Source of the DNA: Fimicolochytrium jonesii
Taxonomy: Eukaryota
Assembly: GCF_025526975.1 (NCBI RefSeq)
Contig: NW_026515669.1
Coordinates: 2,046,001 to 2,110,000 of the forward strand
Direction: 5' to 3'
DNA length: 64,000 bases
Shown here: positions 1 to 64,000 of the stretch, in pieces
Layout of the letters: each line of letters begins with the position of its first letter
How positions within the stretch are numbered: position 1 is the first letter of the stretch
Position numbers and translations under genes: made by a program
Notes under the pieces: model-generated
What the model saw: only the letters and a program-made list of their open reading frames with translations
What the model was told of the DNA's origin: nothing
The model's database searches: none

Positions 1-3000
1 GGTTCCGAATATGCTGACCCCTTGGCAGCTCGAATGCGTGATCGAAGCTGTGGATGTTGCGAATCGGTCTTCATCAATCACAGTGCCTGCGAGGTGGACG
101 ACTCTCACTACGCCTAAAAACAAGGCTGCTGTGGTCTCGGTCCCCCTCACCAAGTTGAGCCAGACTCCTGCGAATAGCTCGGATTTCGGCTTTCTTGAGG
201 AAATCACCATGACCGCCGGAGGAGATATGACATTCGCCGCCGCTTTTTTTGGGTTTCCACAACTGCAAAGCTCGGGGACGCAGTTGGCGACCGTTCAGTA
301 CTCGGTAGGCAATGCGATGTCGAACACTACGGGCATATTTGACAACATCATACCTTTGACCGCACTCGACCTCTCCGGAGCTACCAATCAATCCATGTTG
401 ATTGAAGGTACTTACGTGCCAGTCCACATGTTTGCAGTTCCCATTACATATCTGGACGCAACGCCTGGTAAGCATTTTATACGGCCAGGGCGCGTATGTG
501 GTAGGGCATCAACTCACCCTCTCTTTGCTGTACAGTGTCGGTGTGCGTCAACGTCACAGTGCAGGCAACTTCGGAGTCGGTTTTCACATGCAGTGCCGGA
601 GTCGCAGCAGATTCAAACCCTCCTGCTGTTGGCACCACGGAGATTTCCCTGGGTGCGCAATACGCAACGACCTCCTCCTCGCTTGTGATAACTTGGGATG
701 GCTTCACATCCCCAAGTTGGCTGCATCCCAACGGATCGGGGATTGCCTTCTATCAATGGACATTGGGTACATATCCGGGCGGAGACGACATTGTGAGCGC
801 CACTCGATCCTACCCAAGCGCCGGGAGAGCGCTGGTAACTGGCATTAAGCTACTGAACGGATATAGCTACTTCGCTACTGTAATAGCGACGGCCGACAAC
901 GGGCTTTCGTCGAACGCAACTTCGGACGAAGTCATCATTGATTACACACCGCCGAGATCTGCATCTGGCATCACCGCGATTCGTCCCATTCAAGTTTCCG
1001 ACAAGGTTTGGAATGTCAGAATTGAGTACGATCACTGGACCGATTTGGAAACCCGCGTTGCAAGCGTCACTTGGGTGATCGAAACACAATATGGATATGG
1101 GGATGTTCTCCCAGCCACGAGGACTGACACGCCGACATCTGCCGAAGCAAAAAATCTGCAGCTCGGCGTCGGTATCACGTACGTCGTCAGAGTCATAGCG
1201 ACCAATACGGCGGGATTGGCGCAGGAGTCTATCCGCTCCTTCACGGTGCCGTATCCCGTCTGGATTCTCTCGCTCGTTGACGGCGCTGCTATAGGTCGAA
1301 GTCTTTACTCGACGAAAGCATACTCCACGGAGAAAAGTATTTACAATCTTTCGTGGAGGTTACTGGGGTCACCTCTCTACGCGGAGTATGCTCTAGGCAC
1401 CAGGCCAATGCAGAACGATATCTATCCTTGGACGAGAGTTACTTCGGAGACTGAAGCTTCAATCATCTTAACGGAACAATTCAATGACGGATTGACATTG
1501 TACGCCTCGATGCGAGCATTTGGAGAAAATGGAATCATCGCCGATGTAATTTCGACGGCTGGTATCACGTTTGACGAAAGCCCGCCTCTGGTGGGTCGAG
1601 TTATCCAAGGTCGTGGGACAGTTCACAAACTGTGGACGATGAGTTCCGCCATTGTGTCCTTCAGCTGGACTGGCTTTTTGGATCGGCACAGTGGTATTGC
1701 CCGGCACCATTATTGCATTGACGCTGACCCGGACCCTAAAAGGTGCGCATCTGAGATGACGGAAATTTATGGCTCCACCGGTGTCTACAGTGCAGGCTTG
1801 GACACTGAGCTTGTTGTGGGCAAGAAGTACTACATCAAGATCCGTGCCACAAACGGTGCCGGCCTGTCTTCCTATGGCATGTCACCACCATTCAAATACG
1901 ATCCATCACCACCGACCCTGGGCCTAGTCACAGTCCATCATCCGTCTTCGGCCGATTTCATCCCGGCTGCTCACGGTGGGGCACTGATCTATCAAGACTG
2001 GTCCACCGTCCAGGTCTCATGGACTGGTTTCTCAGATAGCGATAGCGGAATTGCAAACTATCAAGTCGCTCTCGCTGAACAAGAATCCGGACAACTTGTG
2101 CAACAGTTTGTGTCGGTCGGTGGAAGCACCCTTTGGAGGTTTACGGACGCCGACGGTCTCCTCTTGGAGGATGGCAAAAAGTACTTCGCGGTGGTGCTTG
2201 CCACGAATGGCGCCGGGGCGGTGTCTCAAGCGACATCCGGATCCTTCATTGTCGACACAGAACCACCTTCGGGGGGGAAAGTGGAAGTCGACTTTAACCC
2301 GAATGGGATCTCCACAACAATTGATGGTTTCTTTGACAAGACTAGCGAGATCGTGGAGTATCGAATACTCATTGGGTCTTTCCGTGGCGCAAACGACGTG
2401 GCACCCACTCGGGTCCTTCAAATGGGAAGTGGAAAGGATTGCAACCCATGTGTTGAAACGTTCCCGATATCGTTGCAAGAGAATGCCATGTACTTTGTGA
2501 CGGGTAAGTGCGCGGCCAAACTCGAAGGTCTAGTCTGAAATGGGGATAACGAGGACTAAGCACCTTCAAATTCGTCAGTGTTTGCGGTGGATGCTGGAGG
2601 ACTTTCATCAGCGCCCGTTTCCATCGGCCAGGTCTACACAAAAGATCCAGTCCTGATCAGGGCCGCTGCCGGATTCACCTGGAATATATCGGCGGCCACA
2701 CCGAATGTGTTGAACTTCGGCGCATCGAGTCCGGAAACCGTCACAGTAACCGGATATGGCTTGACGAACTTCGTTGTTTCTGGAGGCGCCGTGCAGCCGA
2801 CCTTCCAATGTCAATTTCTTTATCCGGGCGAAGCGAGTTGGTCCTCAGCATCAGCACAACTAACCTATGAAATATTCCAAGTAACTCAGCTGGATCGCTT
2901 CCACGCCGAAGTGCGTTGCCCGCCACCAAAGAGAGTTGCTTTGAACAATCAAGATGCAGTCCAGTTGCGACTTGTGGCGCCTGACGGGAAAAGCACTTCC

Positions 3001-5480
3001 AACCCGATCCGGCTTGTCCACAAAGGTACTTGATGCCCAGAGTTCTGCATAATGACTCGCTGCGGTGCTGATCATCCTTCTCACAGTCGCTCCTACAACC
3101 TGGGGTTCCACCTCGGCCGTCATCACTATGGGCCTCAGCAATAATATGGCTTCAGCATACCGGATATCGAGGGCCTTGTTTCAGATGACCTGGCCCAATC
3201 GTTTTCCGGCAAAAAGCGTTGCGTACTACTCAATATCCTCCTTCGGTTCGCAATTGGCGATCGTGCCCGGCGATTCATTCGAGTGGATCTTTACCATTCC
3301 CCGAACTCTCTCGAACTTTGAGCAGTTCAAGGCCATGACATCCGTCAGTTTCGAAGTTTGCCCTTACTTTTACGGACACGGTGCGGAGCCACGACAGAAC
3401 TGTCTTGCCTCCTCGGAAATCGTCTTTGACAACAAGCCAGTGAAGCTGAATCCCGCCGTCCAAAGTCAGGTTCCCACCGGAGTTCGCATCCTCGGTTATG
3501 GTTCTGCCAAAGGATTCTTGTACGAAGCGGTCCAATTCCAGCCGACGGATAAGAATTTGGCAGCTGAATGGAAAGATTCCTTCGAGTACGCAGGGAGTAA
3601 GAAAATCGACCATTATGACATGATGATCGGGAATGCACCGTTTGAAAGTGCGGTTGATGTTGTTCGCGGCTTGACGAGCACATCCTTCAACACGTCGACG
3701 GCGCTCGAAGTTGGTGTCGCGTACTTTGTCACAATAACTGCATGGGATGAAGCGGGAATTCCGTCGCTTCTATCGTCGGCGCCCATAACCGTTGACGCCA
3801 CAGCTCCAACTGGGTAGGTTGTGATTGAGAAGTTACTTTTTGGCCGAGGACAAAACTTTCATACTCTACAGGGGCATTGTGTATGATGGAAACGTGACAT
3901 CAGTCTTGGAGAACGGATATCAGTCAGACCCATCGTCAGTGACGGCGTTCTGGCGGGGTTTCGTCGAGAATGAGAGCGTCATTGCCGAGTTCCGCGCATG
4001 CGTGTGGGATGGGTCCAGGTGCATATACGGACCGGTTTCGACTGGAATAGCTACCAGCTTGATGGCCGGCAATCTCTCCCTTTCGCCGAACTCTACCTAC
4101 TCTGTCCGTGTGGAGGCGTGCAACGGAGCCGGTCTTTGGAGCGACCCTGCATTCTCAAACGGTTTTAGGGTGGATATCACGCCACCCGTGCTGAAAGGGA
4201 TGATTTTTGGGACAGGAGGTTCTATTGCGAAAGCGTCTGTGACAGAAGAAAAGCTCAGCTGGACGTTCGTGGATACGGAATCGCCGGTTGTGGAATATAT
4301 GGTGCAGCTCGGTAGTTCCCCGGAAGGAGCTCAGATCCTTCCGCTGACCTCGGTGGGACGACAATCTTTCCTGCCCTTGAACGGACTTGAATTCGCTCAC
4401 AACTCCACGGTCTACGCGATGGTTATTGCCAGAAATGCCGCAGACCTCAGAGGGGTCGGAACGTTTGGGCCCGTACTCATCGACCTCACACCTCCTGTGT
4501 TGCAATCTCCCGTCACGGCAATGGACGGCAATGACGTTGTCAATGTTGTGGACAGCGTGCAAATTAACGCGCGGTGGTCCTTCGTGGATTGGGAAACAGA
4601 TATCGTCGAATACAAGGTCGCCCTTGGGAGTCCATCTGACAGAGAAAGCTACCGAAACTTCGCGTCTGTTGGAATGAACAGCATGATACGCAATGTGACG
4701 GTGGAGGTTGTAGAGGGAGCGCAGATGGTTGTGTCTGTCATCGCGGTCAATGCAGCTGGCTTGGAAGCCAATGCTACATCCCAAACTGTTCGATTTACAA
4801 AAGCACCTCCCAGCAACTGCTCCATCATTCTGCTGGACGAGCAGTTGCGGGCTCTGACGGACGCCGCAATTTACAAAGGCATCACCTACTTGTCACCTCA
4901 AACAGACATCAAGGCACAACTGTCTTGCTCGGCAGCCACGCTCGCTGACATTGCAGACATTTCCTTCCGCCTCGCGAAAGATGGTGGTCAGATGTTCGAC
5001 TGGGTTCCGATTGGCCCCCACGATATCTTGACGATTGAGAGCGGCGGATTACCGAAACTGGACACAATGACTCTGGAAGTTCGGGCGAACAACGCCGCCG
5101 GTTTATGGAGCGACTTCCGCTCCGCTCCGTTCAGGATATCCAGTCAACAACCGGTTCCTGGCGCCGTCACCCTCGAGTGGAGGAACGGCACCGACGCAGC
5201 GAGCGCCAAGAATCTTGTGGTTGCGATCTCAGCTTTCAAAGATGCTAATGCCCCGACATACCCCGTCAATCATACGTTGGGAGTTTTTTCAAGCGATAGT
5301 GTGGGCGCTTACAATATCTACAGCTTGGAAGCCTTGAAGCCCGATTCGACGGGTAGCCTTGCCCCGGTGGTCATTCCGGTGACTTCCAGTGCGAAAGGAA
5401 GGAACTTCACAGCAGTTGTGAGGGGTGTTGGCTTGCTAGGACTTGAGACCAGAGTGATTACTATGCTTCCGGGCGCTTGA
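1..5480 (+). CDS. 3' part of a giant multi-exon extracellular protein with tandem FN3/Ig-like repeats (5' end outside the window)
   Basis: ORFs 11-688, 535-2538, 2578-3033, 3065-3817 and 3825-5480 join through GT-AG introns at about 468-535, 2504-2578, 3026-3086 and 3814-3871. Recurrent motifs DxTPP..G.V, W.GF.D..SGI..Y and Y...V.A.N.AGL are typical of FN3-like repeats. Confidence 0.85.
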
Positions 5481-6749
5481 TCGCTGGTGCACACACCAAT
5501 GCTTCATGTTACGAATATTTCGATTTTAGATGACATTTTGCGAACAAAAATAATATTTAATTAGGTGACTCGGAATTTTGTAGACAGCGGAAGGACAGCG
5601 TATACGGAAATTGGTGTGAGCATGACGATTACATCGAACGTTTGGGATGAGTTTTCGACTTTGCAACGGTGAATGCTGGTTATTCCGCGCAGCCAAACTC
5701 GAAGGCCAGCCGCGTAAAGTTGATGCACCCTGTAACAGGCGCCATCTAAAAACTAAAGGGGGGGATCATGGTGAACTAAGGAGAACTACCACCACGGCCC
5801 ATTCACAACCAGAGGGGATAGGGATTGGGTTCCCAAGGCTGACGGTTCATATCTGGTCTGAACCCGTCATATCGCGCATATGTGTAGAGGAGGTAACGAA
5901 AGTTGGCGCCTCCTTGGATGTCTCTGTTCACCATGATGGGCTCTCGCGCGCGCCTTTGGAGCCCTGGGCCGCCTCGGGCACTTTCTCTTTCATTGTCTCA
6001 ACCCGTTTGCAACCCAGTGCACGGATACGTCTCAGTGCGTCCCACGCTCCCTGAACCTCTTTCGGAATCTCTTCCTCGGGCTCGGTTGCTGTATCCGAGT
6101 CTGATCCGCTCTCTGATGTCAGAGCCCTTTCCAGTCGCTTTCGTTTCTCCTTGACTGGCGTTAGTTCGAGCTTCACCACTACGTTGTCCGGACACTGATT
6201 GATGCGAATGTCAATGTGCGACGTCGATTGCGACGGAATCGGCTGCTCTATTAGCATCGTGTTGTTTGGAGGTTGAATCCGGGTTCGCACTTTTGCTGAG
6301 CGGCGGCAGAAACTGGTATGCCTTTTATCTGCCTTATTTAAATTACAGGCGCCCGTTCACGTGACCATGGTGCGACGTCGTTTCGAGAAGGATTTGCTCA
6401 GGTGAGAAACTACCGCAGAGGAGGATTCAAACCGTTGGTGAACGAAGACGCCGGTGAAACGTCCGTCACGGACTTTGTTCCTTTGCAAGAAAAAAGGGCA
6501 GAGTAGATGGTAATATGATTTTAGACGTATATGCTAGCCTATGTTATGCTATCCGTATATACTATCATTGTGCATCACTTCCTTGACATCCATCTCCCTC
6601 AACTTCTTCTCTGTGCGGTGCTTCACACGCACGGTGTTGCAAAGTTCGACAGCGCGTGTACATTATAGCACCCGGTGCCCCGGTCGGCCGAATCGTACAC
6701 AGTACATAGTAGGTACAATGAACCAATGTACTGTACTGTACATCCTTCG

Positions 6750-6973
6750 GTTTAGTGGGTTTTGCCAACTTTGCCCACTCGATCGCCGTGCCCACTATTC
6801 TGCACCCAAAGCTTCTACTGCGCGTGTTCTTCCCAGCCCGCGTGTTTCACCCCAGCGCGCATTGCCAGAATCTTGACCCACCATTTTAACCCAAATTTGG
6901 CAAGCGAAAGTTCAACAGAGGAAAGCGGGTTGAGGGACTTTGGGTTCAAAACCCACTAAACTGCACCCTTACC
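6750..6973. mobile_element. Probable Mutator-like MITE (~220 bp)
   Basis: Perfect 15-bp inverted repeat GTTTAGTGGGTTTTG (6750-6764) / CAAAACCCACTAAAC (6947-6961). A 9-bp direct repeat CATCCTTCG flanks it (6741-6749 and 6974-6982). The left TIR appears to lack about 12 terminal bp present at the right end. Confidence 0.6.
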
Positions 6974-7320
6974 CATCCTTCGTCAGTCAAGTCTTTCTGA
7001 CTTTCCTACTTCGTGTGGTGGAAATGGCGTGAGAACGGAGAAAGCGTGTACTGGTGGTCCGGGTGGAAATAAATGGTGGGTGAGAAAATGATTCCCCCTT
7101 TCATGGGATTGCCGAGAGAGATGGAGAGAGAGATGGGTTTGTGGTAGATGTGCAATGGTGGGTTTGATACTCGGCAAAATCCAACGCCAGGCCTCCGTTA
7201 GGGAACGCTCCCGGGCAGCATCAACTACAAGTTGCCTTCATTGGCGACGCCTCAGGCAGAGGTACAATGATGTGGATGGCAGATAACCACCACGGAAAAT
7301 GGGATGGGGTGAAATCTAGA

Positions 7321-10282
7321 CTACCGGTTACGGGAGAATGCGTCTGGTCTGCGGCCATTGCCAAACACCACCGAACGCACAATCGAGAGGAAATTCTTGG
7401 TGCTCAGGACGTCCCGATTGTGCACTTTCATCCGTAGTCGTAGTGGTCGTCTTCCAGGAATCTCAAATGGTGTCCAGTCTTGGTTGATACATTCGGGGTT
7501 GGGGCAACCCACCAATCCATGGACGTATTCCATTCTTCCCTTTCTAGCTTGCCATGGCCGAGATGACAGCCGCTGTCGGATGTTTTTCTTCACACGGCCG
7601 TGGCAGTCAGGGCACACGGACGACGTTCGATACTCATCTAGCAAGTAGCATGGAATGCTGTTTCTTGCAAAGAGTGTGCGGAATCTGATTTCCATGATGA
7701 GTTAGCATATTATAATACATAGTAGGTACCACCAATCATGGTTACTCACCCCTTGGTCTTCGATGACTCCTGAAAGCGCATCATTTTCCCAGCATCGCTC
7801 CAATCACCCAAGATGACCGAAAAATTCTTTCCATACCGGCGTCGCATGTTCTTAATGAGCTTGCTCTCAGACTTTTGCCGCAGTGAGAAGGCCTTGAACC
7901 TGCGAGCGATGTGAATCTCATCCTGGTAAAACTCATCCAGGGCGGGATCTGGGATATGGATGGATGTCAGCCCAGGTAATACTAAATTTGAAGACAGCGC
8001 ATAATACATCATACCTGCATGTATGTGATCCACAATGAACGCTGAGAACGCCTCGATGTTCATGCTCTTGTGCGATGGAATATGTGATTCCATCTCGGCG
8101 ATGCCGGCATTGATCTTTCGCTCTCTCATGTCTCTTTGAAAGTACCGAGACTTTGTCTCGACCGCCCGTTGATTGGATGTGTATCTGATACGGGGTGGTG
8201 CATTGTGGGAACGCTGCAGCGGAATGTCGCCGCAATGGGAATGGTGGGGATAGGGGCGGTGGGAGCGGCAGCGGAGACGGGGGGCTGGCGGGCGGAGACG
8301 GGGGGTTGGGGGGCGGAGACGGGGGGCTGGCGGGCGGAGACAGGGGGCTGGGGGGCGGAGACGGGGGGCTGGGGGGCGGAGACGGGGGGGGGGGGGGGGG
8401 GGGTAGCGCAGAAGGGGGGGGGGGGGGGTAGCGGAGACGGGGGGGGGGGGGGGGGGGTAGCGCAGAAGGGGGGGGGGGGGGTAGCGGGGACAGCAGGGCA
8501 GCAGTAATCGACTGAATCGTACCAAAATGGCCGCTCCTTCTTGATGTCTCGACAGAACAAGAGGTCACGCTTGCCCGGATCAATGCTGACGATGTTTGGA
8601 GCCTCCCGTAGTTAGGCGATGTGGTGCTCAAAATACAGCTGCTTGACTTCTTCCTGCATTTGGGCTTTGCTGCGCTTCCGGGCGCGATGGCCGTACTTGA
8701 GCCCTGGCTTCTTGAAGTGGATGGTAGCGGAATACCCGTTTGTGCTGATTGACCCATCAAATTTGAGACCAAGCTTCTTTCGATGCTTGAAGACCTTGTC
8801 CTACAATCCGTCATTCAGCAAGGTAATCAGATTGAAATAACCGCAGAAGGATACAGACTTACATTGATATTGAGAAACTGCCCCCACAGCTCCCGCTTGC
8901 GTTGATCGGTGAGTTTCCCCATGCGATGGTGGCCCAAGGCCAGGATATGAGTGGTTAGGATCTTCGTGTCGATCCGAACAGATGACTGGATTCGAGATTT
9001 GCGCAGCGGGATAGCGGAAAACAGCCGCATTCCACGGCGCTCATAGAGGCGTGAGAGCTCACAATAGGCACCTGTGATGAGGCAGGTGCGGACTACGATT
9101 AGACAAAAGAGGAAGCAGCGCGGGGGGGGCATAATTATACAGGATGTAACTCACCTAAATATGGCATTGCGTCCACCGCAAGGCTGTACGCAAGCGCTTC
9201 ATCCAGGGGAGGAAGCAGAGCCCATAACTCGTCGAGGACGGTCCGCTCAAGTCGTGTGAGGCGCGCAAACTCTTCTTCGGTTGGAAACTCTTCAAACGTC
9301 GCATACTTTTTGAACTGACGGACACGCTGGTAATAGCGTCGCCGCTGCGCTCGGTTGACTCCAGCTCTACGGAGATGCAGTACGACTTGCTTCAAACCAA
9401 GCCTTTCATTGACGTAGCGCAGAAACATTTGCATGAAATGCTCTTGTACGTTAACTTTGAGGTTTGTGAAGATGCTCGTAGCCGTGTACGCTGCGGTCTG
9501 TTGGCAATACCGCATGCGGATGGGGGCGAATCCGTGAACATCACAGCAGTCTTGAACCCATGGATGCAACTCTTGCGCGATGACCGGATTGGCGTTGTAG
9601 CCTGGATTGTTGAGCAGCTCAAATATCACACTGATGTGCTTGTCGGTGATGTCCGGGAAATCGTGTAGAGGATGTGGTGGGGGGGAGACGTAGCAGTCAG
9701 GACATTGGTTTATGCGAAATATACAGTGTAACTCAAAAACTCACCAAGGTAGTACTTGAGAAAAAAGCTGGTGTGGGGCGCCAGGATGTGAACATCGGCG
9801 ATGAAGGTTGTTAGGCGCTCCCTTTGCACTTGATTGTGATTTTGGATTCGGTAAAGGGAAACCTTCGTGCTGGCATGCGTCTGCGGGCAGGGTCGTTGAA
9901 CTGGTGGTGGTGGGGGGGGTTCAAGCACCAGGGATCCGCCCGGTGTGCTGGGAAAAGGGAAAGGGATGGGAGCGGGGAGGTTCAACGGACGCTGCAGACC
10001 CCTGTCCGCGGGTGAGAGCCCTCGCTGCTGTTGCTGTTGCCCGTCTTCATCGCCAGAACTCTCGCTAACCATGTCTGCGATTGCTTGGGGCAAGTGGCGT
10101 TGGACAGACGGTGGGAATTCGAATCGCGGGGGTGGTTGCAATGGTGTCTGCACAGCGGTTGGCAGACGTATGGGCAACCGCGGGGTAACCGGAGCAACCT
10201 TCCTCCTCTTCCGCCGTGGTGTGGTAGCTTCGGTAAAGATGCCACACCACAGGTGCCCCTGGAGCGCCTGGTGTGATGGCAT
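7321..10282 (-). pseudogene. Fanzor1: Fanzor1 (eukaryotic TnpB-like RuvC nuclease), multi-intron, disrupted
   Basis: Spliced translation gives FSAIPLR..RIDT, FDGSISTNG, RuvC-I IVSIDPGKRDLLFC (~8555-8595), RYTSNQR, VILGDWS, RuvC-II LLDEYRTSSVCPDC, Zn-finger CPNPEC and RuvC-III HNRDVLSTKN. Frame-preserving introns lie at 9154-9072, 8862-8801, 8014-7949 and 7749-7685; a first intron starts at 9744 with an unclear acceptor. There is an in-frame TAA at 8614-8612 and a G-rich insert at ~8220-8500. Confidence 0.9.
8245..8490. repeat. G-rich 21-bp minisatellite (GCGGAGACGGGGGGCTGGNGG)n plus long poly-G runs inside the Fanzor gene
   Basis: About five 21-bp units at 8271-8385, then GTAGCG-punctuated poly-G tracts. 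The reverse complement resembles 12780-12922. Confidence 0.9.
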
Positions 10283-10825
10283 GATGGCCGTGCTGTGCTT
10301 TAAGTCAGCCGAGACGGGTGGTGATTGCCGTGATAGCTGTGCGTCAAGGAACTCACGTCAGTGCTGTGGTAATGAGGCTGAGAACGGTGAGGAATTGCGG
10401 TTGTTACCTGGTGGCGGTTGAAGGTGAAACCGGGGATGCTTACTGCTCACAATTGCGTTGGGAAGGAAGGGGGTTGGGAAGGAAGGTTGGTGGGAAGGAA
10501 GGGTGGTATGTAATTGGGAGTGAGGATCCCCACGTTTTTTACACGCGTGTAAAGGTAGCTTCCTGGTGTGTGTACATGTACAGGTGTTGCAGGTGATTGC
10601 GGGACTTTTTTTTTGAGAAGGAAGCGCCTTTGGCAGTGCAGAGAATGCAAGCTACTCGACGCACCTTCCCAAAGACCTTGTTGTGGAACTCGTTACTTTA
10701 TTTCCCTTCACACATACCACTCGTTTTATAGACATTTGATCGGACGGTCTGCCCAAACACACAACCAGCTCTGTATCTGCAGAGAAGAAAAGGGGGGGTA
10801 CGGTAGCTATAAAAAGGAAGCTGTG

Positions 10826-10945
10826 GCTGAAACTGGTTGTTTACAACACTCCCTCTCAGACTGCAAATCGAATTCAATCCGCAGTTGCCGTCGCAGTCGC
10901 TCTGCATGATCCCATGGAACGTTCCGCTCTCAACTTCCGCAATCG
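10826..10945 (+). repeat. Degenerate repeat, inverted partner of 13566-13664
   Basis: Shared blocks GCTGAAAC.GGTTGTTTA, CTGCA.ATCGAATTCA, GTCGCTCTGCAT and CATGGAACGTTCCGCTCTCAACT. Both copies open an ATG reading MERSALN.R.R. Confidence 0.85.
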
Positions 10946-11206
10946 CTTGAGTCCAGATCGGAGTAGGAGCCGGGCTCGCGATTGGTACGCCATCAACTTT
11001 ACGCTGTCAACTTCCGCCATCGCTGATCTCGACGCTTCCAGTGCTGAGCACGACCGCCGCTTGCGGGAGGTCGACCGGCATGGGATGCGTTGTCGCTTCG
11101 TCGTCATGGTTGTGGATGCCTCGGTAAAAACCTCTCCCAGTTGTAAAAACCTCCGTGAGGAAAAAAAAAATAGATCCTGGGAGTAGGAAAAGAGCGCATC
11201 GTCGTA

Positions 11207-11600
11207 TCAGGAAACATCGGCTGTTGGGCGCAATCCTAGAGCGTGAACAAACTTCCAGTGTTTGTTTTCATCGAGTGACTTGGTAAATATATCCGCAATG
11301 TTGTCATGTGTATTGATCTGAGTGACGCTGATCGTTTTCGCATTTTCCTGACGGATGTAGGCATAAACCTTGGGCTCGATGTGCTTGGTTCTGTCGCCTT
11401 TAATGAAACCGTGGGCAATTTGGAAGATGCATGCGGAGTTATCTTCAAATATCGTTGTTCGTTCATGGCAGGTGTCGCCTCTTTTTGTCGTAGATTCCAC
11501 ATGGTTGATCATCATCCGTAACCAAATGGCTTCCCGGGTTGCTTCATGTAAAGCGATGAGTTCAGCGTGGTTTGAGGATGTTGCAATGACGGGTTGTTTC
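11207..11600 (-). mobile_element. Ty1/copia LTR-retrotransposon RNase H fragment
   Basis: KQPVIATSSNHAELIALHEATREAIWLR, TTIFEDNSACI, RTKHI and NIADIFTKSL match the copia RT-RNase H C-terminus. No LTR or PPT was recognised. Confidence 0.9.
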
Positions 11601-11960
11601 GTGGGCGCGATGACAACAGCAGCGGTCTTCGAGTCATTCTTGCGAGACGATGTCATCCCTAGAATCGACGAAGCCAACCAAGTTCTTATTATGGACAATG
11701 CACCTATCCACCGTCGATGTGTTATCAAGGATATTATGCCAGATGCGGGCCATACGCTGAAAATGCTCCCCTCTTATACCCCATTTTTCAACTGCGCAGA
11801 GTGGGCAAGCCCTTCATTTGTTGTCACGAAATTTGAGCTACTCAGGACAACCTTCCCCATCTTATTCATGAAGGGCTGGATTGCATTTCAGCGCAGACGG
11901 TGGAAGGGTGGATGAGAGAAGTCATGAGGAATTTTACCATTGCTCTTAGAGGAGAACGAC
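11600..11960 (+). mobile_element. Tc1/IS630-family DDE transposase C-terminal fragment (frameshifted)
   Basis: GAMTTAAVFESFL..VLIMDNAPIH..LKMLPSYTPFFNCAEW matches the second-D (DNAxxH) and LPxYSPxxNPIE regions of DDE_3 transposases. The N-terminal part is replaced by the copia fragment. Confidence 0.85.
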
Positions 11961-12409
11961 TCGGGCGTATGTATGACTGTCAATCCTACTTAGACCTTGC
12001 ACAGTTCCAAGGTCAGGAGCCTGCGGCGGATGATGATGATGGTGATGACGATGATGGGAGCCAGAATGGGAACGAGGTCGGCGAGAACGACAATGAGGAG
12101 TAGCTAGTTCCATAGAAAAGCGACGATCTTGTATAGCTGTGTGTACGCTACTTGGTGAATAAGCGAATATGATTTGCTACAGCTGTGTGGAGGCTCTTTA
12201 CGTTGCAAATCTGCGCTGTTGTGCGAATGTTAAACACTGACAACGATTTCGGTGTGCAGCCAGGATATGTAAATTTAGACGTCATTATTATATGCCTACA
12301 CTGTCAAAATACTGTCAAACGTACCTACTTTTGCGGTCCCTGTCTCTGAGACCTCTTTCTCGCTCTCTCTTCTTCCAACCTCAGCACACTCCGAGATCCA
12401 CACCCCGAC

Positions 12410-12482
12410 ACAGCAACAACAACAACAACAACACAACAACAACGACAACAACACAACAACAACGACAACAACGACAACAACC
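12410..12482 (+). repeat. Imperfect (CAA/CGA)n microsatellite immediately upstream of an ATG
   Basis: caacaacaacaacaacaacacaacaacaacgacaacaac... runs up to the ATG at 12483. Confidence 0.9.
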
Positions 12483-13451
12483 ATGCCCAAAGCACCCCCA
12501 CGCCGAACTCAATCTGGTGCAGGAGCAGGCAGGGGTAGGGACGACCGAAACTACTCCTGCCTTGCTCCTGGAGGAGTCTGCGTTGTTTGCGGGGCTCGGA
12601 CGTCCGCTGCGTGGCGAACGGGCATTGTGAACAACGTCAAGACAGCCAGGGCGGCCTGCAATAAGTGTGGGCGCGCGCAGGCATATCTGGATGCCATCGC
12701 TGCCCTCCCGGGCAAACCCGTCGTCCCCTCAACCACCCTCCCCGCACCCGCCCCAGCCACCACGCACCTCACCCGCCAGCCCCCCATCTCCGCCCACCAT
12801 CCCCCCGTCTCCACCATCCCAACCCCCGTCTCCACCGCCCAGCCCCCCGTCTCTGCCGCCGCTCCCCCCGTCTCCGCCCCCCAGCCTCCCGTCGCCGCTG
12901 CCGCTCCCACCGCCCCTATCCCTAACCCCCTTGCAATCACCAGCCTCCTCAACCCCGCCCCAATCTCTGCCCTTCTCAAACCTGCCCCCATCCCCACCCG
13001 CCCCACCCGCGCTGCCGCCATAGCAGGGGTCGCAGCTGCAGCAGCAGCAGCAGCAGCGCCCACCCCGACGACCGGTGACGAGGAGGAGGGGTATGACGAG
13101 ATGGCGCAGGAGGAGCTGGCCGCGCTTGAAGAGGAGGAGGGGCACTGGAGGGCGTTGGGAAAGCTAGTGAGGGAGACGTGCGGTTCAACAACACGCCAGG
13201 CGATGAAGGCCCACACCACGCCCCTCTTTGACGCACACCGAGCGCGCCCGGCCGCTGCAAAGGAGAAGGCCGAGGAAGTGCGGGCTTTTACCCCCGCCTC
13301 CGACGACGCCGATGATGATGACGAGGAGTATACGTCGGTGGAGAGCAGCCTCCCACACTCCGAGTCCGTGTCGTCATACGGATCTACATCTGGTGGCGAC
13401 GAGACAGCGGGCTCCGAGTTGTGGGAGGAGGAGGATCATGCATTTGCGTGA
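12483..13451 (+). CDS. GATA-like Zn-finger protein with Pro/Ala heptad repeats and acidic tail
   Basis: CVVCGARTSAAWRTG..ACNKCG is a CxxC..T..WR.G..CNxCG GATA-type finger with a longer spacer. It is followed by PPVSAxx repeats and a D/E/S-rich C-terminus. Confidence 0.7.
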   Translation: MPKAPPRRTQSGAGAGRGRDDRNYSCLAPGGVCVVCGARTSAAWRTGIVNNVKTARAACNKCGRAQAYLDAIAALPGKPVVPSTTLPAPAPATTHLTRQPPISAHHPPVSTIPTPVSTAQPPVSAAAPPVSAPQPPVAAAAPTAPIPNPLAITSLLNPAPISALLKPAPIPTRPTRAAAIAGVAAAAAAAAAPTPTTGDEEEGYDEMAQEELAALEEEEGHWRALGKLVRETCGSTTRQAMKAHTTPLFDAHRARPAAAKEKAEEVRAFTPASDDADDDDEEYTSVESSLPHSESVSSYGSTSGGDETAGSELWEEEDHAFA

Positions 13452-13565
13452 GGGTGAGTTCATCATTGTCTCCGAGACAACTGTCTCCGCCATCTCCACT
13501 GCTCCTGACACACGCTCTCTCATAGAGCAAATCACGAGGCTGCCCCTATTCCGGGCTGTCTCCAT

Positions 13566-13664
13566 CGATCGCGGGAGTTGAGAGCGGAACGTTCCATGAG
13601 ATCAGAATGCAGAGCGACGGCGACTGAATTCGATCTGCAGTGTTTATAAACAACCCGTTTCAGC
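13566..13664 (-). repeat. Inverted partner of 10826-10945
   Basis: The reverse complement reads GCTGAAACGGGTTGTTTATAAACACTGCAGATCGAATTCAGTCGCCGTCGCTCTGCATTCTGATCTCATGGAACGTTCCGCTCTCAACTCCCGCGATCG. Confidence 0.85.
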
Positions 13665-14182
13665 AGGAATAAAACGCAAAGGACCGTGAGGCAGAGGAAA
13701 AATGGTCGTGGCTCGAGCTGTTTGAGAGTGGGTAAGGTTGCTTTCTGTTGCGATACATAGTACGTACGGTAGTTGTGCTGTTCAGTTAACACCCACGAAG
13801 CGCCGAGCGCGACAGTAGTTACCACGCCGCGCCTAGCGCGACAGGGGTCATAATCTGAACAAAGAAGTTGTCTGGGAATGGGAATTGAACTCGCTACCTG
13901 CACGTCTGCAGGGAGAGCAAGATTCAATTGTGCCAAAGCGCCAGTGTTATCAGAGTGCAATTACAGTAGGTGGCCAAAAGAGCGTCCGAGAGAGCGTTCC
14001 ATCACGTGGGTTTCATCAAGTGAGCGTTGCGCAGGCTTTAATAAGTCTGATCCATATTCATCAGTCTGTCTGACATTTCCGCCTTCTGGCGCGTCCTCAA
14101 CTACGTGTATTGTCCATCTCATTAAAAAGAAACCTCCGCATTCACCCAAGTGTCGTGGCCAACGCCAGATTTTGACCCGGCT

Positions 14183-17100
14183 TCAAGTTTCGCGAAAATG
14201 GCTGGGAGATGACCGTTCCGTCCGGCTTGATGCTCCACAGGAGGACATATTTCTGCAGATTGCCTGACGGACCACAGGTAGCTGTTGGGCTCGTACACTG
14301 CAAGAGCTGTTGCATAATAGGGCCGCGGTTAGGATTATTCCGTGTTGCACCAGCCTGCTCCTGGCCGCACTCACCATGTCCGTATAGCCATCTCCATCCA
14401 TGTCTCCGGGAAGATATGCTGCCCATGTCTGTCCACGACGATCTTGCAGCGTGGTTCGGAGCACCACCTCGGTTGCCGTCATCTGATGTGCCGTCCCTTT
14501 GACCGTGACAGCGAGGTTTTGAATGGCAAAGGCGAATCCGTCGTATGTTCGTTGCCAGGAAAGGAAACCGATTCTGGTTCCCCATGCGCCCAGGCCAACT
14601 GGCGTTCCACTGGCAGATACATACACAGTCTCGGTGCAAGGCTAGAAGAGGGTGGAATTGCGTCAGAACTAGGGTAAAAGCAATCAGCGCGTCCGATTGC
14701 TTTCTTACCAATGTGAAATTGCTGCCAAAGCAGAAGGACACCACATTCATGATCCTCGAAACCCAAACACTAAAAATTGCATTGAATTCAGCGGTTGGAG
14801 AGAAACCATATGGGGAAAATCCTCCAAGAAGACCACGTCTCTGTCGACTGTCGTACCTTGCGAGCCTATCATTTAGATCAAGATCTGCAAATCCCAGCAA
14901 TCGCGGACCCAAAGGAGGTGAATAGAACGCCTGTTCCGCTTTCAAAGTGCCGTTCGGCTTCAACAGCCACGCCCGGTAGAGGTTCGTAGCGCTGTTGTAG
15001 ATTATGGCGTCCGTAACCAGATCGGCATCCAGATCGCTGTAATGGTTGGTTACAAAGAATAGATGGCAACGTGAGCAAATGGGAGGGAAGTAAGCGCGCC
15101 CACGGCCCTTCAGATTCCAGGAGCAGCGACTCTTACCAAAGTGAGACGATCGTCATGGTGCTGGTAAGTGTCGGTGACTGGAATGTCGCATTCATAAGAT
15201 AGGAGGTCGAAGGCCAGTACCCGTAGGTCGTTGGCACGAAGGAGACAGGTGCACGTTTCTGTCTTTTTACTGTTGTTTCAGCGGGATCATCGATCGTTGA
15301 TACTTCTTCCGCTTCTTCCTCTTTACGACGCAATCTATGAGACGGGCTGTCCTGGGTATATAAGATGTCGGGAAGTCCATCCAGGTTCAGATCGACAAAA
15401 GTAGGCACGGTTTCATTGACGTAAAGCGCGTACATCCCCCCGAAAGTGGCCTAGGAATTCGTGTAGCCTAAGTTAGTCGGTCACGCACACACTCGTGAAG
15501 TCGTACCCGCCACACCTACCGTGAAATTGAGGGAACGTTGCGCGCTGTTGGCGATAGACTTCACTCCGACCCATTGACCGCCGGTGACCCTGACGCCATA
15601 AACCGCGAACGACTTTACATCCGTGGCATTATCGTTGCTCGTAAAAGTACCGTTAACCACAACAAAGGATCCACTGTTGATGTTACCGTCTTTTGTGACG
15701 CTAAGGATCGCAGCCTCGGCCCGCTTGTACCGACCGTACTTTCCTCCGGCTCGCAAAACGAGTAAAGGTGGTGGCAAAGGAAGTCCGCCAAAGCTGTCTG
15801 GCACGTAGCCGACATTTGCGGTCAATGGCACGACGAGGATCGCATGTTCGCTTGTCGCCGGCAACAACGTTGCCACACTTAATCCGATGGTCTCATCTTG
15901 AAACCCCTTGATCATCGCCGAGTTGTTCTCGCGAGGAGCCAGCAACATGGAATCCGTGCCCAAATAATACGCCGCCCGAGTAGACACCTCGCTCGAAAGA
16001 CTCCCCAAGTTCGTTGCTCGAACACGGTAGAAGAGCGGCGAAAGGATGGTGCGCTTATTCGTTGGGAGGAGGTAAGAGGCATTCGGGCCAAAAATGATGG
16101 CGCTTTCCACTCGATCACTGAACGAAATAGCAGTCCAAGGAAGAACATCAGGGGCGCCTGAGTTCCCCGAGCTGACAGAAACCTCGTAATATGCAATCGA
16201 AGTAGCGGACTCGATAAAACCGGTCCAAGCAATCTGGCGCCCATGCATCTGGAGCCTCACAGATGCCGACGCGTTATCGGGGGGGTGCGTCTGCACCGTG
16301 GCACATGTGACCGTGCTGTTCATATTCAGCGCTCCGTCTGTCGCGTTCAGGCTGACGCACACCCTCCCTCCTTCGGCCGGTAGTGGGGCGGTAGTCGTAA
16401 AATTTGCCCCTGTTGCGTTGGTTCGGGTCCACGCATACAAGTCGTTAGAGAACGGGGTTGTCCCTAGGGCAAAGTCGTAAAATAAAATTCCAGAAACGCT
16501 GTCTCCAGCTGCCCAAGCTAGACTGATGTTTTGGCTTGAGATCACAGTGACGTTATCGCCGTTGCGCATAAAGTCCAGTGACTGCAACTGCGGTGGCTCA
16601 GTGTCTATGGTCATTTGGTCTGACCATTTGATTGCTTCGAGACCCGCTCTGTTGATGGCCTTCAGACCAACGTAATATTTTGCGGGGTTGATGTCAGGGT
16701 CGGGTGTGATGGATCCGGCTGGTGCGCCAGAGATGTTGAAACGGGCAGGGTCATAGAAGCATCTATCGTTCATCTTCACATATCCTTTCGTATCGTCGCA
16801 AATGCAAGAGTAACCGCCAAAAGTATTAACGCATGTGGCCAATGGCTCGCAGGTATCGGTTCCCTAAGTGTTCGGCAATCACTCCATTAGCCTTCGCCTC
16901 TAGGAAAGCTTGCTTCATTTGGTCATGTCCTTACCTCTAAACATTCGTCATAGTCGACACACGATTGAGTTGCTGCATTGTATGCAAAGCCAGTATCGCA
17001 CTGAATCCTATACGACGGCGTCGTTGTGTTGCCAGATATGCACCTTCCGTATAACGGGGTTGGCACGGCCGAGCACCAATCCACTTCGTTGCAAGAGGCT

Positions 17101-20100
17101 TTCCTTTGGGTGGCAATGTCAACAAAACACCAGGGAAGACGTCCAGCAATGTCGCTTACGCAGTCCGTTTGAAGAGTAGCGTTGTACAAGAATGGTAGAA
17201 CACAGGTCTGGTTCGTTGTTGTCCGTCGGGGTGCCACTAGGCTAACCGTGTCTGTCGGCTTGTTAAGGCTCCCATCTGCCTTACAAGTTTCGGAGATTCC
17301 ACACCACATCGGAGGCAGCGCGACTTGAAATAACGGGAAGTCGATGCTCATCGTGTACAACGTGTCCCCGCGGACGGCGGGGTTCGGGTACGAGCAACTG
17401 GAAGTCGATCTCGCCATACTTCCAGGCGGAATGTTTGGCATGCACACACATACGGATGACGTGGAGGAAGAGCCATACTTGACAGCCGATTGGTAGCTGA
17501 AGAACGGAAGATTGAAATTCGAGCATTTTGTAGCGCAGGCGGCTAGGCTCAGATCGTAGGTCAATAAGGAACCCTCCATCGCTCCGCGTAATTCTATTCC
17601 ACTATTGATCCACGGCCGCGGTGTGTTGAGGCAGCCCTTGAACTCCGGAGTTACAGGACTCACAGGTAGGCCTGGGGCGGGACCGGGGATCCCTGACTTC
17701 CATGTTTGATTGTTTGAAGTCGCTTCGATGCAGCGCCTTCCGGATCGAGTTGTTCGCGGAAGCATTTGATACTGGCGAGCATTTCCAGCATTGGAACTGC
17801 GAGCGGAGAGTGAAATTGTATAGTTCACAGGAGCCTCATCAAGAACCAGGATGTACACTGGTTGCCCACGAGCTGCATCGAGCTGAAGCGTGCATTGTCC
17901 AACGGAAGGAGAGCAGACCGAAACGGCCATGGCATCGAAGAAGCAATCGCCGAATGCTGCCATGAAAAAGTCCCATTTTCTTTGCGGCGTCCGCTGGGTC
18001 CGGGCAACTAACTGGTCCCCCGTTCCCACCAACTTGTACCAGTTGCCAAAAGTTGAGACGGGCGTTCGCTTATCGGACCGCTTGAAAAAGCCGCTGATCG
18101 ATCCGGTGGTGTTGGTTCCGATGTATAGTGGGGCCGCCCCTGCGCAGCTCAGTTCCGGATCAGGTGAAGAACATCCCTGTAGACCTACTCCAGACCCCAC
18201 TTTCCCAGACGGGCACAAGCATTGGTAACCCCCGAGTGTATTAACGCAGGTAGCTAGCTTATTGCACTTGTGCTGACCGGTTGCGCACTCGTCAATATCC
18301 ACGCACGTCCACTGGTCAATCCGTCGGAAACCTTCGTAGCACTGGCAGGTGTATGACCCCGAGAGATTTTGGCAGCAACCTGAATTTCCACAAATCGTAG
18401 TTTGGTTGGCGGCGGATATTGCGCATTCATCTACGTCGGAACATCCATCCGATGAAGAATAAGGGTTGGTCCCCGCAAATCCAGCATCACAGGAGCACAT
18501 GTAAGAGCTATCATTCGGTGCAGGGAGGATAGCATTAGCTCAAAGATCATGAATTGCTATGTGACGCCAATTCGACAGGTCATTATTTACCCTGGTAAAT
18601 TAGTGCAATGCGCGTTCTTGCCACAAAGAGACACGTTCTGGGCAAGTGCGACGGCGCATTCATCGACATCTCGGCAGCCACTGAAACCAACTCCATCTCC
18701 CTCGTAGCCTGGAGGGCATGCGCAAGTGAATGGGAGAGCCGGCTGCACAGAAATTGACGCGACATTGTTGGCGTTTGTGCCATTTGCAGTGACTGCGACA
18801 GTGCCGTTTGCTGAAACATTCGTTTGAGCACCGACCCCTCCGAGGGGCACAGCTGCAAGCTGCGCACAGGAGGCAAGTGGCGAGCATCCTCCCATCGTAG
18901 CATTGAGCTTACACCAGTTGATGGTGGTGACCGTCGTAGGCAAGACACTCGACACCATTCCAAGTCGAACAAGCTCGCTAGGCCGCAAGTTCACGGGTCC
19001 AGCCGAAAAGGCGGATATGTTGGGCTGAATGCTTTTCGCATCGACCTGGGTGAAAGACAAGACATCCGTTTGCCCTGGCTGGGTGCCGATCGCGATCTCG
19101 TATTGATGTATACCGGACTCAAGATCATTCCACGGTTCACCGTAATTACAACCATGCGTTGTGTTTAATGGGTAAGTCATCTCACTAACGCTCATAGTCG
19201 CGTTTGTGGTGAGAACACCGCCCAGGCTCCAGAGACGGAACCGCGGAGCAACTTTGGGAAGCGCCGGGAAAGCAATGGGGCCTGCTGCCAGCCCGCTTGT
19301 CGTGACTGATCCTACCGCATTGCCCGAATCATCCGTAACCACAATTCGTGATGCATCCTGACCGATTGCGACTGTGTAACGAAGGTAGGTCGAAGTGGCG
19401 TTCTGAGTTAAAGAAACCTGTTTGCCTCTCCAGATTTTATCCCCTTGTTGAGTTGTCCAAACAACGAGGACGCCAGGGGCATCGGCATAAACGTCAAAGC
19501 CAAGTGCGGAATAAGCAGGGGCCTCGGAAAGCGTTTGGTAGGTCGTGTTCCAGTAATCTCTTTCGAGAACAGTTTGATCCGTGTTCGCCAATATGATGGT
19601 ACTGACGGTTCGAGAAGCATTCGAGGCCTTCATTCGGAAAGAAAATGACGAACCGGAGGCGTAAATGCTCGACAAAACTTCGCAGCCCGAGAATGTCTCG
19701 GAATCGTTGTTAGAAGAGCTTCCTCGTAGAGATAGGCCGTTGGAGTTCGACGCGGCGCACTGGTCTCGGAAGTTCACTCGAGCTGTTGTGAGGTTGAAAT
19801 CCCCCGGACCCCTTGTATACCGCATCCAGGCGGGAAGACTGCCATTGCGAAAATCCTGAAAGCGCCTTGGGCAGTTCATACCAATCTCGTCCTGCGCCTC
19901 GAGCCAAGTGATCTGCGACTCGTTTGAGAAGGCGCTATACTTTTGATTCACCGTGACGTCCGATCCCAAATTGACTGTTCCGGCGACTGGGTGGCTCGGG
20001 TCGAAGCGCAACGGGGCACTCAGCGTATAAGCTTTCACCCCAGCCCCGTTGATCGCACCGATGAGAACGCGATACGTCCCACTCGGTGTCAATGTTGTTG

Positions 20101-23100
20101 CAACGCTGATATTCGCGGCGCCTGCTGTCTGGTCAAAATTTCCGATAGATTGAAATGGTTGAATTACCGTTTCCGGGTTGAACTGCATTAAATTCAACAG
20201 GTTATCAACCAACACCGTGCTCGGATTCGATCCAATACCCGCCGTATCCCTGCGGGCGATTAAGTCCGGAAGAGACGCGTTTACGACCGCGTATTCCAAG
20301 GCAAATATTCCGGTACTTGCGGAGACATTTGAAACGAGAAACTCCAAACTCGTGGCTTCCGAGGTCCACATCAATTCTGAATTGGCCAAAACCGCAGAAG
20401 CGCTATAGCTGGGGAACGATACATGCCCAGGTTTTGGAGGCACTACATCGACGATGAAGGAACAACTGCCAATGACACTTTGGAAAGATGCATCGACCGC
20501 TTTGACGAAAGCGTAGTACTGAGTGGTGACGTTCAGACTGAGGTTGGCGAAAGTGTACGTGGTCGTGATTGTGCTAACATTCCGGAACTGCGTTGGGTTC
20601 TCAGGATTGGCGGAACTACTAAGAGCGACGTAGTATTGGAGCGGGCTCCACGTTGAGTGAAAGCTCTCCCAGTTTATGGTGACGGTAGTCGTTGAGCTCT
20701 GGGCCGTTGCGTTCTTCGTTTCGAGGCCGTTGTCAAGCCATACGTAGCCTTTCGAAGGCGGTGGTCGCTCGCCGATCGAAAAGCCATTCGATACAGCGGA
20801 AACAACGTTCCCTTGACATGTGACCGCTTGCACAGTCGTATAGATGCTCACGTACGAAGGAAGCGAGGTGGACAGCTCAAACGACACTGATGTGTTCAGT
20901 CCTACATTCGTGAGAAGGAAAACGTCACCCGAAGCGTCTCTATAGTTGGTTCCAAACGAGACCGAGTAGGAGCGGATAGCGCAGGTTGGGGTTGACATGT
21001 CATCCCATGAAGCGGACAAACTGGTAGAAACCCGCGTTTCATCAATATCGACTCGGAAGAACGGTCCGTCGTACACTCGTCCGGGATAAGGGGGTTGAAA
21101 GATGATTGTTATCCCATTGCTTTCCGTTTCCGGCCCGGGGATATGGAGACTGTCGTATGCCTGTACTCTGACAATGTATGTCCGATTTGCAGCCAGTCTG
21201 AGATTCGATGCCGTTACTCTAGTCTGGGTTGTGAACGCCTCCGGCTGCGCAGGTTCTCCAGTCAAGGAGTCGAAGATCGACCACCGATATAGCACGATGG
21301 CACAGATGTGCTGCGACTGCCATTCAACGGAAATAGTTCTTGAATCAAGGGAAAAGGTCTCCCCATCGTCCGTATTGCTCAACGATTGCCCGACCCAGAG
21401 GACTTTGGGCCCCTGATTGGCAACACCCACTGGTTTTGATTCGACCATTGACGTCAAACCTGCCACATTAGTTCCCTGCAGAATAACAGACAGCTGCATG
21501 CCGTGCACAGCACGCTTGTTCAGGTTGAATACCCCCGATGTAGCATTTCCCTTTTCCACCCAATCCAGAAGGACTTCACCTGGTGACAATGAGTCATCCA
21601 AGCGTCGACCTTTGATGGCGATTCGATAAGATTTCATTCCACTCTCGGGGTCATTGAATACTCCATCCCAACGCACTTGGACACGCGAAGTTTCACGTAG
21701 GCAGTCCGTCGATTCTTCCAGTTCGGCGATGAAAAATCCTTCTGTGTCTTTTTGGAGACCTCTACCCAGCGGTTTCACCACATACAGATTTTCGGGTGAT
21801 ACCAGAGGCTCAGTAAAGTCCACATTCACGGAAGTGATAACGGGGGTTTGCAAGCCGACGGAGTTTGTGCCCCAAAGTGTCACGAAGTAGCGAGCGGTCT
21901 GCCTGTCCATGCTGTACTTGGAGGAGTCAAAGACAAAGTACGTCCCAGTCACGTTGATACGATTTGTGATTTCCGACCCGCCGGGAGACGTGCCAAGTGC
22001 AATCTCAACATGGTCAATCCCGCTCTCCGCATCGACGAAGGATCCCCAATCGCAAAAGATGGGGCTGCCGGGCGAAACGATCGCTGGACTGCATATAAGA
22101 TCTGCAGGAGGAATCGGTGGGGTGCTATCGATAGCGAGAGGTCCAGTAAATTCGCTCGAGACGAAGCCCGTGTTCCTTTCGACGGCAACGCATCTACAAA
22201 AGATTCCGGCGCCAGGGGCAAACTCGCCGAGATCCAGGACGGAGCTCAATGTAGCACTTGTTTGCTCGGCGGTTGTAGTAAGAGACTGGTTTGGCGAGGT
22301 GGAAACTTGTTCCGCATGGTTCCGGGCAGTACCACATACTATCGAGAGCTGGCCGATTGCACTTCCGAGGCTATCCGCCGTCGTCGAGCAGGAGACTGGC
22401 ACGATGGAAGAAGTCTGGTTCGTGATGTATTTCGACACCGTCGCGATGTTGACAATAGGCTTCGGCAGTGCCTGATCAATCACCTATAAATCGCAAGTTT
22501 AGATTGATTGCGGAGTTCGCCATAGCCGCCCCACTCCCTCTTCCAACTCACCCTGAACGCATTGGACGTAACGGATATAATGTCCGTCCCTAACACTCCG
22601 CCGAATGTGGCGCGCACCGTGAGATAATAATATTGCCCCGAAGATAGCGAGATGGCGGAGTACAAGATTTGTCCACTTTTCTCTTTGGAAGGGATGAGGA
22701 GACATTCGGTCGTGTAGTCCACGAGATCAGTCCCGCCGGGGATCGTTCCCAAAGACCATTCGTAGAAAGCCCCGGGTAGTGAGTGAGTGAAATTCTGGGA
22801 GAACGTGTTAGCGAAGTCGCGGGGCGTAGGGAATGCTTAGGTGGAACTTTAGGTACACTTACGTTAAAAGTTGCGCTCAGTACATCATTTTCAGCTTGGA
22901 AATCTACACTCCTTTTCGGATCTGGACCGATGAAAACTACACCGGGACGTGCGCCCGGCTTGACCGTCGTTCCTTCGGTGAGGTTTCGGATCCCTGAGAC
23001 GAGTCCAGCAGCGTTGATCGCTCGCACGCTCATGAAATAGACTTGCTCGTCAATCAATGGATGCGGCACAACCACGTAAGGCTGACGAACGGTTGTGAAA

Positions 23101-26100
23101 GCGGCATAATCCGATAGTCCGGGGCCACTGCCAAAAGCAACCTCATAGCCCGTTATGGGCGCGAAGGCATCCTGTTTGCAATGCGTGAGGAAGGACTCAT
23201 GCAATTTTCAATACGCTTTTACTTACCTGGAACGTAAACCATCCCCGCAGGGATCCATGATCGGTAGTTCTCGGGAGCGTTGTTTGACCGATTACAGAGC
23301 TCCCAGTTCCAGCAGAGACGAACTTCGGCGGGTTGATTACGATCTTTAGAGGCAGTTCCGCCGTGGATACCAAACCGGCGCCGTTTCCGGCCGCCGCCGA
23401 GACAATGTAGGTCGTCCCTTCAACGAGCGCTGGAGTTGCACGAATGGTACAGCCTTGCAAGGTTGCGTTCGCGTTGGCGCCAGGAACTTCTATCGCCTCG
23501 CCGTTGATCATCTGGAAAAGAAGACACTTGATGGTCGTAGGATCAATCCCTGACTCCGGATCCTCCCAAGACCAAAGAATGGGAACGCTAGAACGATCAG
23601 TCACGTAGAGCGCAAGGCCACTGGAATTCCTGCCCAAATAAGAGAGGGATTGCAAGATAGGCGACGTCTCATCGATCGTGACCACCTGAGTACGAGATGC
23701 CGTGGTGTTCGACGCTCCATTGTAGGCCGTGATCGTAGCGTAAAACCGAGAACCTTGGAAGAGGGGCACACCGAACAGGACCGTCGACAGTTTCCGTGGA
23801 TCCTGATAGTCCACGACGGCGTCTTCATACAAAGTATTGTTGTTCGAATAGTCTGTGACGGATACTCTGTACTCAGCAATGCCGCTTTCCCCGTCCTGGG
23901 CCGCCGTCCATTCCAGGGATATATAAGACCGTTGGAACTGGTACGCTGAGAGGCCACCGGTTTTGACTGTCGCGTTAAAAGAGAGTGGGGCCGTCAAATC
24001 AACGAGAGTGCCGCTGCCAGAATTGACGGTGGCCTGGGAGGCGTTTCCGTTGTTGTTCCACGCTCGAACGTTGCAGAACACAATGCTGCCTGTTTTTGAG
24101 AGACTTGATCAATTCACATAATCCCTTATGTTCGGAAAATGTGCCACTTACGATGTCCAACGGTAACGTTCGACGGGACCGCGAGAGTAGTGTTGAACGC
24201 GGTGACAGGGACGTCTTGCCAGAGGATGACGTCCGTTAAACCGGGAGAGAAACCGAACGATACTTCAGAGCGACCGATCCCATTCACAGTGTCGATAAAT
24301 GCTGTCCAGCTGCACGAAAGTGCCGTAGCGTTGTCAATATAGTTCGTTTGTATCCAAAGTCTTGGTCCATCAAAAACACTGCCAGCGATAGGCGGGAAGA
24401 AATCCACTTTACTGGAAAGCGACAAACAAGTCAGTGCATCTTGGGGGCATGAGGCCACGCCCATACGATCGTAGCTTACATGGGTTGCTCCGAAGCTGTG
24501 AAAAACTGGTTGCCCGCAAAATCAACCAGGTTCAATTGCCCTGCGTCCAGAGGTGAGAGAGAAAGTCAAGCAGTGTAGAATGAGGTAAGGTAAGGCCAAA
24601 CTGAAAAAATTTACCGTAAATGAGCACCCCGGCCAAAGATTGATCGATAGTGAACATATATGTTGTCGTGTTGGGATTCGTGGGGACCTCAATGGTAAAA
24701 AACTCCTTGTAGATCGGTACGTATCCGTCGCCGAGCCCGACTCGCACATATTGTACCCCTGAAAGGTTATCTGTGTACTCGAAATGGATTATAATATCGC
24801 CAGGTGAAGCGGGATCATTTCCGTGTTCAAGCCAAAGGGAGCCTTTTGGAGGCGTCGTGTCGACGACATAACCATTTTGGCAAGCCATGGATTGCATGCC
24901 CACCCAATTCGTGACTTGGACGCAGATGGTGTGATTTCCTTCTGGCAGCCGCAAATTGCCGATTTGAGCATTCACATCCTTCAAGAGGGATTACATGAGT
25001 CAGAGGAGGAATAAGGAAAGGATAGTTTCGATGCGGTTACGGGCACTCACCGAGGTCGCCCCGCCGGTGCTAATAACAGGCGATGTCCACGATCCGAATG
25101 GTGTCCAGATGCCCAGACGACTAGGAACCATTTCCGCTGCCGTAGTGTTGGGACCAATCGCATAGTTGAAATCTAGGTCAAGCGGTAGATTAAACCATTG
25201 CTGACGAAGCTCAAATCGATGACGATGGCTGCTCACATGCTACATCGGACTCCGCGTCGGAAAACCCAAAGAAATTGAAGACCGCATTCTAATTGTCGAT
25301 GGGAAAAGATGTCAGACAATGCGCGAAGGTGTTTTTACCGTCCCTCCCTATACAGGTGCTCGAGGTACTTACGGTGATCACATTGGTGGCATTCCAATTC
25401 TGGCGAAGCGTTGGGCCCATGAAGATGCTGCCCACCACTGGTGGTGTCAAATCGATCTAGGAAAAGAAGCGTGAGCATTCCAAAACCGCGAAGCGCGTAT
25501 TTGCGCAACACTTACAAGGGTTCCGCTAGACAATGTTGTGCTTTCGTATCCAAGTGCATTCAAAGATCGTAACGCCAAGTGGTAGGTGACGCCATGAGAG
25601 AGCTGCAAGCTATCAAACGCCAGCGTCCCCTGAGTTTGTGTAGCCGGCAGCTCTGTCCAATCCCTCAAAGAAGTAATCAGATCTGGTGCGGCACCCGTGC
25701 CGACCGCATATTCCAGTGTGCTCTGAGCAGTGGCATCCTGTATCACGTACGAAAAATCGAGCCGGTCCGAAAATCCTTGTAGCGCGCCGCCTCCTATCTG
25801 TTGCGTAAGATCGTACTTGAAGGTCTGCATTGCCTTTCGCAGTGCTGTGCGGGTCTCGTTTTTGCCAATCGGGAAAGTGTATTGCGCAAAGGGCGTGAAT
25901 ATCTCTGCGATTTTGATCACGGGAGGACTGAGATCCCATACAAGCTTTTGCGACTGCTTCGTCATCATCTGGTGTTGGTTGAAAACCGTTATAGTGACGT
26001 AAAGCGTCTTCTCGTCGAACAGCGAGATATCAGCGAGACCGGGGATCGTAATCGACTCGCCTTGGTCTCTGGGTATCAGAACGGGAGCGGCTACGGTAGA

Positions 26101-29100
26101 GTCGCCGGGGTTCCAGCCGACGGCAATGGAAGCATTCGCAATGCCGGATTCGGGGTCACCAATCGAGAAGCGAGCAAAAAGAAGAGGCGCTGAGGTTGGC
26201 ACATTCGCGACTTGCGAAATGCTCAACTGATGAACGATGGGCGCAGTGACATCCACGATCGTGCCAGAATCCTTCGGCGGGAGCTGACGGGAGTCCGGTT
26301 GCGGGCATGTGTCGGTCACCAAGAATGTGATCTTGTCCAAGGTGAGTCGCACGATTGTCACGAACCACGATTTGGAAAAAAAGACAAAGTCAATCTCAAC
26401 CCCGACTGAAACCTCGAGTTGTAGTGGCAGGATCTCCACATTGATTTGAATGCATGTTCCAATTGGAAACTTTGCGAGCGGGAAAAACACGGCGATAGGC
26501 ACGTGCGTGTCCGCTACCGTTCCCCTTGCCAATAAGGTAATTTCGATGAAAGCCCCTACGGAGAGAGATCCCTGCATTGCGACCCCAAATTCCGGAGTGA
26601 CTTTCGGCTTCACTTCCAGTCCTATGAGACAAACCGAAACTCCAGCTTGAATGCCCATCACTGCGTCGAACTGCCTGTAAAATGTTCCAGATTCATTAGC
26701 TACGGGAATCCTAACCCTAACCCTACCTACCGCGCGGTACCTACAATTCGAACGTGACGGGCACAAACCCAGCAACCAAGAAAAACTGCTTCGTTTTGAA
26801 GAGCAGCAGACTGCGCCTAAACTCGGGGAGCATTCCCCCTCCACATATTTCCGGTGCATTCTGAAACTCGTCGTCCGTGCAGACGTTGGGGATCTTGACA
26901 TTGAACTCGGGCAGGCCAAGATCGGAAAGCAAGTCTCGTCTCGCCAGTGATCGGTCTTGCCCAATATCCGCTTCAAAACCTCTCCTGGCTTTCGTGCTCG
27001 TCCGCCCGGTTTTGTTCACCGACCTCAAGGAGTTCAGATCGATAATCGCCGTGGGAGGCACAATCTGCTTCCCTACGACCGTGAGGGAGTAGAAATTCGG
27101 ATCCGGTTTAAATCCGTTTCCTAAAATCCCAGGCATTCGACGGGGTAGACTGAGGACCATCGAAAACGAATGATGAGACACATCCTCCACCTCATTCGGA
27201 AACTTAACGCAAACGTACTATTTGGCGGGATCAATAAAGCGCTTTGTCAACTTGTGCTGGATACTGACGTGGATGGTGCTTTGACCGGTGGTAACAGTCC
27301 CGATCGTCGCATTCTTCTTGACGGGCCCAGTGACACCAGCTGCAAGCGACACATGACCGAGGAAAATGTAGTAGTTCCGCAAGCTAAGGTGTCATCTAGC
27401 TTCAGTTATTCAGCTCTCGAGAACAAGGCGCCTGCGTTGAACGCACCTGTTCTCAGTTACTTCCAGCCTGACAATGTCGCTTGAAACTTTGCTGACCACG
27501 CCCGCCATTGGAGCAACGATTGGTGTTCCTGCCGCAGCAAGCAGCGAAGTGCCATTGTACGTTCCGTACGTGTTGTTGGGAAAGACGAGGGCGACGTCCT
27601 GGAACGAGGCCGGCTTGGAAGGAAACTGTTTGGCAAATTTCGCACCAAACACGCTGTCAATGAAAGTCTTGATTTTATCGTACGCCGAACGCAGTTTGGC
27701 AGTCCACTCTTTAAAAATATGCAGGGCCTGCACAAACTCGGCCTGGAGCTTGGTGCCCATGTCCATAATCTTGGTGTACGCATCCAGTAGTGGATCGATG
27801 AAGCCCAGTTGATCTTTGAACTGAGTGGCGAGGGACTTTAGGGAATCGAAGAATTCATCCTCAAAGTCAGGAAGACGGCCCTCGAGGGCGGTCAAAGAGA
27901 AAAGTCCTTTCAGAGTCGTCACGGCGTCTTCAACCTTGTGTATTGTTTTCTCTACGTCCTGTGTTTGCAAGGCGTGGGCATCAAAGCTCTAGATCCTCCA
28001 GCATTATTTCCGGAATGAAGAAGTTACCTCCACTCCCAGAACGATCGCTGTTGATGCTTGCTGGGGGCAGTCGAGAAATTGAGCAACTCCGGCAAATATA
28101 TCCGCTGCAGAAAGGGATTTGTCAGTTTCTCCGGACCGGTTGTTCAGGTATTTACTTGCTAACCTATTGCTTGTGGAATCACTTGAATAACGGGCTCGAC
28201 TCCAGAGACGACCGCCGTTTTGACTTCCTTTCCAAAGTCAACAATCTTATCCTCAATGTCCTTGAAAAACATCAGCACCGAGTTGAAATCGTCCACATCA
28301 TCCAAGGACAGGTTTGCCGGAACAAGTGGAAGCTTGAATGAAAATTTGGTGAAGTCCAATCCATCACCGCCCGTCCCGTCGGTCAACTTCTTGAACTTTG
28401 AGAATGCCGTGGAGAGGCTAAGGAAAGCAGTCGTGAGACCCGACCTGACTTCTTCAAACTTCGTCTTGACATCATCGGCGAATTTGTCAAACAGCTCGGC
28501 AATGTTGGTGATGTCTGAGAGCTTGAAATCCTTGAGCATGTCCATATCGTACCCGACTTCGGCGTGAAACTGAAGCTCAGCGTCGAAGATCGGGAGCTCG
28601 AGGTATCCACCGATGTCGACATAGAGGAATGCGCCTGCCGAGTCCGATACGTCTATGGTCAGCCGGGATTGCAATACGGAGAGCAGGAGATCGACGCTGT
28701 TCTGGAACTTTAACGACGCTCGCACTGAAAGACAAGGATGTTATTCAGCAGTATGCCCCAACGTTTCTTAAACGGCGTGACGGCGTGGAAAATGCGATCA
28801 CGTACCTCCCACCAGATCCGCGCCAAACTTCTTCTCCCATGAGAAGCTCGGTGTCTGCAGATGGAACTTCACCGATGTCTCCGTCTGGATAAACGACACC
28901 AATTCCGATGCACGCCGCGCTTTGGTGGAAAGCGGCTCGGAAGCATTAGCCCCCTCCCGCTCTTGCAACTCTTCAATGCCCGAAGCGACATCTTCCATGG
29001 TGAACTCTCGCTTATGTACTTTGTACGCCACGGCAGCGGCTTGCCTTACAACAGCGTATGGATGAACGGATGCGACCATCAACATGAAATTTTCCGCAGA

Positions 29101-31713
29101 TTTGCTCTTGTAATGACCAAGAGCCCGCGCAGCAGTGGTTTGCACAACCACCGGTAATTTCGAGTCCGGCACTGTCGCATCCACGATGTTCCTAAAAGCT
29201 TCCACTCGCTGAGTAGCTCCAAGAGCGGCCAAGATATTTGCATGGTTCGCAGCCTTCTTGCTAGCAATGATTCCTTCACGATCGAAAGGTTCCTTCGAGA
29301 GACGGTTCCTATTTAGAGGGACCGAGGTCCCTGCAAGTGCTGCGTATTGAGCCGGATCCTATTCCATCGCGTGCAAGTAGACAGGAGACAGTAAACGACC
29401 AACGGATGTTAAAAACGCATGCATCCCCGAGGCATCAAACCCAGCGTCGCCGTCTTACCTGCTTTTCAAGCGAGTTTTGCAGCTTCTCCATGATCCTGCG
29501 GGACGTGTCCTCATCTTGCGCTTTGAACGCTTTCCGGGACATGTGTCCAAGCGAAAGCAGGCCATGCTGGGCGACCGTCTCTCGCTGCTGTTGCCCTGCA
29601 AAAGGTGAAGTCCACGTACGTCAGAAATGCGATTCCGTGCATGCAGTGGATGCCCGTCGCCATGCCTCACCATTTAAAGTCCCGTTGAATGCAATTTCAG
29701 ACACCGCGTCAAGCAACTCTGTTGTCGGCGCGCCTTTACACTTCCCAAGTGCTTGCAATGCGCTCTCCTTCACACTATCCGCAACTGGCGGCCCGCCCTT
29801 GGTCGACCCAAACACCGTGCGAAACAGGACGTCGGCAACTCCCGCGCTGAGGGCGCAGCTCTCTGCTGCGAGGTCCACAGCCACAAACGCATTCTTCGCT
29901 AGAATGGTGTCCGCAACGATGCGCTGGATGACTTGCGGGACGTGCTCCTCCGCCAGCCGTGCCATTGCGATCCTCGCCGCGCCGAAACACTTCGCTTTTC
30001 GCGCATGTGATGGGGTTGTCGTGCTGTGGAGGACAGAGCCGTCGAAACATGCAATGCTCTTTCGGGCGATCCTGATGGCTTCCTGGGGCGAGATCTTCTG
30101 TACAATCGCATCTTGTTGAACGATGAGTGAGAGGGTTTCGATGGTGCTGGGTGGCAACAGATGCGGGGAGTTCCCATTCATAGACCGACGGCCGAGTAGC
30201 GTGACCGTTGTCTTTCCGGTGGTTTGCATGAAAACGCTCGCGGCGCGGGAGGGCGCGGGCTGTTCGTATGCATCTTCGTAGTCGTCGTCACCACGTTTGC
30301 TGAGACCTGTTGATATGGACATAGCAGGGAGATGCTAAGGAGCAGTCACGCGACGAGCGGATGTTGGAGATACTAGGATTGCTCACCGGTAACCTGAGTT
30401 CCTGCAGACCCATGCGACGACACAAAGTCATCAATCGTGACCGACAGAATCGCGCCGTCCTGGAGGATGCCGTCTCAATATTAGCCAGAAGAACGATGAG
30501 AAGAGGAAGGACGCGTCGAACACTGACATCGATGCTCTTCGCTATCTGCTTCTCGCTGCGATGGCTCATCCTTTCATGTTCCTCGTCCCGAAGACTACGC
30601 TTGCTGTACACCAAGTTGCGGTTCGCTTCATCATGCTGCACCTCATACTTTGCCAGGTTTTTTCCTGCGGAGTCGCAAGATGTGAGTGTCTTTCATCATA
30701 TGTTCCTTGCAGAGTCAAAGACACATACCAGTCAGGTCATTCTCAACGACCTCGAAATCCCTTCTGTGCATCCCGGTATCAGAATGGAGTCTGGCTGAAA
30801 AAATGTTTGCGATTCTGAAGCATCAAACGTCAGCTCAATGGGTGTAGGCCGCTCAGGGAACGGTGACGATATTTGTGCATACCCTTTTTTGATTTCCAAC
30901 GCCTTTGGATGCTCTTTGGGATCAGCCAGAATCTATGGAGAGGCCCACGGACGCGTAAGTCAACCTCTTCAAGGCCTACGTGTACTGGCGGGAACCAGGC
31001 AAGAGATATCTTACCTTGTGCACATCTCCTTGCTCAGTAAGCACAAAGCCAAACCAGTGCTCATGAAAGTTGAGCACGTTCTCGGGTATAGTCACCCGCT
31101 TCAAGGTTCCGTCGTCGTGCGAGGTCTCGGAAACGATGATTGGCTGCTCCGGAAATGTCACTTGACAGTACATACGGCCATCCTCATCAATCTGTACATG
31201 TTTGCGGGGAAGGATAGTGATGCATCAGGACCGCTCTCGATCCTCGTTCCGCTCACGACTCCCAGTCTCCTTTCCTTTCGGCCGTGACGTACCTGGTAAG
31301 GAGTCACATCGAATTTGGCATCGAGATGAAACTTTCCGACACTTGCCATACAGAAAAGGGGAATGGATAGATTAGAATTGCACGGCGATTCCCCAAATCC
31401 CGTGCTAACAGCGTAGCAAGCATAGTAAAAATTACCTTTGAGCGCGATTTTGGTGCGGAAGGCCAGAGAACCCGGCGAATGAGTCGGAGATGTCGTTGAA
31501 CGAGCTGACTTTCGTAGACACCTCATAGCTGTATGTTTGGTTGAGGCGAAAGTGGACTGCGCTCGCCGTTTCGCAAGAAATTAGTAGCAGGCATACCAGA
31601 AGAAGGCTGGTAAGCCGCGAGGTGGATATCCCATCCCATTTTCTCCAGCGCTTATGAGCGGCAAGAGACATTCCAGAACCGACAGATCCAACAAATCCAT
31701 TGCGGAGCCCCAT
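14183..31713 (-). CDS. Giant secreted multi-exon protein (several thousand aa): signal peptide, vitellogenin/LLT-like N-terminus, M23-like domain, many FN3-like repeats, ConA-like insert, Ca-binding EGF repeats, WSC, fibronectin type II, FG-GAP-like motifs
   Basis: A chain of minus-strand ORFs is separated by GT-AG introns. N-terminus: hydrophobic LLLVCLLLISCETASA then FRLNQTYSY. Helical ALQALG/AARALG repeats at ~28.9-29.9 kb. GTSLLAAAGTPIVAPMAGVV at ~27.5 kb. DxTPP FN3-like repeats at 16-26 kb. DVDEC/DIDEC EGF repeats at 16.8-18.7 kb. FKGC..C..KC..CVC (WSC) at ~17.4-17.65 kb. CVLPFLYN..C..WC (FN2) at ~17.1-17.2 kb. DLNLDGLPDIL and DMDGDGYTDMV at 14.4-15.4 kb. Exact ends, and whether this is a single gene, are uncertain. 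Confidence 0.75.
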
Positions 31714-32490
31714 CTCCCCCGGCAGGCAGATGAACGTGCCGATTGTTTGGAATCACAGTCTCTAAGAATATTGTAACAAAGGCCCAGGTACGCGTGGTGG
31801 TGCCCTTGGTGATCTATAGTGCTTTTCTTGGGAACGCGAATTCGTGAAAGGGAGCGGATGCACCGAAGCGCGAAGGGGAATCACCCTGGCAGACTGTGGG
31901 ATAGGAGGCTGCTAATGCTGATCCGCTGTACAATAAGACCGCTCGCTACGGACGAGAAAAGGCCGTCTTGCGTACAGTAGGTCGACGAAGTAAGTACATA
32001 CCTGTACACTCGATGGCTACAGACGAAGTGAGAAGTCGAGTCTACGCGTCGAGCGAGACGCGTTTGCCTTTTCCCAGCCAGGCCCAGTGAGAATGCGCAG
32101 GAGGGGGAAATTCGGACTCCTCATTATTCCCGCCCGATGCACCCATAACCTGAGAGTATATTATTGCAGATTGCCACGGCCATTGCCACCGCCATTGCCA
32201 AGATCTTTTTTGAACTACACACCTACAGCACACCCGTCAGCTGCAGTAGTGTTCCAGAGTGGAACCCCAACTTTCTGCTCTGCTTTTGTTTACAAGGTGA
32301 CTCCAAAACCAGTCTTCTCATTCTTGCCCCGGCAGTACATCCTTACGCCAACCACCACCCCACAACACTGACGGTTTTGACACACAGCTATCACGGCAAT
32401 CACCGCACTGCAACACGGAGTGGGCAATCTGACCTTTACAACATCACAAATCCGGTAGGGAGTGAGCAGCGGGAATGTGAGGAGATGAGG

Positions 32491-33215
32491 TACCCTGCCC
32501 AGATGGTTTCGCGCATATGGCGCATGTGACCACTGTCAGCAGCCCCTGGGTTCGCGCATATGGCGCATGCATCCGGGGGATAAAGGAGAAGAGAGAGAGA
32601 GATAGAGAAAGAGCGGACTATACCCTGCCCAGATGGTTTGGTGCATATGACATATCCAACCAATGTCAGCAGCCCCCGGATTGGCGCAAATGGCGTATCC
32701 ACCCAGGGGATAAAGGAGAAGAGAGAGAGAGAGAGCTCAGGCTGCATTCTCGCCTCCGATTCCCTACCCACTCCTCACTCTCACTCTCACTCTCTCTCTC
32801 CCTCTCTTTCGCTCATAGGGGACCTCACCTCCACGCCGTGCATCTACATCTACATGGAACGAACGGTCCGCCCCACTATAGGTGAGAATCAGAAGCCACA
32901 CAGATTACCACGCACATTACCAAAGCCGATCGCTTGAGGGACAGCCTGCATTTGGGCACTTGCGTTGCGCTCTCCTGACTTCCGCAATCGCTTGAGGGAC
33001 AGCCGCATTTGAGCACTCGCGTTGCGCTCTCCCGACTTCCGCTTGAGGGACAGCCTGCATTTGGGCACTTGCAGTTCGTTTGCCACCATTCTAGCCACCA
33101 TTGTACCAAACCCACTCCCATGACTACGCGAACTGCCCACGCGTATCCACCCAGGGGATACAGGAGAAGAGAGGGAGACAGAGAGAGGAGAAGAGAGAGA
33201 GAGAGAGAGAGCGGG
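32491..33215. repeat. Composite repeat: 130-bp tandem duplication with (GA)n tails plus a 51-58-bp tandem triplet
   Basis: TACCCTGCCCAGATGGTTT occurs at 32491 and 32621, each unit ending GGGGATAAAGGAGAAGAGAGAG; a partial third copy lies at ~33141. CGCTTGAGGGACAGCC occurs at 32931, 32989 and 33040. Confidence 0.9.
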
Positions 33216-33629
33216 CTATTCCATGCTAGTAGAAAGGTAATGCATGTGTAGGAATAGGAGACGAGTTCCATCATCTCTTAAGCTACTGAAGAACACGCAG
33301 TGTGATAACTCCATGGGGAAGGGCTATGGGGAAGGGTTGTAACTCCACACGGACAGGCTATAACTCCGCGTGGAAGGGCTCTTTCTCTGGGTGGGAGGCG
33401 TGGCACCATAGCGCCGACGGCTACGAGTCTGCCCCGAAGGTGCGGCACCCCGCCAAAGTGGAAAAGGGAAATGCTGCTGCGGAAGAAAGTGCCCTATTGT
33501 GCCTGTTGTTGTTGTTGAAGCCGTGCAGCACCCTCGGACACATGTACATAGCAGTAGCAATGGGTCGATGATACAGAAATTATTTCCTGGGATTCCTTTC
33601 ACATCACACATTCACAATGTTATTGCTCT

Positions 33630-33672
33630 GGGTTAGGGGTAGGGACAGGGTTGCGGCATGCGCGTCCTCCTA
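33630..33672 (+). repeat. Telomere-like repeat plus unique tail; direct copy of 37247-37289
   Basis: GGGTTAGGGGTAGGGACAGGGTTGCGGCATGCGCGTCCTCCTA versus GGGTTAGGGTTAGGGACAGGGTTGGGGCATGCACGTTCCCCTA; 38/43 identical by manual count. Confidence 0.85.
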
Positions 33673-34172
33673 CAGTAGTAGGATGCCAAAACGGACGTTA
33701 CGACGACATACATCACCGGCTGCCGTCTAGCCATTGCGTGGTTGACCGGGGACCGGCCAGCCGCGACTACTAACCTAGGTAGTAGCCCAAATGCCGTCAA
33801 TTTCGACGCGCCCGTCGTAACGTCCGTTTTGGCATCCTGACTGTAGGTAATCATTTAACACTGGCTGGGTGCAGGTCTATCCGGATGAAAAGCTATCTAA
33901 AAGGGCTTATAGTTTCGTGAAGGATTCTATGGTGGCGAGACGACTAACGGTGGGGCCTCTGAGTGAGAAGGGTTTACACTTCTGACCCCTCCAGGGTTAC
34001 CGCTGGCCCCCGCTATCCCGATATACCCCGGTGATATAGCGACGCAATATCCGCCAGGTCTCGGTATATCCATGTCCGGCCGGTTGGGCTAAGTCTGAGG
34101 TCAGACTTGCTCTCCAGCTGCCATTCGTCGTCATGACTCCATCACGGGGTAAAGATTGCAGTAGGTATCAGG

Positions 34173-34976
34173 CTAGGTTGCTCGCCATACGCGATCTCCC
34201 CTTCCCGGCAATGTATGGCGGCAATCGAACCCCGCCTTTCCAGCTTTGTGGTCGTAACCTGGACCCATTCTCTCCACAAACGCCCGCTCCAACTCTATAT
34301 GCAGACAATCGAAGTTGTCCGTGGCCAACCGGCGCGCCTCGATGCCAAGCCACCCAACGAGCTCCACAAACTCCCGGTCGAACCCGTCCAGGATCTGTTG
34401 AATCTTTCTCTCCGCCGGCTCGGTGTGACCCATCCTCATCAGGATCGGTACCTGGTTTCGTTGCGTGGTGAAGGGACGGAGACGATATTGAAGGCCTCTT
34501 TGCAGACGATCAACGCAGGTTTGGACGACGGGACCGAGATCGTCCGTCATCTCCCATATCTTCAACTGGCCGTCGGCCGGTAAGTCGTCCGGGATGTGCA
34601 GGCACGGTGCACTCAGTACGCGGGCCACCGCAGCAGGAAGCGTTGAGGCTGGGCCAATCGAACGATATACTGCGATGACGCGAGTGTTCTGTCGGTGTCG
34701 GCAGGCGAGGCGAACTACGTGGGTATCTGTCACGATGTCACGACAGAAAGTGAAGAGGACGGAGTATGGACGACTGTCAAGCGTCAGGGTCGTAGGTGAA
34801 GGATCAGAAGAGAGGACGGGTGCGGCTTTGGCATTCTCTGGAAGGTAAACTTTGATGCGATCCGTTGCAGATACAGACGTGACGCGGAACGTCTGTGGTG
34901 GGGAGTCGGGAAAAGCGAGAGCGAGCACTTCATTGTCCATAGTTGTGTGTGGGATAGCCGGTGATGCACGATGCAA
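34173..34976 (-). CDS. Hypothetical protein (~255-267 aa)
   Basis: Uninterrupted ORF with globular-looking composition, divergent from the MULE gene. No family recognised. Confidence 0.5.
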   Translation of the reverse strand: MHRASPAIPHTTMDNEVLALAFPDSPPQTFRVTSVSATDRIKVYLPENAKAAPVLSSDPSPTTLTLDSRPYSVLFTFCRDIVTDTHVVRLACRHRQNTRVIAVYRSIGPASTLPAAVARVLSAPCLHIPDDLPADGQLKIWEMTDDLGPVVQTCVDRLQRGLQYRLRPFTTQRNQVPILMRMGHTEPAERKIQQILDGFDREFVELVGWLGIEARRLATDNFDCLHIELERAFVERMGPGYDHKAGKAGFDCRHTLPGRGDRVWRAT

Positions 34977-35296
34977 CGAGGGTCTTATGGTTCTATGGAC
35001 GACGTGTTGGCGAGATGGACTCCGTTCAGAGGTTGCTTAGTAAGCTCTCTCTATTTTCTTCTCGAGTGACAGTATAAATAGGGAATTGCTAACGACGCCG
35101 TGTTTGCTATCCACGCTACCCTCCGCGCTTTTGACAGTAGCTTTTGACAGTCTGATTGCGACGCGTCGCATATAAAAGGCGACTGGCGCGCCCCTGGGCC
35201 CTTGGGTATAATGAGGCTCACTTCTGACGTGACCTTCCACCCCAGTTACCTTTCCTGAGCATTTTCGAGTGCAGGAAGTGAGCCACACACACACAC

Positions 35297-37145
35297 ATGC
35301 TTCCACCACCCACCGAGCCCCTGTATGGCATGCTGGAGGAATGTATGCACAACGTAAAGGCATTCACTTCTGCCCAAGGCTACGCTGTCACCAAAATCAA
35401 CTCCCGCCCTGGTGTCAGTACCTATTTTGTGTGCGACCGCCATAGAACCCCACGCCCATCTCCCCAACATTTCGATGTTCACCTGAGGAACACATCAACC
35501 CGGGGAACCAATTGCCCGTTCAAGCTATACGTCCAATCCTACAAAGCGCTGGATTATCAATGGCAGCTGACCGTAGTTCATGGTGAACATAACCACAAGC
35601 CCTCCCACAACCCTGCCGCCCACCCAATTCTGCGGAGACTTACCGATTCCCAGAGAGGAATGACACATGCGCTGCTTCAGGCAAACGTTCAGCCACGCCA
35701 AGCTGTCACCGCTTTACGACAGCATGTGGACCCGTGCTACGCCATCCAGAAGACAATATACAATGAGCAGCAAGCCCTCCGCACGCAAGCATTGGATGGC
35801 CGCACCCCATTGCAGTCGCTTCTCCAACAGCTACAGAATGGATCCTACCATACCGAATACCGCGCCAGTGCCGACGACAACCTGACGCACCTCTTCTTTG
35901 CACATCCTGAGTGCATTGCCCTCCTCCAGCGCTATCCTACCGTGATCTTCATGGATTGCACGTACAAGACAAACAAGTTCAAGATGCCGATGTTTCATAT
36001 TCTCGGCGAGACCTTGCTCAAGAAAACGTTCACCATACCCATCAGGTTCCTCCAACAGGAACTTGAGGCAAACTATGCATGGGCACTTGAGTGACTCCTG
36101 AAACTCTTGCCATCACCTGATCTAGTGAAGGTCATGCTCACGGATTGCGAGAAGGCATTGGTGAATGCAATCCCTTCAAGGTTTCCGCACGCAGCGAACC
36201 TTCTGTGTGTCTAACACATTCAAAAGAACGTACTTGCCAGGTGCAAGCCCGTGTTTGGTGCAGGCGAGGAGTGGGACAGCTTCCTGAAGCTTTGGACTGC
36301 GGTAAGGACATATACTCAATGCGCACATGTTATCCATGACTAACGCAAGCATTGCAGGTGATTAATGCAACTACACCCGATGGGTTTGCTGAAGCGTGGG
36401 ACTATCTCCACCATCAGTACGCTGGATACCCGGGGGCCATTCAATACCTCACCGAAACCTGGTTGCCATACAAGGAGCATTTTACTGCAGCCTGGACAAA
36501 TCAAGTGCGCCATTATGGCAATGTCGACACGTCCCGGTTTGAAGGCGGTCATGCAACCATCAAGAAGTACCTCAACGTGTCAACACTCCATCTTCGGGAT
36601 GTGGAGAAGCGACTTGCGACGTACTTTACGAAAACAAGCCTCGAAATCAAGGCCGCACATGCATCCGATCAGATCCGCATGCAATTTCAGTTCAACAATG
36701 TTTTCTACCAAGATGTAACCTACCGCATCTCATCCGTCGCTCTCGCTAAAGCACACCAGCAGCATCTACCTGCGTTGTGGATGATCAAGGGGTCCAAGGA
36801 TGAGCGGTGCTCAGGGGCATTAACCACGACCATGGGCATAACCTGCAGCCACACGTTACACACTCGAGTTGAAAACGGCAGGGGCCTATGTGTACCTGAT
36901 TTTGATGTGCATTGGCACCTCACCGCACCTGTGAACAGTACCCTCGACACACAGGCACCTGGTCCTCCTGCCGTCCAGCCTCTGTTGACACAGATACAAG
37001 AAACTTATCCACGTCTCGCTCCGCACCAGCAAGATCGAATGCGGGAGGTTCCAGGTGCCATGGGCTCACAGCACTATGCCTTGCATGACCTTATCATACG
37101 TCAGGGCAAGGGACGCCCGCGTGGTGCCCCCAATCATGACAAACG
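35297..37145 (+). pseudogene. Mutator/MULE (FAR1-like) DDE transposase pseudogene
   Basis: N-terminal FVCDR..CPFKL..HNH Zn domain, then FMDCTYKTNKF, MLTDCEKAL, LLCV*H, RFEGGHATIK and AT-hook-like KGRPRG. In-frame stops at 36092-36094 and 36212-36214. Intron at 36302-36357. The frame ends in the telomeric tract. Confidence 0.9.
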
Positions 37146-37289
37146 TTAGGGTTAGGGTTACAGGACTTAGAGTTAGGGTTAGGGTTAGGGTTAGGGTTAG
37201 GGTTAGGGTTACAAGACCCCCTGGGTTGGGTTTAGGGTTAGGGTTAGGGTTAGGGTTAGGGACAGGGTTGGGGCATGCACGTTCCCCTA
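37146..37289 (+). repeat. Interstitial telomeric repeat (TTAGGG)n with short interruptions
   Basis: Several perfect TTAGGG runs interrupted by ACAGGAC and ACAAGACCCCCTGGG, ending GGGACAGGGTTGGGGCATGC. Confidence 0.95.
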
Positions 37290-38865
37290 GTCTATTCGCC
37301 TTTATTGATTACCGGGCGAAGTCCTGGTCTAAGCGATTCCAGGTCTTCTCTCTGTGTAGGGAGGTGTAATCAACACTTGAAATCACTTGCATCGTCCCCG
37401 CGATTGTCCCGAGCAGACCATTGCAGAAGAGATCTTGCAGAGGTGGTAAGAGTGGGTCGGATTGAGTTCGGGCTATTCGTGTTCATATTTCTGATATAAG
37501 TGACAGCGTCACCTCCTTCGATCGGGAGCACTTTGTTTCCGCCGATACCGCAATCGAATGCGGAGTATTCATGGTTTCACAGGAGGTTAGATCGCCGGAT
37601 TTGAATCTCATCCGGTGCTCCATGATGCCCACGACTCCAGCCTCCTTTTTTTGTTGATAATGTGGGAGGCGATTTTGGAGTCCGTTCCGTTCTAAGCTTC
37701 CATACACTGCTCATTCGCGCAGCTATCGGCCTGCGCATTCATATGTTGACAGTCAAACACAATAAACGAAGCCCCCGCTCTTGACCATTGTCGCCAGCAA
37801 CCTGTTCGGGACGGGAACGCTATGGACGGGCGCACGGTCTCGTTCCATTGGGGCTGTTGACTCGCGTTGGCAGAGCCAAGGAACACGTCAGAGCTGTCAA
37901 CATTGCTGCCAAAACGGCCTGAGTTACGCCAACGCACATAGAGAACCCGACTGCAGAAATGTTGGAGATCCGAGGACACTTGCATCTGGTCATCCACATG
38001 TCAGAATATACTCTGGAGATACTGAAAACACTCGAAACCTGGCTTACCGCTATGAGGTTCCCACGTCGGACAGAAGGGTCCGAGGCAGACATCGCTCTGT
38101 CAAGGCCGACACATGGCACATGTCAGGAACCACAATTGCACGACAGCTCAAGGGGATCCGAAGCCTTGCTCGTACTCGGGGATTCCACCGTACCATTCCC
38201 ACATTGAAGCACTTCCTCCGTCCCGCTTCCCCAGGCTCTGCGGTGACTGCAACGAAGGGCACCACCCCACAGCCGAAGACTGGCTTGGGATCAGAGCGAG
38301 CGGGATCATTTCGCTTTTGATAAGTCTGGAGGTTCCGCCGGGGCAGGCTCCGGGTTTGGAGGCTAGAGACCGAATATGGCTCTAAAGGATAATCACACCA
38401 CACCCGACGAGATCTCATCATTCCACCCCGCGCCATTGCCGGCGGAGCCTGGCGGCCGAATCCACCGTCCACTTGCCGCTCGGCCAACCGCTTTTGATGT
38501 ATATCGGCCTATGTTTGTCGGAAGTGGTACTTTCACTTTCCAAAGTTGCATTGGGTCAACAGTGCGCTGTTGAATGGTTTTGGCCTTACAAAAAGGGTAT
38601 GCGAGGGTCATAGATGAAAGCAAAACCGGCAACGTCGCAAGCCTGCCCGACGAAAATAACTAATGGGGCCACCTTCGGCTCCCGTTTTCCTGCGTCGCAG
38701 GGCCGATGAGTGGGCGTGCCCGAGTTTCGGCGCCGAGGGCCTGGTCTGACATATTTGCCATGGTCAACTTACATTTCGAATGAGTGCACAGGGAAGGCGG
38801 GGCCCAAGCGGCGCTGCAGAGTCAGGTGTAGGGCCTACGAAGAGTCTCCAGATGGGACATCGGTC

Positions 38866-41761
38866 TCACCCGCGTTGGGCTTCCAACGCGTCCTTCACTG
38901 TATTAGAAGTCGTTCGCACTAGGTAGTCGCTCCCTACATTGTCATAATCGAGCGGCCAGACGATATCTCTCGGGATGCTCTTGCGTAGAACATCCCGTGC
39001 GTCGGCAGTGAAGATGACCCCATCTGCAGATGTTCCCCCGGGTTGCGATCGCTGCAAGGCCAGGAAAAGGCCCTCGGTGTTGGCTTCGAGCCGTACAAGC
39101 TTAGCGAAGCCAGGCAGCCCGTCGCTCTGCTCAATCCCCACCACTGCCCCAATGGGCGGGATGACGTAGCGAGGGGAAGAAGCGCCTTCTGTCCCTTTGT
39201 TGAAACCGAGAACAGCCCTCTTAAATGTGTCCGTCGCAAAGTCCACAGCTTTGCGTTTCCGCTCGATAGAGCCCGCGTCGTTGTACACGAGCTGCTGCAT
39301 TCTGATCCGTTCAGAGGAACGTCGTAATGTCAGCCAGCAGTCCTTCGATGTGCATCACATACATCACATACATCACATACCTGACGGTGTGCCGCATCGC
39401 ACGGCTAGCCGATTCTCTCAGGCGCTGATGGTCCAACCCGTCCGAAGATTCCACGAAAGTAGCGAAAGCATGTCGCAAAGCATTCGGCCCAACATGCGGA
39501 ATGCCCGAATGCTTCTCCACAAGACCGGAGATATACGCAGTCCATTGACTGGCATCATCGAATGCGTCCCCACTGCGCTTGCAGAATAGCAATCCATGAT
39601 CTTTACCGCACGTCGTAAGTTGGCGAACATCCGCACGCATGAGCCACAGAAGATATTTCAATAGAACTTCCTCATCCTTTGGCAGTTCTATTTTATCTTG
39701 CATGCCGTTCGATAATCTGTTTTTATAATCACTGAAGATGGGGCGTCGGTGTGCCTTCTTGTAAGTAATCAACTATTCAAACCTTCTGCAAAATTCACAT
39801 TCACAGCCACATTCACGTCTCACCTCATGACTGCAACATAACGCCCATGAGAGGTAGTTATATGGTTTTGCGATGACCCCCGACTCTCGGACTCGGGTAA
39901 GATGCAGCCCCAGAGCAGTCGGACTTCTTTCGACCTTGCAGGTGGCAACGCCGTGTATAACGACAACGCAACGAATGCCTGAGCTTCGGCAGCCAAAGCT
40001 TTAATAGGCTCATCCGAGGTCGCACCCCATAGTTCCAGCAGCGCCCGATATTGACGGTGAACGGCTTCGAGGACCTGGAAGAGCATATTGTCATCACATA
40101 CGCGCCAATATGCCAGACCCGCCAATACGCCAACGTTGACAAATGTTTCAACAATCTGGAAACGAACCTGTTCCCAGATGACAATGCCCCGAGGTTCAGA
40201 GTATTTCTCATCGTTCCTTTCCCTTTCCGCTAAGGTCTGTAAATTGTTACGAGCTCGCATCAACTTGCGGATCTTCAAGTTCGCTTCAGCTCCGCTACCG
40301 GATGCCTCTTCTGTTGTGCCGCGGTATCGCAACACGTCGAGGGCGCTACTCAGATGATTGCCTTTACTACCAGCGCTCAGACCTCTGACACGGCCGAGAT
40401 ATCCGTCTACATACTTTTCCTACCGCAATGAGACATTAGCGGTGAGTGCGACAACAGAGGATGTGGAAATGGCGTCAGAGGATCTCTCACCAAGAACAGG
40501 TCAACGTCTTCGAAATTCTCAAAGGATGGAGTTCGACAACGTCCCGACGCTTTCAGCCATCCTAGGAAACCGCAAATCCTTTCGCGCGATTTGGCGATCG
40601 TTTGTTCATTCCGAGGGTGAGCGTGGCCCCGCCTGAAATCGTGCGAGGCACTGAAAAATGCACGCAGATTGTGGAACTCCACGTGATTCAGCGGCGTCAT
40701 GTCGAAAGTCTGCAGTGTGTAGCATTTGAAACGGACCACGCTCTTGATGCCGCGGGATAAGTCGTCCCCATCCACGTCTGGCATAACGTCTCTCGGCCGT
40801 ATGGGTGGAGGAACCGATGGCGATCGACCAGAATCGTACGCGAGGGTAGGAAGGACCTCGTTTTGCGAGTTGACGCCGACGAAATCTCGCTGCTCATTGC
40901 TTGGAGTAGGTGGAAGGGGATTCCTATTCTCTGAAGGATTGCCGGGCGAGTCCGCTGCCCTCCGCCGCTCGGTCTCAGGGGTAGATGGCGGAGTGACATT
41001 TCGTAGCACCGCCCTTGACGTTGGAGTGTGGGGTACATCAACGTCAACCCGTTGATTTAGACTCGCATCACTGGCAGGTCTCGGCGAAGACACCTCATAT
41101 CTTTCCTCGGCTTCGTTGGATCTCTCATCGCCGCGACTCCGTGGATAGGCAGTGTGCGCCTCATCCATTTCGGCGTGATGAACTGATTGAGAAAAGGGAA
41201 AGTGAAGAAATAACATCAATTCTGAGTCAGTTTCGGTGCCACTTGAGCGACTCCGATTGATTTCGTATATTGCTATCGGATATCGAAGCTGCAAACTGGC
41301 CAGGGAGGGGATGGCATTTCCAACGCCGATTGGAATCGATGCAATTGTTACTCACCGGACGCCCGCGGCAAAGTCGCGCTATCGAGGGCCGTCAAAGTTT
41401 CTCCTTCCTGTTCTGTTGTATGCGTCCGCTGAGGAGGACCCTCCAGAAATCGATCGTCCGTATAGCCAATATCTCGAAGAAGCTTCCCTAGCGCAGCCTG
41501 CTGTACGAACGCCAGGTGGGAGGCCGTCGTACCGTAGGCCAACACCGCCTTGAACTCTCTCAGTTCCGCCCCAGTCAGAATCAGCACCGGGGCCTCAGAC
41601 TTCCTCCTGTTCAGCATGCCACGGATTCTTCCATACGCGACTCCTAGCGCGGAGCAGGCATCTTTGAGAAGCAAAAAGGTAGTGCCTGAACGTTCGTCTG
41701 TAGAAAGATCAATTAGTCGTTTCTCCAGGGTTCCCACGGCAAGGTGCGGATCTAATTCCAA
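38866..41761 (-). CDS. Tyrosine recombinase, spliced and apparently intact (may extend further upstream toward ~43 kb)
   Basis: Removing introns 41355-41183, 40490-40420, 40167-40075, 39823-39732 and 39380-39302 gives one open frame. It contains PPARSKE (R), SDYKN (K), PNALRHAFAT (xxLRH box), AMRHT (H) and MQQLVYND (catalytic Y). Confidence 0.85.
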
Positions 41762-44035
41762 CCTTTCAGTACAGGGACTGCAACATCGCCGACCCGCTTG
41801 CGCCAGATGAGCAGCGATGACGGGTACGCGGGCAGCTGTAAGCTCATCCTCGTCGGATTTCCACCTTCAATATACTAAGACACGGCGGCGAACGATGAAA
41901 AATCAGCTGCTCCCCCGGGGGGACGCGAGATGCCGCTCAATTTATGCTCGCTGGTGAGACGAGTCCTTGGCAACCAGACACGTGATGCGTAACCCTTCCA
42001 CCACAAACTTTCCACATGATTCACACCCTAATCGCAAACGGACTGAATGTCATATCGGAACCTCGACGTCAGCTCGAAAAGGCGCTGGCGTACAGCAAGT
42101 GAGCCCGAGGTCATCAGGGGGTCGAATTGAACATGCTGCTTGAATTCTGACGTGCCGCTGAGAACAAACTTTTTCAGCACAGCACCGAATGTTGTCCTCA
42201 CATATGAAGATCCTCGCACCTGTACGCCTACATCGAGAAGGGTCTCATCGTCAAAGCAGCACCTTCACACATCACTCTCGGCAGCGCTGAGGAAGAGACC
42301 CGGGATATCCAAACAGCGTACGGCGAAGTGGACCACTTGCTCTTGCAACCTGTAGCGTCAAGAAGCGTTCGTTCCTAGTTCGGTCACTTCCTCGGCGGCT
42401 GCATGCGTGGCTTGTCGTTCTTGTCAAAGTTCATCAAATATCCCTCCTGCTACCGTGGTGTTGGCATCAAAGAGCATGGGTGCGAATCGATGCTTCGAAC
42501 CATTTGCATGTGTCTCAATATATCGCATATACATTCCGTTTGCGACGGCGGCTGCAGTCTGCTAGGCGCAGTTATCGGCGGGAACAATTTGTGGTGGTGT
42601 TCGCCATGCGTTTTTCGAACTTCCTGCTGAATCCCGGTCCGCGATAGTGATATCAGCATTGTCTGTTCTGACGACAAAGAAAGGTGGCTCTAGTTGTGAG
42701 CAAAGGCGTACGTTGGAAACCCTATGCCTAACCATGCCCAGGATCGTTGATCGCTTCCCGATATAACAATCAAGCTGGCCGCAAGGTGCCGCCTCGGGTG
42801 TGGGTGCTGAATACGAAAACTGGTTAAACTGATCATCCCGAGCGGGTTGTTTGGAGCCAAAGTCCACTGAAGCTCACTTACACTGCGCTCCTTCCGGGCC
42901 CGTCGTAGCGTATCATCATAGTCCACTCTAACTTCGAGGCAGACATCAGTGTGTTGGTTAAAGATGGTAAGCTCCATGTCCGATCGCTGGCAACGCTTCA
43001 TCCTTGCAGAGGAAGCTAGCACTGTTATCGCGTCTCCCAAATAGCTCCCTGTGAGACAACACACGCGTCACAATGGATGTCCCGTTCCTAGATGCCTAGC
43101 CGCCGCACGCTGTGTGCATTGTCTAGAGTTTCAGCGACAGAGACGCCTAAAGGTCATCCTTCTGGCGCGACCTCGAAGGTTGTATGTTTTATTACGAATC
43201 GTTTATATAACGAATCGTTGACTCGGCCGAATCCCTGAACTTCGGGTTACAAGTTTACTACCGAGAGGCCACGTCCTCTTGCTGTTTGTTGCGTCGGTCC
43301 GTCAGGGTAATAGTGGGATGTCACTCGCAGCTGGACGGCGGAAGCCTTCCACCTAAGCGATCATTGAAACCCTCTCGACGTGACCGAACAGCCAGATCGG
43401 AGGTGCGATCGCGATTACAGTCGGGTGGTACTCAACTCAAGTGCACCTCCCAAATTCTAGCAAAGAGTACACACGTCGCGCGTGCCGTTCCATTCACCAC
43501 CGCCGTTGTAACAGCACAAATCGCTTTCCCTGCCTTTGCTCGCATATCGCTCCTTCTCACACCGAAAACTACAAAGCGACGCTAGAGCCCCCTTTCACCG
43601 CGCTGTTTCACTACTAGTTCGCTCACGTTATCAAGCGTCAAGCGTCAAGGTCAACTCTGGAGCCTTTCAGCCTTCTCCCATTTCTCAGCGAGCCGAGCCG
43701 CTATCGAGCTTAGAGATAGATATGAAGCCGAGGGTTCGAGTTTAATGAGATATAGCTTTCGGGTGGCCATCGTCGATGACGACTGCGTTTACGTCGACCT
43801 GTTACCATATTCGGTACTTCCCCGTTCGTTGACCCGTATCATTGTTGCCTGGGAATATGGCACTTGAAACAGAACCCAGAAGTTCTTCGCCAAGCACTTG
43901 CCCGGTATCTGGGAATTAAGTCCTGCTGGAGGATATAGTTTCCGATGCGAAAGAGCTTACACTTGCGATGGGCGTTGCGACTTTACGGCTTAGTGAGAAG
44001 CCCTGATCTTTCACAAGCGCGACCTCGGGATGGGA

Positions 44036-44310
44036 AGTTACCCGATTACCAGATAGCTGGTAACTTTGCTGGTAACTTCGGCACACGAAAGCATGAAGAT
44101 TGTAGGGTAGGGTGGAGCATCTGGTAATCTGGTACTTTCATTTCAAGATTTTGATCTGAAAATTTGAAAGAGAGGGAAACTGTTTTCATTTCTCACTGTC
44201 ACATCTGGAGAAGAGAAAGGTGTTCCGAAGATACCAGATATACCAGCTGGTCACCACGCAATCGATTTCCGATGGATGCCTTCGATTCTTTCGCGCGGGG
44301 AAGTTACCAG
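44036..44310. repeat. Cluster of TACCAG/CTGGTA motifs in both orientations (iteron-like)
   Basis: About eight copies, near 44047, 44057, 44069, 44121, 44129, 44232, 44241 and 44305. AAGTTACCCGATTACCAGAT (44036-44055) is nearly the reverse complement of ATCTGGTAATCTGGTACTT (44119-44137). Confidence 0.6.
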
Positions 44311-45293
44311 ACCAAGATACCCGGAAGTGGAAGATATGGTATTCTCATATGGTTTCGTTCGGCGAACTATTTCTTGATTGGATTTTTGCCCATGAATCAT
44401 CGGCCTTTACTGAGATCTTCCCATAGCAAGCCCAATAGTCTGAAGAATCTTCCCTTGGTCCCGACATCGCAGAGCTTTACTACGTCTCGGTCAGAGAACA
44501 GTCAAGCGATCCATCTTCATCTCGAATCGGCGTATCCCATCTTTCAAACGCACAGCGTCGACTGCAGGGGTTCACCAGACTGCTACAGCACAGTAGAAGT
44601 TTGCCATATATGTATGACAGAGCCCTTATCAGATGTATGCCCAGCTTTGGGGAACCATACTTTCAATCGTCACCGAGGAAGTGGGAGTCCGGCTTCAGAG
44701 AGCCTCGGACGTTTCGCTTAGGCGTTAGGTTTTACTCTGCTACCTGTAAACAGAGTGCCACATCTCAAATGAATTATTCACGCTTCCCCGTATTTTACCA
44801 TATGGCGGTTCCCTCTCTCACCGTTGGACGCAGAATCAACCGTGTGGTGGCTCCGCCGAGTGATGGGACCTGACGCCGAGCAAGCTTCAACGTTGGTGGA
44901 CATCTGCGATGATCCCTGACGCTGCTGAGGCACCGCACTGTTCCACCATCCAAGGTTGATGGGGGTTACCAATCAAGGCCACCTCCCGACTCGCACAACG
45001 ATGGGTAGTGCGGAAAACACAAATGCTATACATTGTATTGCGACAACTGGGTACATATGTGGGAACCCATCACAATCAAAACAGAAGGATAACGAAAGGT
45101 ACGATTACACAGAAGGGGGGTGAACGGTACTGATGGAAACATGGCTGACTTTGTACAAGGAAAACAATGAACACCAACTCTGGCCGACAACTGAACCAAA
45201 AAACGAAGTTGCAAATCAGGGTGTGGGGCGAGGGGGACAGCGTAAGGGTAACGGGGGATGATGCCAGGGTATCGGGGTCGAAATGTCCGGGTA

Positions 45294-46509
45294 TCAGGGG
45301 GGAGAGGCACGAGCGAGCTGACGATTGGGGGTGGGATGCCACTCGCACGAGCCCATAGGGTCGGGAATGGGACAACGACAAACCACCCAATTGTAGATAT
45401 AAGCCGTAAATCCGATCGTTTTGTAGTATTTGACGGGATGGGTGTCCGCAAAGTCATGGCCGTCACCGCCCCGTTTGTGGAGGTATTCGAGAAAGTGGTC
45501 GCAAATCCTTCCGGCCTTCTGCAGCACAATTCCATCATTTTCTCTGATGGACTTGATGTGGGCGAACAGAACCTCGCCCAGCTGCTTCTTGACCGTTAAA
45601 CGCGGGAGAGTATCGCCGGACTTCCTGCGCAATGCTGCGTCGATTGCAGCCTGCGGAGGGGGGATTACCCATTCCTTCTCCAAGACATCCTCAAGGAAGG
45701 CCACAAATTCGGAGACCGTGAAGCCTTCGAAGGTGTACTCCTCATCCTGCTCCTTTTTCTTCCCCTGATGAGCAAGATACTGTGTATCAGCCATGATTGA
45801 CTTGCAATCGGACTGCAACGAGTGCGTGTGCGTTCGGATGGCTCCGAGGTGGTCGTTGGTGGCCCGAGTCGAATCGGCTAGGCTTTTGACGGCGGTGACG
45901 ATCTTCCTCTCGCTGCCCTCGACATGCTTCTTATAACTTTCGAGCTGCTTCGCCGTCACCTCCGAAAAGCTTTCGAGGAGTCCTTGCGCGAACTGTTTCA
46001 AGGGCTCCAAGGAATCGTTCTGCTGGCGAAACGGAAAACCCCAGGAAAAGAGAAGACGATCGAATCAGAGAAGTTAAGGCTAGACACAATCTGTTTCCAC
46101 CCTCACTTACGGTGACACTATCGTTTGAGGCGAGCTTCGCCCGCTTCACCGCCTTGCTGTTACTGCGGGCTGAGGGAGCCTTGGAACTACCGATCGGATG
46201 TTCTGGAGTGCTGTTCTCCTTACCCCCATTGGGTAAGTGCAGGGTGTTGTCGGTAGGGGAGGCGTCGCCGGTTGTCGGAACAATGTTCAAGCTGACCGGG
46301 AGGAGGTGGGTGCTTGTCGGCGACGTGACGACGGCGACATCGTCGAGAGTGATGGTCGGGGAGGTTCTGTGAGTCATCGTGAATGCGACGCGTTTCTGAG
46401 ATTTAGATTTCGGAGATGTCAAGTCGCACAGGCGTGTCGTTTGTATCGCTTCAAAATCATCATTTGTACCTCTATTTATAGACGCGCCGGACATAGTGGC
46501 AACCTGCAT
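45294..46509 (-). CDS. Two-exon hypothetical protein: disordered N-terminus, coiled coil, Cys/His-containing C-terminus
   Basis: Intron GTAAGT...CAG at 46110-46020 joins ORF 45931-46509 in frame to ORF 45294-46010 (..NDSVT|NDSLEPLKQ..). Confidence 0.65.
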
Positions 46510-47520
46510 CGCCGTTTGGATGAGTCACAACACGCGTGCGTACTTTTGCGTCGGTTTCGGTCGGACATGATGTCCGAAAAATTCACACAAGCCACATCGA
46601 CTGGCTGGTAAGCCACCTACTCTGTGGCTAAGCCACTTCATGACGTTGCTAAGCCACTCCGAAGCGTCGCGGATCCGCCGGACAGGCTCTCTGGCAGCTG
46701 TAAGCTCGTACGGAATGTTGACCGCCTGTTAAATATGCAAACGGCCATAGGGTGAAAGACATGTTAAAGTCCTAACATGAAAGAAAGAGTAAGGCAAGAA
46801 GGGACAAACGTCGAGATCACGCTCATATTCGCACGAAACGGGTGCATACTTCTGGAGTGTTCAAGCTGTTCCCAGGCATTCTTCATGCTTGTCCTGTTGA
46901 GAAAGATAACTTTTACAACCCTGTGCGTCGTATAGTGATGTCCAGCAGCCCAAAAAGCGGCCGGCTGCCTACGGGGGGGGGGGGGGGTCTCCCGGACCCT
47001 CTTCGACAGGGGTTGCGCGCCGAGAAGGCGCCCCTTCCCAGAGAATGAAAGCCACCATCTCAGCCTCTCAACGGGCGGGCTCAAAGCAGGAATCCGTGCA
47101 GCCTACGGTTATCATGAGAAACAGTTGTGTCCGGTGGCAAAAATGGGCTTTCATTGCCTGACAAGTGGAAGTCGTTCTCCGCCGAAGGTGATGGTAACTT
47201 CACCTCATGTTGTTGCTTTGGTGGTGGTTTCGTTGTTTTTTTTTTGGTCTTGATGTTGATAACATGAACGTCCATGCTTTCCATGCTCTTGGTGATGTGG
47301 TTGTGGTGTCCTAGATAATATGTGATCATACCCGGACTCCATCCGCTGTATGGTTTGCTGCTGCAAGCGGTATTCGAGATTCACAGTCCAGCGGCCATAG
47401 GAGCGCTCTCCGGAGCTATCAGTCGATCTGCCGTCAATTCGGACGGACTCTCCGGGTGACTTCAAAGGAACCACCAACCGAGCATTGCCTCCCACGATGT
47501 TAGATACATTGATGTTCTTC

Positions 47521-47811
47521 TGTTATGTTGCGATTCAGTGCAACATACAGAACGTAACATCTGCTCAGGAATTCACATTCACGCACGAGGAGTGCAGATT
47601 TCTAATCTAGATTGGTGTTTTCTTTAGTTATTTTGTTATGTAGAAGTTGAGAACTAGAGGTCTATAGGGATTCCATAGATACCATGAGAGTCCTCACCAT
47701 AAGCGAGCCAAAGGTTTGGAAACCATCATAACAAAATAACATTTTGACCAGGAGAGGTTATCAACCCCAATTTACTTATTAACGGGTTGGATTTCAAGCA
47801 AACCGCTTGTT
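47521..47811 (+). repeat. Left copy of a ~290-bp inverted repeat; AT-rich, with internal TGTTATG/CATAACA motifs and a terminal palindrome
   Basis: Colinear with the reverse complement of 54956-55248; shared blocks include GAGGAGTGCAGA, AATCTAGATTGGTGTTTT, TCTATAGGGATTCCAT, GTCCTCACCATAAG and GGAAACCATCATAACAAAATAACAT. Confidence 0.95.
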
Positions 47812-47965
47812 ATGATTGTAAAACATAGCACAACAACAACCATAACAACATCGACAAACAACAACGTCAAAATCAGCATCAACATCAACAGCAACAGCAT
47901 CGTCACCGCCACGTCATCATTGTCATCATTGTCTTCATCACCACTGCATCATGTCGATGCTCCCG

Positions 47966-50900
47966 TTACTCCGTCCGCTTCAACGTCCAACCTAGAAGAA
48001 TCCGACCGGAGTTGTTGCAACTGCACCCTCCTTTGACTCGGTCCACTTTTTCTGGGACGTTCAGATTCATACCTTTGAGCTGCTTGGTGGTCTCCTTTGT
48101 AGATGGGCCGCGGAGCTTCTCGTCGTTATTCTCCCTATGCAGATGTTGTTCGAAGAGGTTGGCAACGCGGTGCGCGTGGATCTCTGCTTCAGCACTGGGC
48201 TCGAACGCCGAGTGGAACCAACTCGGAAATGGATTGTTCTCTGTCTTTTGCTCCTCAAGATTGGCGCTGACCTCCGCTGGTTCGGTGAGCTGTCGTCCTG
48301 TGGCGATGTGCTCCCGGTAGACTTCCATGAGCAGAAGGAGGAATTCGCCCGGCCACCGTTCCATCTTGGCACCAAGGTCAAAATCCACGAGCATTTCCTG
48401 GGGGCACTCCGGCCGCGGCGATTTCACAAACTTCACCTCAAAGAGGATAATCTTCAGACGTCGCCATAGCGCGTTCAAGTCAGTCCCCCCACCCGACATC
48501 TTCGGAATGTCATTGCACAGAAGTGTGGGTATAAACCGCGGGAGGAAAGACACGATTTTATTACTGTTACAATCCCGTGCGGATATGTGGTCGTTCCCAG
48601 AAAGGACCTTGATGAACGCACCGTTGGCTTTCTTCCCGGCCTCCAGTTCAGAGCAGAAGAGAGCTCTCTTGGTCGCGAGATCCACGAGATGTGGTGCTGG
48701 CCTTTGCGCGTCTGGCACTTCGTTGGTCAAGAAAGTAACCATCGGCTCCGCGAAAAGGAGGTGGGTGAAGACCATCTTGATGAACGACTTCAATTGAGAC
48801 TTCCCATTTCCTCCGCATCCGGTCCAAATCGTCGCGATCTGATGGGAGTTCTTTCCCTCTAGGCTCAAGGCCAGTGTCAGCAACAGGAATTTCCGAACCC
48901 CTTGGTTCGGCATGATCTGCTGGAAGAAACGAAGAATCTCAGCGCGAAGGACCGGGTCGGATCTGCCCGGTATGCTGTGGGGAAGCAAGTATGAAAGATA
49001 GTCCTCCTGGCGATGTTCCCGGAAACTTCCATCGCGCGAATCGAAGACGCCGTTCTGGAAACCGAGGAGGCAAGGGTTGCTATCAATCGGAACAGGAGGT
49101 TCGGTCGACTCTCGAAGCCGCTGTTCCAAATCGGCCATCACGTATTTCCTGCGGTTGCTGTTGCCGAGGTCCTCGACGATCATGTTCAACCATCGAATCT
49201 GCTTCCGGTCATTGTAGGAGTCGCGTAAAGAAGCGTACGTTCTGCTCACTTCTCTGGTCAAGAAGGCTCGCGGGGTTACTCCCTTGTTCCAGTACGAGCC
49301 TGTGAAACGATACCAGTTCTCGTCGATGAACGCGTACTTCCCTTTGATGGCCTCCTCGACATAGGCAGCAATGTCGTCGGTGCGGCCCATGGTCAAACTC
49401 TCGAAGCAGAGCTGGTCCAACCTTTCGTTGTCATGCGACCTCGGAAAGTCCGCCATGCGTCCAAAATCCCGGATATCTCCTTTACCATCATCGGTCGCGC
49501 AGTTCACGTTTATCACGTTGTTATTACCTTGGAAGAGAACGTTCGTCACGCTGCTCGGGACAGTCAACAATGGATGGCCGGGTGTGAAAAGGGTTCGGAG
49601 ACAGTGCAGGACGATTTTCCCAGTGGTGCTGCACTCGAGAAAGTTCTGAGGGTCTTCATGGTGCTTCTTGCACTTGATGCAGTAGAGGTCCCTCAACATG
49701 AGCCAAGCGCCCGATTCGTGGACTGCAGCTTGGTCTTCATCAAAGTCAAACTGATTTTGTGGATATTCTATTCGTAAACTGGCAAGCTCCTTGCCGATGA
49801 GATCGGCCCCGCTCCGTTTGTCCGCCTTCCACGCTAGTCCGCCATCGGTGGAACTTTTCAATACCCGACTGCGTAGAGCGTCCAAACTCTCGCATATTGG
49901 TTGTGGGATGGTATCGTATGTGATTCTTGAGCTCCGGGTGCCGCAGCCCTCGTCGTGACAGCGTATTTCGAGGGAGGTCCTATGGAGCAAGAAGTAGACG
50001 TGGTTCGCCTTGTGCTGACCTCGTTTGAAAGGACACGCCCGATCTCGAGTAGGAATGATAACCCCAACGTTTTCCTCCACCCTCTTCCCTTCCCCCTTCC
50101 GTTTGCCGGGCCCGGGGATGCGCCTGCTCTGGTCGATACATACGTTATTCCCGTCTGACAGGGAGAACTCCGTAGCTAGCCATTGCTTCAGTCCATCGTC
50201 TGTGACGTGGTCCCCGCTTGAGTTCGCCACGCTACCAGCCGCGTCAGCCAGCTCGGCTGTGTTCCGGAATTTCCCCGATGTCCGTGTGACGTCCGAGGTT
50301 CCCGTCGTCCGCTTTGTCGCCAGGCCAAGTGCGGCTTTCGCAGCGGGGCAGAGGGGTGTTACGCTGGGAACGGGTTCCGGGATGATACTGTAGTCGTCCA
50401 GATCTTCCCTGCAAATGCGCCGCCTGACGAATGTTGCGCTGTCCACGGGTTCGTAGGCGTAACGAAAAGTTCCTTTACCGAAGCGCATCTCGTATTTCTC
50501 CACGTCCCCGAGGTCCAGGCAATCCCCTTTGTGACATCCGAGGAGTCGCAGCCCCTGTCCGTTATAAACCGAGGTGTCGAGCCATTCCTTCTCCATCCCT
50601 GCTTTCAGACAGCCCTTCTCCAGCAGCCGCTTGCGCAAACGTTCACAAAAGCTTCTCGCGATGTCCTTGGTCACAGTGATGTCCGGACAGTTTACGTGAA
50701 TCTTTTGCATGCATCCCTGCGAGATAAGTAGACAAGTCCCGGCAAAGCCTACCCCATAGGAGGCAATGACTTCCGCTCTGATTCCCTGCACCACCTGCCG
50801 ATTACTTTGCAGGACCTCTTCGTCCGTTCCCACTTCGGAAACCTGAACATCCCAATCGAAGAACAGTCGGAACAGTCCATCCTGTGGTACGCGCTCGCAC

Positions 50901-51274
50901 AGAACGCACGGTGATGATCGGATGTGGTCCCCGGCCTGCTGCATCACCTGGAACAGCTTGTCATATAGGTCGGAGCGCACATGCCCAGAGGGCACGCTCA
51001 ACTTTGCGAACAGGCCTCGGCCGGGGAGGTTGAAGTGCGTCTGGTAACGTGCGTCGCCCTTCCTCATGCCCAGCTTTCGGGCCGCGTCTTTGTAAGTCTC
51101 GGGTGCCATCTCCATCCTTGTCGTCGTCGTCGCTGTCGTTTGCCGTTGTCTAACAATGGACAACAGAATTTTTTTCTTGTGACTTGAACGCGATGATGCT
51201 TCGTTCACCATGGTCGAAACTGATTTCAAAAGAGGACCGTCTGAGCGGTAGGCGAGTATCACACCAGAACGCAA
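47966..51274 (-). CDS. AEP (PrimPol-like) primase fused to Zn fingers and a D5-like SF3 helicase
   Basis: Intronless 1102-aa ORF. AEP motifs: RLFFDWD, KIHVN, LDTSVY..LRLLGCHK. Zn finger: CPFK..H..CHDEGC. D5_N-like: LLGFQNGVFD. Walker A: GCGGNGKS. Walker B: LFCSE. Also IKVLSGND, LLCNDIP and ALWRRL. The true start may be a downstream ATG. Confidence 0.93.
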   Translation of the reverse strand: MRSGVILAYRSDGPLLKSVSTMVNEASSRSSHKKKILLSIVRQRQTTATTTTRMEMAPETYKDAARKLGMRKGDARYQTHFNLPGRGLFAKLSVPSGHVRSDLYDKLFQVMQQAGDHIRSSPCVLCERVPQDGLFRLFFDWDVQVSEVGTDEEVLQSNRQVVQGIRAEVIASYGVGFAGTCLLISQGCMQKIHVNCPDITVTKDIARSFCERLRKRLLEKGCLKAGMEKEWLDTSVYNGQGLRLLGCHKGDCLDLGDVEKYEMRFGKGTFRYAYEPVDSATFVRRRICREDLDDYSIIPEPVPSVTPLCPAAKAALGLATKRTTGTSDVTRTSGKFRNTAELADAAGSVANSSGDHVTDDGLKQWLATEFSLSDGNNVCIDQSRRIPGPGKRKGEGKRVEENVGVIIPTRDRACPFKRGQHKANHVYFLLHRTSLEIRCHDEGCGTRSSRITYDTIPQPICESLDALRSRVLKSSTDGGLAWKADKRSGADLIGKELASLRIEYPQNQFDFDEDQAAVHESGAWLMLRDLYCIKCKKHHEDPQNFLECSTTGKIVLHCLRTLFTPGHPLLTVPSSVTNVLFQGNNNVINVNCATDDGKGDIRDFGRMADFPRSHDNERLDQLCFESLTMGRTDDIAAYVEEAIKGKYAFIDENWYRFTGSYWNKGVTPRAFLTREVSRTYASLRDSYNDRKQIRWLNMIVEDLGNSNRRKYVMADLEQRLRESTEPPVPIDSNPCLLGFQNGVFDSRDGSFREHRQEDYLSYLLPHSIPGRSDPVLRAEILRFFQQIMPNQGVRKFLLLTLALSLEGKNSHQIATIWTGCGGNGKSQLKSFIKMVFTHLLFAEPMVTFLTNEVPDAQRPAPHLVDLATKRALFCSELEAGKKANGAFIKVLSGNDHISARDCNSNKIVSFLPRFIPTLLCNDIPKMSGGGTDLNALWRRLKIILFEVKFVKSPRPECPQEMLVDFDLGAKMERWPGEFLLLLMEVYREHIATGRQLTEPAEVSANLEEQKTENNPFPSWFHSAFEPSAEAEIHAHRVANLFEQHLHRENNDEKLRGPSTKETTKQLKGMNLNVPEKVDRVKGGCSCNNSGRILLGWTLKRTE

Positions 51275-52492
51275 GTCAACGGTAGATGTGTCGACAGTCG
51301 CGGCGAACGACCTCCGAAACTACGCAGGGAAGCCGCTGTCTCTGTCCATGTGGCATTTAGCACGTGCCGCATGGGTAGCTGACCAGGAGAACGGTCCACT
51401 CCGAAATGAATATCAAGCCAGCACGAGATGTTCTCCTTTCCGATGGTTGTCTAGTCAAAGTCAAGGATAGCGTTAGCGTGTGAGGCACACTTCACGGTCG
51501 AACTCAACAACGATGGCCGAATCATCCACCGACCCGCCGGTGACACACCGGCTTTTGGTGATCCCGACACTTGCAATTGCAGTCACATTCATCGATCGGA
51601 CCAAGAGCGAAAGTGCTCCAGAGCCACTGGAACTCCTCCTGAACCTCCCCTCGATCTTTGTGCGAATAGCAAATGCGCCTCGGTCATGGATATGAGACGT
51701 CCAGTCTCCTCCGACCCGCAAGGAATCGTGCTGTACCTCGTGATGAATCTTTCTCCGACGTCCGCCGTGGACAATTTCAACACTTTGCCCGTCGCGCTCG
51801 TCTTCACCGGGATCCTAACAATCAGATCAATCTCACTGACTATCACGGCTGCTCTAGTTCTAAGATGTTGTCCCACCGCGGCAGTTCGTCCGCTGGGGTG
51901 GACATAGGGCCTCCTCCTCCTGGGGACAGCCACAGAAAGACCTTTCAAAGTGTGGTGTTCCCAACGTCCGTACCGTCTCTGTTTTGCCACAAGTAAAGAC
52001 GAGAAGAAGTCCAACGTGCTGATGCGTGATATCCGTCGTGAAGCCTCTTGCAGGAAACGATGATCCTTGATCGCCAGATTCATCCTTGTCATCGCCGTGC
52101 CCGTTGTGCTCGTTGTGCTCGTTGTGCTCGTTGTACTCGTTGTCCAACGTCGTGCAACCCAAAATAAGTTCCCTCTCTTGAACGCCGCGACGGGGAGACC
52201 AACATCGGAAAGCACGAGAATGTGGCCGCCCTTCGACAACAGGCAGTGGCCACTACGTGCGTTTCGAGTCTTGAAGCGTTGAAGCCTACCCACCCACTCC
52301 TATAGCACATGCCGGTAAGACAGCCGCTGACTTCCACACGCCTGAACCTGAGTTGTGCACGCTAGCTAGTATAGCTGTAACTTCATCCGAGGTGTTCCTC
52401 CCCTCCATTATGGTAGACTGTATGTACAGTACATCTGACCGACGTGAAACGCGCTCTCCCTGGTCCATCCCCAGCACGATATCATCCCTAGG

Positions 52493-52690
52493 CTATGTAC
52501 AGCTAGTTCGGCGCTCGATATTTACTCTTTTACCTGTCCTGCAATGGTCGCCCTCTTTGAGAATACGTACGATCGTGTTCACAGATAAGCCTAGGACCTT
52601 TGATAGCTCCCTGAGACTTTGTGCCTCCACTGAACTGGGCGAGCAGCCAGCCCAGATAAATCTGGCCTGATAAGAATATTTCTGTGTCAT
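52493..52690 (-). CDS. Small NUMOD1/IENR1-like helix-turn-helix protein
   Basis: VEAQSLRELSKVLGLSVNTIVRILK..RVNIERR; resembles the protein at 54002-54295. Confidence 0.55.
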   Translation of the reverse strand: MTQKYSYQARFIWAGCSPSSVEAQSLRELSKVLGLSVNTIVRILKEGDHCRTGKRVNIERRTSCT

Positions 52691-53260
52691 AATGGTTACA
52701 AGTGCACCCCCAAAATTTATTTTTCGCGAACCGGCAGTGCGAGGATGAGTTCTCCTGCGTCCGCTGAGGACATTTTACTCTTCTATGTAATGTATCAAAA
52801 CGGAGACACGCACACCTGTTCCCGCCAACCCCCTGAATCTGACAACGGCAGTTATGTTCCTTATGACTTTGAGTGACTTCGAAAAGGATATCAGCGTGCG
52901 GTGTCCGGGAAGGAACAAGCTCTCAAGAATCCGGCAGCGTGATATCATGGCTCTGTGTCGAGAGTGGTTCCTCGACGTGGGCATGCCGTGTGATATTCAA
53001 TCTGGCATGGAAACCTCAACGCGACACGGAGAAGGAATTCCAGCGATGACGCTAGGGTCTGCCAACCATGGGAGAGCTTCGAGGCCACCGAGGGAGGCAG
53101 ACGTTCAATTTCGAGATGTGTCTGAGATACATCCCTGACCGTACCAGGAGGAGGTCCGTAGTCAGTTGGAAGACGAGCCCTCAGCGACGATGTCGATGCG
53201 ATCATCGGCGGAAAACCGGTAAGGTTCGCGGCTTTCAAAATATCGAGGCCAGGGGAATGG

Positions 53261-53710
53261 ATGAGTCGAGGTGCGTTCGTAGAGGATTTTGTTTTCTTTG
53301 TACATGTGTCAAAACAGACACGCATCTTTACACGTGGAAGCAATATGAGCGACACAACCAACTTCGACTCCAGGAGGAACCCTCAGCAGGCGCAAGTGGA
53401 GTATTGCAGCTCTTTGCTTGAAGCTCTGGCGCTGGATGGACGGCAATACGGGGACGCCGAAGTCTTCTCCTTTGTGGTCGAATGCTATGTGCGACTATTA
53501 ACGCTGTTTGCAACAAGGATGGCGAACTGTGATATCACTGTCGATCTTCATTACATGGTGAATCGGTCCGAACTCCATATACCGGGTCCCGATGCAGACG
53601 CCATCGCCGATACGTTGAGATGTTGTGTCGCTAACAGCTATCCTGCAGCGAGATTGCACGTCAGGAAGTTTGCATCACACGTCGTGTTCGGTGTCGGCCG
53701 TGCTGTATAA
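53261..53710 (+). CDS. Hypothetical protein (~120-150 aa)
   Basis: Clean ORF inside the IR-bounded module. No family recognised. Confidence 0.45.
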   Translation: MSRGAFVEDFVFFVHVSKQTRIFTRGSNMSDTTNFDSRRNPQQAQVEYCSSLLEALALDGRQYGDAEVFSFVVECYVRLLTLFATRMANCDITVDLHYMVNRSELHIPGPDADAIADTLRCCVANSYPAARLHVRKFASHVVFGVGRAV

Positions 53711-54001
53711 AGATATGTCCGAGGGCGCGAGAGTGATAGGCGAGTACACCTCCTCTCGTTTGAGAATCATCTGCGTCGGGTATCCCGGACAGACCTTCGT
53801 CTCCTTCCTGGCGAAGTCACGACACAGGCGGAATGAATTTGACAGCGCGTAAACCTGTCATTTCCTTTCGTGCCAATCTCAATTCTACCCGCCCCCCTTT
53901 CGGGCCGCACAAACCTTCACTTTGACCGACGCGTCTGACATCGCAAGATCCATCCTTGTCCGCACTGTCTAACATTTGTTGACCGACGCAAATGTTGCAT
54001 G

Positions 54002-54295
54002 TCATGTTCTCGAGCGGCATGGTTGTGATTTATCTGCCGGAGTTGAATCTGACGCTGGGAAGTAAGATGTTCGCACAGACAGACCAGCGGTAGAGTTCCC
54101 GACGTCATCTTTCCTAATCCTTTCTATCCGGATGGGCATCTTTCCTGCATACTTGCCATCCCCAGCGAGGAGCATTGCGGTTGAGCCATTGATCTTGAGC
54201 ATCTGAGCGAGGGCTCGCAAGCTAGCCGCTTCGAACCTTTTCTCAAGGCCGTAGAGATCATAGGTGGCGATGTAGTCGTACTGTGAGGCCGGCAT
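54002..54295 (-). CDS. Small NUMOD1/IENR1-like helix-turn-helix protein (paralog of 52493-52690)
   Basis: RFEAASLRALAQMLKINGSTAMLL..PIRIERI shares the pattern EAxSLRxLxxxLxxxxxT..IER. Confidence 0.55.
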   Translation of the reverse strand: MPASQYDYIATYDLYGLEKRFEAASLRALAQMLKINGSTAMLLAGDGKYAGKMPIRIERIRKDDVGNSTAGLSVRTSYFPASDSTPADKSQPCRSRT

Positions 54296-54955
54296 GTACG
54301 ATGGATTGTTTGTGTTGTATAGAACCAGTCCGCAGATTTAATACCCCAATTTCTGACGCACTTTGCTCCGGAGTCGCCGTGCGTCACAACCGACGCCGCA
54401 AGCCCTGACAATGACAATCAATTTGGCAGGGCGTCACCTCCCGTCGATGGGGAGCGTCGAGCTATCATTTACCACTAACGTCCTGCTGAACACATCTTTA
54501 TGCCGGGTTTGTGCATGGCGGCTGAGCGATATAAGATATACATGACCGTCAGAATGCATCTGAGGGCATGGATGTTGGGGTCGCCGACTTTGACTGCCCA
54601 TCGTCGTGGTATCAAAACAGTGACAGGTCTACTGCCGGCTTTGGTGACTAACCTGACGCACGACTATTAGAGGAAACGCAAGGATGTACAGCCAGGGTGC
54701 CAGGGCAATGAGACATGCATGATTTCGGCTGTACCAACCCCGCACTACAAGTCGAGACTTTTTTATCCATTCACAGGGGATCAAAGGAGGTCTCGTCCTT
54801 GCAAGAATGGCTGTCGAGTTGCACGCCCGAGGACGATAAACGTGGAAGCAAATGGACGGCATGATGGCACGATATGTTGAAGTTGAGGTTGAAGTTGACG
54901 TTGACCTTGATGTTATGTTGATGTTGAGATGATGTTATGATAGAAAATGGTTCGC

Positions 54956-55248
54956 AACATGCGGTTCGCTGGAAATCCAACCCCCTCATAAGTAAATGGG
55001 ACCTGACGCGCTCTCCTGCTCAAAGATGTTATTTTGTTATGATGGTTTCCTAACCTTTGGTCCACTTATGGTGAGGACATTGATGGTATCCATGGAATCC
55101 CTATAGATCTCTAGTTCTCAAATTCTCCATAACAAAATAACACACAAAAACACCAATCTAGATTTGAATTCTGCACTCCTCATGCGTGAATGTGAGTTCC
55201 TGGGCAGATGTTATGTTGTGTTATGTTGAGATTCAGCGCAACATAACA
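54956..55248 (-). repeat. Right copy of the ~290-bp inverted repeat
   Basis: The reverse complement aligns to 47521-47811. It ends in the palindrome TGTTATGTTG-AGATTCAGCG-CAACATAACA (55219-55248). Confidence 0.95.
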
Positions 55249-56760
55249 AAACAGTATTTCCCCTTGGTGCAAGGATGAGGGATAGAACATTGACGATACG
55301 TTTTTTCAACAAGACCCCGCGGAGTACGAGGCGTTAACAACTCGTGAGCCCGTTGTCTGTCGGGATTCTGACAAATGGCGCTTCTTGTTCAGGGCCCTCG
55401 CCCCACATCATTCACACGGTCACATGTTTCAACTGGCCCGTCTGGTCCGTGTTTGTTAACCAACGTTTACCTGATCTTGACCGCGAGGTGGTAACTTATA
55501 CGGAGCGAAGCTGCCGCAGATGTACCAACAGCAACATGCGGGAATACGATATCGAAACGTCGCACTCTTCCGCCAGGGTCTAGGCAGCCGAGACCTTTAC
55601 CTGGTACTAAGAGGGGCAAGATGGAAACAATCGTGAGCGGTGCCGAGAGGATCAACTCATTCCGGAACGATACCCATCTCCATTCACGCGGGCTAGCTTG
55701 GGGAACACTGCCACCGCCGAAATAAATATTTCATATAAGTCTATATTGCTGATGGTGGGTGGAACATTGGCAACGGAGTGCCGAGGGAAGGGATGTGGGA
55801 GTGATTTTATGGGGCGATAACTGCACGTAGTCCTCTGGACATCCCACTGCCCGAGCGGGAATCATCATATTCTGTTGCTGCATGGCGCATGGCGGCTAGG
55901 CGAAGACCTCAATACAAAGGGCACAGGAAGATATCTACCAACGACCGACCGGAACTTGCATACCATTCGCGCAACTCCACATGCCTGTTCGTTTCCCGAA
56001 CAGCGGGAGGCGATGGGAAGCGAGAGGAACCAAGGGACAACCACATCCTGACGCCCTCTCTGCCTTACTCTTCGTCGTCAACCTCGATTCCCGTCTTCTA
56101 GCCGCTGAAAAGATGCCCCCTCACCCCGTAGAAAGTCTCATCTCTCCACAGCTCACGGTTGTCCACAGCAGCCCACCCCTCCAACCAATAAACGAGTTTC
56201 GGTGAAAATCTCCCATTTCATGAATACCTCGCCCTCTTGTGCGGTTCCGATAGAAACCCCAGGCTTTATTTTCACTAGCCACTGAATATCCACGTCCCCT
56301 ACCATCCTGTAGTCGGTAATTTCCATGTCTCTACCCGAATCGCAAATCGAAATTTGGTCGATGAAATATTCATCTCCGTGTTCCGAGTCGTACACGCGGG
56401 TCAGTGGGGATATATGTGGCGGCGAGGTTGACATGTGTTTGACATGTTTCGGGTTTTGACAGGGCACTGACAGCGACGGGCTGTCAAGGCTTGCTGCCCA
56501 GATGAATGCTGAGGTGAGCCATGGTATGGACGGCGCCATCCCTAACAACTCCATATCACCTTGATCCTAGGTCCGCGCATTGACTACCTCTGTCATCCCC
56601 CTAGTGAAAATTTCACCTGTAGCGGGACATCATCAATGTATTTACGCCTTCTTCCCGCTTGGATTTCATGTCATGAAGTTGAACAGGGATATAACGTAAG
56701 ATTTTGTTTATGAAAGAGAAACCCGGGTGAAGTATCCAGTATCCAGCAGGCAACGGTACA

Positions 56761-57387
56761 ATGTACTGGCAGTATCTCGGAATATGTGTACTATTTATCT
56801 TGGCGGTACAGGCATTGCAGGTTATGCCTCGCGCAATGCTCGTGACGATGCACAATAGTTGGCCTACCGGCAGTCAGGGACATTCCATGGCTCATTCCAT
56901 GGACGGGGTGAAACCTCTTGTACGAGTGACTGCAGGATTGAACAATGACCTCAACGCAGTGTGGAAACACATGAATGGGAAACGAGTTTTCCCCATCTTC
57001 CGCCGCCTGCTCCGTGGGCCCAGCGCTAGATCAGGAAAAGGAGGCTACATATACATGTTCCGAAACTTGAATCATGGAGGAGAACCCGATGACCAAGCGT
57101 GTTGGAAAATTGGCTGCACGGCAGCCAGAGTCGGGGTGCGAAAGCGCCTGCGTCAATGGGCAAAAAGTTGCGGCCACTCTCCCAAACTGATTGGTGAATG
57201 GAGAGTCACGAGATATAGCTTCTGTGAGAATCTCATTCATGCCGAGCTCAAAGCGCAAGGCAAGTGGTTGGGAAAAGTCCGCTGCGGTTGCAAGACTTCC
57301 ATGCATTGTGAGTGGTTCCGTGGGTCGCTCCATGAGATGCAGGACGTAATCTCGTTCTGGGTCGACTACGTCAATCGGTTTTACTGA
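56761..57387 (+). CDS. GIY-YIG superfamily protein, T5orf172/MUG113 type
   Basis: GGYIYMF..WKIGCT..RKRLRQWAKSC..CENLIHAELK..C.C..HCEWF. The real start may be downstream of 56761. Confidence 0.85.
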   Translation: MYWQYLGICVLFILAVQALQVMPRAMLVTMHNSWPTGSQGHSMAHSMDGVKPLVRVTAGLNNDLNAVWKHMNGKRVFPIFRRLLRGPSARSGKGGYIYMFRNLNHGGEPDDQACWKIGCTAARVGVRKRLRQWAKSCGHSPKLIGEWRVTRYSFCENLIHAELKAQGKWLGKVRCGCKTSMHCEWFRGSLHEMQDVISFWVDYVNRFY

Positions 57388-58100
57388 TATGGTATCGCGA
57401 AAGAAAGGCGCTTGGGGTAATGGGTTCATAGGGATTCCTACATTATACGAAGCTATGATGGTTGACTTCCTCAGAGATGTTCAACAGTGATTCGTGCTTG
57501 AATATGCCTACGGATATCTATAGCGGTGTCTTACAGGATCATTGAGCTCTCATGCAGGAACGATGGTCAGTCGGATGGCTTGTTCGTGAAATAGCCCAGC
57601 CCAGAGGAATCCGGGGGAATTGGGCAATGACCCAGTACCGAAGCTACGAGCTGCGAAATCGCTGATACCGGACACAAACGCGCGATATCCTCAACCGGTG
57701 AGCTCCGTCAAAGATCCGTATGCAGGTTGGCAGGCGGTTCTTTCGTTGTACCCCTTCATGATGGGATGGAGTATGGCACATGATTACCAGCACCAGGGTC
57801 GATGCTTCGGCGGCTGTTGCTGGCCGTCGAATGAGACTCCGGATTCATCTTCGGCCGACTTCCTGTACTCAGCGACGATTGAAGTGGACAAGTCGCTTCC
57901 CCTTGGGAGAAGGCGGCGCAGTCACTCACGCGTTCGTCTCTGCTGCGTCTCCTTCCTGATCCACCGGAAACTCCGATTAACGCTGCGTCCAGCCCACCGC
58001 GTTTTTTGCGGTTAGCGTTTGTCCTTTCGTGCCCTCCAAGAAGTATTAATACCCGAACCCGCTCGCTCCTGATGGTTGCGACCAAAGTAAAGTTCAGCTA

Positions 58101-59301
58101 ATGACCGGAAACAGGTTCGCAGCACTCGCCGAAGATGACGAATCTGTATCTGCGGTAGCCGCCGCAGATGCAGCACCTCCCCGCAGTCGGAAGCCTCGGC
58201 GGAGAATCGCCTCGCCTCCCCGCAACGTACGAGAGCCACCAATTTTCCCTGAAGAGGAGCCGTTCGACGATGATGCGGGACCTAGCCAGCACTATATGGT
58301 GTATAGCAGCACAACGATAGATCCGAGCGTCACGAAGGGCATGTACATGGAGTGGCGCTGGCCCCGCCGCTGCGAGGAGAACCCGACGGACCTCACCAAC
58401 CCGTATTATATCGCCATGATCAAGTGCGGCTGGTCCGCGTGGTCCGCGGCGAAGAAGTTCACAAGGAAGCAGAGTTCGCTGGACCGGGCTCCCGAGTGGT
58501 GCTTCTCGCCACGTTTCGGTCGGAGTCGCACCGTCCTCGATCGGCCGGTAGCATCAGTGGGAGGCTACATGCTAGAGGCCGGAACCAAGCTATTCATTGC
58601 CGGGGAGCACGAGGACTACTACGACGATGACTTTTGCATCTACAACGACGTCACCGTGGTCCGGCCCAACGGCGAGATTCGCATATACGGCTACCCGACG
58701 GACGTGTTCCCGCCTACCGATGGACACTCGGCCACTGTGGTTGGCGACAAGATTTGGATCATCGGGTCCGTGGGTTATATGTGGACGCGCGGAAAGGAAG
58801 CGCAGGTCTGCATCCTTGACCTCGCCACCATGCGCATGTCCCGGCACACTACAACTGGCGACGACCCGGGCTGGTTGGCGGGCCACGTCGTGACTCGGGT
58901 TTTCGAGGACGCGATCGAGGTGGAAGTTGGACAGGAGCCGTGCCCTGGAACTACGGCCCGGTCGGGCAAATGGACGCTGTATACCACCGATTTCAGGTGG
59001 GAGAGGAACACTGATGCGAACGTCGTTCCCGAGAGGACGTCGATGGACGAGGCCAGCTGTCGCGGTCTGACCGCTGTCCTAGATTTCTGGAAGAATCGTG
59101 GCGAGCTGTGCGTGTACGTGGGCGACTGCATTCGGTCGCGTCGACGTCCTGGAATGGTGGAAGAACAGTGGGCTGACTTGCAAATGGGAGGCGGATCCCC
59201 GTTGGCTCAAACGGACTTGTGCCAGCAACCCTAATAAAGCCGCGGTGAAGAAGTGGTGGACCGAAAACCAACTGAACCTCGAGCTTCGTTTTGGAAGGTA
59301 G
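58101..59301 (+). CDS. Kelch-like beta protein with C-terminal ankyrin-like repeats (frameshift near 59110)
   Basis: LFIAGEHEDYYDDDFCIYNDV..YGYP..FPPTDGHSATVVGDKIWIIG, then MDEASCRGLTAVLDFWKN, and in another frame GRVDVLEWWKNSGL. Confidence 0.7.
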
Positions 59302-59723
59302 CAGGGCGATAGACAGTGTTAGATTTAGGCTTTAGGCTTTAATTTACGATGCAAGGATAATAGGCATGTTCGTTCATATGTATCCCTGAGCGGGAGCGCG
59401 TCTCATGTAGATGATAGATAGTAGATCCAGCCGGAGAGGCTTTCATCTGTTGCTGTCGTTTAGATTGACGATGTTGGGAACCGGCTTCGAGCAAATCGTG
59501 TCATTATCATAACTTGGGCCGCACATACCGCGACCCCACCGTACTCTTTTCGCAATTCGTTCTACAGCAGTCTTCACCTTCCCCAGAATAAAGAGTCTAT
59601 GCATTGGTCGCCGCTCGCATCCCACCCCTTTTACCCTCAGAGCCCAGTCACTTCTCGCCCGTCGTTGCGCAAACCGAGACAAGCTCTGTATTGTTTGCAA
59701 TGGCCACGGCGACACGATGCTCC

Positions 59724-60737
59724 TCAGATGGACTTCAGAATCCTCTCGCTGCAGAGTAGCTCGTACAACTTATCTTCCGCTTCCAAGTGCACGTCTAAAA
59801 GTGCATTTGCTATGTCCGATAAGCCCCGCCGAACACCAAACAGCAAGGCCAAGGAAACTTCTGCCACAAAACGAAGCATGTTTTGCCTTGTCCTCTCCCT
59901 CACGGGACTCCCTACATGAAAGCTGTGACTGTACAGATCCACCCACACCTGCCTGCCCACTAAGGACATGTCATCCGCTCCAAAGGGCATGTCGGAAACC
60001 GGGTCGTTCATGATACCGATGTATGTGCAGGAGGACAGCCTTCGCTCTATGTTTGCCGCTTTGTCCCGGGCGGCCACGCGGGGGCCCGCAATCTGGACGC
60101 AGTGCACAGGGTTCACCAGCATGCTCGCTGCGCAGAGAGCTTGTGCAGCCCCTAAACTGTAACCGGCGAAAATGACGCTGGTTCCATTCTTCCTTCGTTT
60201 CCGTCGCAACGCTTTCGCCACCTCGTCACGCAAACAATCCATGAGCGTCCTGCCGTTCGTGTTTTCCATAGCTTCGTTCAGCATTCCTTGGTGAGCCAAC
60301 GATAAGCCATGGTCTCCGCAGCGTTTGCTGTGTACCGCACGACATATGTCGTACAGGTTAGCGAGGCAACGATCTGAGCGTCTCGTGGGCCAAAGCGCGG
60401 CGGTATCCCATAAGGACCTCAACAGGAGACCGGGGAGACCTTCTAGGATCGTCGGTCGAAAGCAAACCCATAAGGCCCCGGTGGCCGTATTTTCTGCGAT
60501 CCTGACGAAGGTGCGATTGCCGTGCTGATCTCCATAGCAGGCCACCAAACGATACGTGTCCTCCTTATTTCCGAAAGGTTGCACGTACTGTATCTCCGCT
60601 TCTTCGCTCTCCGGTGTCGGTTCGATAGGGCTGGTCAGAAACAATACCAGTTGAGCCGCATCTCGTATGGAAAAGGACGAATGTTGCTCCAGGAGACCGT
60701 TCCGTCGTTCAGTGTCCTTCGCACGTCTTTTGCCCAT
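59724..60737 (-). CDS. Class-3 lipase-like alpha/beta hydrolase
   Basis: WVCFRPT lid region, AHQGM, nucleophile elbow FAGYSLGAA, AGPRV and NDPVSDMP. Confidence 0.85.
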   Translation of the reverse strand: MGKRRAKDTERRNGLLEQHSSFSIRDAAQLVLFLTSPIEPTPESEEAEIQYVQPFGNKEDTYRLVACYGDQHGNRTFVRIAENTATGALWVCFRPTILEGLPGLLLRSLWDTAALWPTRRSDRCLANLYDICRAVHSKRCGDHGLSLAHQGMLNEAMENTNGRTLMDCLRDEVAKALRRKRRKNGTSVIFAGYSLGAAQALCAASMLVNPVHCVQIAGPRVAARDKAANIERRLSSCTYIGIMNDPVSDMPFGADDMSLVGRQVWVDLYSHSFHVGSPVRERTRQNMLRFVAEVSLALLFGVRRGLSDIANALLDVHLEAEDKLYELLCSERILKSI

Positions 60738-61113
60738 GCTTTGCCCTTGGTGTGCCCCCGTGAACGCTGCAGTCTCTTTCCTGCTGTCGGCACTTTTGAA
60801 GCCACACGCGTGTCGTGCCCGACGTACTGTAAATTACATCGAGTCGATTCCTCGTTTCACCGGTGCAAACCTTTCTCCGGTCCCAAAGCGATAGGTACTA
60901 CTGGTGCAGTCCGGCAGTCCAGTAGGCGCTACGGGCACAGGTTAAGTTGTATTGGCGACTGAGAAGGACTTCCTCATGTCGTCGTTCAGCACCCGCATAT
61001 GGATTGACATAACACACAAACCAACACTCACACAGCGAGCACCACGAACCGGAACGTTGACCTGTCACCGGACGGGCAACCCGAAGTAGAAGGAAACCCA
61101 GCAGTTTACCAGC

Positions 61114-61845
61114 GTGACTTGGAGCACAGCAATGGGACGGACTATTACGATCCTGACCTGGAACATAGACGCAAGGATCGAAAACAGGGCAGAAAGGCTT
61201 GCCGCTGTCGGCGAGACTGTACGGAAACTGGACCCGGATATACTCTGTTTTCAAGAGGTCTTATTGGCCACCTATGGAGTCTTACAGCGTCTACTTGCTG
61301 CGGGCTGTTATGTCGATTCGGGATTTGCGCGCAGCGGCAGCGGCTTGCAAACGGTACTCTTCGCTCGCGACAAGATAGCCGCCGATTTCGAGACCGTCCC
61401 TCTCGCGAGCCGTATGGGCCGGACATGTGTTTTAGCTCGATGTCGAAAATTGAATCTGACGGTCGCCAGCTGCCATATGGAGTCTTTCAAGCACAATGTC
61501 GGACGCCGGTCGGAACAGACACTCCAGATCCATAGGGCTTTACTACCCGAAAACGCCGTCGTGTTGAGCGGCGACATGAACTTCATCCTTCCTCAAGAGG
61601 GTTTCCCCTCACCGTGGCTGGACGTTGGGCCGAGCGAGTACACGTACGACTCGCTGTCGAACACAAGCATACGAGACGGGTTCCGGTCGCGATTGGATCG
61701 CATATACGTTAAATGCGTGGGTAACATCGACTGCCGTTTAGTGGGGACGGAGCCTGTCGATGGCGTGTTCCCGAGCGATCATTTCGGAATCTACGCGGAA
61801 CTTACGCTCACATCTCAATCTGAAGAACCACCACCAGGGGGTTGA
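61114..61845 (+). CDS. Endonuclease/exonuclease/phosphatase (EEP) protein, TDP2-like
   Basis: ILTWNID, DILCFQEV, SRMGR, CHMES, LSGDMNF, YTYD..N, SRLDRI and PSDHFGI; the MGR, HxES and TYD..N..RxDR pattern is TDP2-like. Confidence 0.85.
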   Translation: MTWSTAMGRTITILTWNIDARIENRAERLAAVGETVRKLDPDILCFQEVLLATYGVLQRLLAAGCYVDSGFARSGSGLQTVLFARDKIAADFETVPLASRMGRTCVLARCRKLNLTVASCHMESFKHNVGRRSEQTLQIHRALLPENAVVLSGDMNFILPQEGFPSPWLDVGPSEYTYDSLSNTSIRDGFRSRLDRIYVKCVGNIDCRLVGTEPVDGVFPSDHFGIYAELTLTSQSEEPPPGG

Positions 61846-62810
61846 ACAGTTCCTCGCCAGAGGCGCACGAGCGCTCCTCCGATAGTGCCGTTTTCTGGGC
61901 AGGATATGAGACAGGGTTATATGTCGAGCGCGATACCCGCAGCGATGCGTAGGACCGAGGGGTCACGTTCTGGGGGTGGCGACGGCGATGGACAGAGGAT
62001 GACCGCACCTGGTTTGTGGCCGACCAGATGCTGTTGCGTGTCAAAAAGGAAACAGCGGTCATTTCGATTCCGTCGCCCACCGGGTCGGGTGGATCAGCCT
62101 GCCCTCTACTGTTTGGTCGAGGTGGCCGGCCGTGCCGGATTCAGTGCGGAGTGTGCACCTAGGTATAGTCACCTTTCTTCCTGGAGGACCTCTGACTTCA
62201 TCAATGCTTCATGAAACTGGAAGATCGATGAACAACCGGGTGCTCTGCGCTGTCGAGTCCCGTGTATGAGTGGCATGGTCAACTGCCTGTCAAACGGGAC
62301 CGAAATGCACTATGCGTGAACAACCTACGAGGCTCTTTCCACTGGATATATCGACATTTAGTCGACCTATGCAGAGACATACATTGATGAATGAATGGTG
62401 GAAGTGGAAGAGCTTATCAACCCCTGTTGAGCTGGGTTGCGAGTGAAATTCAGTTGCTTTCTGCTTGTAACAAAACAAGAACAGACCCGCCCTTTCATTT
62501 TGCATCGTCATACGTTTCCCGGCAGAAACTGGTCCCCGCTTTAGATGCCATCCTGCGAGGCGCCTCATCCAAGGATCTGTATATACTCGACGTCGCATTG
62601 GCGACGTGTTAACTAAGAAATACAATACTTTGTTTCCTCTCATCTAGAGGGTGCCGTATCTTTGTACATTCACCGTAAACGATATCCTGCCATCGTCCCC
62701 CATACGTGAGCGGTTCATCTTTCGAATTCCTCCGGAAATCAAATATATTTGGGAAATGAAAATACGCTACTACAAGGCAAGGGAGACTACATTGGAACAA
62801 AATTACATAA

Positions 62811-63398
62811 CTACAAGGCAAGGTTGACTACATTTGTACCCCGATCCAAGATGCTGTGAGCGCTTCTGGGTTTCAAGTGCAAACGGCATGGGCAGCTCCA
62901 ATCACAAGGAGTCTCCCCATCCATGGCACAGTTGCCCATCAGCCAGTGGCATACCCGGTCATCCGAATCGCCCGCGTAATAAAACACCGAGGTGGCTTCC
63001 GGTGTCATGCACACCTCCCACCACGTCTCCTGGGGAACTCCCTCGTCCAACAACGTCACATCCGTGGTTGTCTCCACAATTAGCCCACAGTCATCCCGGA
63101 TGAGATATGTTTTCATCGACAACATTTTCTTGTCTGTGATGGGTATCGCAACTTTGAAGGCTTGTTGAGATCGTGTAGACGTTAAGGGCGACCTACTATC
63201 GGACGTAGTGATCGAGAAGTTGATATCCTTGACTCGGGCACGTCTTGTGAGGTGGTGACTGACAACAGCAGATGCCTTCTTGAAAAGCTCGCGACTGATA
63301 TCGGTTCTTCCTTGTATCAGGAGGAACTGGGGAAGGTCGTCCCACGATAGACGGTCAAAATACTTGTTCGAGATCTCTTGGGGAAAGGAGGTGGGCAT
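62811..63398 (-). CDS. Hypothetical protein, possible degenerate N-terminal F-box-like motif
   Basis: MPTSFPQEISNKYFDRLSWDDL resembles LPxEI..I..L. The remainder is unrecognised. Confidence 0.45.
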   Translation of the reverse strand: MPTSFPQEISNKYFDRLSWDDLPQFLLIQGRTDISRELFKKASAVVSHHLTRRARVKDINFSITTSDSRSPLTSTRSQQAFKVAIPITDKKMLSMKTYLIRDDCGLIVETTTDVTLLDEGVPQETWWEVCMTPEATSVFYYAGDSDDRVCHWLMGNCAMDGETPCDWSCPCRLHLKPRSAHSILDRGTNVVNLAL

Positions 63399-64000
63399 TG
63401 TGGGTATCGTGAGGAGTGTGAAGTTTGCGGCTGTTCAAGATTGTGGGCAACCGAAGGGTGAAGGCCGACGTTGGGTTGGTCCCGGGAGAATGTTTGTGTA
63501 TGCAGCCAGCCCCAGGATGGTGGAACCAGAGACTGGTATATATATATGTACCTGCACCGTAGATTTGTCTTTCGGCCGTACCATGTCGCAGGACGGGGCT
63601 TGAGATCTCGGTTGCTCATGCTCACTTTATTGGCGTGACAGGAGATACGTCACTACCATGTGGACAAGCAAGGGTGCTCCCCGAAAGTTTTCTTGACGAG
63701 ACTTGGCATAGGACGGTTTGGTTATTCGCCGATAGCAGAAAGGGGATGGGGAATGAAGATAATGATAGTGACGGGGAGTGTAAACGGCAATTGGAAAGGG
63801 AAGGGGGGGGGGGGGTTCTGCTACGCGTCCCAAGATGATCACGAAACGCGTCCATAACAGGAGACTACGCTAAAGGGTGTAGCTCGCGGCACATTGCGGA
63901 CGATACACGCGTCAACAAGACACATTACTTTCTCCAAGCATCCAACCCGGTTGCACGCCCATTTCCCTGCGACTGCATGTTCGAAACAACGATCATCATT

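Follow-up and report, generated by a model that had tools for sequence, protein, structure and literature searches.

The window, the whole 64,000-nucleotide stretch of DNA analysed here from the soil chytrid fungus Fimicolochytrium jonesii, carries a gene of the Fanzor type, a jumping-gene enzyme family that cuts DNA using a guide RNA, on its minus strand between positions 10282 and 7321. With splice sites placed by phase, the gene consists of seven exons and six introns spanning 760 codons; an earlier interpretation made from the letters alone (the sequence-only reading) had put it at six exons or more, so that the multi-exon structure stands and the exact count is seven. Exon 1 (9745..10282) opens with the ATG at 10282 and encodes an NLS-like PRRKRRK (10219-10199), a Pro-rich region of about 130 aa and the start of the WED/REC region. 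In the AlphaFold model of a sibling protein, P0049, this Pro-rich arm is predicted to be disordered (pLDDT <50, residues 1-133). Exon 2 (9155..9679) encodes the REC domain, including the two Gln (QQ, 9509-9489) that contact the target motif, exon 3 (8863..9071) was assigned by splice placement, and exon 4 (8523..8800) holds the KYG loop, a TAA codon and the RuvC-I motif IDPG (8584-8573), ending in TG, the first letters of a split stop. Exons 5 (8015..8184, YTSNQR...IPSHKSM) and 6 (7750..7948, ...GDWSDAG...SSKTKG) both match the SpuFz1 structure 8GKH. Exon 7 (7321..7684) contains DEYRTS with the RuvC-II Glu (7638-7621), the Zn-finger cysteines of CPDC (7614-7603) and CPNPEC (7506-7489), NRD with the RuvC-III Asp (7419-7411) and the terminal TAG (7323-7321). 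The codons of all three RuvC acidic motifs and of the Zn finger are thus present, as had been proposed. GT-AG ends were found in five of the six introns, and lengths were 62-83 nt with the exception of intron 4 (8185..8522), which measures 338 nt and contains a C-rich minisatellite with a 21-nt period. Intron 1 (9680..9744; 65 nt, its 3' end placed by inference) has a GTGAGT donor and a CTGAC branch motif 18 nt before the acceptor implied by siblings, a spacing similar to the 19 and 18 nt of introns 5 and 6.

Several lesions interrupt this copy. A nonsense TAA lies at 8614-8612 (codon 487), where the 32 siblings covering the site have Glu (24), Lys (3), Asp (3) or Gln (2). A second in-frame stop, at codon 517, is a TGA composed of 8524, 8523 and 8184 and split by intron 4; all 27 sibling models covering this site have Arg. 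The acceptor of intron 1 reads CC instead of AG, the AGs next downstream break the frame, and the first in-frame AG ends at 9602, its use costing 26 codons. Siblings read YYL-AD-HPL across this junction in all 11 models that span it. Lastly, intron 4 alone of the six lacks a branch-like motif (CT[ACG]A[CT]) within 60 nt of its 3' end. The window encodes AAFPQC at a place where sibling models P0023 and P0054 have AAFSQC, which would fit a sibling branch motif CTCAC that was lost here, a fourth lesion deduced from the protein of sibling models only. The window copy thus has at least three lesions, and likely four. The sequence-only reading had regarded the copy as only lightly decayed, with one clear stop, an unclear first acceptor and a G-rich insert; the TAA and the missing acceptor AG are borne out, the insert is not a coding lesion, and the split TGA had been overlooked. 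The copy is more heavily broken than that reading had it.

Because both stops precede the RuvC-II Glu, and the first also precedes the RuvC-I Asp, the catalytic codons are untranslatable from the window copy, and an uninterrupted spliced ORF through RuvC is absent from it. The copy cannot make RuvC and likely makes no working nuclease. It could be argued that the locus is functional, the stops and missing acceptor being sequencing errors or being bypassed by splicing. Long, error-prone G homopolymers lie nearby, and the database model of this locus, P0001 (707 aa, 696/696 aligned residues identical, on a contig equal in length to that of P0076, the window's own neighbouring ORF), is indeed open. 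That model is open only through use of the later intron-1 acceptor and skipping of 8632-8184, however, so that IDPG is dropped and the product is left without the RuvC-I Asp and without 26 REC residues. Three independent lesions at separate sites also speak against errors, and the RPF-W point of the split stop is also where sibling model P0055 breaks off, so that this change may be real and either shared or recurrent. We consider a functional window copy highly improbable.

The assignment of the gene to Fanzor1 was supported by sequence, predicted fold, phylogeny and the published motif pattern, as the sequence-only reading had proposed. Three pieces of the window gene were compared with the PDB and each returned SpuFz1 (8GKH) first (E 1.9e-29 for the last exon, 5.4e-28, and 2.3e-22 for exon 2, the latter against the REC region); strong matches of exon pieces were to Fanzor1 structures only. 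Sibling P0049 matched 8GKH at E 4.6e-149, PpFz1 at 2.4e-37 and GtFz1 at 2.1e-4. Its AlphaFold model (mean pLDDT 71.4) had Fanzor1 structures as all of the seven best Foldseek matches listed (SpuFz1, E 1.1e-47, TMt 0.79), and SpuFz1, PpFz1 and GtFz1 all ranked above every Cas12 and TnpB, in keeping with an overall Fanzor1 fold. The Fanzor1 pattern given in bioRxiv 2023.08.09.552727, DPGx(120,280)Ex6[CH]xxC...RDx5N, is present in the window model (X at stops) and in 17 of 55 family models, and the RuvC-II Glu shows the C-terminal shift of Fanzor1, lying six residues before the Zn finger. Identity of the window model was 90.4% to P0049 (685/758), 54% to Gaertneriomyces P0056 and 45.9% to Spizellomyces punctatus P0059. 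A tree built from 18 proteins placed its six F. jonesii sequences in one clade (100/100), sister to P0056 (100/100) and apart from the S. punctatus group. The spliceosomal introns, the chytrid names of the matching records and the tree with S. punctatus proteins mark this as a eukaryotic gene that groups with known Fanzor1.

Pfam searches of the window pieces, of P0049 and of P0059, the latter an S. punctatus control, gave no Fanzor or TnpB family at the cut-off; PF07282 was the only match of the last exon (E 0.035, below cut-off), and a precomputed label, PF26935, was absent from the Pfam copy searched. Since P0059, itself a Fanzor, has no Pfam match, failure to match TnpB/Fanzor profiles in this Pfam copy is uninformative as a refutation test. 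Searches of viral contigs gave one marginal 18-aa match, and none with an alignment as query. The Fanzor1 call holds, and these genes represent a Fanzor1 family related to SpuFz1. No paper on a F. jonesii Fanzor was among those listed by full-text literature searches, and the genus name is absent from eight supplements of PMC10432273 and from two of PMC10530073, the latter pair also being without the word 'Spizellomyces' and hence weak evidence.

All 13 matches obtained with the last exon among 116 candidate proteins came from F. jonesii, and a second search yielded 26 matches among 7998 scored. The family comprises at least 58 F. jonesii gene models at about 55 loci (accessions within two merged), which is a lower bound on annotated pieces rather than a genome count. 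Sibling counts were made on 55 of these models, leaving aside 13 non-F. jonesii proteins and the JGI cluster mates P0020, P0033 and P0037; these three were rejected as family members, being short and unrelated in sequence. Intact siblings had been anticipated, and at the level of gene models this is confirmed by P0049 (XP_052925929), which is uninterrupted, 761 aa long and has all catalytic residues. It aligns over all 625 core columns and P0050 over 623. The proposed reconstruction of a new orthologue is unnecessary, because this whole member is already in the public annotation and requires no repair. Intactness is judged here from automatic gene models. One further model, P0066, joins what by eye is a tyrosine-recombinase-like N-terminus to a Fanzor piece, and lies beside another Fanzor model.

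SpuFz1 residues described in PMC10432273 were mapped onto the family through the 8GKH alignments (fusion offset 394). The equivalents of D383, E541 and D606 are conserved, as are those of Q129, Q130 and Y345. The N385 position is Gly in 30 of 32 models, giving the DPG that bioRxiv 2023.08.09.552727 presents as the usual Fanzor motif at RuvC-I. The N133 position is never Asn (18/18 pattern matches), R291 corresponds to His in the window copy and to Arg in P0049, and the REC-loop Arg, R96, is replaced by Gly in 12 of 14 models, the window copy and P0049 included, within a loop five residues shorter than that of SpuFz1. Given the changes at the R96 and N133 contacts, the target motif of the F. 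jonesii family likely differs from the CATA of SpuFz1, judging from these residues.

The same loop raises a less welcome prospect. The Arg matching R96 is essential in GtFz1 according to PMC11423790, so the activity of whole copies is not guaranteed, and by this analogy even they may be weak or inactive. Extended to the whole family, this would make the genes inactive in cutting or DNA engagement, a decaying cargo of another element. Such a reading is consistent with the prevalence of Gly in a shortened loop, with the finding that only two of 55 models (P0049 and P0050) span almost all of the 625-aa core at high identity, and with C-terminal differences of about 5-9% between copies (91-96% identity for 27 of 30), which suggest no very recent burst. 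It is opposed by the 16 of 55 models in which the three acidic motifs and the Zn motifs are jointly retained, by the conservation of the Q129, Q130 and Y345 equivalents, and by the two models that have Arg at the R96 position, as in siblings of the P0047 type. We regard an inactive family as the less probable outcome, and hold that whole copies likely work as SpuFz1 does, by analogy with that enzyme.

A candidate omegaRNA scaffold lies just downstream of the window stop (7226..7300, minus strand), its 3' end being guessed from the 75 nt of SpuFz1. TTTTCCG is found at 7299-7293, 21 nt after the stop, followed by a hairpin at 7293-7272 (-10.6 kcal/mol); the SpuFz1 scaffold begins with the same letters 22 nt after its stop, as counted by eye, and stem-loop 1 is the part of Fz1 guide RNAs described as conserved. 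Aligned by eye without gaps, the two scaffolds agree at 14 of the initial 19 positions, and over the initial 36 positions they agree at 20. With nine occurrences of TTTTCCG in the window against 10.3 expected, the chance of one within 60 nt of the stop is roughly 0.5%. A scaffold of 75 nt starting at 7300 would finish with TA like that of SpuFz1, although this is weak evidence, and a 41-nt hairpin piece gave a folding z of -3.29, having been picked after the hairpin was seen. Pattern expressions for the scaffold were written after both sequences had been seen and are not counted as a test. Folding of 7330-7190 was no better than that of shuffles (z 0.23, 109/200), and Rfam gave no match at E<=1 in 6400-11300. 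A covariance model of four relatives and six pairs, run with no positive control and too small to reject a candidate, returned seven matches at E<=10 that did not include this one. On balance the hairpin is more likely than not a SpuFz1-like stem-loop 1, and a scaffold end at 7226 is doubtful. Among metagenomic SpuFz1-like loci, a TCC-stem-loop resembling omegaRNA stem-loop 1 was seen near the stop at L003:2805-2845, L004:3186-3226, L005:5939-5979 and L009:3322-3362.

Elements of the Spu-1 type have terminal inverted repeats of 30-33 nt, a CA upstream and a TA duplication, as described in PMC10432273 and PMC3627910. No element ends and no terminal inverted repeats of this type were found at the window copy, nor is its ORF intronless. 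Comparison of 6500-7330 with 10290-14200 gave no inverted match above shuffles, the best match of a right-end probe (18/30) was equalled in 28 of 200 shuffles, and no clear terminal inverted repeats were found in the loci of five relatives. The left end of the element may have been lost to neighbouring insertions. A 71% inverted repeat (10826-10983 / 13530-13664), the arms of which follow a Copia-like fragment and a GATA-like ORF, respectively, was rejected as a candidate for the ends of the Fanzor element, since each arm is on the upstream side of the gene.

The G-rich stretch that had been read as an insert is the 21-nt-period minisatellite, located wholly inside intron 4 (8522-8185) and bordered by ∼40 nt of ordinary sequence at either intron end. 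P0023 and P0054 run into similar low-complexity sequence at the same place, so that the minisatellite has likely long been a feature of the family. Over 152 bp it shares 85.5% identity with the Pro-rich repeat (12772-12922) of a plus-strand GATA-like zinc-finger ORF (12483..13451), a multi-copy ORF that may be linked to the element. The annotation contains five or more copies of this ORF, with 88-95% identity. Besides the one in the window, P0073 (KAI8822222) is numbered beside Fanzor models KAI8822220-21, whose contig has the length of its own, an adjacency in one of four copies for which about 4% is expected by chance and which is suggestive of linkage only. Model P0074 continues from a GATA-like ORF into the sequence of the inverted repeat, so that ORF and repeat may be one unit. 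Together, the shared repeat, the copy number and the P0073 numbering could indicate that Fanzor gene and GATA-like ORF belong to one composite mobile element, DNA of the ORF having been captured into intron 4. On the other side, for the remaining three of the four copies the closest known Fanzor model is 11, 26 and 263 accessions away, about 55 Fanzor loci stand against five copies of the ORF, other transposon remnants separate the two genes in the window, and adjacency is inflated by the clustering of transposons. We consider a composite element unlikely.

Intron-rich Fanzors are known, with intron gain of up to about 9.6 per kb reported in PMC10530073, and the introns alone are therefore not new. 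Those of the F. jonesii gene lie at codons 180, 355, 424, 517, 574 and 640, and were compared with ten of the closer loci in a metagenomic set of 80, retained from 116. L002, L003, L005/L006, L007 and L008 each have a GT-AG intron close to residue 273 of P0049, and L003 and L008 have a further one near residue 698; neither coincides with any of the six F. jonesii positions. In L002, L003 and L005 the match runs through the sites of introns 2-6 with no room for introns, and in L044, a more distant locus, one intron falls two codons away from F. jonesii intron 6. From these alignments, independent intron gain would be the simplest reading, and close relatives, which range from intronless through one or two introns to six, at positions that differ, offer a compact case of intron gain in a transposon gene. 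L003 and L005 additionally appear to have N-terminal arms that are basic and of low complexity.

The gene lies within a nest of transposons flanked by two very large convergent multi-exon genes (505-5480 and 14142-30334) with fibronectin-III-like and EGF-like repeats. A truncated Tc1-type transposase fragment lies ∼1.1 kb upstream of the Fanzor gene, at 11207-12103, where a frameshifted plus-strand Tc1/mariner DDE_3 (PF13358, E 2.8e-10) stands back to back with a minus-strand Copia-like fragment, which has no Pfam match and looks like an RNase H end. Segments upstream of the Fanzor gene recur at 86-88% identity (10320-10369 versus 32360-32404; 10920-10951 versus 32963-32996), the recurrences near 32-33 kb sitting in a repeat-rich non-coding stretch. 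A broken MULE transposase (35282-37273; PF10551, E 4.9e-09) ends at 21 copies of GTTAGG that form an interstitial, telomere-like array (37145-37273). Further on, 38866-63434 is intron-poor and virus-like, with a 1117-aa ORF (47966-51319) that matches D5_N (E 7.9e-10) and, weakly, AEP, with further ORFs of the T5orf172, kelch, lipase 3 and exo/endo/phosphatase types, and at 38866-40419 what by eye is a fragmented tyrosine recombinase, with no Pfam match; this stretch may be an endogenous giant-virus or polinton-like insert. For viral sequence in F. jonesii, PMC12247965 gives a capsid gene only.

Taken together, the locus is very probably a broken seven-exon copy of a multi-copy Fanzor1 family related to SpuFz1, and itself likely makes no working nuclease. 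In an intact copy, six introns would be spliced to give a protein of ∼760 aa with a predicted disordered N-terminal arm and an NLS-like motif, which by comparison with SpuFz1 may serve nuclear import. Such a protein would likely bind an omegaRNA encoded directly downstream of its own stop codon; the last bases of this RNA would derive from flanking host DNA and act as the guide. The protein would then cut DNA bearing the target motif and a match to the guide, again as in SpuFz1. Cutting might help the element to persist or spread through repair of the cut site. The window copy would at most supply guide RNA to intact copies, as proposed for ghost loci in S. punctatus. A fuller scenario, a still-active family that gained six introns after the split from the intronless SpuFz1 lineage, recognizes a new motif without the REC-loop Arg, and moves without terminal inverted repeats in company with a GATA-like zinc-finger gene, part of which was captured into intron 4, appears improbable as a whole.

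No eukaryotic RNA-guided nuclease has been studied better than SpuFz1, which is restricted to the CATA motif. A family ∼45% identical to it, with changed motif contacts, dozens of copies and a whole annotated member, is a cheap orthologue to screen, and the element ends, guide and motif should be readable from the genomic copies. The window copy is a marker for the F. jonesii family only; the whole sibling P0049 is the candidate source of a new editing enzyme, likely with a different DNA motif.

Among known systems, Chlamydomonas reinhardtii Fanzor1c (CrFNuc; PMC10530073) resembles the F. jonesii family, going by its published description, in having spliceosomal introns and several copies per genome, but is Helitron2-associated. 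PpFz1 of Parasitella parasitica (9CF0) and GtFz1 of Guillardia theta (9CER) have the Fanzor1 fold in common with it (Foldseek E 1.9e-28 and 4.0e-17) at 15-20% identity; as presented in PMC11423790, their target motifs differ (ATN and TTAA) and PpFz1 carries an extra FRI domain. The nearest non-sibling in the protein search was P0056 (KAJ3177236, Gaertneriomyces sp. JEL0708; 52-54% identity), the sister group noted above, which unlike F. jonesii keeps DPN and an Arg in the REC loop, has His at the N133 position, and has a gene model without the long N-terminal arm. SpuFz1 (8GKH) is a single ORF of 1917 nt (638 aa) without the ∼130-aa Pro-rich arm, as opposed to the six introns of the F. jonesii gene. 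It has DPN rather than DPG at RuvC-I, and R96, N133 and R291 where F. jonesii has Gly in a shorter loop, Ala and, in the window copy, His; its element, Spu-1, has 30-nt terminal inverted repeats of which none was found at the window copy. According to the accounts in PMC10432273 and PMC3627910, SpuFz1 shares the WED-REC-RuvC-Zn layout and Spu-1 is likewise multi-copy with many copies broken. Identity to the F. jonesii family is about 42-46%, and in both SpuFz1 and the window copy TTTTCCG and a hairpin follow shortly 3' of the stop.

Follow-up and report, generated by a model that had tools for sequence, protein, structure and literature searches.

A tyrosine recombinase (YR) and a virus-type primase-helicase lie with cargo genes in the last 26.7 kb (37290..64000) of a 64,000-nucleotide stretch of the genome of the chytrid Fimicolochytrium jonesii, referred to as the window, whose encoded proteins agree with annotated ones from this species. 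We read this region as a YR island without a capsid, adapted to its host and derived from Polinton-like or giant viruses, an explanation on which our confidence is evenly balanced; its capsid genes were likely lost and the window likely holds its left part. This is supported by the multi-copy YR family and by the co-location, according to accession numbers, of the YR with two primase-helicases in two genera. Counting against it, neither an end nor a target-site duplication nor an empty site of the island was found, and no full-length primase-helicase was detected on the contigs of the other F. jonesii YR copies, so the YR and the replicon are possibly separate things. Decay, divergence of the YR copies, MITE-like repeat arms and a Geranomyces counterpart annotated without its primase domain also count against it. 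The original prediction, a new class of mobile element derived from Polinton-like viruses (PLVs), is upheld as to mobility and viral descent by the multi-copy YR, its viral-type fold and the co-occurrence in a second genus. It had overlooked an inverted repeat of 380 bp, the decayed frame that separates YR and primase, and an extra primase-helicase past the window.

A spliced tyrosine recombinase with a predicted virus-type fold

The recombinase gene (38866..41847, minus strand) was modelled with seven exons (41847-41763, 41697-41356, 41182-40491, 40419-40168, 40074-39824, 39731-39381 and 39301-38866) encoding 802 amino acids. Its six introns, of 65-173 nt, are all GT-AG, and the reading frame contains no internal stop. 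Between a small N-terminal domain and a C-terminal beta domain, the protein has a low-complexity linker followed by the core-binding and catalytic domains. Its catalytic residues are complete, R/K/R/H/Y being present in 71, 72, 71, 70 and 69 of 72 homologues, respectively, and the intact spliced YR that had been predicted is thereby confirmed. The public annotation (P0014) is without exons 1-2 and keeps intron 4 in. Two Borealophlyctis YR annotations have insertions exactly where the window YR has introns 5 and 6, which suggests that these introns are old and shared.

The top PDB sequence match of the YR was XerD (E 4e-6). For the fold search, a predicted model of the homologue P0028 (pLDDT 78) was used in place of the window copy. 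The eight best viral matches all come from eukaryotic viruses and are either unnamed proteins or integrases; they include Pyramimonas orientalis virus (E 2e-10), Tetraselmis virus 1, Hokovirus, Harvfovirus and AaV; named phage integrases first appeared at rank 13. Judged by this predicted fold, the nearest relatives of the YR are those of giant viruses and virophages, ranked above phage integrases. When the 72 family members were searched with Pfam, Phage_integrase was matched by 15 of them and by no chytrid member, DUF3435 (the Starship "captain") by none at E 0.05 or better, and DUF3504 (Crypton) by none. A chromodomain, which is a trait of integrases targeting chromatin, was present in four. 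The family amounts to 314 clusters at 50% identity and extends well outside the chytrid clade; Pfam is largely blind to it, and it is probably unannotated in many genomes.

Copies of the YR and its gene cluster in other chytrids

Three YR copies were found in F. jonesii, on three contigs, three in Borealophlyctis, which belongs to a different order, and seven on seven contigs in the cluster of Geranomyces, a member of the same family as F. jonesii (Powellomycetaceae). Several homologues are carried by contigs of 2-13 kb, typical of repeats. Identity among the copies is only ~50-55%, and there is thus no sign of recent transposition. In the tree, the window YR is sister to another F. jonesii copy and not to the Geranomyces copy, while one F. 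jonesii copy groups with Borealophlyctis, away from the window copy (FastTree support 89 and 96).

One F. jonesii contig of 2.155 Mb carries the YR (accession ending in 285), the primase-helicase (286) and a second primase-helicase (295), which the order of the accessions would place just past the window edge. Eight annotated genes separate the two primase-helicases, at least three of which are genes identified in the window. In G. variabilis, the YR (locus tag 4293) and two helicases (4308 and 4311) are found on one 317-kb contig, where the YR and the first helicase are separated by 14 annotated genes, as against none in F. jonesii. Consecutive locus tags of a YR and a helicase in G. michiganensis were discounted, as these genes are on separate 2-kb contigs. 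The pairing is not obligatory, since a search that covered 594-1890 aa only turned up no full-length primase-helicase on the contigs of the other two F. jonesii YR copies.

A chimeric primase-helicase inside an inverted repeat

The predicted intact primase-helicase was confirmed as a protein of the ASFV C962R type. Its gene (47966..51211, minus strand) is an intact ORF encoding, in order, an AEP primase, two Cys/His-rich segments, D5_N and an SF3 helicase, with 1081 amino acids counted from the first ATG; the annotation starts it at 51115. Pfam detected D5_N (E 8e-10) and, below its cut-off, AEP_C962R (E 0.003), and the family profile matched ASFV C962R with E 4e-36. The helicase also matched the P4-family primase model TIGR01613 (E 4e-29, below the cut-off of the model) and holds the only Walker A motif in a genuine ORF, the second regular-expression match lying in a stop-rich frame. 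The primase domain is 65% identical to that of the neighbour paralogue, whose helicase is only 22% identical; conversely, identity to another lineage is 68-76% in the helicase and 31% in the primase. By these identities the protein is a domain chimera, produced by a primase/helicase swap. The Geranomyces counterpart is annotated at 641 aa, the primase domain being absent.

The primase lies 6.1 kb from the YR, a distance that includes the decayed frame, and within a 7.7-kb block bracketed by the inverted repeat, which leaves the YR outside. The left arm (47518..47896, plus strand) belongs to a 380-bp repeat, has 38% GC and contains palindromes; the right arm (54875..55251, minus strand) has 40% GC and self-inverted ends. 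The arms are 79% identical over 386 columns and 88% identical in the core, and they form the sole long inverted repeat on this side of the window. No target-site duplication of at least 5 nt was found at its ends. The self-inverted ends and the 79% arm identity resemble a MITE.

Origin-like repeat arrays had also been predicted. Repeat clusters are indeed commoner here than by chance, and their role as origins keeps the rank of a candidate. An 11-nt motif is clustered in both orientations at 44035..44311 (seven of the 19 matches in the window at two mismatches or fewer) and is a candidate protein-binding or origin site. Three direct 8-nt repeats at 46609..46657 (plus strand), spaced by 20-21 nt, show a putative iteron-like spacing. 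A similarity between the cluster at 44 kb and the mis-annotated N-terminus of P0022 was discounted (E 0.11).

Cargo genes and partial decay

Matches to Pfam bear out the predicted T5orf172 (GIY-YIG) nuclease (56761..57387, plus strand, E 4e-15), class-3 lipase (59724..60737, minus strand, Lipase_3 E 3e-8) and TDP2-like EEP phosphodiesterase (61132..61845, plus strand, Exo_endo_phos E 4e-14), for which the best PDB match was TDP2 itself (E 1e-11). Four lipase homologues were found, confined to these chytrids or unnamed records; they include a second F. jonesii copy, the gene being duplicated, and a Geranomyces copy. A kelch-repeat gene (58101..59301, plus strand) was likewise recovered, under the Pfam cut-off (E 1e-7). 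After ~59110 ankyrin-like repeats resume in a different frame, pointing to a frameshift or an unrecognised intron. The ankyrin repeats of the original prediction are a motif that we take to be ankyrin, without a Pfam match and across the frameshift.

The two predicted NUMOD1-like HTH genes (52493..52774 and 54002..54337, both on the minus strand) are small ORFs with mutual similarity (34% over 58 aa, E 8e-5); the NUMOD1 model itself was unmatched, and weak HTH matches were obtained in one of them only. The second has 66% identity, over 76 aa, with a stretch that the annotation fuses to the end of P0022, a Geranomyces primase-helicase. The ORFans are a spliced gene of 375 aa (45294..46509, minus strand), with one 88-nt GT-AG intron and no family, and genes of 149 aa (53261..53710, plus strand) and 195 aa (62811..63398, minus strand). 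The last has no Pfam match, and its start presumably resembles an F-box. The ESM Atlas gave no usable match for two ORFans, and PHROGs and NCBIfam added nothing for the ORFans in general. A probable decayed gene (41999..42873, minus strand), proposed from its long frame, consists of 291 codons with five in-frame stops and no family match. With this stop-riddled frame and the frameshift in the kelch/ankyrin gene, the region is partly decayed.

Composition, flank and absent genes

The region has a coding density of ~47% and a host-like GC content. Its left flank is a transposon nest containing a broken MULE transposase (35297-37149), a small inverted-repeat element and a DDE fragment. Immediately after the MULE comes an array of telomere-type hexamers with a 43-bp tail (37145..37290, plus strand), which is probably outside the element; the tail recurs in the flank at 33630-33672. 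A Helitron-type hairpin at this array was unsupported (z only 0.2-0.3). The Rfam search of 31-64 kb gave no match.

Pfam was run on 239 of the 268 stop-to-stop frames of at least 55 aa, the other 29, inside the primase gene, being dropped. No capsid, A32 packaging ATPase, pPolB, reverse transcriptase or housekeeping family was found among these 239 frames, in agreement with the prediction of a region with neither visible capsid nor housekeeping gene; the cluster continues beyond the window. RVE integrase had no Pfam match in the window either, the integrase present being the YR. HHpred is reported, in the part of the source cited, to have missed PLV capsids at first (PMC11296320), and Pfam may therefore miss them as well. 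Short-pattern scans of viral, metagenome and genome contigs yielded no confirmed relative of the locus, a weak negative as introns can defeat such scans. The element and the YR family are undescribed in the literature searched, which omits most subscription papers and Repbase.

Comparison with known elements

Among bacterial elements, P4 and PICI satellites combine an integrase and a primase-helicase and have no capsid; they depend on a helper virus, which also packages them. The island has the same combination, and its helicase matches the P4-family model below the cut-off; unlike these satellites, it is eukaryotic and spliced. Starships carry an intron-bearing YR near one edge and a large cargo region, with host-like composition. 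The island shares these traits. Starships are further recognised by well-marked ends with a short direct repeat and by a vacant insertion site in relatives. The island differs from Starships in the absence of DUF3435 among the 72 family members, in a YR that points to the presumed edge, in its chytrid host and in the viral replicase aboard. Cryptons are small elements with a YR of a Crypton clade as their single gene; DUF3504, as noted, was matched by none of the 72 members. In DIRS and Ngaro elements the YR is accompanied by a reverse transcriptase and an RNase H, and none of the 239 frames here matched a reverse transcriptase. Mavericks/Polintons are defined by pPolB and an RVE integrase, neither of which was detected.

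With PLVs, the island shares a YR integrase, an AEP-SF3 replicase, a GIY-YIG nuclease and a class-3 lipase, as well as inverted repeats of ~300 bp adjoining the primase-helicase and sub-genic primase/helicase swaps (PMC4642659, PMC7805220, PMC11296320, in the passages cited). Its YR and primase-helicase correspond to the integrase (YR or RVE) and the replication gene (pPolB or primase-helicase) by which PLVs are recognised. Integrated PLV copies are described, in the same passages, from a chytrid and from oomycetes. This gene set being known in PLVs (PMC4642659, PMC11296320) and an integrated PLV from a chytrid (PMC7805220), to speak of a new class, as the original prediction did, is too strong. 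In contrast to PLVs, the island gave no MCP, mCP or A32 match in 26.7 kb, contains two primase-helicases, and its long inverted repeat bounds the 7.7-kb primase block instead of a whole element of 15-30 kb. Where PLVs have compact, intron-free coding, it has six YR introns, one ORFan intron and the low coding density noted above; together with the host-like GC, this does not suit an intact PLV.

The "mobile helicases" at entomopoxvirus termini (PMC11296320, as far as the cited part describes them) are similarly D5-like, repeat-flanked and have T5orf172 just outside the repeats, whereas the helicase of the island is in a fungal chromosome, retains its primase domain and has a spliced YR adjacent to it. 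Mycodnaviridae, endogenous giant viruses of zoosporic fungi, occupy the same host group and have a D5-like primase-helicase; according to the cited part of this work, some of their contigs carry a PLV-like integrase and an F. jonesii MCP is a lone viral gene on a host-like contig (PMC13533422). They differ from the island in having a core gene set in a gene-dense region: of MCP, PolB, A32, VLTF3, RNA polymerase and the D5-like gene, the D5-like gene alone is present in the 26.7 kb, where gene density is low and the YR intron-rich. Endogenous nimaviruses are, in the cited description, virus-derived giant transposons with a multi-exon YR, some of which insert in telomere repeats (PMC10871703); they are whole crustacean viruses of 280-400 kb. 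Telomere targeting of this kind was set aside here, as the hexamer array and its tail resemble, and seem part of, a neighbouring repeat.

Alternative explanations

The main rival, which we regard as somewhat unlikely, is that the window displays the left arm of an endogenous virus, Polinton-like or of the MELD type, with the genes for replication and integration, its capsid and packaging genes being situated past 64 kb or too divergent to be recognised. The four shared genes are all listed PLV genes (PMC4642659), a YR and primase-helicase beside inverted repeats make up the PLV "end module" (PMC11296320), and the integrated chytrid PLV is reported in Spizellomyces (PMC7805220), each in the part of the source cited. 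Moreover, many chytrid genomes contain A32 ATPases (10.64898/2026.06.19.733378), Powellomyces data yielded six MELD viruses with varied replicases (PMC8502044), the cluster extends past the window, and in Geranomyces 14 unseen genes separate the YR from the first helicase. Yet 26.7 kb is about the length of a whole PLV and gave no capsid or ATPase match, the sole genuine Walker A being that of the helicase. The YR introns and the sparse coding sit badly with viruses treated as intron-free (PMC10120064), and just eight annotated genes, at least three of them already identified, separate the two primase-helicases.

That a stand-alone YR transposon with a Crypton-like lifestyle, a separate primase-helicase replicon bounded by the inverted repeat and stray cargo merely came together in a repeat-rich region seems to us distinctly unlikely. 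The flank is already a transposon nest, the inverted repeat leaves the YR out, a decayed frame lies between YR and primase, no primase-helicase was detected close to other YR copies, and repeat-flanked "mobile helicases" next to T5orf172 genes are known (PMC11296320, in the part cited). However, the numbering of the YR and two helicases runs in the same order on a single contig of another genus, where a homologue of a window HTH follows a primase. Such conservation makes an independent pile-up twice unlikely, although both genera may have inherited a single ancestral nest. We give little credence to an ancient viral insertion, fixed and partly domesticated at one orthologous Powellomycetaceae locus and now immobile. 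The shared family, conserved order, host-like GC, YR introns and deep divergence of the copies would suit it, whereas the multiple YR copies on separate contigs, the sister relationship within F. jonesii, the repeat-like short contigs and the spacing of 0 versus 14 genes speak against it.

Proposed mode of life and significance

For the capsid-less island of viral descent, we infer that the YR, primase-helicases and cargo form one unit, that the repeats are used as origins and that a capsid is also absent past the window. The recombinase would cut the island out as a circle and insert it again, as expected from general YR chemistry and as argued for PLVs in the cited part of PMC4642659. For its replication, the primase-helicase would unwind the island at the repeat clusters and lay down primers that host polymerases extend. 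The 7.7-kb inverted-repeat block may be a second, nested replicon riding in the island, and it may swap domains with its sister primase-helicase. That the locus represents a class of eukaryotic integrative islands not described before, self-priming and without a capsid, in which this block is an invading replicon trading primase and helicase domains, is a possibility that we put forward tentatively. Such a class would be marked by a YR family rich in introns and hardly detected by Pfam, and it would be the fungal counterpart of bacterial integrative satellites.

If the island reading is true, it would represent an intermediate between an integrating virus and a giant cargo transposon, in which a virus-type YR gained introns, multiplied and stays linked to viral replicases while the virion was lost. 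It would also be a chytrid cargo-carrying element parallel to Starships, with a different origin. Whether PLV "end modules" live alone, and whether the giant viruses of these hosts mobilise such islands, would then be testable in culturable fungi.

The tyrosine recombinase is intact and has relatives across chytrids

The original prediction of an intact, spliced tyrosine recombinase (YR) was borne out. Split by six GT-AG introns into seven exons, the gene (38866..41847, minus strand) encodes 802 amino acids without a stop; the public gene model misses the first two exons and keeps one intron in. Aligned over its full length, the protein was 55% identical to a second copy in F. jonesii and 47% identical to one in Geranomyces. 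In an alignment of 72 sequences, the catalytic residues R, K, R, H, and Y were conserved in 71, 72, 71, 70, and 69 rows, respectively, and the first His of HxxR was mostly Asn (49/72 rows, including the window's YR). The family profile matched XerD (E = 4e-6), and a structure model of the homologue P0028 (pLDDT 78) matched Cre and Xer in the PDB. When this model was compared with viral proteins, those of eukaryotic viruses occupied ranks 1–8, named phage integrases started at rank 13, and a virophage protein ranked 15. Among the 72 members, Pfam domains were Phage_integrase (15), chromodomain (4), and Ski/Sno winged-helix (4); no full-length chytrid member had a Pfam match, and DUF3435 or DUF3504 was found in none of the 72.

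The family comprised 314 clusters at 50% identity. We found three copies on three contigs in F. jonesii, three copies in Borealophlyctis, and a Geranomyces cluster of seven members on seven contigs across Geranomyces assemblies. In a FastTree phylogeny built from 71 rows, with a single short sequence of the 72 left out, one F. jonesii copy clustered with Borealophlyctis, which belongs to a different order. Judged from sequence, this pattern of copies and branching is that of a mobile gene family, although the copies are only about 50% identical, so that the spread was not a recent burst. A large branch of the family (proteins P0043–P0176, best matches up to ~1000 aa) had a Ski/Sno-like N-terminus, with a chromodomain in some. 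The five members checked came from ENA, Logan, and NCBI contigs, and this branch may mark an undescribed family of eukaryotic YR elements.

The primase-helicase combines domains of two lineages

The AEP-D5 primase-helicase (47966..51211, minus strand) also proved intact as predicted, with an uninterrupted ORF carrying an AEP domain, two Cys/His-rich segments, D5_N, and an SF3 helicase that keeps Walker A. Its closest solved relative was ASFV C962R (E = 4e-36). Annotated proteins of F. jonesii, a chytrid of the family Powellomycetaceae, matched the window's primase-helicase and YR at 99–100%. The homologue search returned 13 proteins: the window's own, nine relatives at 29–73% identity, and three distant P4-type primases. 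The four named among the nine were all from Powellomycetaceae-type chytrids. Four full-length homologues (P0002, P0019, P0004, and P0009) lay on contigs of 5.1–5.7 kb, a narrow range that may reflect small repeat-bounded units or merely short assemblies.

On one F. jonesii contig, accession endings were ...285 for YR, ...286 for the window's primase-helicase, and ...295 for a second paralogue; since the latter is absent from the window, this order would place it shortly beyond 64 kb. In G. variabilis, YR (locus tag 4293) and both helicase types (4308 and 4311) were on a single 317-kb contig. In another assembly, the annotation joins to the end of a Geranomyces primase-helicase a stretch homologous to the second HTH in the window (66% over 76 aa).

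By sequence comparison, the window's primase-helicase is a domain chimera. Its primase domain was 65% identical to that of the neighbour paralogue, whereas the helicase was only 22% identical; conversely, the helicase was 68–76% identical to another lineage, against which the primase reached 31%. Separate primase and helicase trees (9/10 rows each) agreed on the swap, with 100/100 support at the relevant branches. PMC11296320 already describes such swaps, an end module made of YR, primase-helicase, and inverted repeat, and mobile helicases flanked by repeats with T5orf172 alongside.

Repeats surround the primase-helicase

A 380-bp inverted repeat (arms 79% identical, core 88%, 38–40% GC) flanks a 7.7-kb block containing the primase-helicase and both HTH-like ORFs. 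A 14-mer inside the arms occurred four times against 0.02 expected. Since the arm ends are self-inverted and no target duplication was found at the arms, they could either bound a nested replicon as its terminal repeats or be a pair of MITE copies. The repeat clusters that had been read as origin-like are real and commoner than chance, as candidate origins only: 7 of the window's 19 motif matches lay at 44035-44311, the 10-mer form had 10 matches against 2.3 expected (five of them in this interval), and three 8-mers spaced by 20–21 nt were found at 46609-46657.

The cargo region is partly decayed and no capsid gene was found in the scanned frames

The predicted T5orf172, lipase, TDP2-like, and kelch genes were confirmed. 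The NUMOD1 and ankyrin labels found no match in any library and the F-box label had no library match; all three are presumptive names for window ORFs. Four lipase homologues were found, one of them a further copy in F. jonesii and another a copy in Geranomyces. TDP2 clears 5'-phosphotyrosyl adducts whereas YRs make 3' adducts, so the TDP2-like gene should not be taken as a YR partner. The T5orf172 ORF starts with a hydrophobic stretch (56761-56850) resembling a signal or membrane segment, unusual in a nuclease, and its true start may lie further downstream. Between YR and the primase, a 291-codon frame carries five stops; the kelch gene changes frame near 59110, and modelled coding sequence makes up ~47% of the region. 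The Pfam scan covered 239 of the 268 stop-to-stop frames of at least 55 aa, the 29 inside the primase gene being left out. As predicted, none of the 239 matched a capsid family, nor did any match A32 (packaging ATPase), pPolB (protein-primed PolB), protease, or RT families.

The left flank is host DNA and transposon debris

In the window's left half, host genes are followed by a nest of transposon debris. The large host ORFs at 15481-26901 (minus strand) and 11-5480 (plus strand) encode EGF_CA, cEGF, and fibronectin type II and type III domains, a combination of extracellular domains that is animal-like, yet occurs in a chytrid. Within opposing ORFs, two inverted G-rich 21-bp tandem arrays about 4.3 kb apart (8229-8498 and 12725-12930) surround a further inverted pair (10826-10983 / 13530-13664) as well as a DDE_3 transposase fragment (11379-11915). 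Positions 32491-33211 contain 130-bp and 57-bp tandem repeats in degenerate form, along with GA microsatellites, and segment 32360-32404 recurs inverted at 10320-10369. The nest is closed by a telomere-type hexamer array (37145-37273) directly after a MULE ORF that is broken and has its stop codon inside the array. The 43 bp closing this array (window 37145-37290) are present again 3.6 kb upstream (33630-33672), before a small inverted-repeat element (33669-33847). Array and tail probably form the terminal part of a host repeat family; a healed chromosome break is a less likely origin. GC is ~52% on both sides, so composition marks no boundary.

Nature of the element

The feature is real, its gene anatomy, YR copy number, gene linkage, and domain swap being observed; its unity, ends, excision, replication, and lack of capsid we infer. 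The element did not pass the hallmark tests of Starship, DIRS, and Polinton. In PMC4642659, Polinton-like viruses (PLVs) are defined by MCP (the major capsid protein), mCP (the minor one), and ATPase, with YR, AEP-SF3, GIY-YIG, and lipase as frequent extras. The element would work as a PLV's module for replication and integration does. We nevertheless do not class it as a PLV, because no virion module turned up among the window frames and coding is not compact. That it is an arm of one is conceivable, if rather unlikely: the cluster runs past the window, 14 unseen genes separate YR from the first helicase in Geranomyces, and profile searches can miss PLV capsids (PMC11296320), all of which casts doubt on capsid absence. 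PLVs are known in chytrids (PMC7805220; 10.64898/2026.06.19.733378), MELD viruses in Powellomyces (PMC8502044), and Mycodnaviridae are described (PMC13533422); nimaviruses show that virus YRs may be multi-exon (PMC10871703), YRs are rare in coral polintoviruses (PMC11131425), and a large survey left fungi out and took genes as intron-free (PMC10120064). Our literature search, with most subscription papers outside its scope, found no description of the element or the YR family.

Doubt on unity comes from the two remaining YR copies of F. jonesii, on whose contigs no full-length primase-helicase was found, and from the Geranomyces counterpart of the window's primase-helicase, which is annotated without a primase domain. 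A nest of separate elements would fit the first of these; set beside the linkage of YR to both helicase types in G. variabilis, we consider it unlikely. A fixed locus appears very improbable next to YR copies spread over several contigs. A single capsid-less island has about an even chance of being correct. In such an island, YR would excise and reinsert the whole via a circular form, and the primase-helicases could open the circle and prime it for host polymerases; a single island with these two activities is the most economical reading. Tentatively, it may belong to a separate class, of replicative islands that lack a capsid and contain a mobile replicon nested within them.

Follow-up and report, generated by a model that had tools for sequence, protein, structure and literature searches.

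Among the tyrosine recombinase (YR) systems with which the present locus can be compared, Cryptons are described as devoid of long repeats, and a circular intermediate has been proposed for their movement (PMC3212892; Kojima and Jurka 2011), and active Crypton insertions together with clean excisions were seen in Chlamydomonas (PMC9977147). CryptonV elements are YR DNA transposons of cnidarians, some of them microsatellite-targeting (Kapitonov and Jurka 2012, cited in PMC8869645; named in PMC5753468); in the literature searched we found no report of CryptonV from fungi. About 75% of Glomhopper copies are reported to have introns, so that introns in a eukaryotic YR are not unusual (PMC13465315). 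PLV end modules are described in which a YR and a primase-helicase lie next to a terminal repeat (PMC11296320). For chytrids, one account of two genomes screened for YR retrotransposons gives YR mobile elements as undetected (PMC3783388). A literature search returned no description of the chytrid YR family presented here, although its sequences may already be contained in the Repbase CryptonV report or in the supplements on PLVs and Mycodnaviridae.

The window is a stretch of 64,000 nt from Fimicolochytrium jonesii, a spizellomycetalean chytrid. Its YR gene lies on the minus strand, from an ATG at 41847 to a stop at 38866, and is predicted to have seven exons; removal of six GT-AG introns leaves a single open frame of 802 codons that encodes a protein of 802 aa (Table 1). 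The first-pass annotation had proposed that GT-AG introns hide one open recombinase frame here, and on the minus strand this is borne out as far as the stop codon at 38866. Intron 6, the last one, covers 39380-39302 exactly as it had claimed and splits H655 from Y664. Its count of five introns has to be corrected to six, the extra one at 41762-41698 joining an 85-nt first exon. It had also raised ORF pieces at 41.8-43.1 kb as possible further exons: exon 1 was found at 41763-41847, but the pieces at 42.4-43.1 kb are not YR exons, because the homologues begin at exon 1.

Table 1. Features of the YR gene and of its surroundings, in window positions.
Feature	Positions	Strand	Details
YR exon 1	41763..41847	-	85 nt, ATG 41847; paralogues P0003 and P0044 align from residue 1
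YR intron 1	41698..41762	-	65 nt, GT-AG, CTAAT branch-like site
YR exon 2	41356..41697	-	with exon 1 encodes the predicted N-terminal Bro-N/Ski-Dachshund-like domain, about aa 1-107
YR intron 2	41183..41355	-	173 nt; splice signals and frame only
YR exon 3	40491..41182	-	Pro/Ser-rich linker, start of core-binding domain
YR intron 3	40420..40490	-	71 nt; position common to Geranomyces model P0011 (insert)
YR exon 4	40168..40419	-	core-binding domain
YR intron 4	40075..40167	-	93 nt, in frame; insert at the same place in P0011
YR exon 5	39824..40074	-	R504 (R in 18/18 homologues)
YR intron 5	39732..39823	-	92 nt; position common to Borealophlyctis model P0056 (insert)
YR exon 6	39381..39731	-	K544, N624 (HxxR position), R627, H628, H655; Phage_integrase E 0.042
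YR intron 6	39302..39380	-	79 nt, between H655 and Y664; insert in Borealophlyctis P0052; P0058 ends there
YR exon 7	38866..39301	-	Y664, possible C-terminal Tudor-like barrel, stop codon
CTGGTA/TACCAG cluster	44034..44310		8 words in about 260 nt, both orientations (44046-44310), Bonferroni 4e-5
Left inverted-repeat arm of primase A unit	47518..47860	+	~330 bp
Right inverted-repeat arm of primase A unit	54910..55251	-	~330 bp
Primase A	47966..51115	-	one open frame, 1049 aa from Met 51115; AEP + D5/SF3 helicase
Small ORF in inverted-repeat unit	54002..54337	-	counterpart follows primase B in Geranomyces P0073
T5orf172/MUG113 ORF, possible cargo	56731..57387	+	E 3.8e-15
Kelch-repeat ORF, possible cargo	58050..59234	+	E 1e-7, below curated cut-off
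Class 3 lipase ORF, possible cargo	59724..60833	-	E 3.1e-8
Endonuclease/exonuclease/phosphatase (EEP) ORF, possible cargo	61090..61845	+	E 3.6e-14

If retained, introns 1, 2, 3, 5 and 6 would bring early stops at aa 32, 145, 401, 542 and 681, respectively; intron 4 is absent from 16 of 18 homologues. The public F. jonesii model P0002, which is 100% identical to the window gene over exon 6, begins inside intron 2, keeps intron 4 and has no exon 1. At the N-terminal end of the protein, the paralogues align from residue 1, P0003 with 58% identity over 107 aa and P0044 with 40% over 109 aa. When 18 homologous gene models are aligned with the window protein, 14 of them have no gap at junction 3, 16 none at junction 4, 17 none at junction 5 and 15 none at junction 6; the remaining ones insert, skip, start or stop at or beside these junctions, with the exception of one that has no junction-6 region, and P0044 is without the exon 4 stretch. 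Junction 1 is gap-free in two homologues, and the boundaries of intron 2 are the least certain because they fall inside an unconserved linker.

Positions 3 to 6 appear to be common to several genera. The Geranomyces model P0011 carries inserts exactly at introns 3 and 4, and the Borealophlyctis models P0056 and P0052 carry inserts exactly at introns 5 and 6. Since these retained-intron inserts match in two genera, we infer from the alignment that introns 3-6 probably predate the split of two chytrid orders. The long nuclear residence that had been suggested for this integrase thus stands at the level of the family, through the inserts at introns 3-6 in Geranomyces and Borealophlyctis.

The spliced frame contains all of the motifs named in the first-pass annotation, PARSKE, DYKN, NALRH, MRH and the catalytic tyrosine. 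Assigned by motif order rather than by measured geometry, the catalytic residues follow one another as R504, K544, R627, H655 and Y664; among 18 homologues, R504, K544 and R627 are conserved in 18, H655 in 17 and Y664 in 16. We take the histidine of NALRH, which comes after the arginine, to be distinct from the HxxR histidine, as in the Cre/Xer motif order. The HxxR histidine position is N624 in the window protein, with N in 12/18 homologues, T in 6/18 and H in 0/18. Therefore, the catalytic set that had been called complete does hold R504, K544, R627, H655 and Y664, but it is one residue short of the canonical set, the HxxR histidine being replaced by N624. This histidine varies among active YRs. 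Recent function of the window YR is plausible.

For the fold, a structure was predicted for the homologue P0004, the core of which is 62% identical to that of the window YR. The model, built from a 40-sequence alignment, has a pLDDT of 81 and a pTM of 0.62. Foldseek returned six PDB matches at E<=0.001, all of them Cre, XerH or XerA, and a wide structure search gave XerA at Z 13.8 (rmsd 16.6, 274 residues aligned), Cre at Z 12.9 (rmsd 5.4, 295 aligned) and XerH at Z 12.5. A two-domain Cre/Xer-type fold, comprising core-binding and catalytic domains, spans residues 33-405 of the model. The first-pass annotation had proposed comparing the predicted structure with Cre/XerD, and the P0004 model supports the view that the window gene encodes a tyrosine recombinase. 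Against a library of viral structures, giant-virus proteins ranked at the top, including a Harvfovirus integrase (ranks 1-5, E 2.8e-9 to 8.2e-7), and the first named phage integrase stood at rank 12. By sequence, phrog_1 integrase was matched in 9/40 family members and Phage_integrase in 3/40, and sequence-only searches of the PDB gave nothing significant.

The recombinase core appears to be flanked by added domains. At the C-terminal side, P0004 residues 419-495 match Tudor, PWWP and chromo barrels, with a best Z of 6.7 and an rmsd of 1.6 over 55 residues; this is a lead only, because a Z under 8 may reflect a common arrangement, and the C-terminal domain of the window YR could be a Tudor-like barrel. 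At the N-terminal side, an Atlas model of P0003 residues 1-108 compares with Ski_Sno_DHD at TM 0.60-0.61 and with Bro-N/ORF6N clusters at TM 0.61-0.64, its feature matches being Bro-N-like at 0.89-0.90. The same domain is present in P0044, P0058, P0040 and the window YR, and the HTH-like segment named in the first-pass annotation falls within it, in exons 1-2. Pfam assigns a Ski_Sno_DHD N-terminus to the distant unnamed relatives P0022 and P0032, which are similar in the C-terminal region as well, and gives the chytrid N-terminus no name; when profiles of the chytrid domain and of the Ski-like N-termini in P0022 and P0032 were compared, the match lacked significance (probability 0.3%). With Pfam and the profile comparison both negative, the predicted Bro-N/Ski-Dachshund-like fold of the window YR N-terminus is that of the Atlas model alone.

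A profile search collected 31 proteins. Each of them belongs to one of six chytrid species, which fall into two orders and contribute 4-10 entries apiece: F. jonesii (4), Powellomyces hirtus (4), Geranomyces variabilis (10), G. michiganensis (4), Thoreauomyces humboldtii (5) and Borealophlyctis nickersoniae (4), the last belonging to the order Rhizophlyctidales. Every named member is annotated as hypothetical or uncharacterized. We constructed a quick tree, without bootstrap, of 36 rows cut to the core; it has long branches among the distant relatives and contains no known Crypton, Starship or viral reference. The 30 chytrid-type rows, one of which is the unnamed P0007, formed one clade (SH-aLRT 97) with species-level expansions in which Geranomyces copies are near-identical, and such expansions fit a mobile family. 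Two damaged copies, P0005 and P0006, are without the segment that carries the first arginine; P0015, P0018 and P0021 were left out of all alignments as apparent repeat-driven false matches. Farther unnamed relatives are 24-34% identical. In the Atlas, P0004 lies nearest to a eukaryotic cluster, in which Cnidaria are commonest (phylum known for four members), and to a cyanobacterial cluster. Queries with the YR returned no related locus in viral contigs, metagenome contigs or annotated phages.

We favour, with a probability of roughly 0.55, the reading that the window YR belongs to a multicopy chytrid family of recombinases and mobilises the compact, Crypton-like DNA transposon that encodes it. 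The open frame, the conserved R-K-R-H-Y residues, the expansions and the inverted repeats that enclose only a primase unit (see below) favour this assignment. According to this model, the spliced protein would be made and active, with Y664 forming the covalent link to DNA, the Bro-N/Ski-like N-terminal domain binding element DNA and the Tudor-like barrel contacting chromatin or DNA. The recombinase would cut the element out as a circle and then recombine the circle into a new site, with excision and integration proceeding through short terminal homology, as proposed for Cryptons (PMC3212892). The lineage would be akin to giant-virus and PLV recombinases and would long have been a spliced nuclear gene. 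The window copy would mark the left border of a stretch rich in virus-like ORFs, in which separate primase modules lie as well, such that the compact element and the independent primase modules share repeat-rich or virus-like regions. Against the compact transposon, the HxxR histidine is N or T throughout, and the order of YR, primase A and primase B recurs in Geranomyces, which on this reading is explicable only by a shared insertion preference.

The surroundings of the gene suggest a second reading, a large integrative element of over 25 kb for which the YR would serve as terminal integrase and which would carry virus-type cargo and be either PLV-derived or Starship-like. Such an element would comprise AEP-D5 primase-helicases, a repeat-array origin and the T5orf172, lipase and EEP nuclease genes, would excise as a circle and would copy itself by its own primase-helicase. 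We regard it as possible, if somewhat improbable. In its favour, the YR sits at a boundary: to its left are a MULE transposase frame with TTAGGG tracts and multi-domain EGF/fn3 genes, and to its right are compact virus-like ORFs, a region that extends past the window end. The TTAGGG tract at 37145-37265 was considered and rejected as a demonstrated insertion site; it directly follows the MULE frame, and a direct-repeat partner of its flank lies at 33630. Between the YR and the primase lies the CTGGTA cluster, a stretch that, folded as DNA, outscores all 100 of its shuffled versions (z -4.9) and that we infer to be a candidate replication origin or protein-binding array. Against the large element, primase A has inverted repeats of its own; their arms are 88% complementary over the best 199 nt and enclose 47.5-55.25 kb with the primase and small ORFs, leaving the YR outside. 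No target-site duplication was seen at them by eye, and a repeat search of the window gave no long repeats around the YR. It also counts against this reading that the YR gene has six introns and the primase is one open frame.

A Pfam scan of 155 ORF references of the window (43 + 112), which short exons could escape, detected neither a reverse transcriptase nor a capsid protein or packaging ATPase; 220 stop-free frames of at least 95 aa were listed, and those left out mostly overlap scanned frames. The missing capsid and A32 ATPase likewise weigh against the large element. PLV-type capsids often escape Pfam. An F. jonesii isolate is reported to have a single giant-virus capsid gene, located on a host-like contig (PMC13533422), and that contig may or may not be the one that contains the window.

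A recurring linkage argues for the large element. In F. jonesii, the YR (KAI8826285), primase A (KAI8826286) and primase B (KAI8826295) lie by accession order on one contig, primase A being the next annotated gene after the YR, 6.1 kb from it in the window, and primase B lying 10 genes on. The same order is found on one 317-kb contig of G. variabilis, where primase A (KAJ3134983) and primase B (KAJ3134986) lie 15 and 18 genes on from the YR (KAJ3134968). The primases of the two genera pair as A with A (74%) and B with B (71%), whereas the cross pairs are at 24-36%. In the quick tree, the primase-linked Geranomyces YR belongs to a recently expanded clade that is not sister to the window YR, and the co-location is therefore not a single old fixed insertion. 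By a hand estimate that assumes uniform placement, up to three YRs, +/-18 genes and about 9,000 genes (from locus tags), the Geranomyces co-location alone has a chance of about 1%, a figure that repeat clustering would raise.

The Geranomyces primase B locus also has a small ORF and, apparently, a CTGGTA array in common with the window. P0073, a fused model from another G. variabilis assembly, carries primase B, and its end piece after the primase matches the window ORF at 54002-54337 (65% over 77 aa, E 4e-29). Upstream of primase B, it reads like a translated CTGGTA array, with weak statistics: the piece has a motif count of 12 compared with at most 5 in 533 background stretches, and the motifs are collinear, but with this N-terminal piece as the query, tblastn matched the window at the array with E values no better than 0.11 and 1.0. 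The top rank of giant-virus YRs among the viral fold matches also points toward a large element, as do published accounts in which polisuvirus YRs correlate with AEP/PolA replicases (10.64898/2026.10.13.758929), PLV genes are reported in chytrids, Octocorallia and Hydrozoa (10.64898/2026.06.19.733378) and phaeovirus YRs lie near element ends (PMC13236599).

Other aspects of the linkage speak against the large element. The YR and primase A are separated differently in the two genomes (1 annotated gene versus 15), and apart from the window itself a single co-location was seen. Most YR copies were without a nearby primase in a limited search that covered proteins of 614-1955 aa and 7990 scored candidates: four of five named F. 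jonesii YR models, on three contigs, had no primase relative found, and Powellomyces, with four YR models, had none either. Given the limits of length and candidate number, this absence is weak evidence. Conversely, two primases, on contigs of 31 and 40 kb that are possibly too short, had no YR locus tag nearby, and primase queries returned no related locus in viral contigs. The idea of a mosaic element that joins the integrase to the primase thus survives in part, in that the YR and the primases recur together in Geranomyces, but the inverted repeats bracket the primase alone. It is doubtful, though not far-fetched, that chytrids harbour a class of giant integrative elements defined by a terminal, intron-rich, chromatin-reading YR, AEP-D5 primase-helicases, a CTGGTA origin and variable virus-type cargo. 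If this were true, such elements would be a self-copying counterpart of Starships outside the Dikarya, derived from PLVs or giant viruses, and the cnidarian YR transposons would be their reduced relatives.

A domesticated or immobile remnant, in which host selection would maintain the frame of a recombinase-derived protein that binds DNA or acts in chromatin, would fit the conserved intron positions, the HxxR position without histidine, the added Ski-like and Tudor-like domains and the precedents Ndc10/Gcr1 and ZMYM (PMC3212892), but it is unlikely given that the catalytic tyrosine, both arginines, the lysine and the last histidine are retained, that copy number is high and lineage-specific and includes the damaged copies, and that mobile elements make up the neighbourhood.

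A YR gene that is spliced, multicopy and related to the recombinases of giant viruses would connect the integrases of viruses with the DNA transposons of eukaryotes. Were a recombinase to carry a Tudor-like domain, this would point to insertion guided by chromatin; the Gypsy element of a 2025 paper is presented there as the first transposable element known to have a Tudor domain (PMC12477816). Should the linkage to the primases prove real, early-diverging fungi would possess a self-replicating element with cargo, by which the entry and movement of viral genes in their genomes could be explained. If it is not, the family would be one more Crypton-like family, perhaps CryptonV. The domain set of the YR, its kinship with viral recombinases and the recurring primase linkage are noteworthy, and introns alone are ordinary for fungal YRs.

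Compared with known systems, the chytrid YR shares with Cre, XerD/XerH/XerA and the integron integrase the two-domain fold, but it is only 10-17% identical to them, has added N- and C-terminal domains and has replaced the HxxR histidine. A DIRS/Ngaro retrotransposon was rejected, the Pfam and repeat scans of the window having shown no RT/RNase H ORF and no inverted or split direct repeats around the YR. With Starships, whose large cargo regions are polymorphic between strains and flanked by direct and inverted repeats, it has in common a fungal YR that possibly heads a large cargo region (captains: DUF3435, PMC10104507); however, the host is a chytrid and not one of the Pezizomycotina, the YR gene points away from the candidate cargo and no ends were found. 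The best viral structural matches, to Pyramimonas orientalis virus, Hokovirus, Harvfovirus and Tetraselmis virus 1, together with the adjoining AEP-D5 primase, T5orf172 and lipase ORFs, resemble giant-virus and PLV systems, from which the locus differs in its 13-16% identity, its six spliceosomal introns, a window without a capsid or ATPase gene by Pfam and the lack of a relative in viral contigs.

The likeness to Cryptons (F, S, A, I) lies in a multicopy YR gene of a eukaryote, around which neither a reverse transcriptase nor long repeats were found, and the introns common in Glomhopper YRs are found in the chytrid YR as well. It differs from Cryptons in its predicted Bro-N/Ski-like N-terminus, its possible Tudor-like C-terminus and the N or T in place of the HxxR histidine; terminal direct repeats of 4-6 bp, as Cryptons have, were not located. 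By Pfam, none of 40 family members carries the CryptonF marker GCR1_C (E 0.05), the C-terminus modelling as a beta barrel instead, and none has the CryptonA/Glomhopper marker DUF3504 or the Starship captain marker DUF3435. The first impression that this YR does not resemble Crypton or Starship captain recombinases is thus upheld for CryptonF, CryptonA and Starship. CryptonV, compared by description only, is where a likeness may lie: the best Atlas cluster of P0004 is eukaryotic, with Cnidaria commonest among the four members of known phylum, and the unnamed relatives P0022 and P0032 are 24-29% identical to the window core and carry a Ski_Sno_DHD N-terminus.

A 7.7-kb unit at 47518-55251, bounded on both sides by diverged inverted repeats of ~330 bp, contains an intact AEP-D5 primase-helicase together with small ORFs. 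It is about as large as a transpoviron, and may itself be a mobile replicase module. To its right, at 56731-61845, compact single-frame ORFs follow one another in a run (T5orf172, Kelch, lipase 3 and EEP nuclease); such ORFs are common in large DNA viruses. By accession order, a second primase gene is located past the end of the window.

Between this unit and the tyrosine recombinase gene, an apparent gene with one intron occupies the minus strand at 45294-46524. It is absent from the public models, as the consecutive accessions of the recombinase and the primase show, and no convincing family match to it was found. Upstream of the recombinase gene are short minus-strand ORF pieces with a possible intron (42400-43070). 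They were rejected as exons of the recombinase, and a search for their family likewise gave no convincing match.

The region to the left of the recombinase holds transposon-related sequences and repeats, listed below with two small ORFs of the primase unit. Several direct repeats of 30-115 nt with GA tracts, at 32491-33210, are probably the ends of another repeat family. Further left, two 21-nt G-rich tandem arrays (8229-8498 and 12725-12930) lie 4.3 kb apart in inverted relative orientation, with a DDE_3 transposase fragment between them (11367-11915). Two long genes with few interruptions, on opposite strands at 505-5480 and 14142-27015, carry fn3 and EGF repeats and probably encode host surface proteins.

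Repeats, transposon-related sequences and small ORFs in the window
Feature	Position	Strand	Remarks
MULE/FAR1 transposase region	35282-37149		interrupted by in-frame stops; within 33615-37290
TTAGGG tracts	37145-37265		directly after the MULE/FAR1 transposase region
Direct repeat, 43 nt	copies at 33630 and 37247		
Small element	33680-33838		hairpin ends
Small ORF, primase unit	52530-52922	-	resembles the 54002-54337 ORF by eye, including a short HTH-like segment
Small ORF, primase unit	54002-54337	-	65% relative adjoins Geranomyces primase B

Eight CTGGTA/TACCAG words in both orientations form an array at 44034-44310 that folds strongly. A gene model from Geranomyces has similar motifs upstream of primase B, but no primase follows the array in the window.
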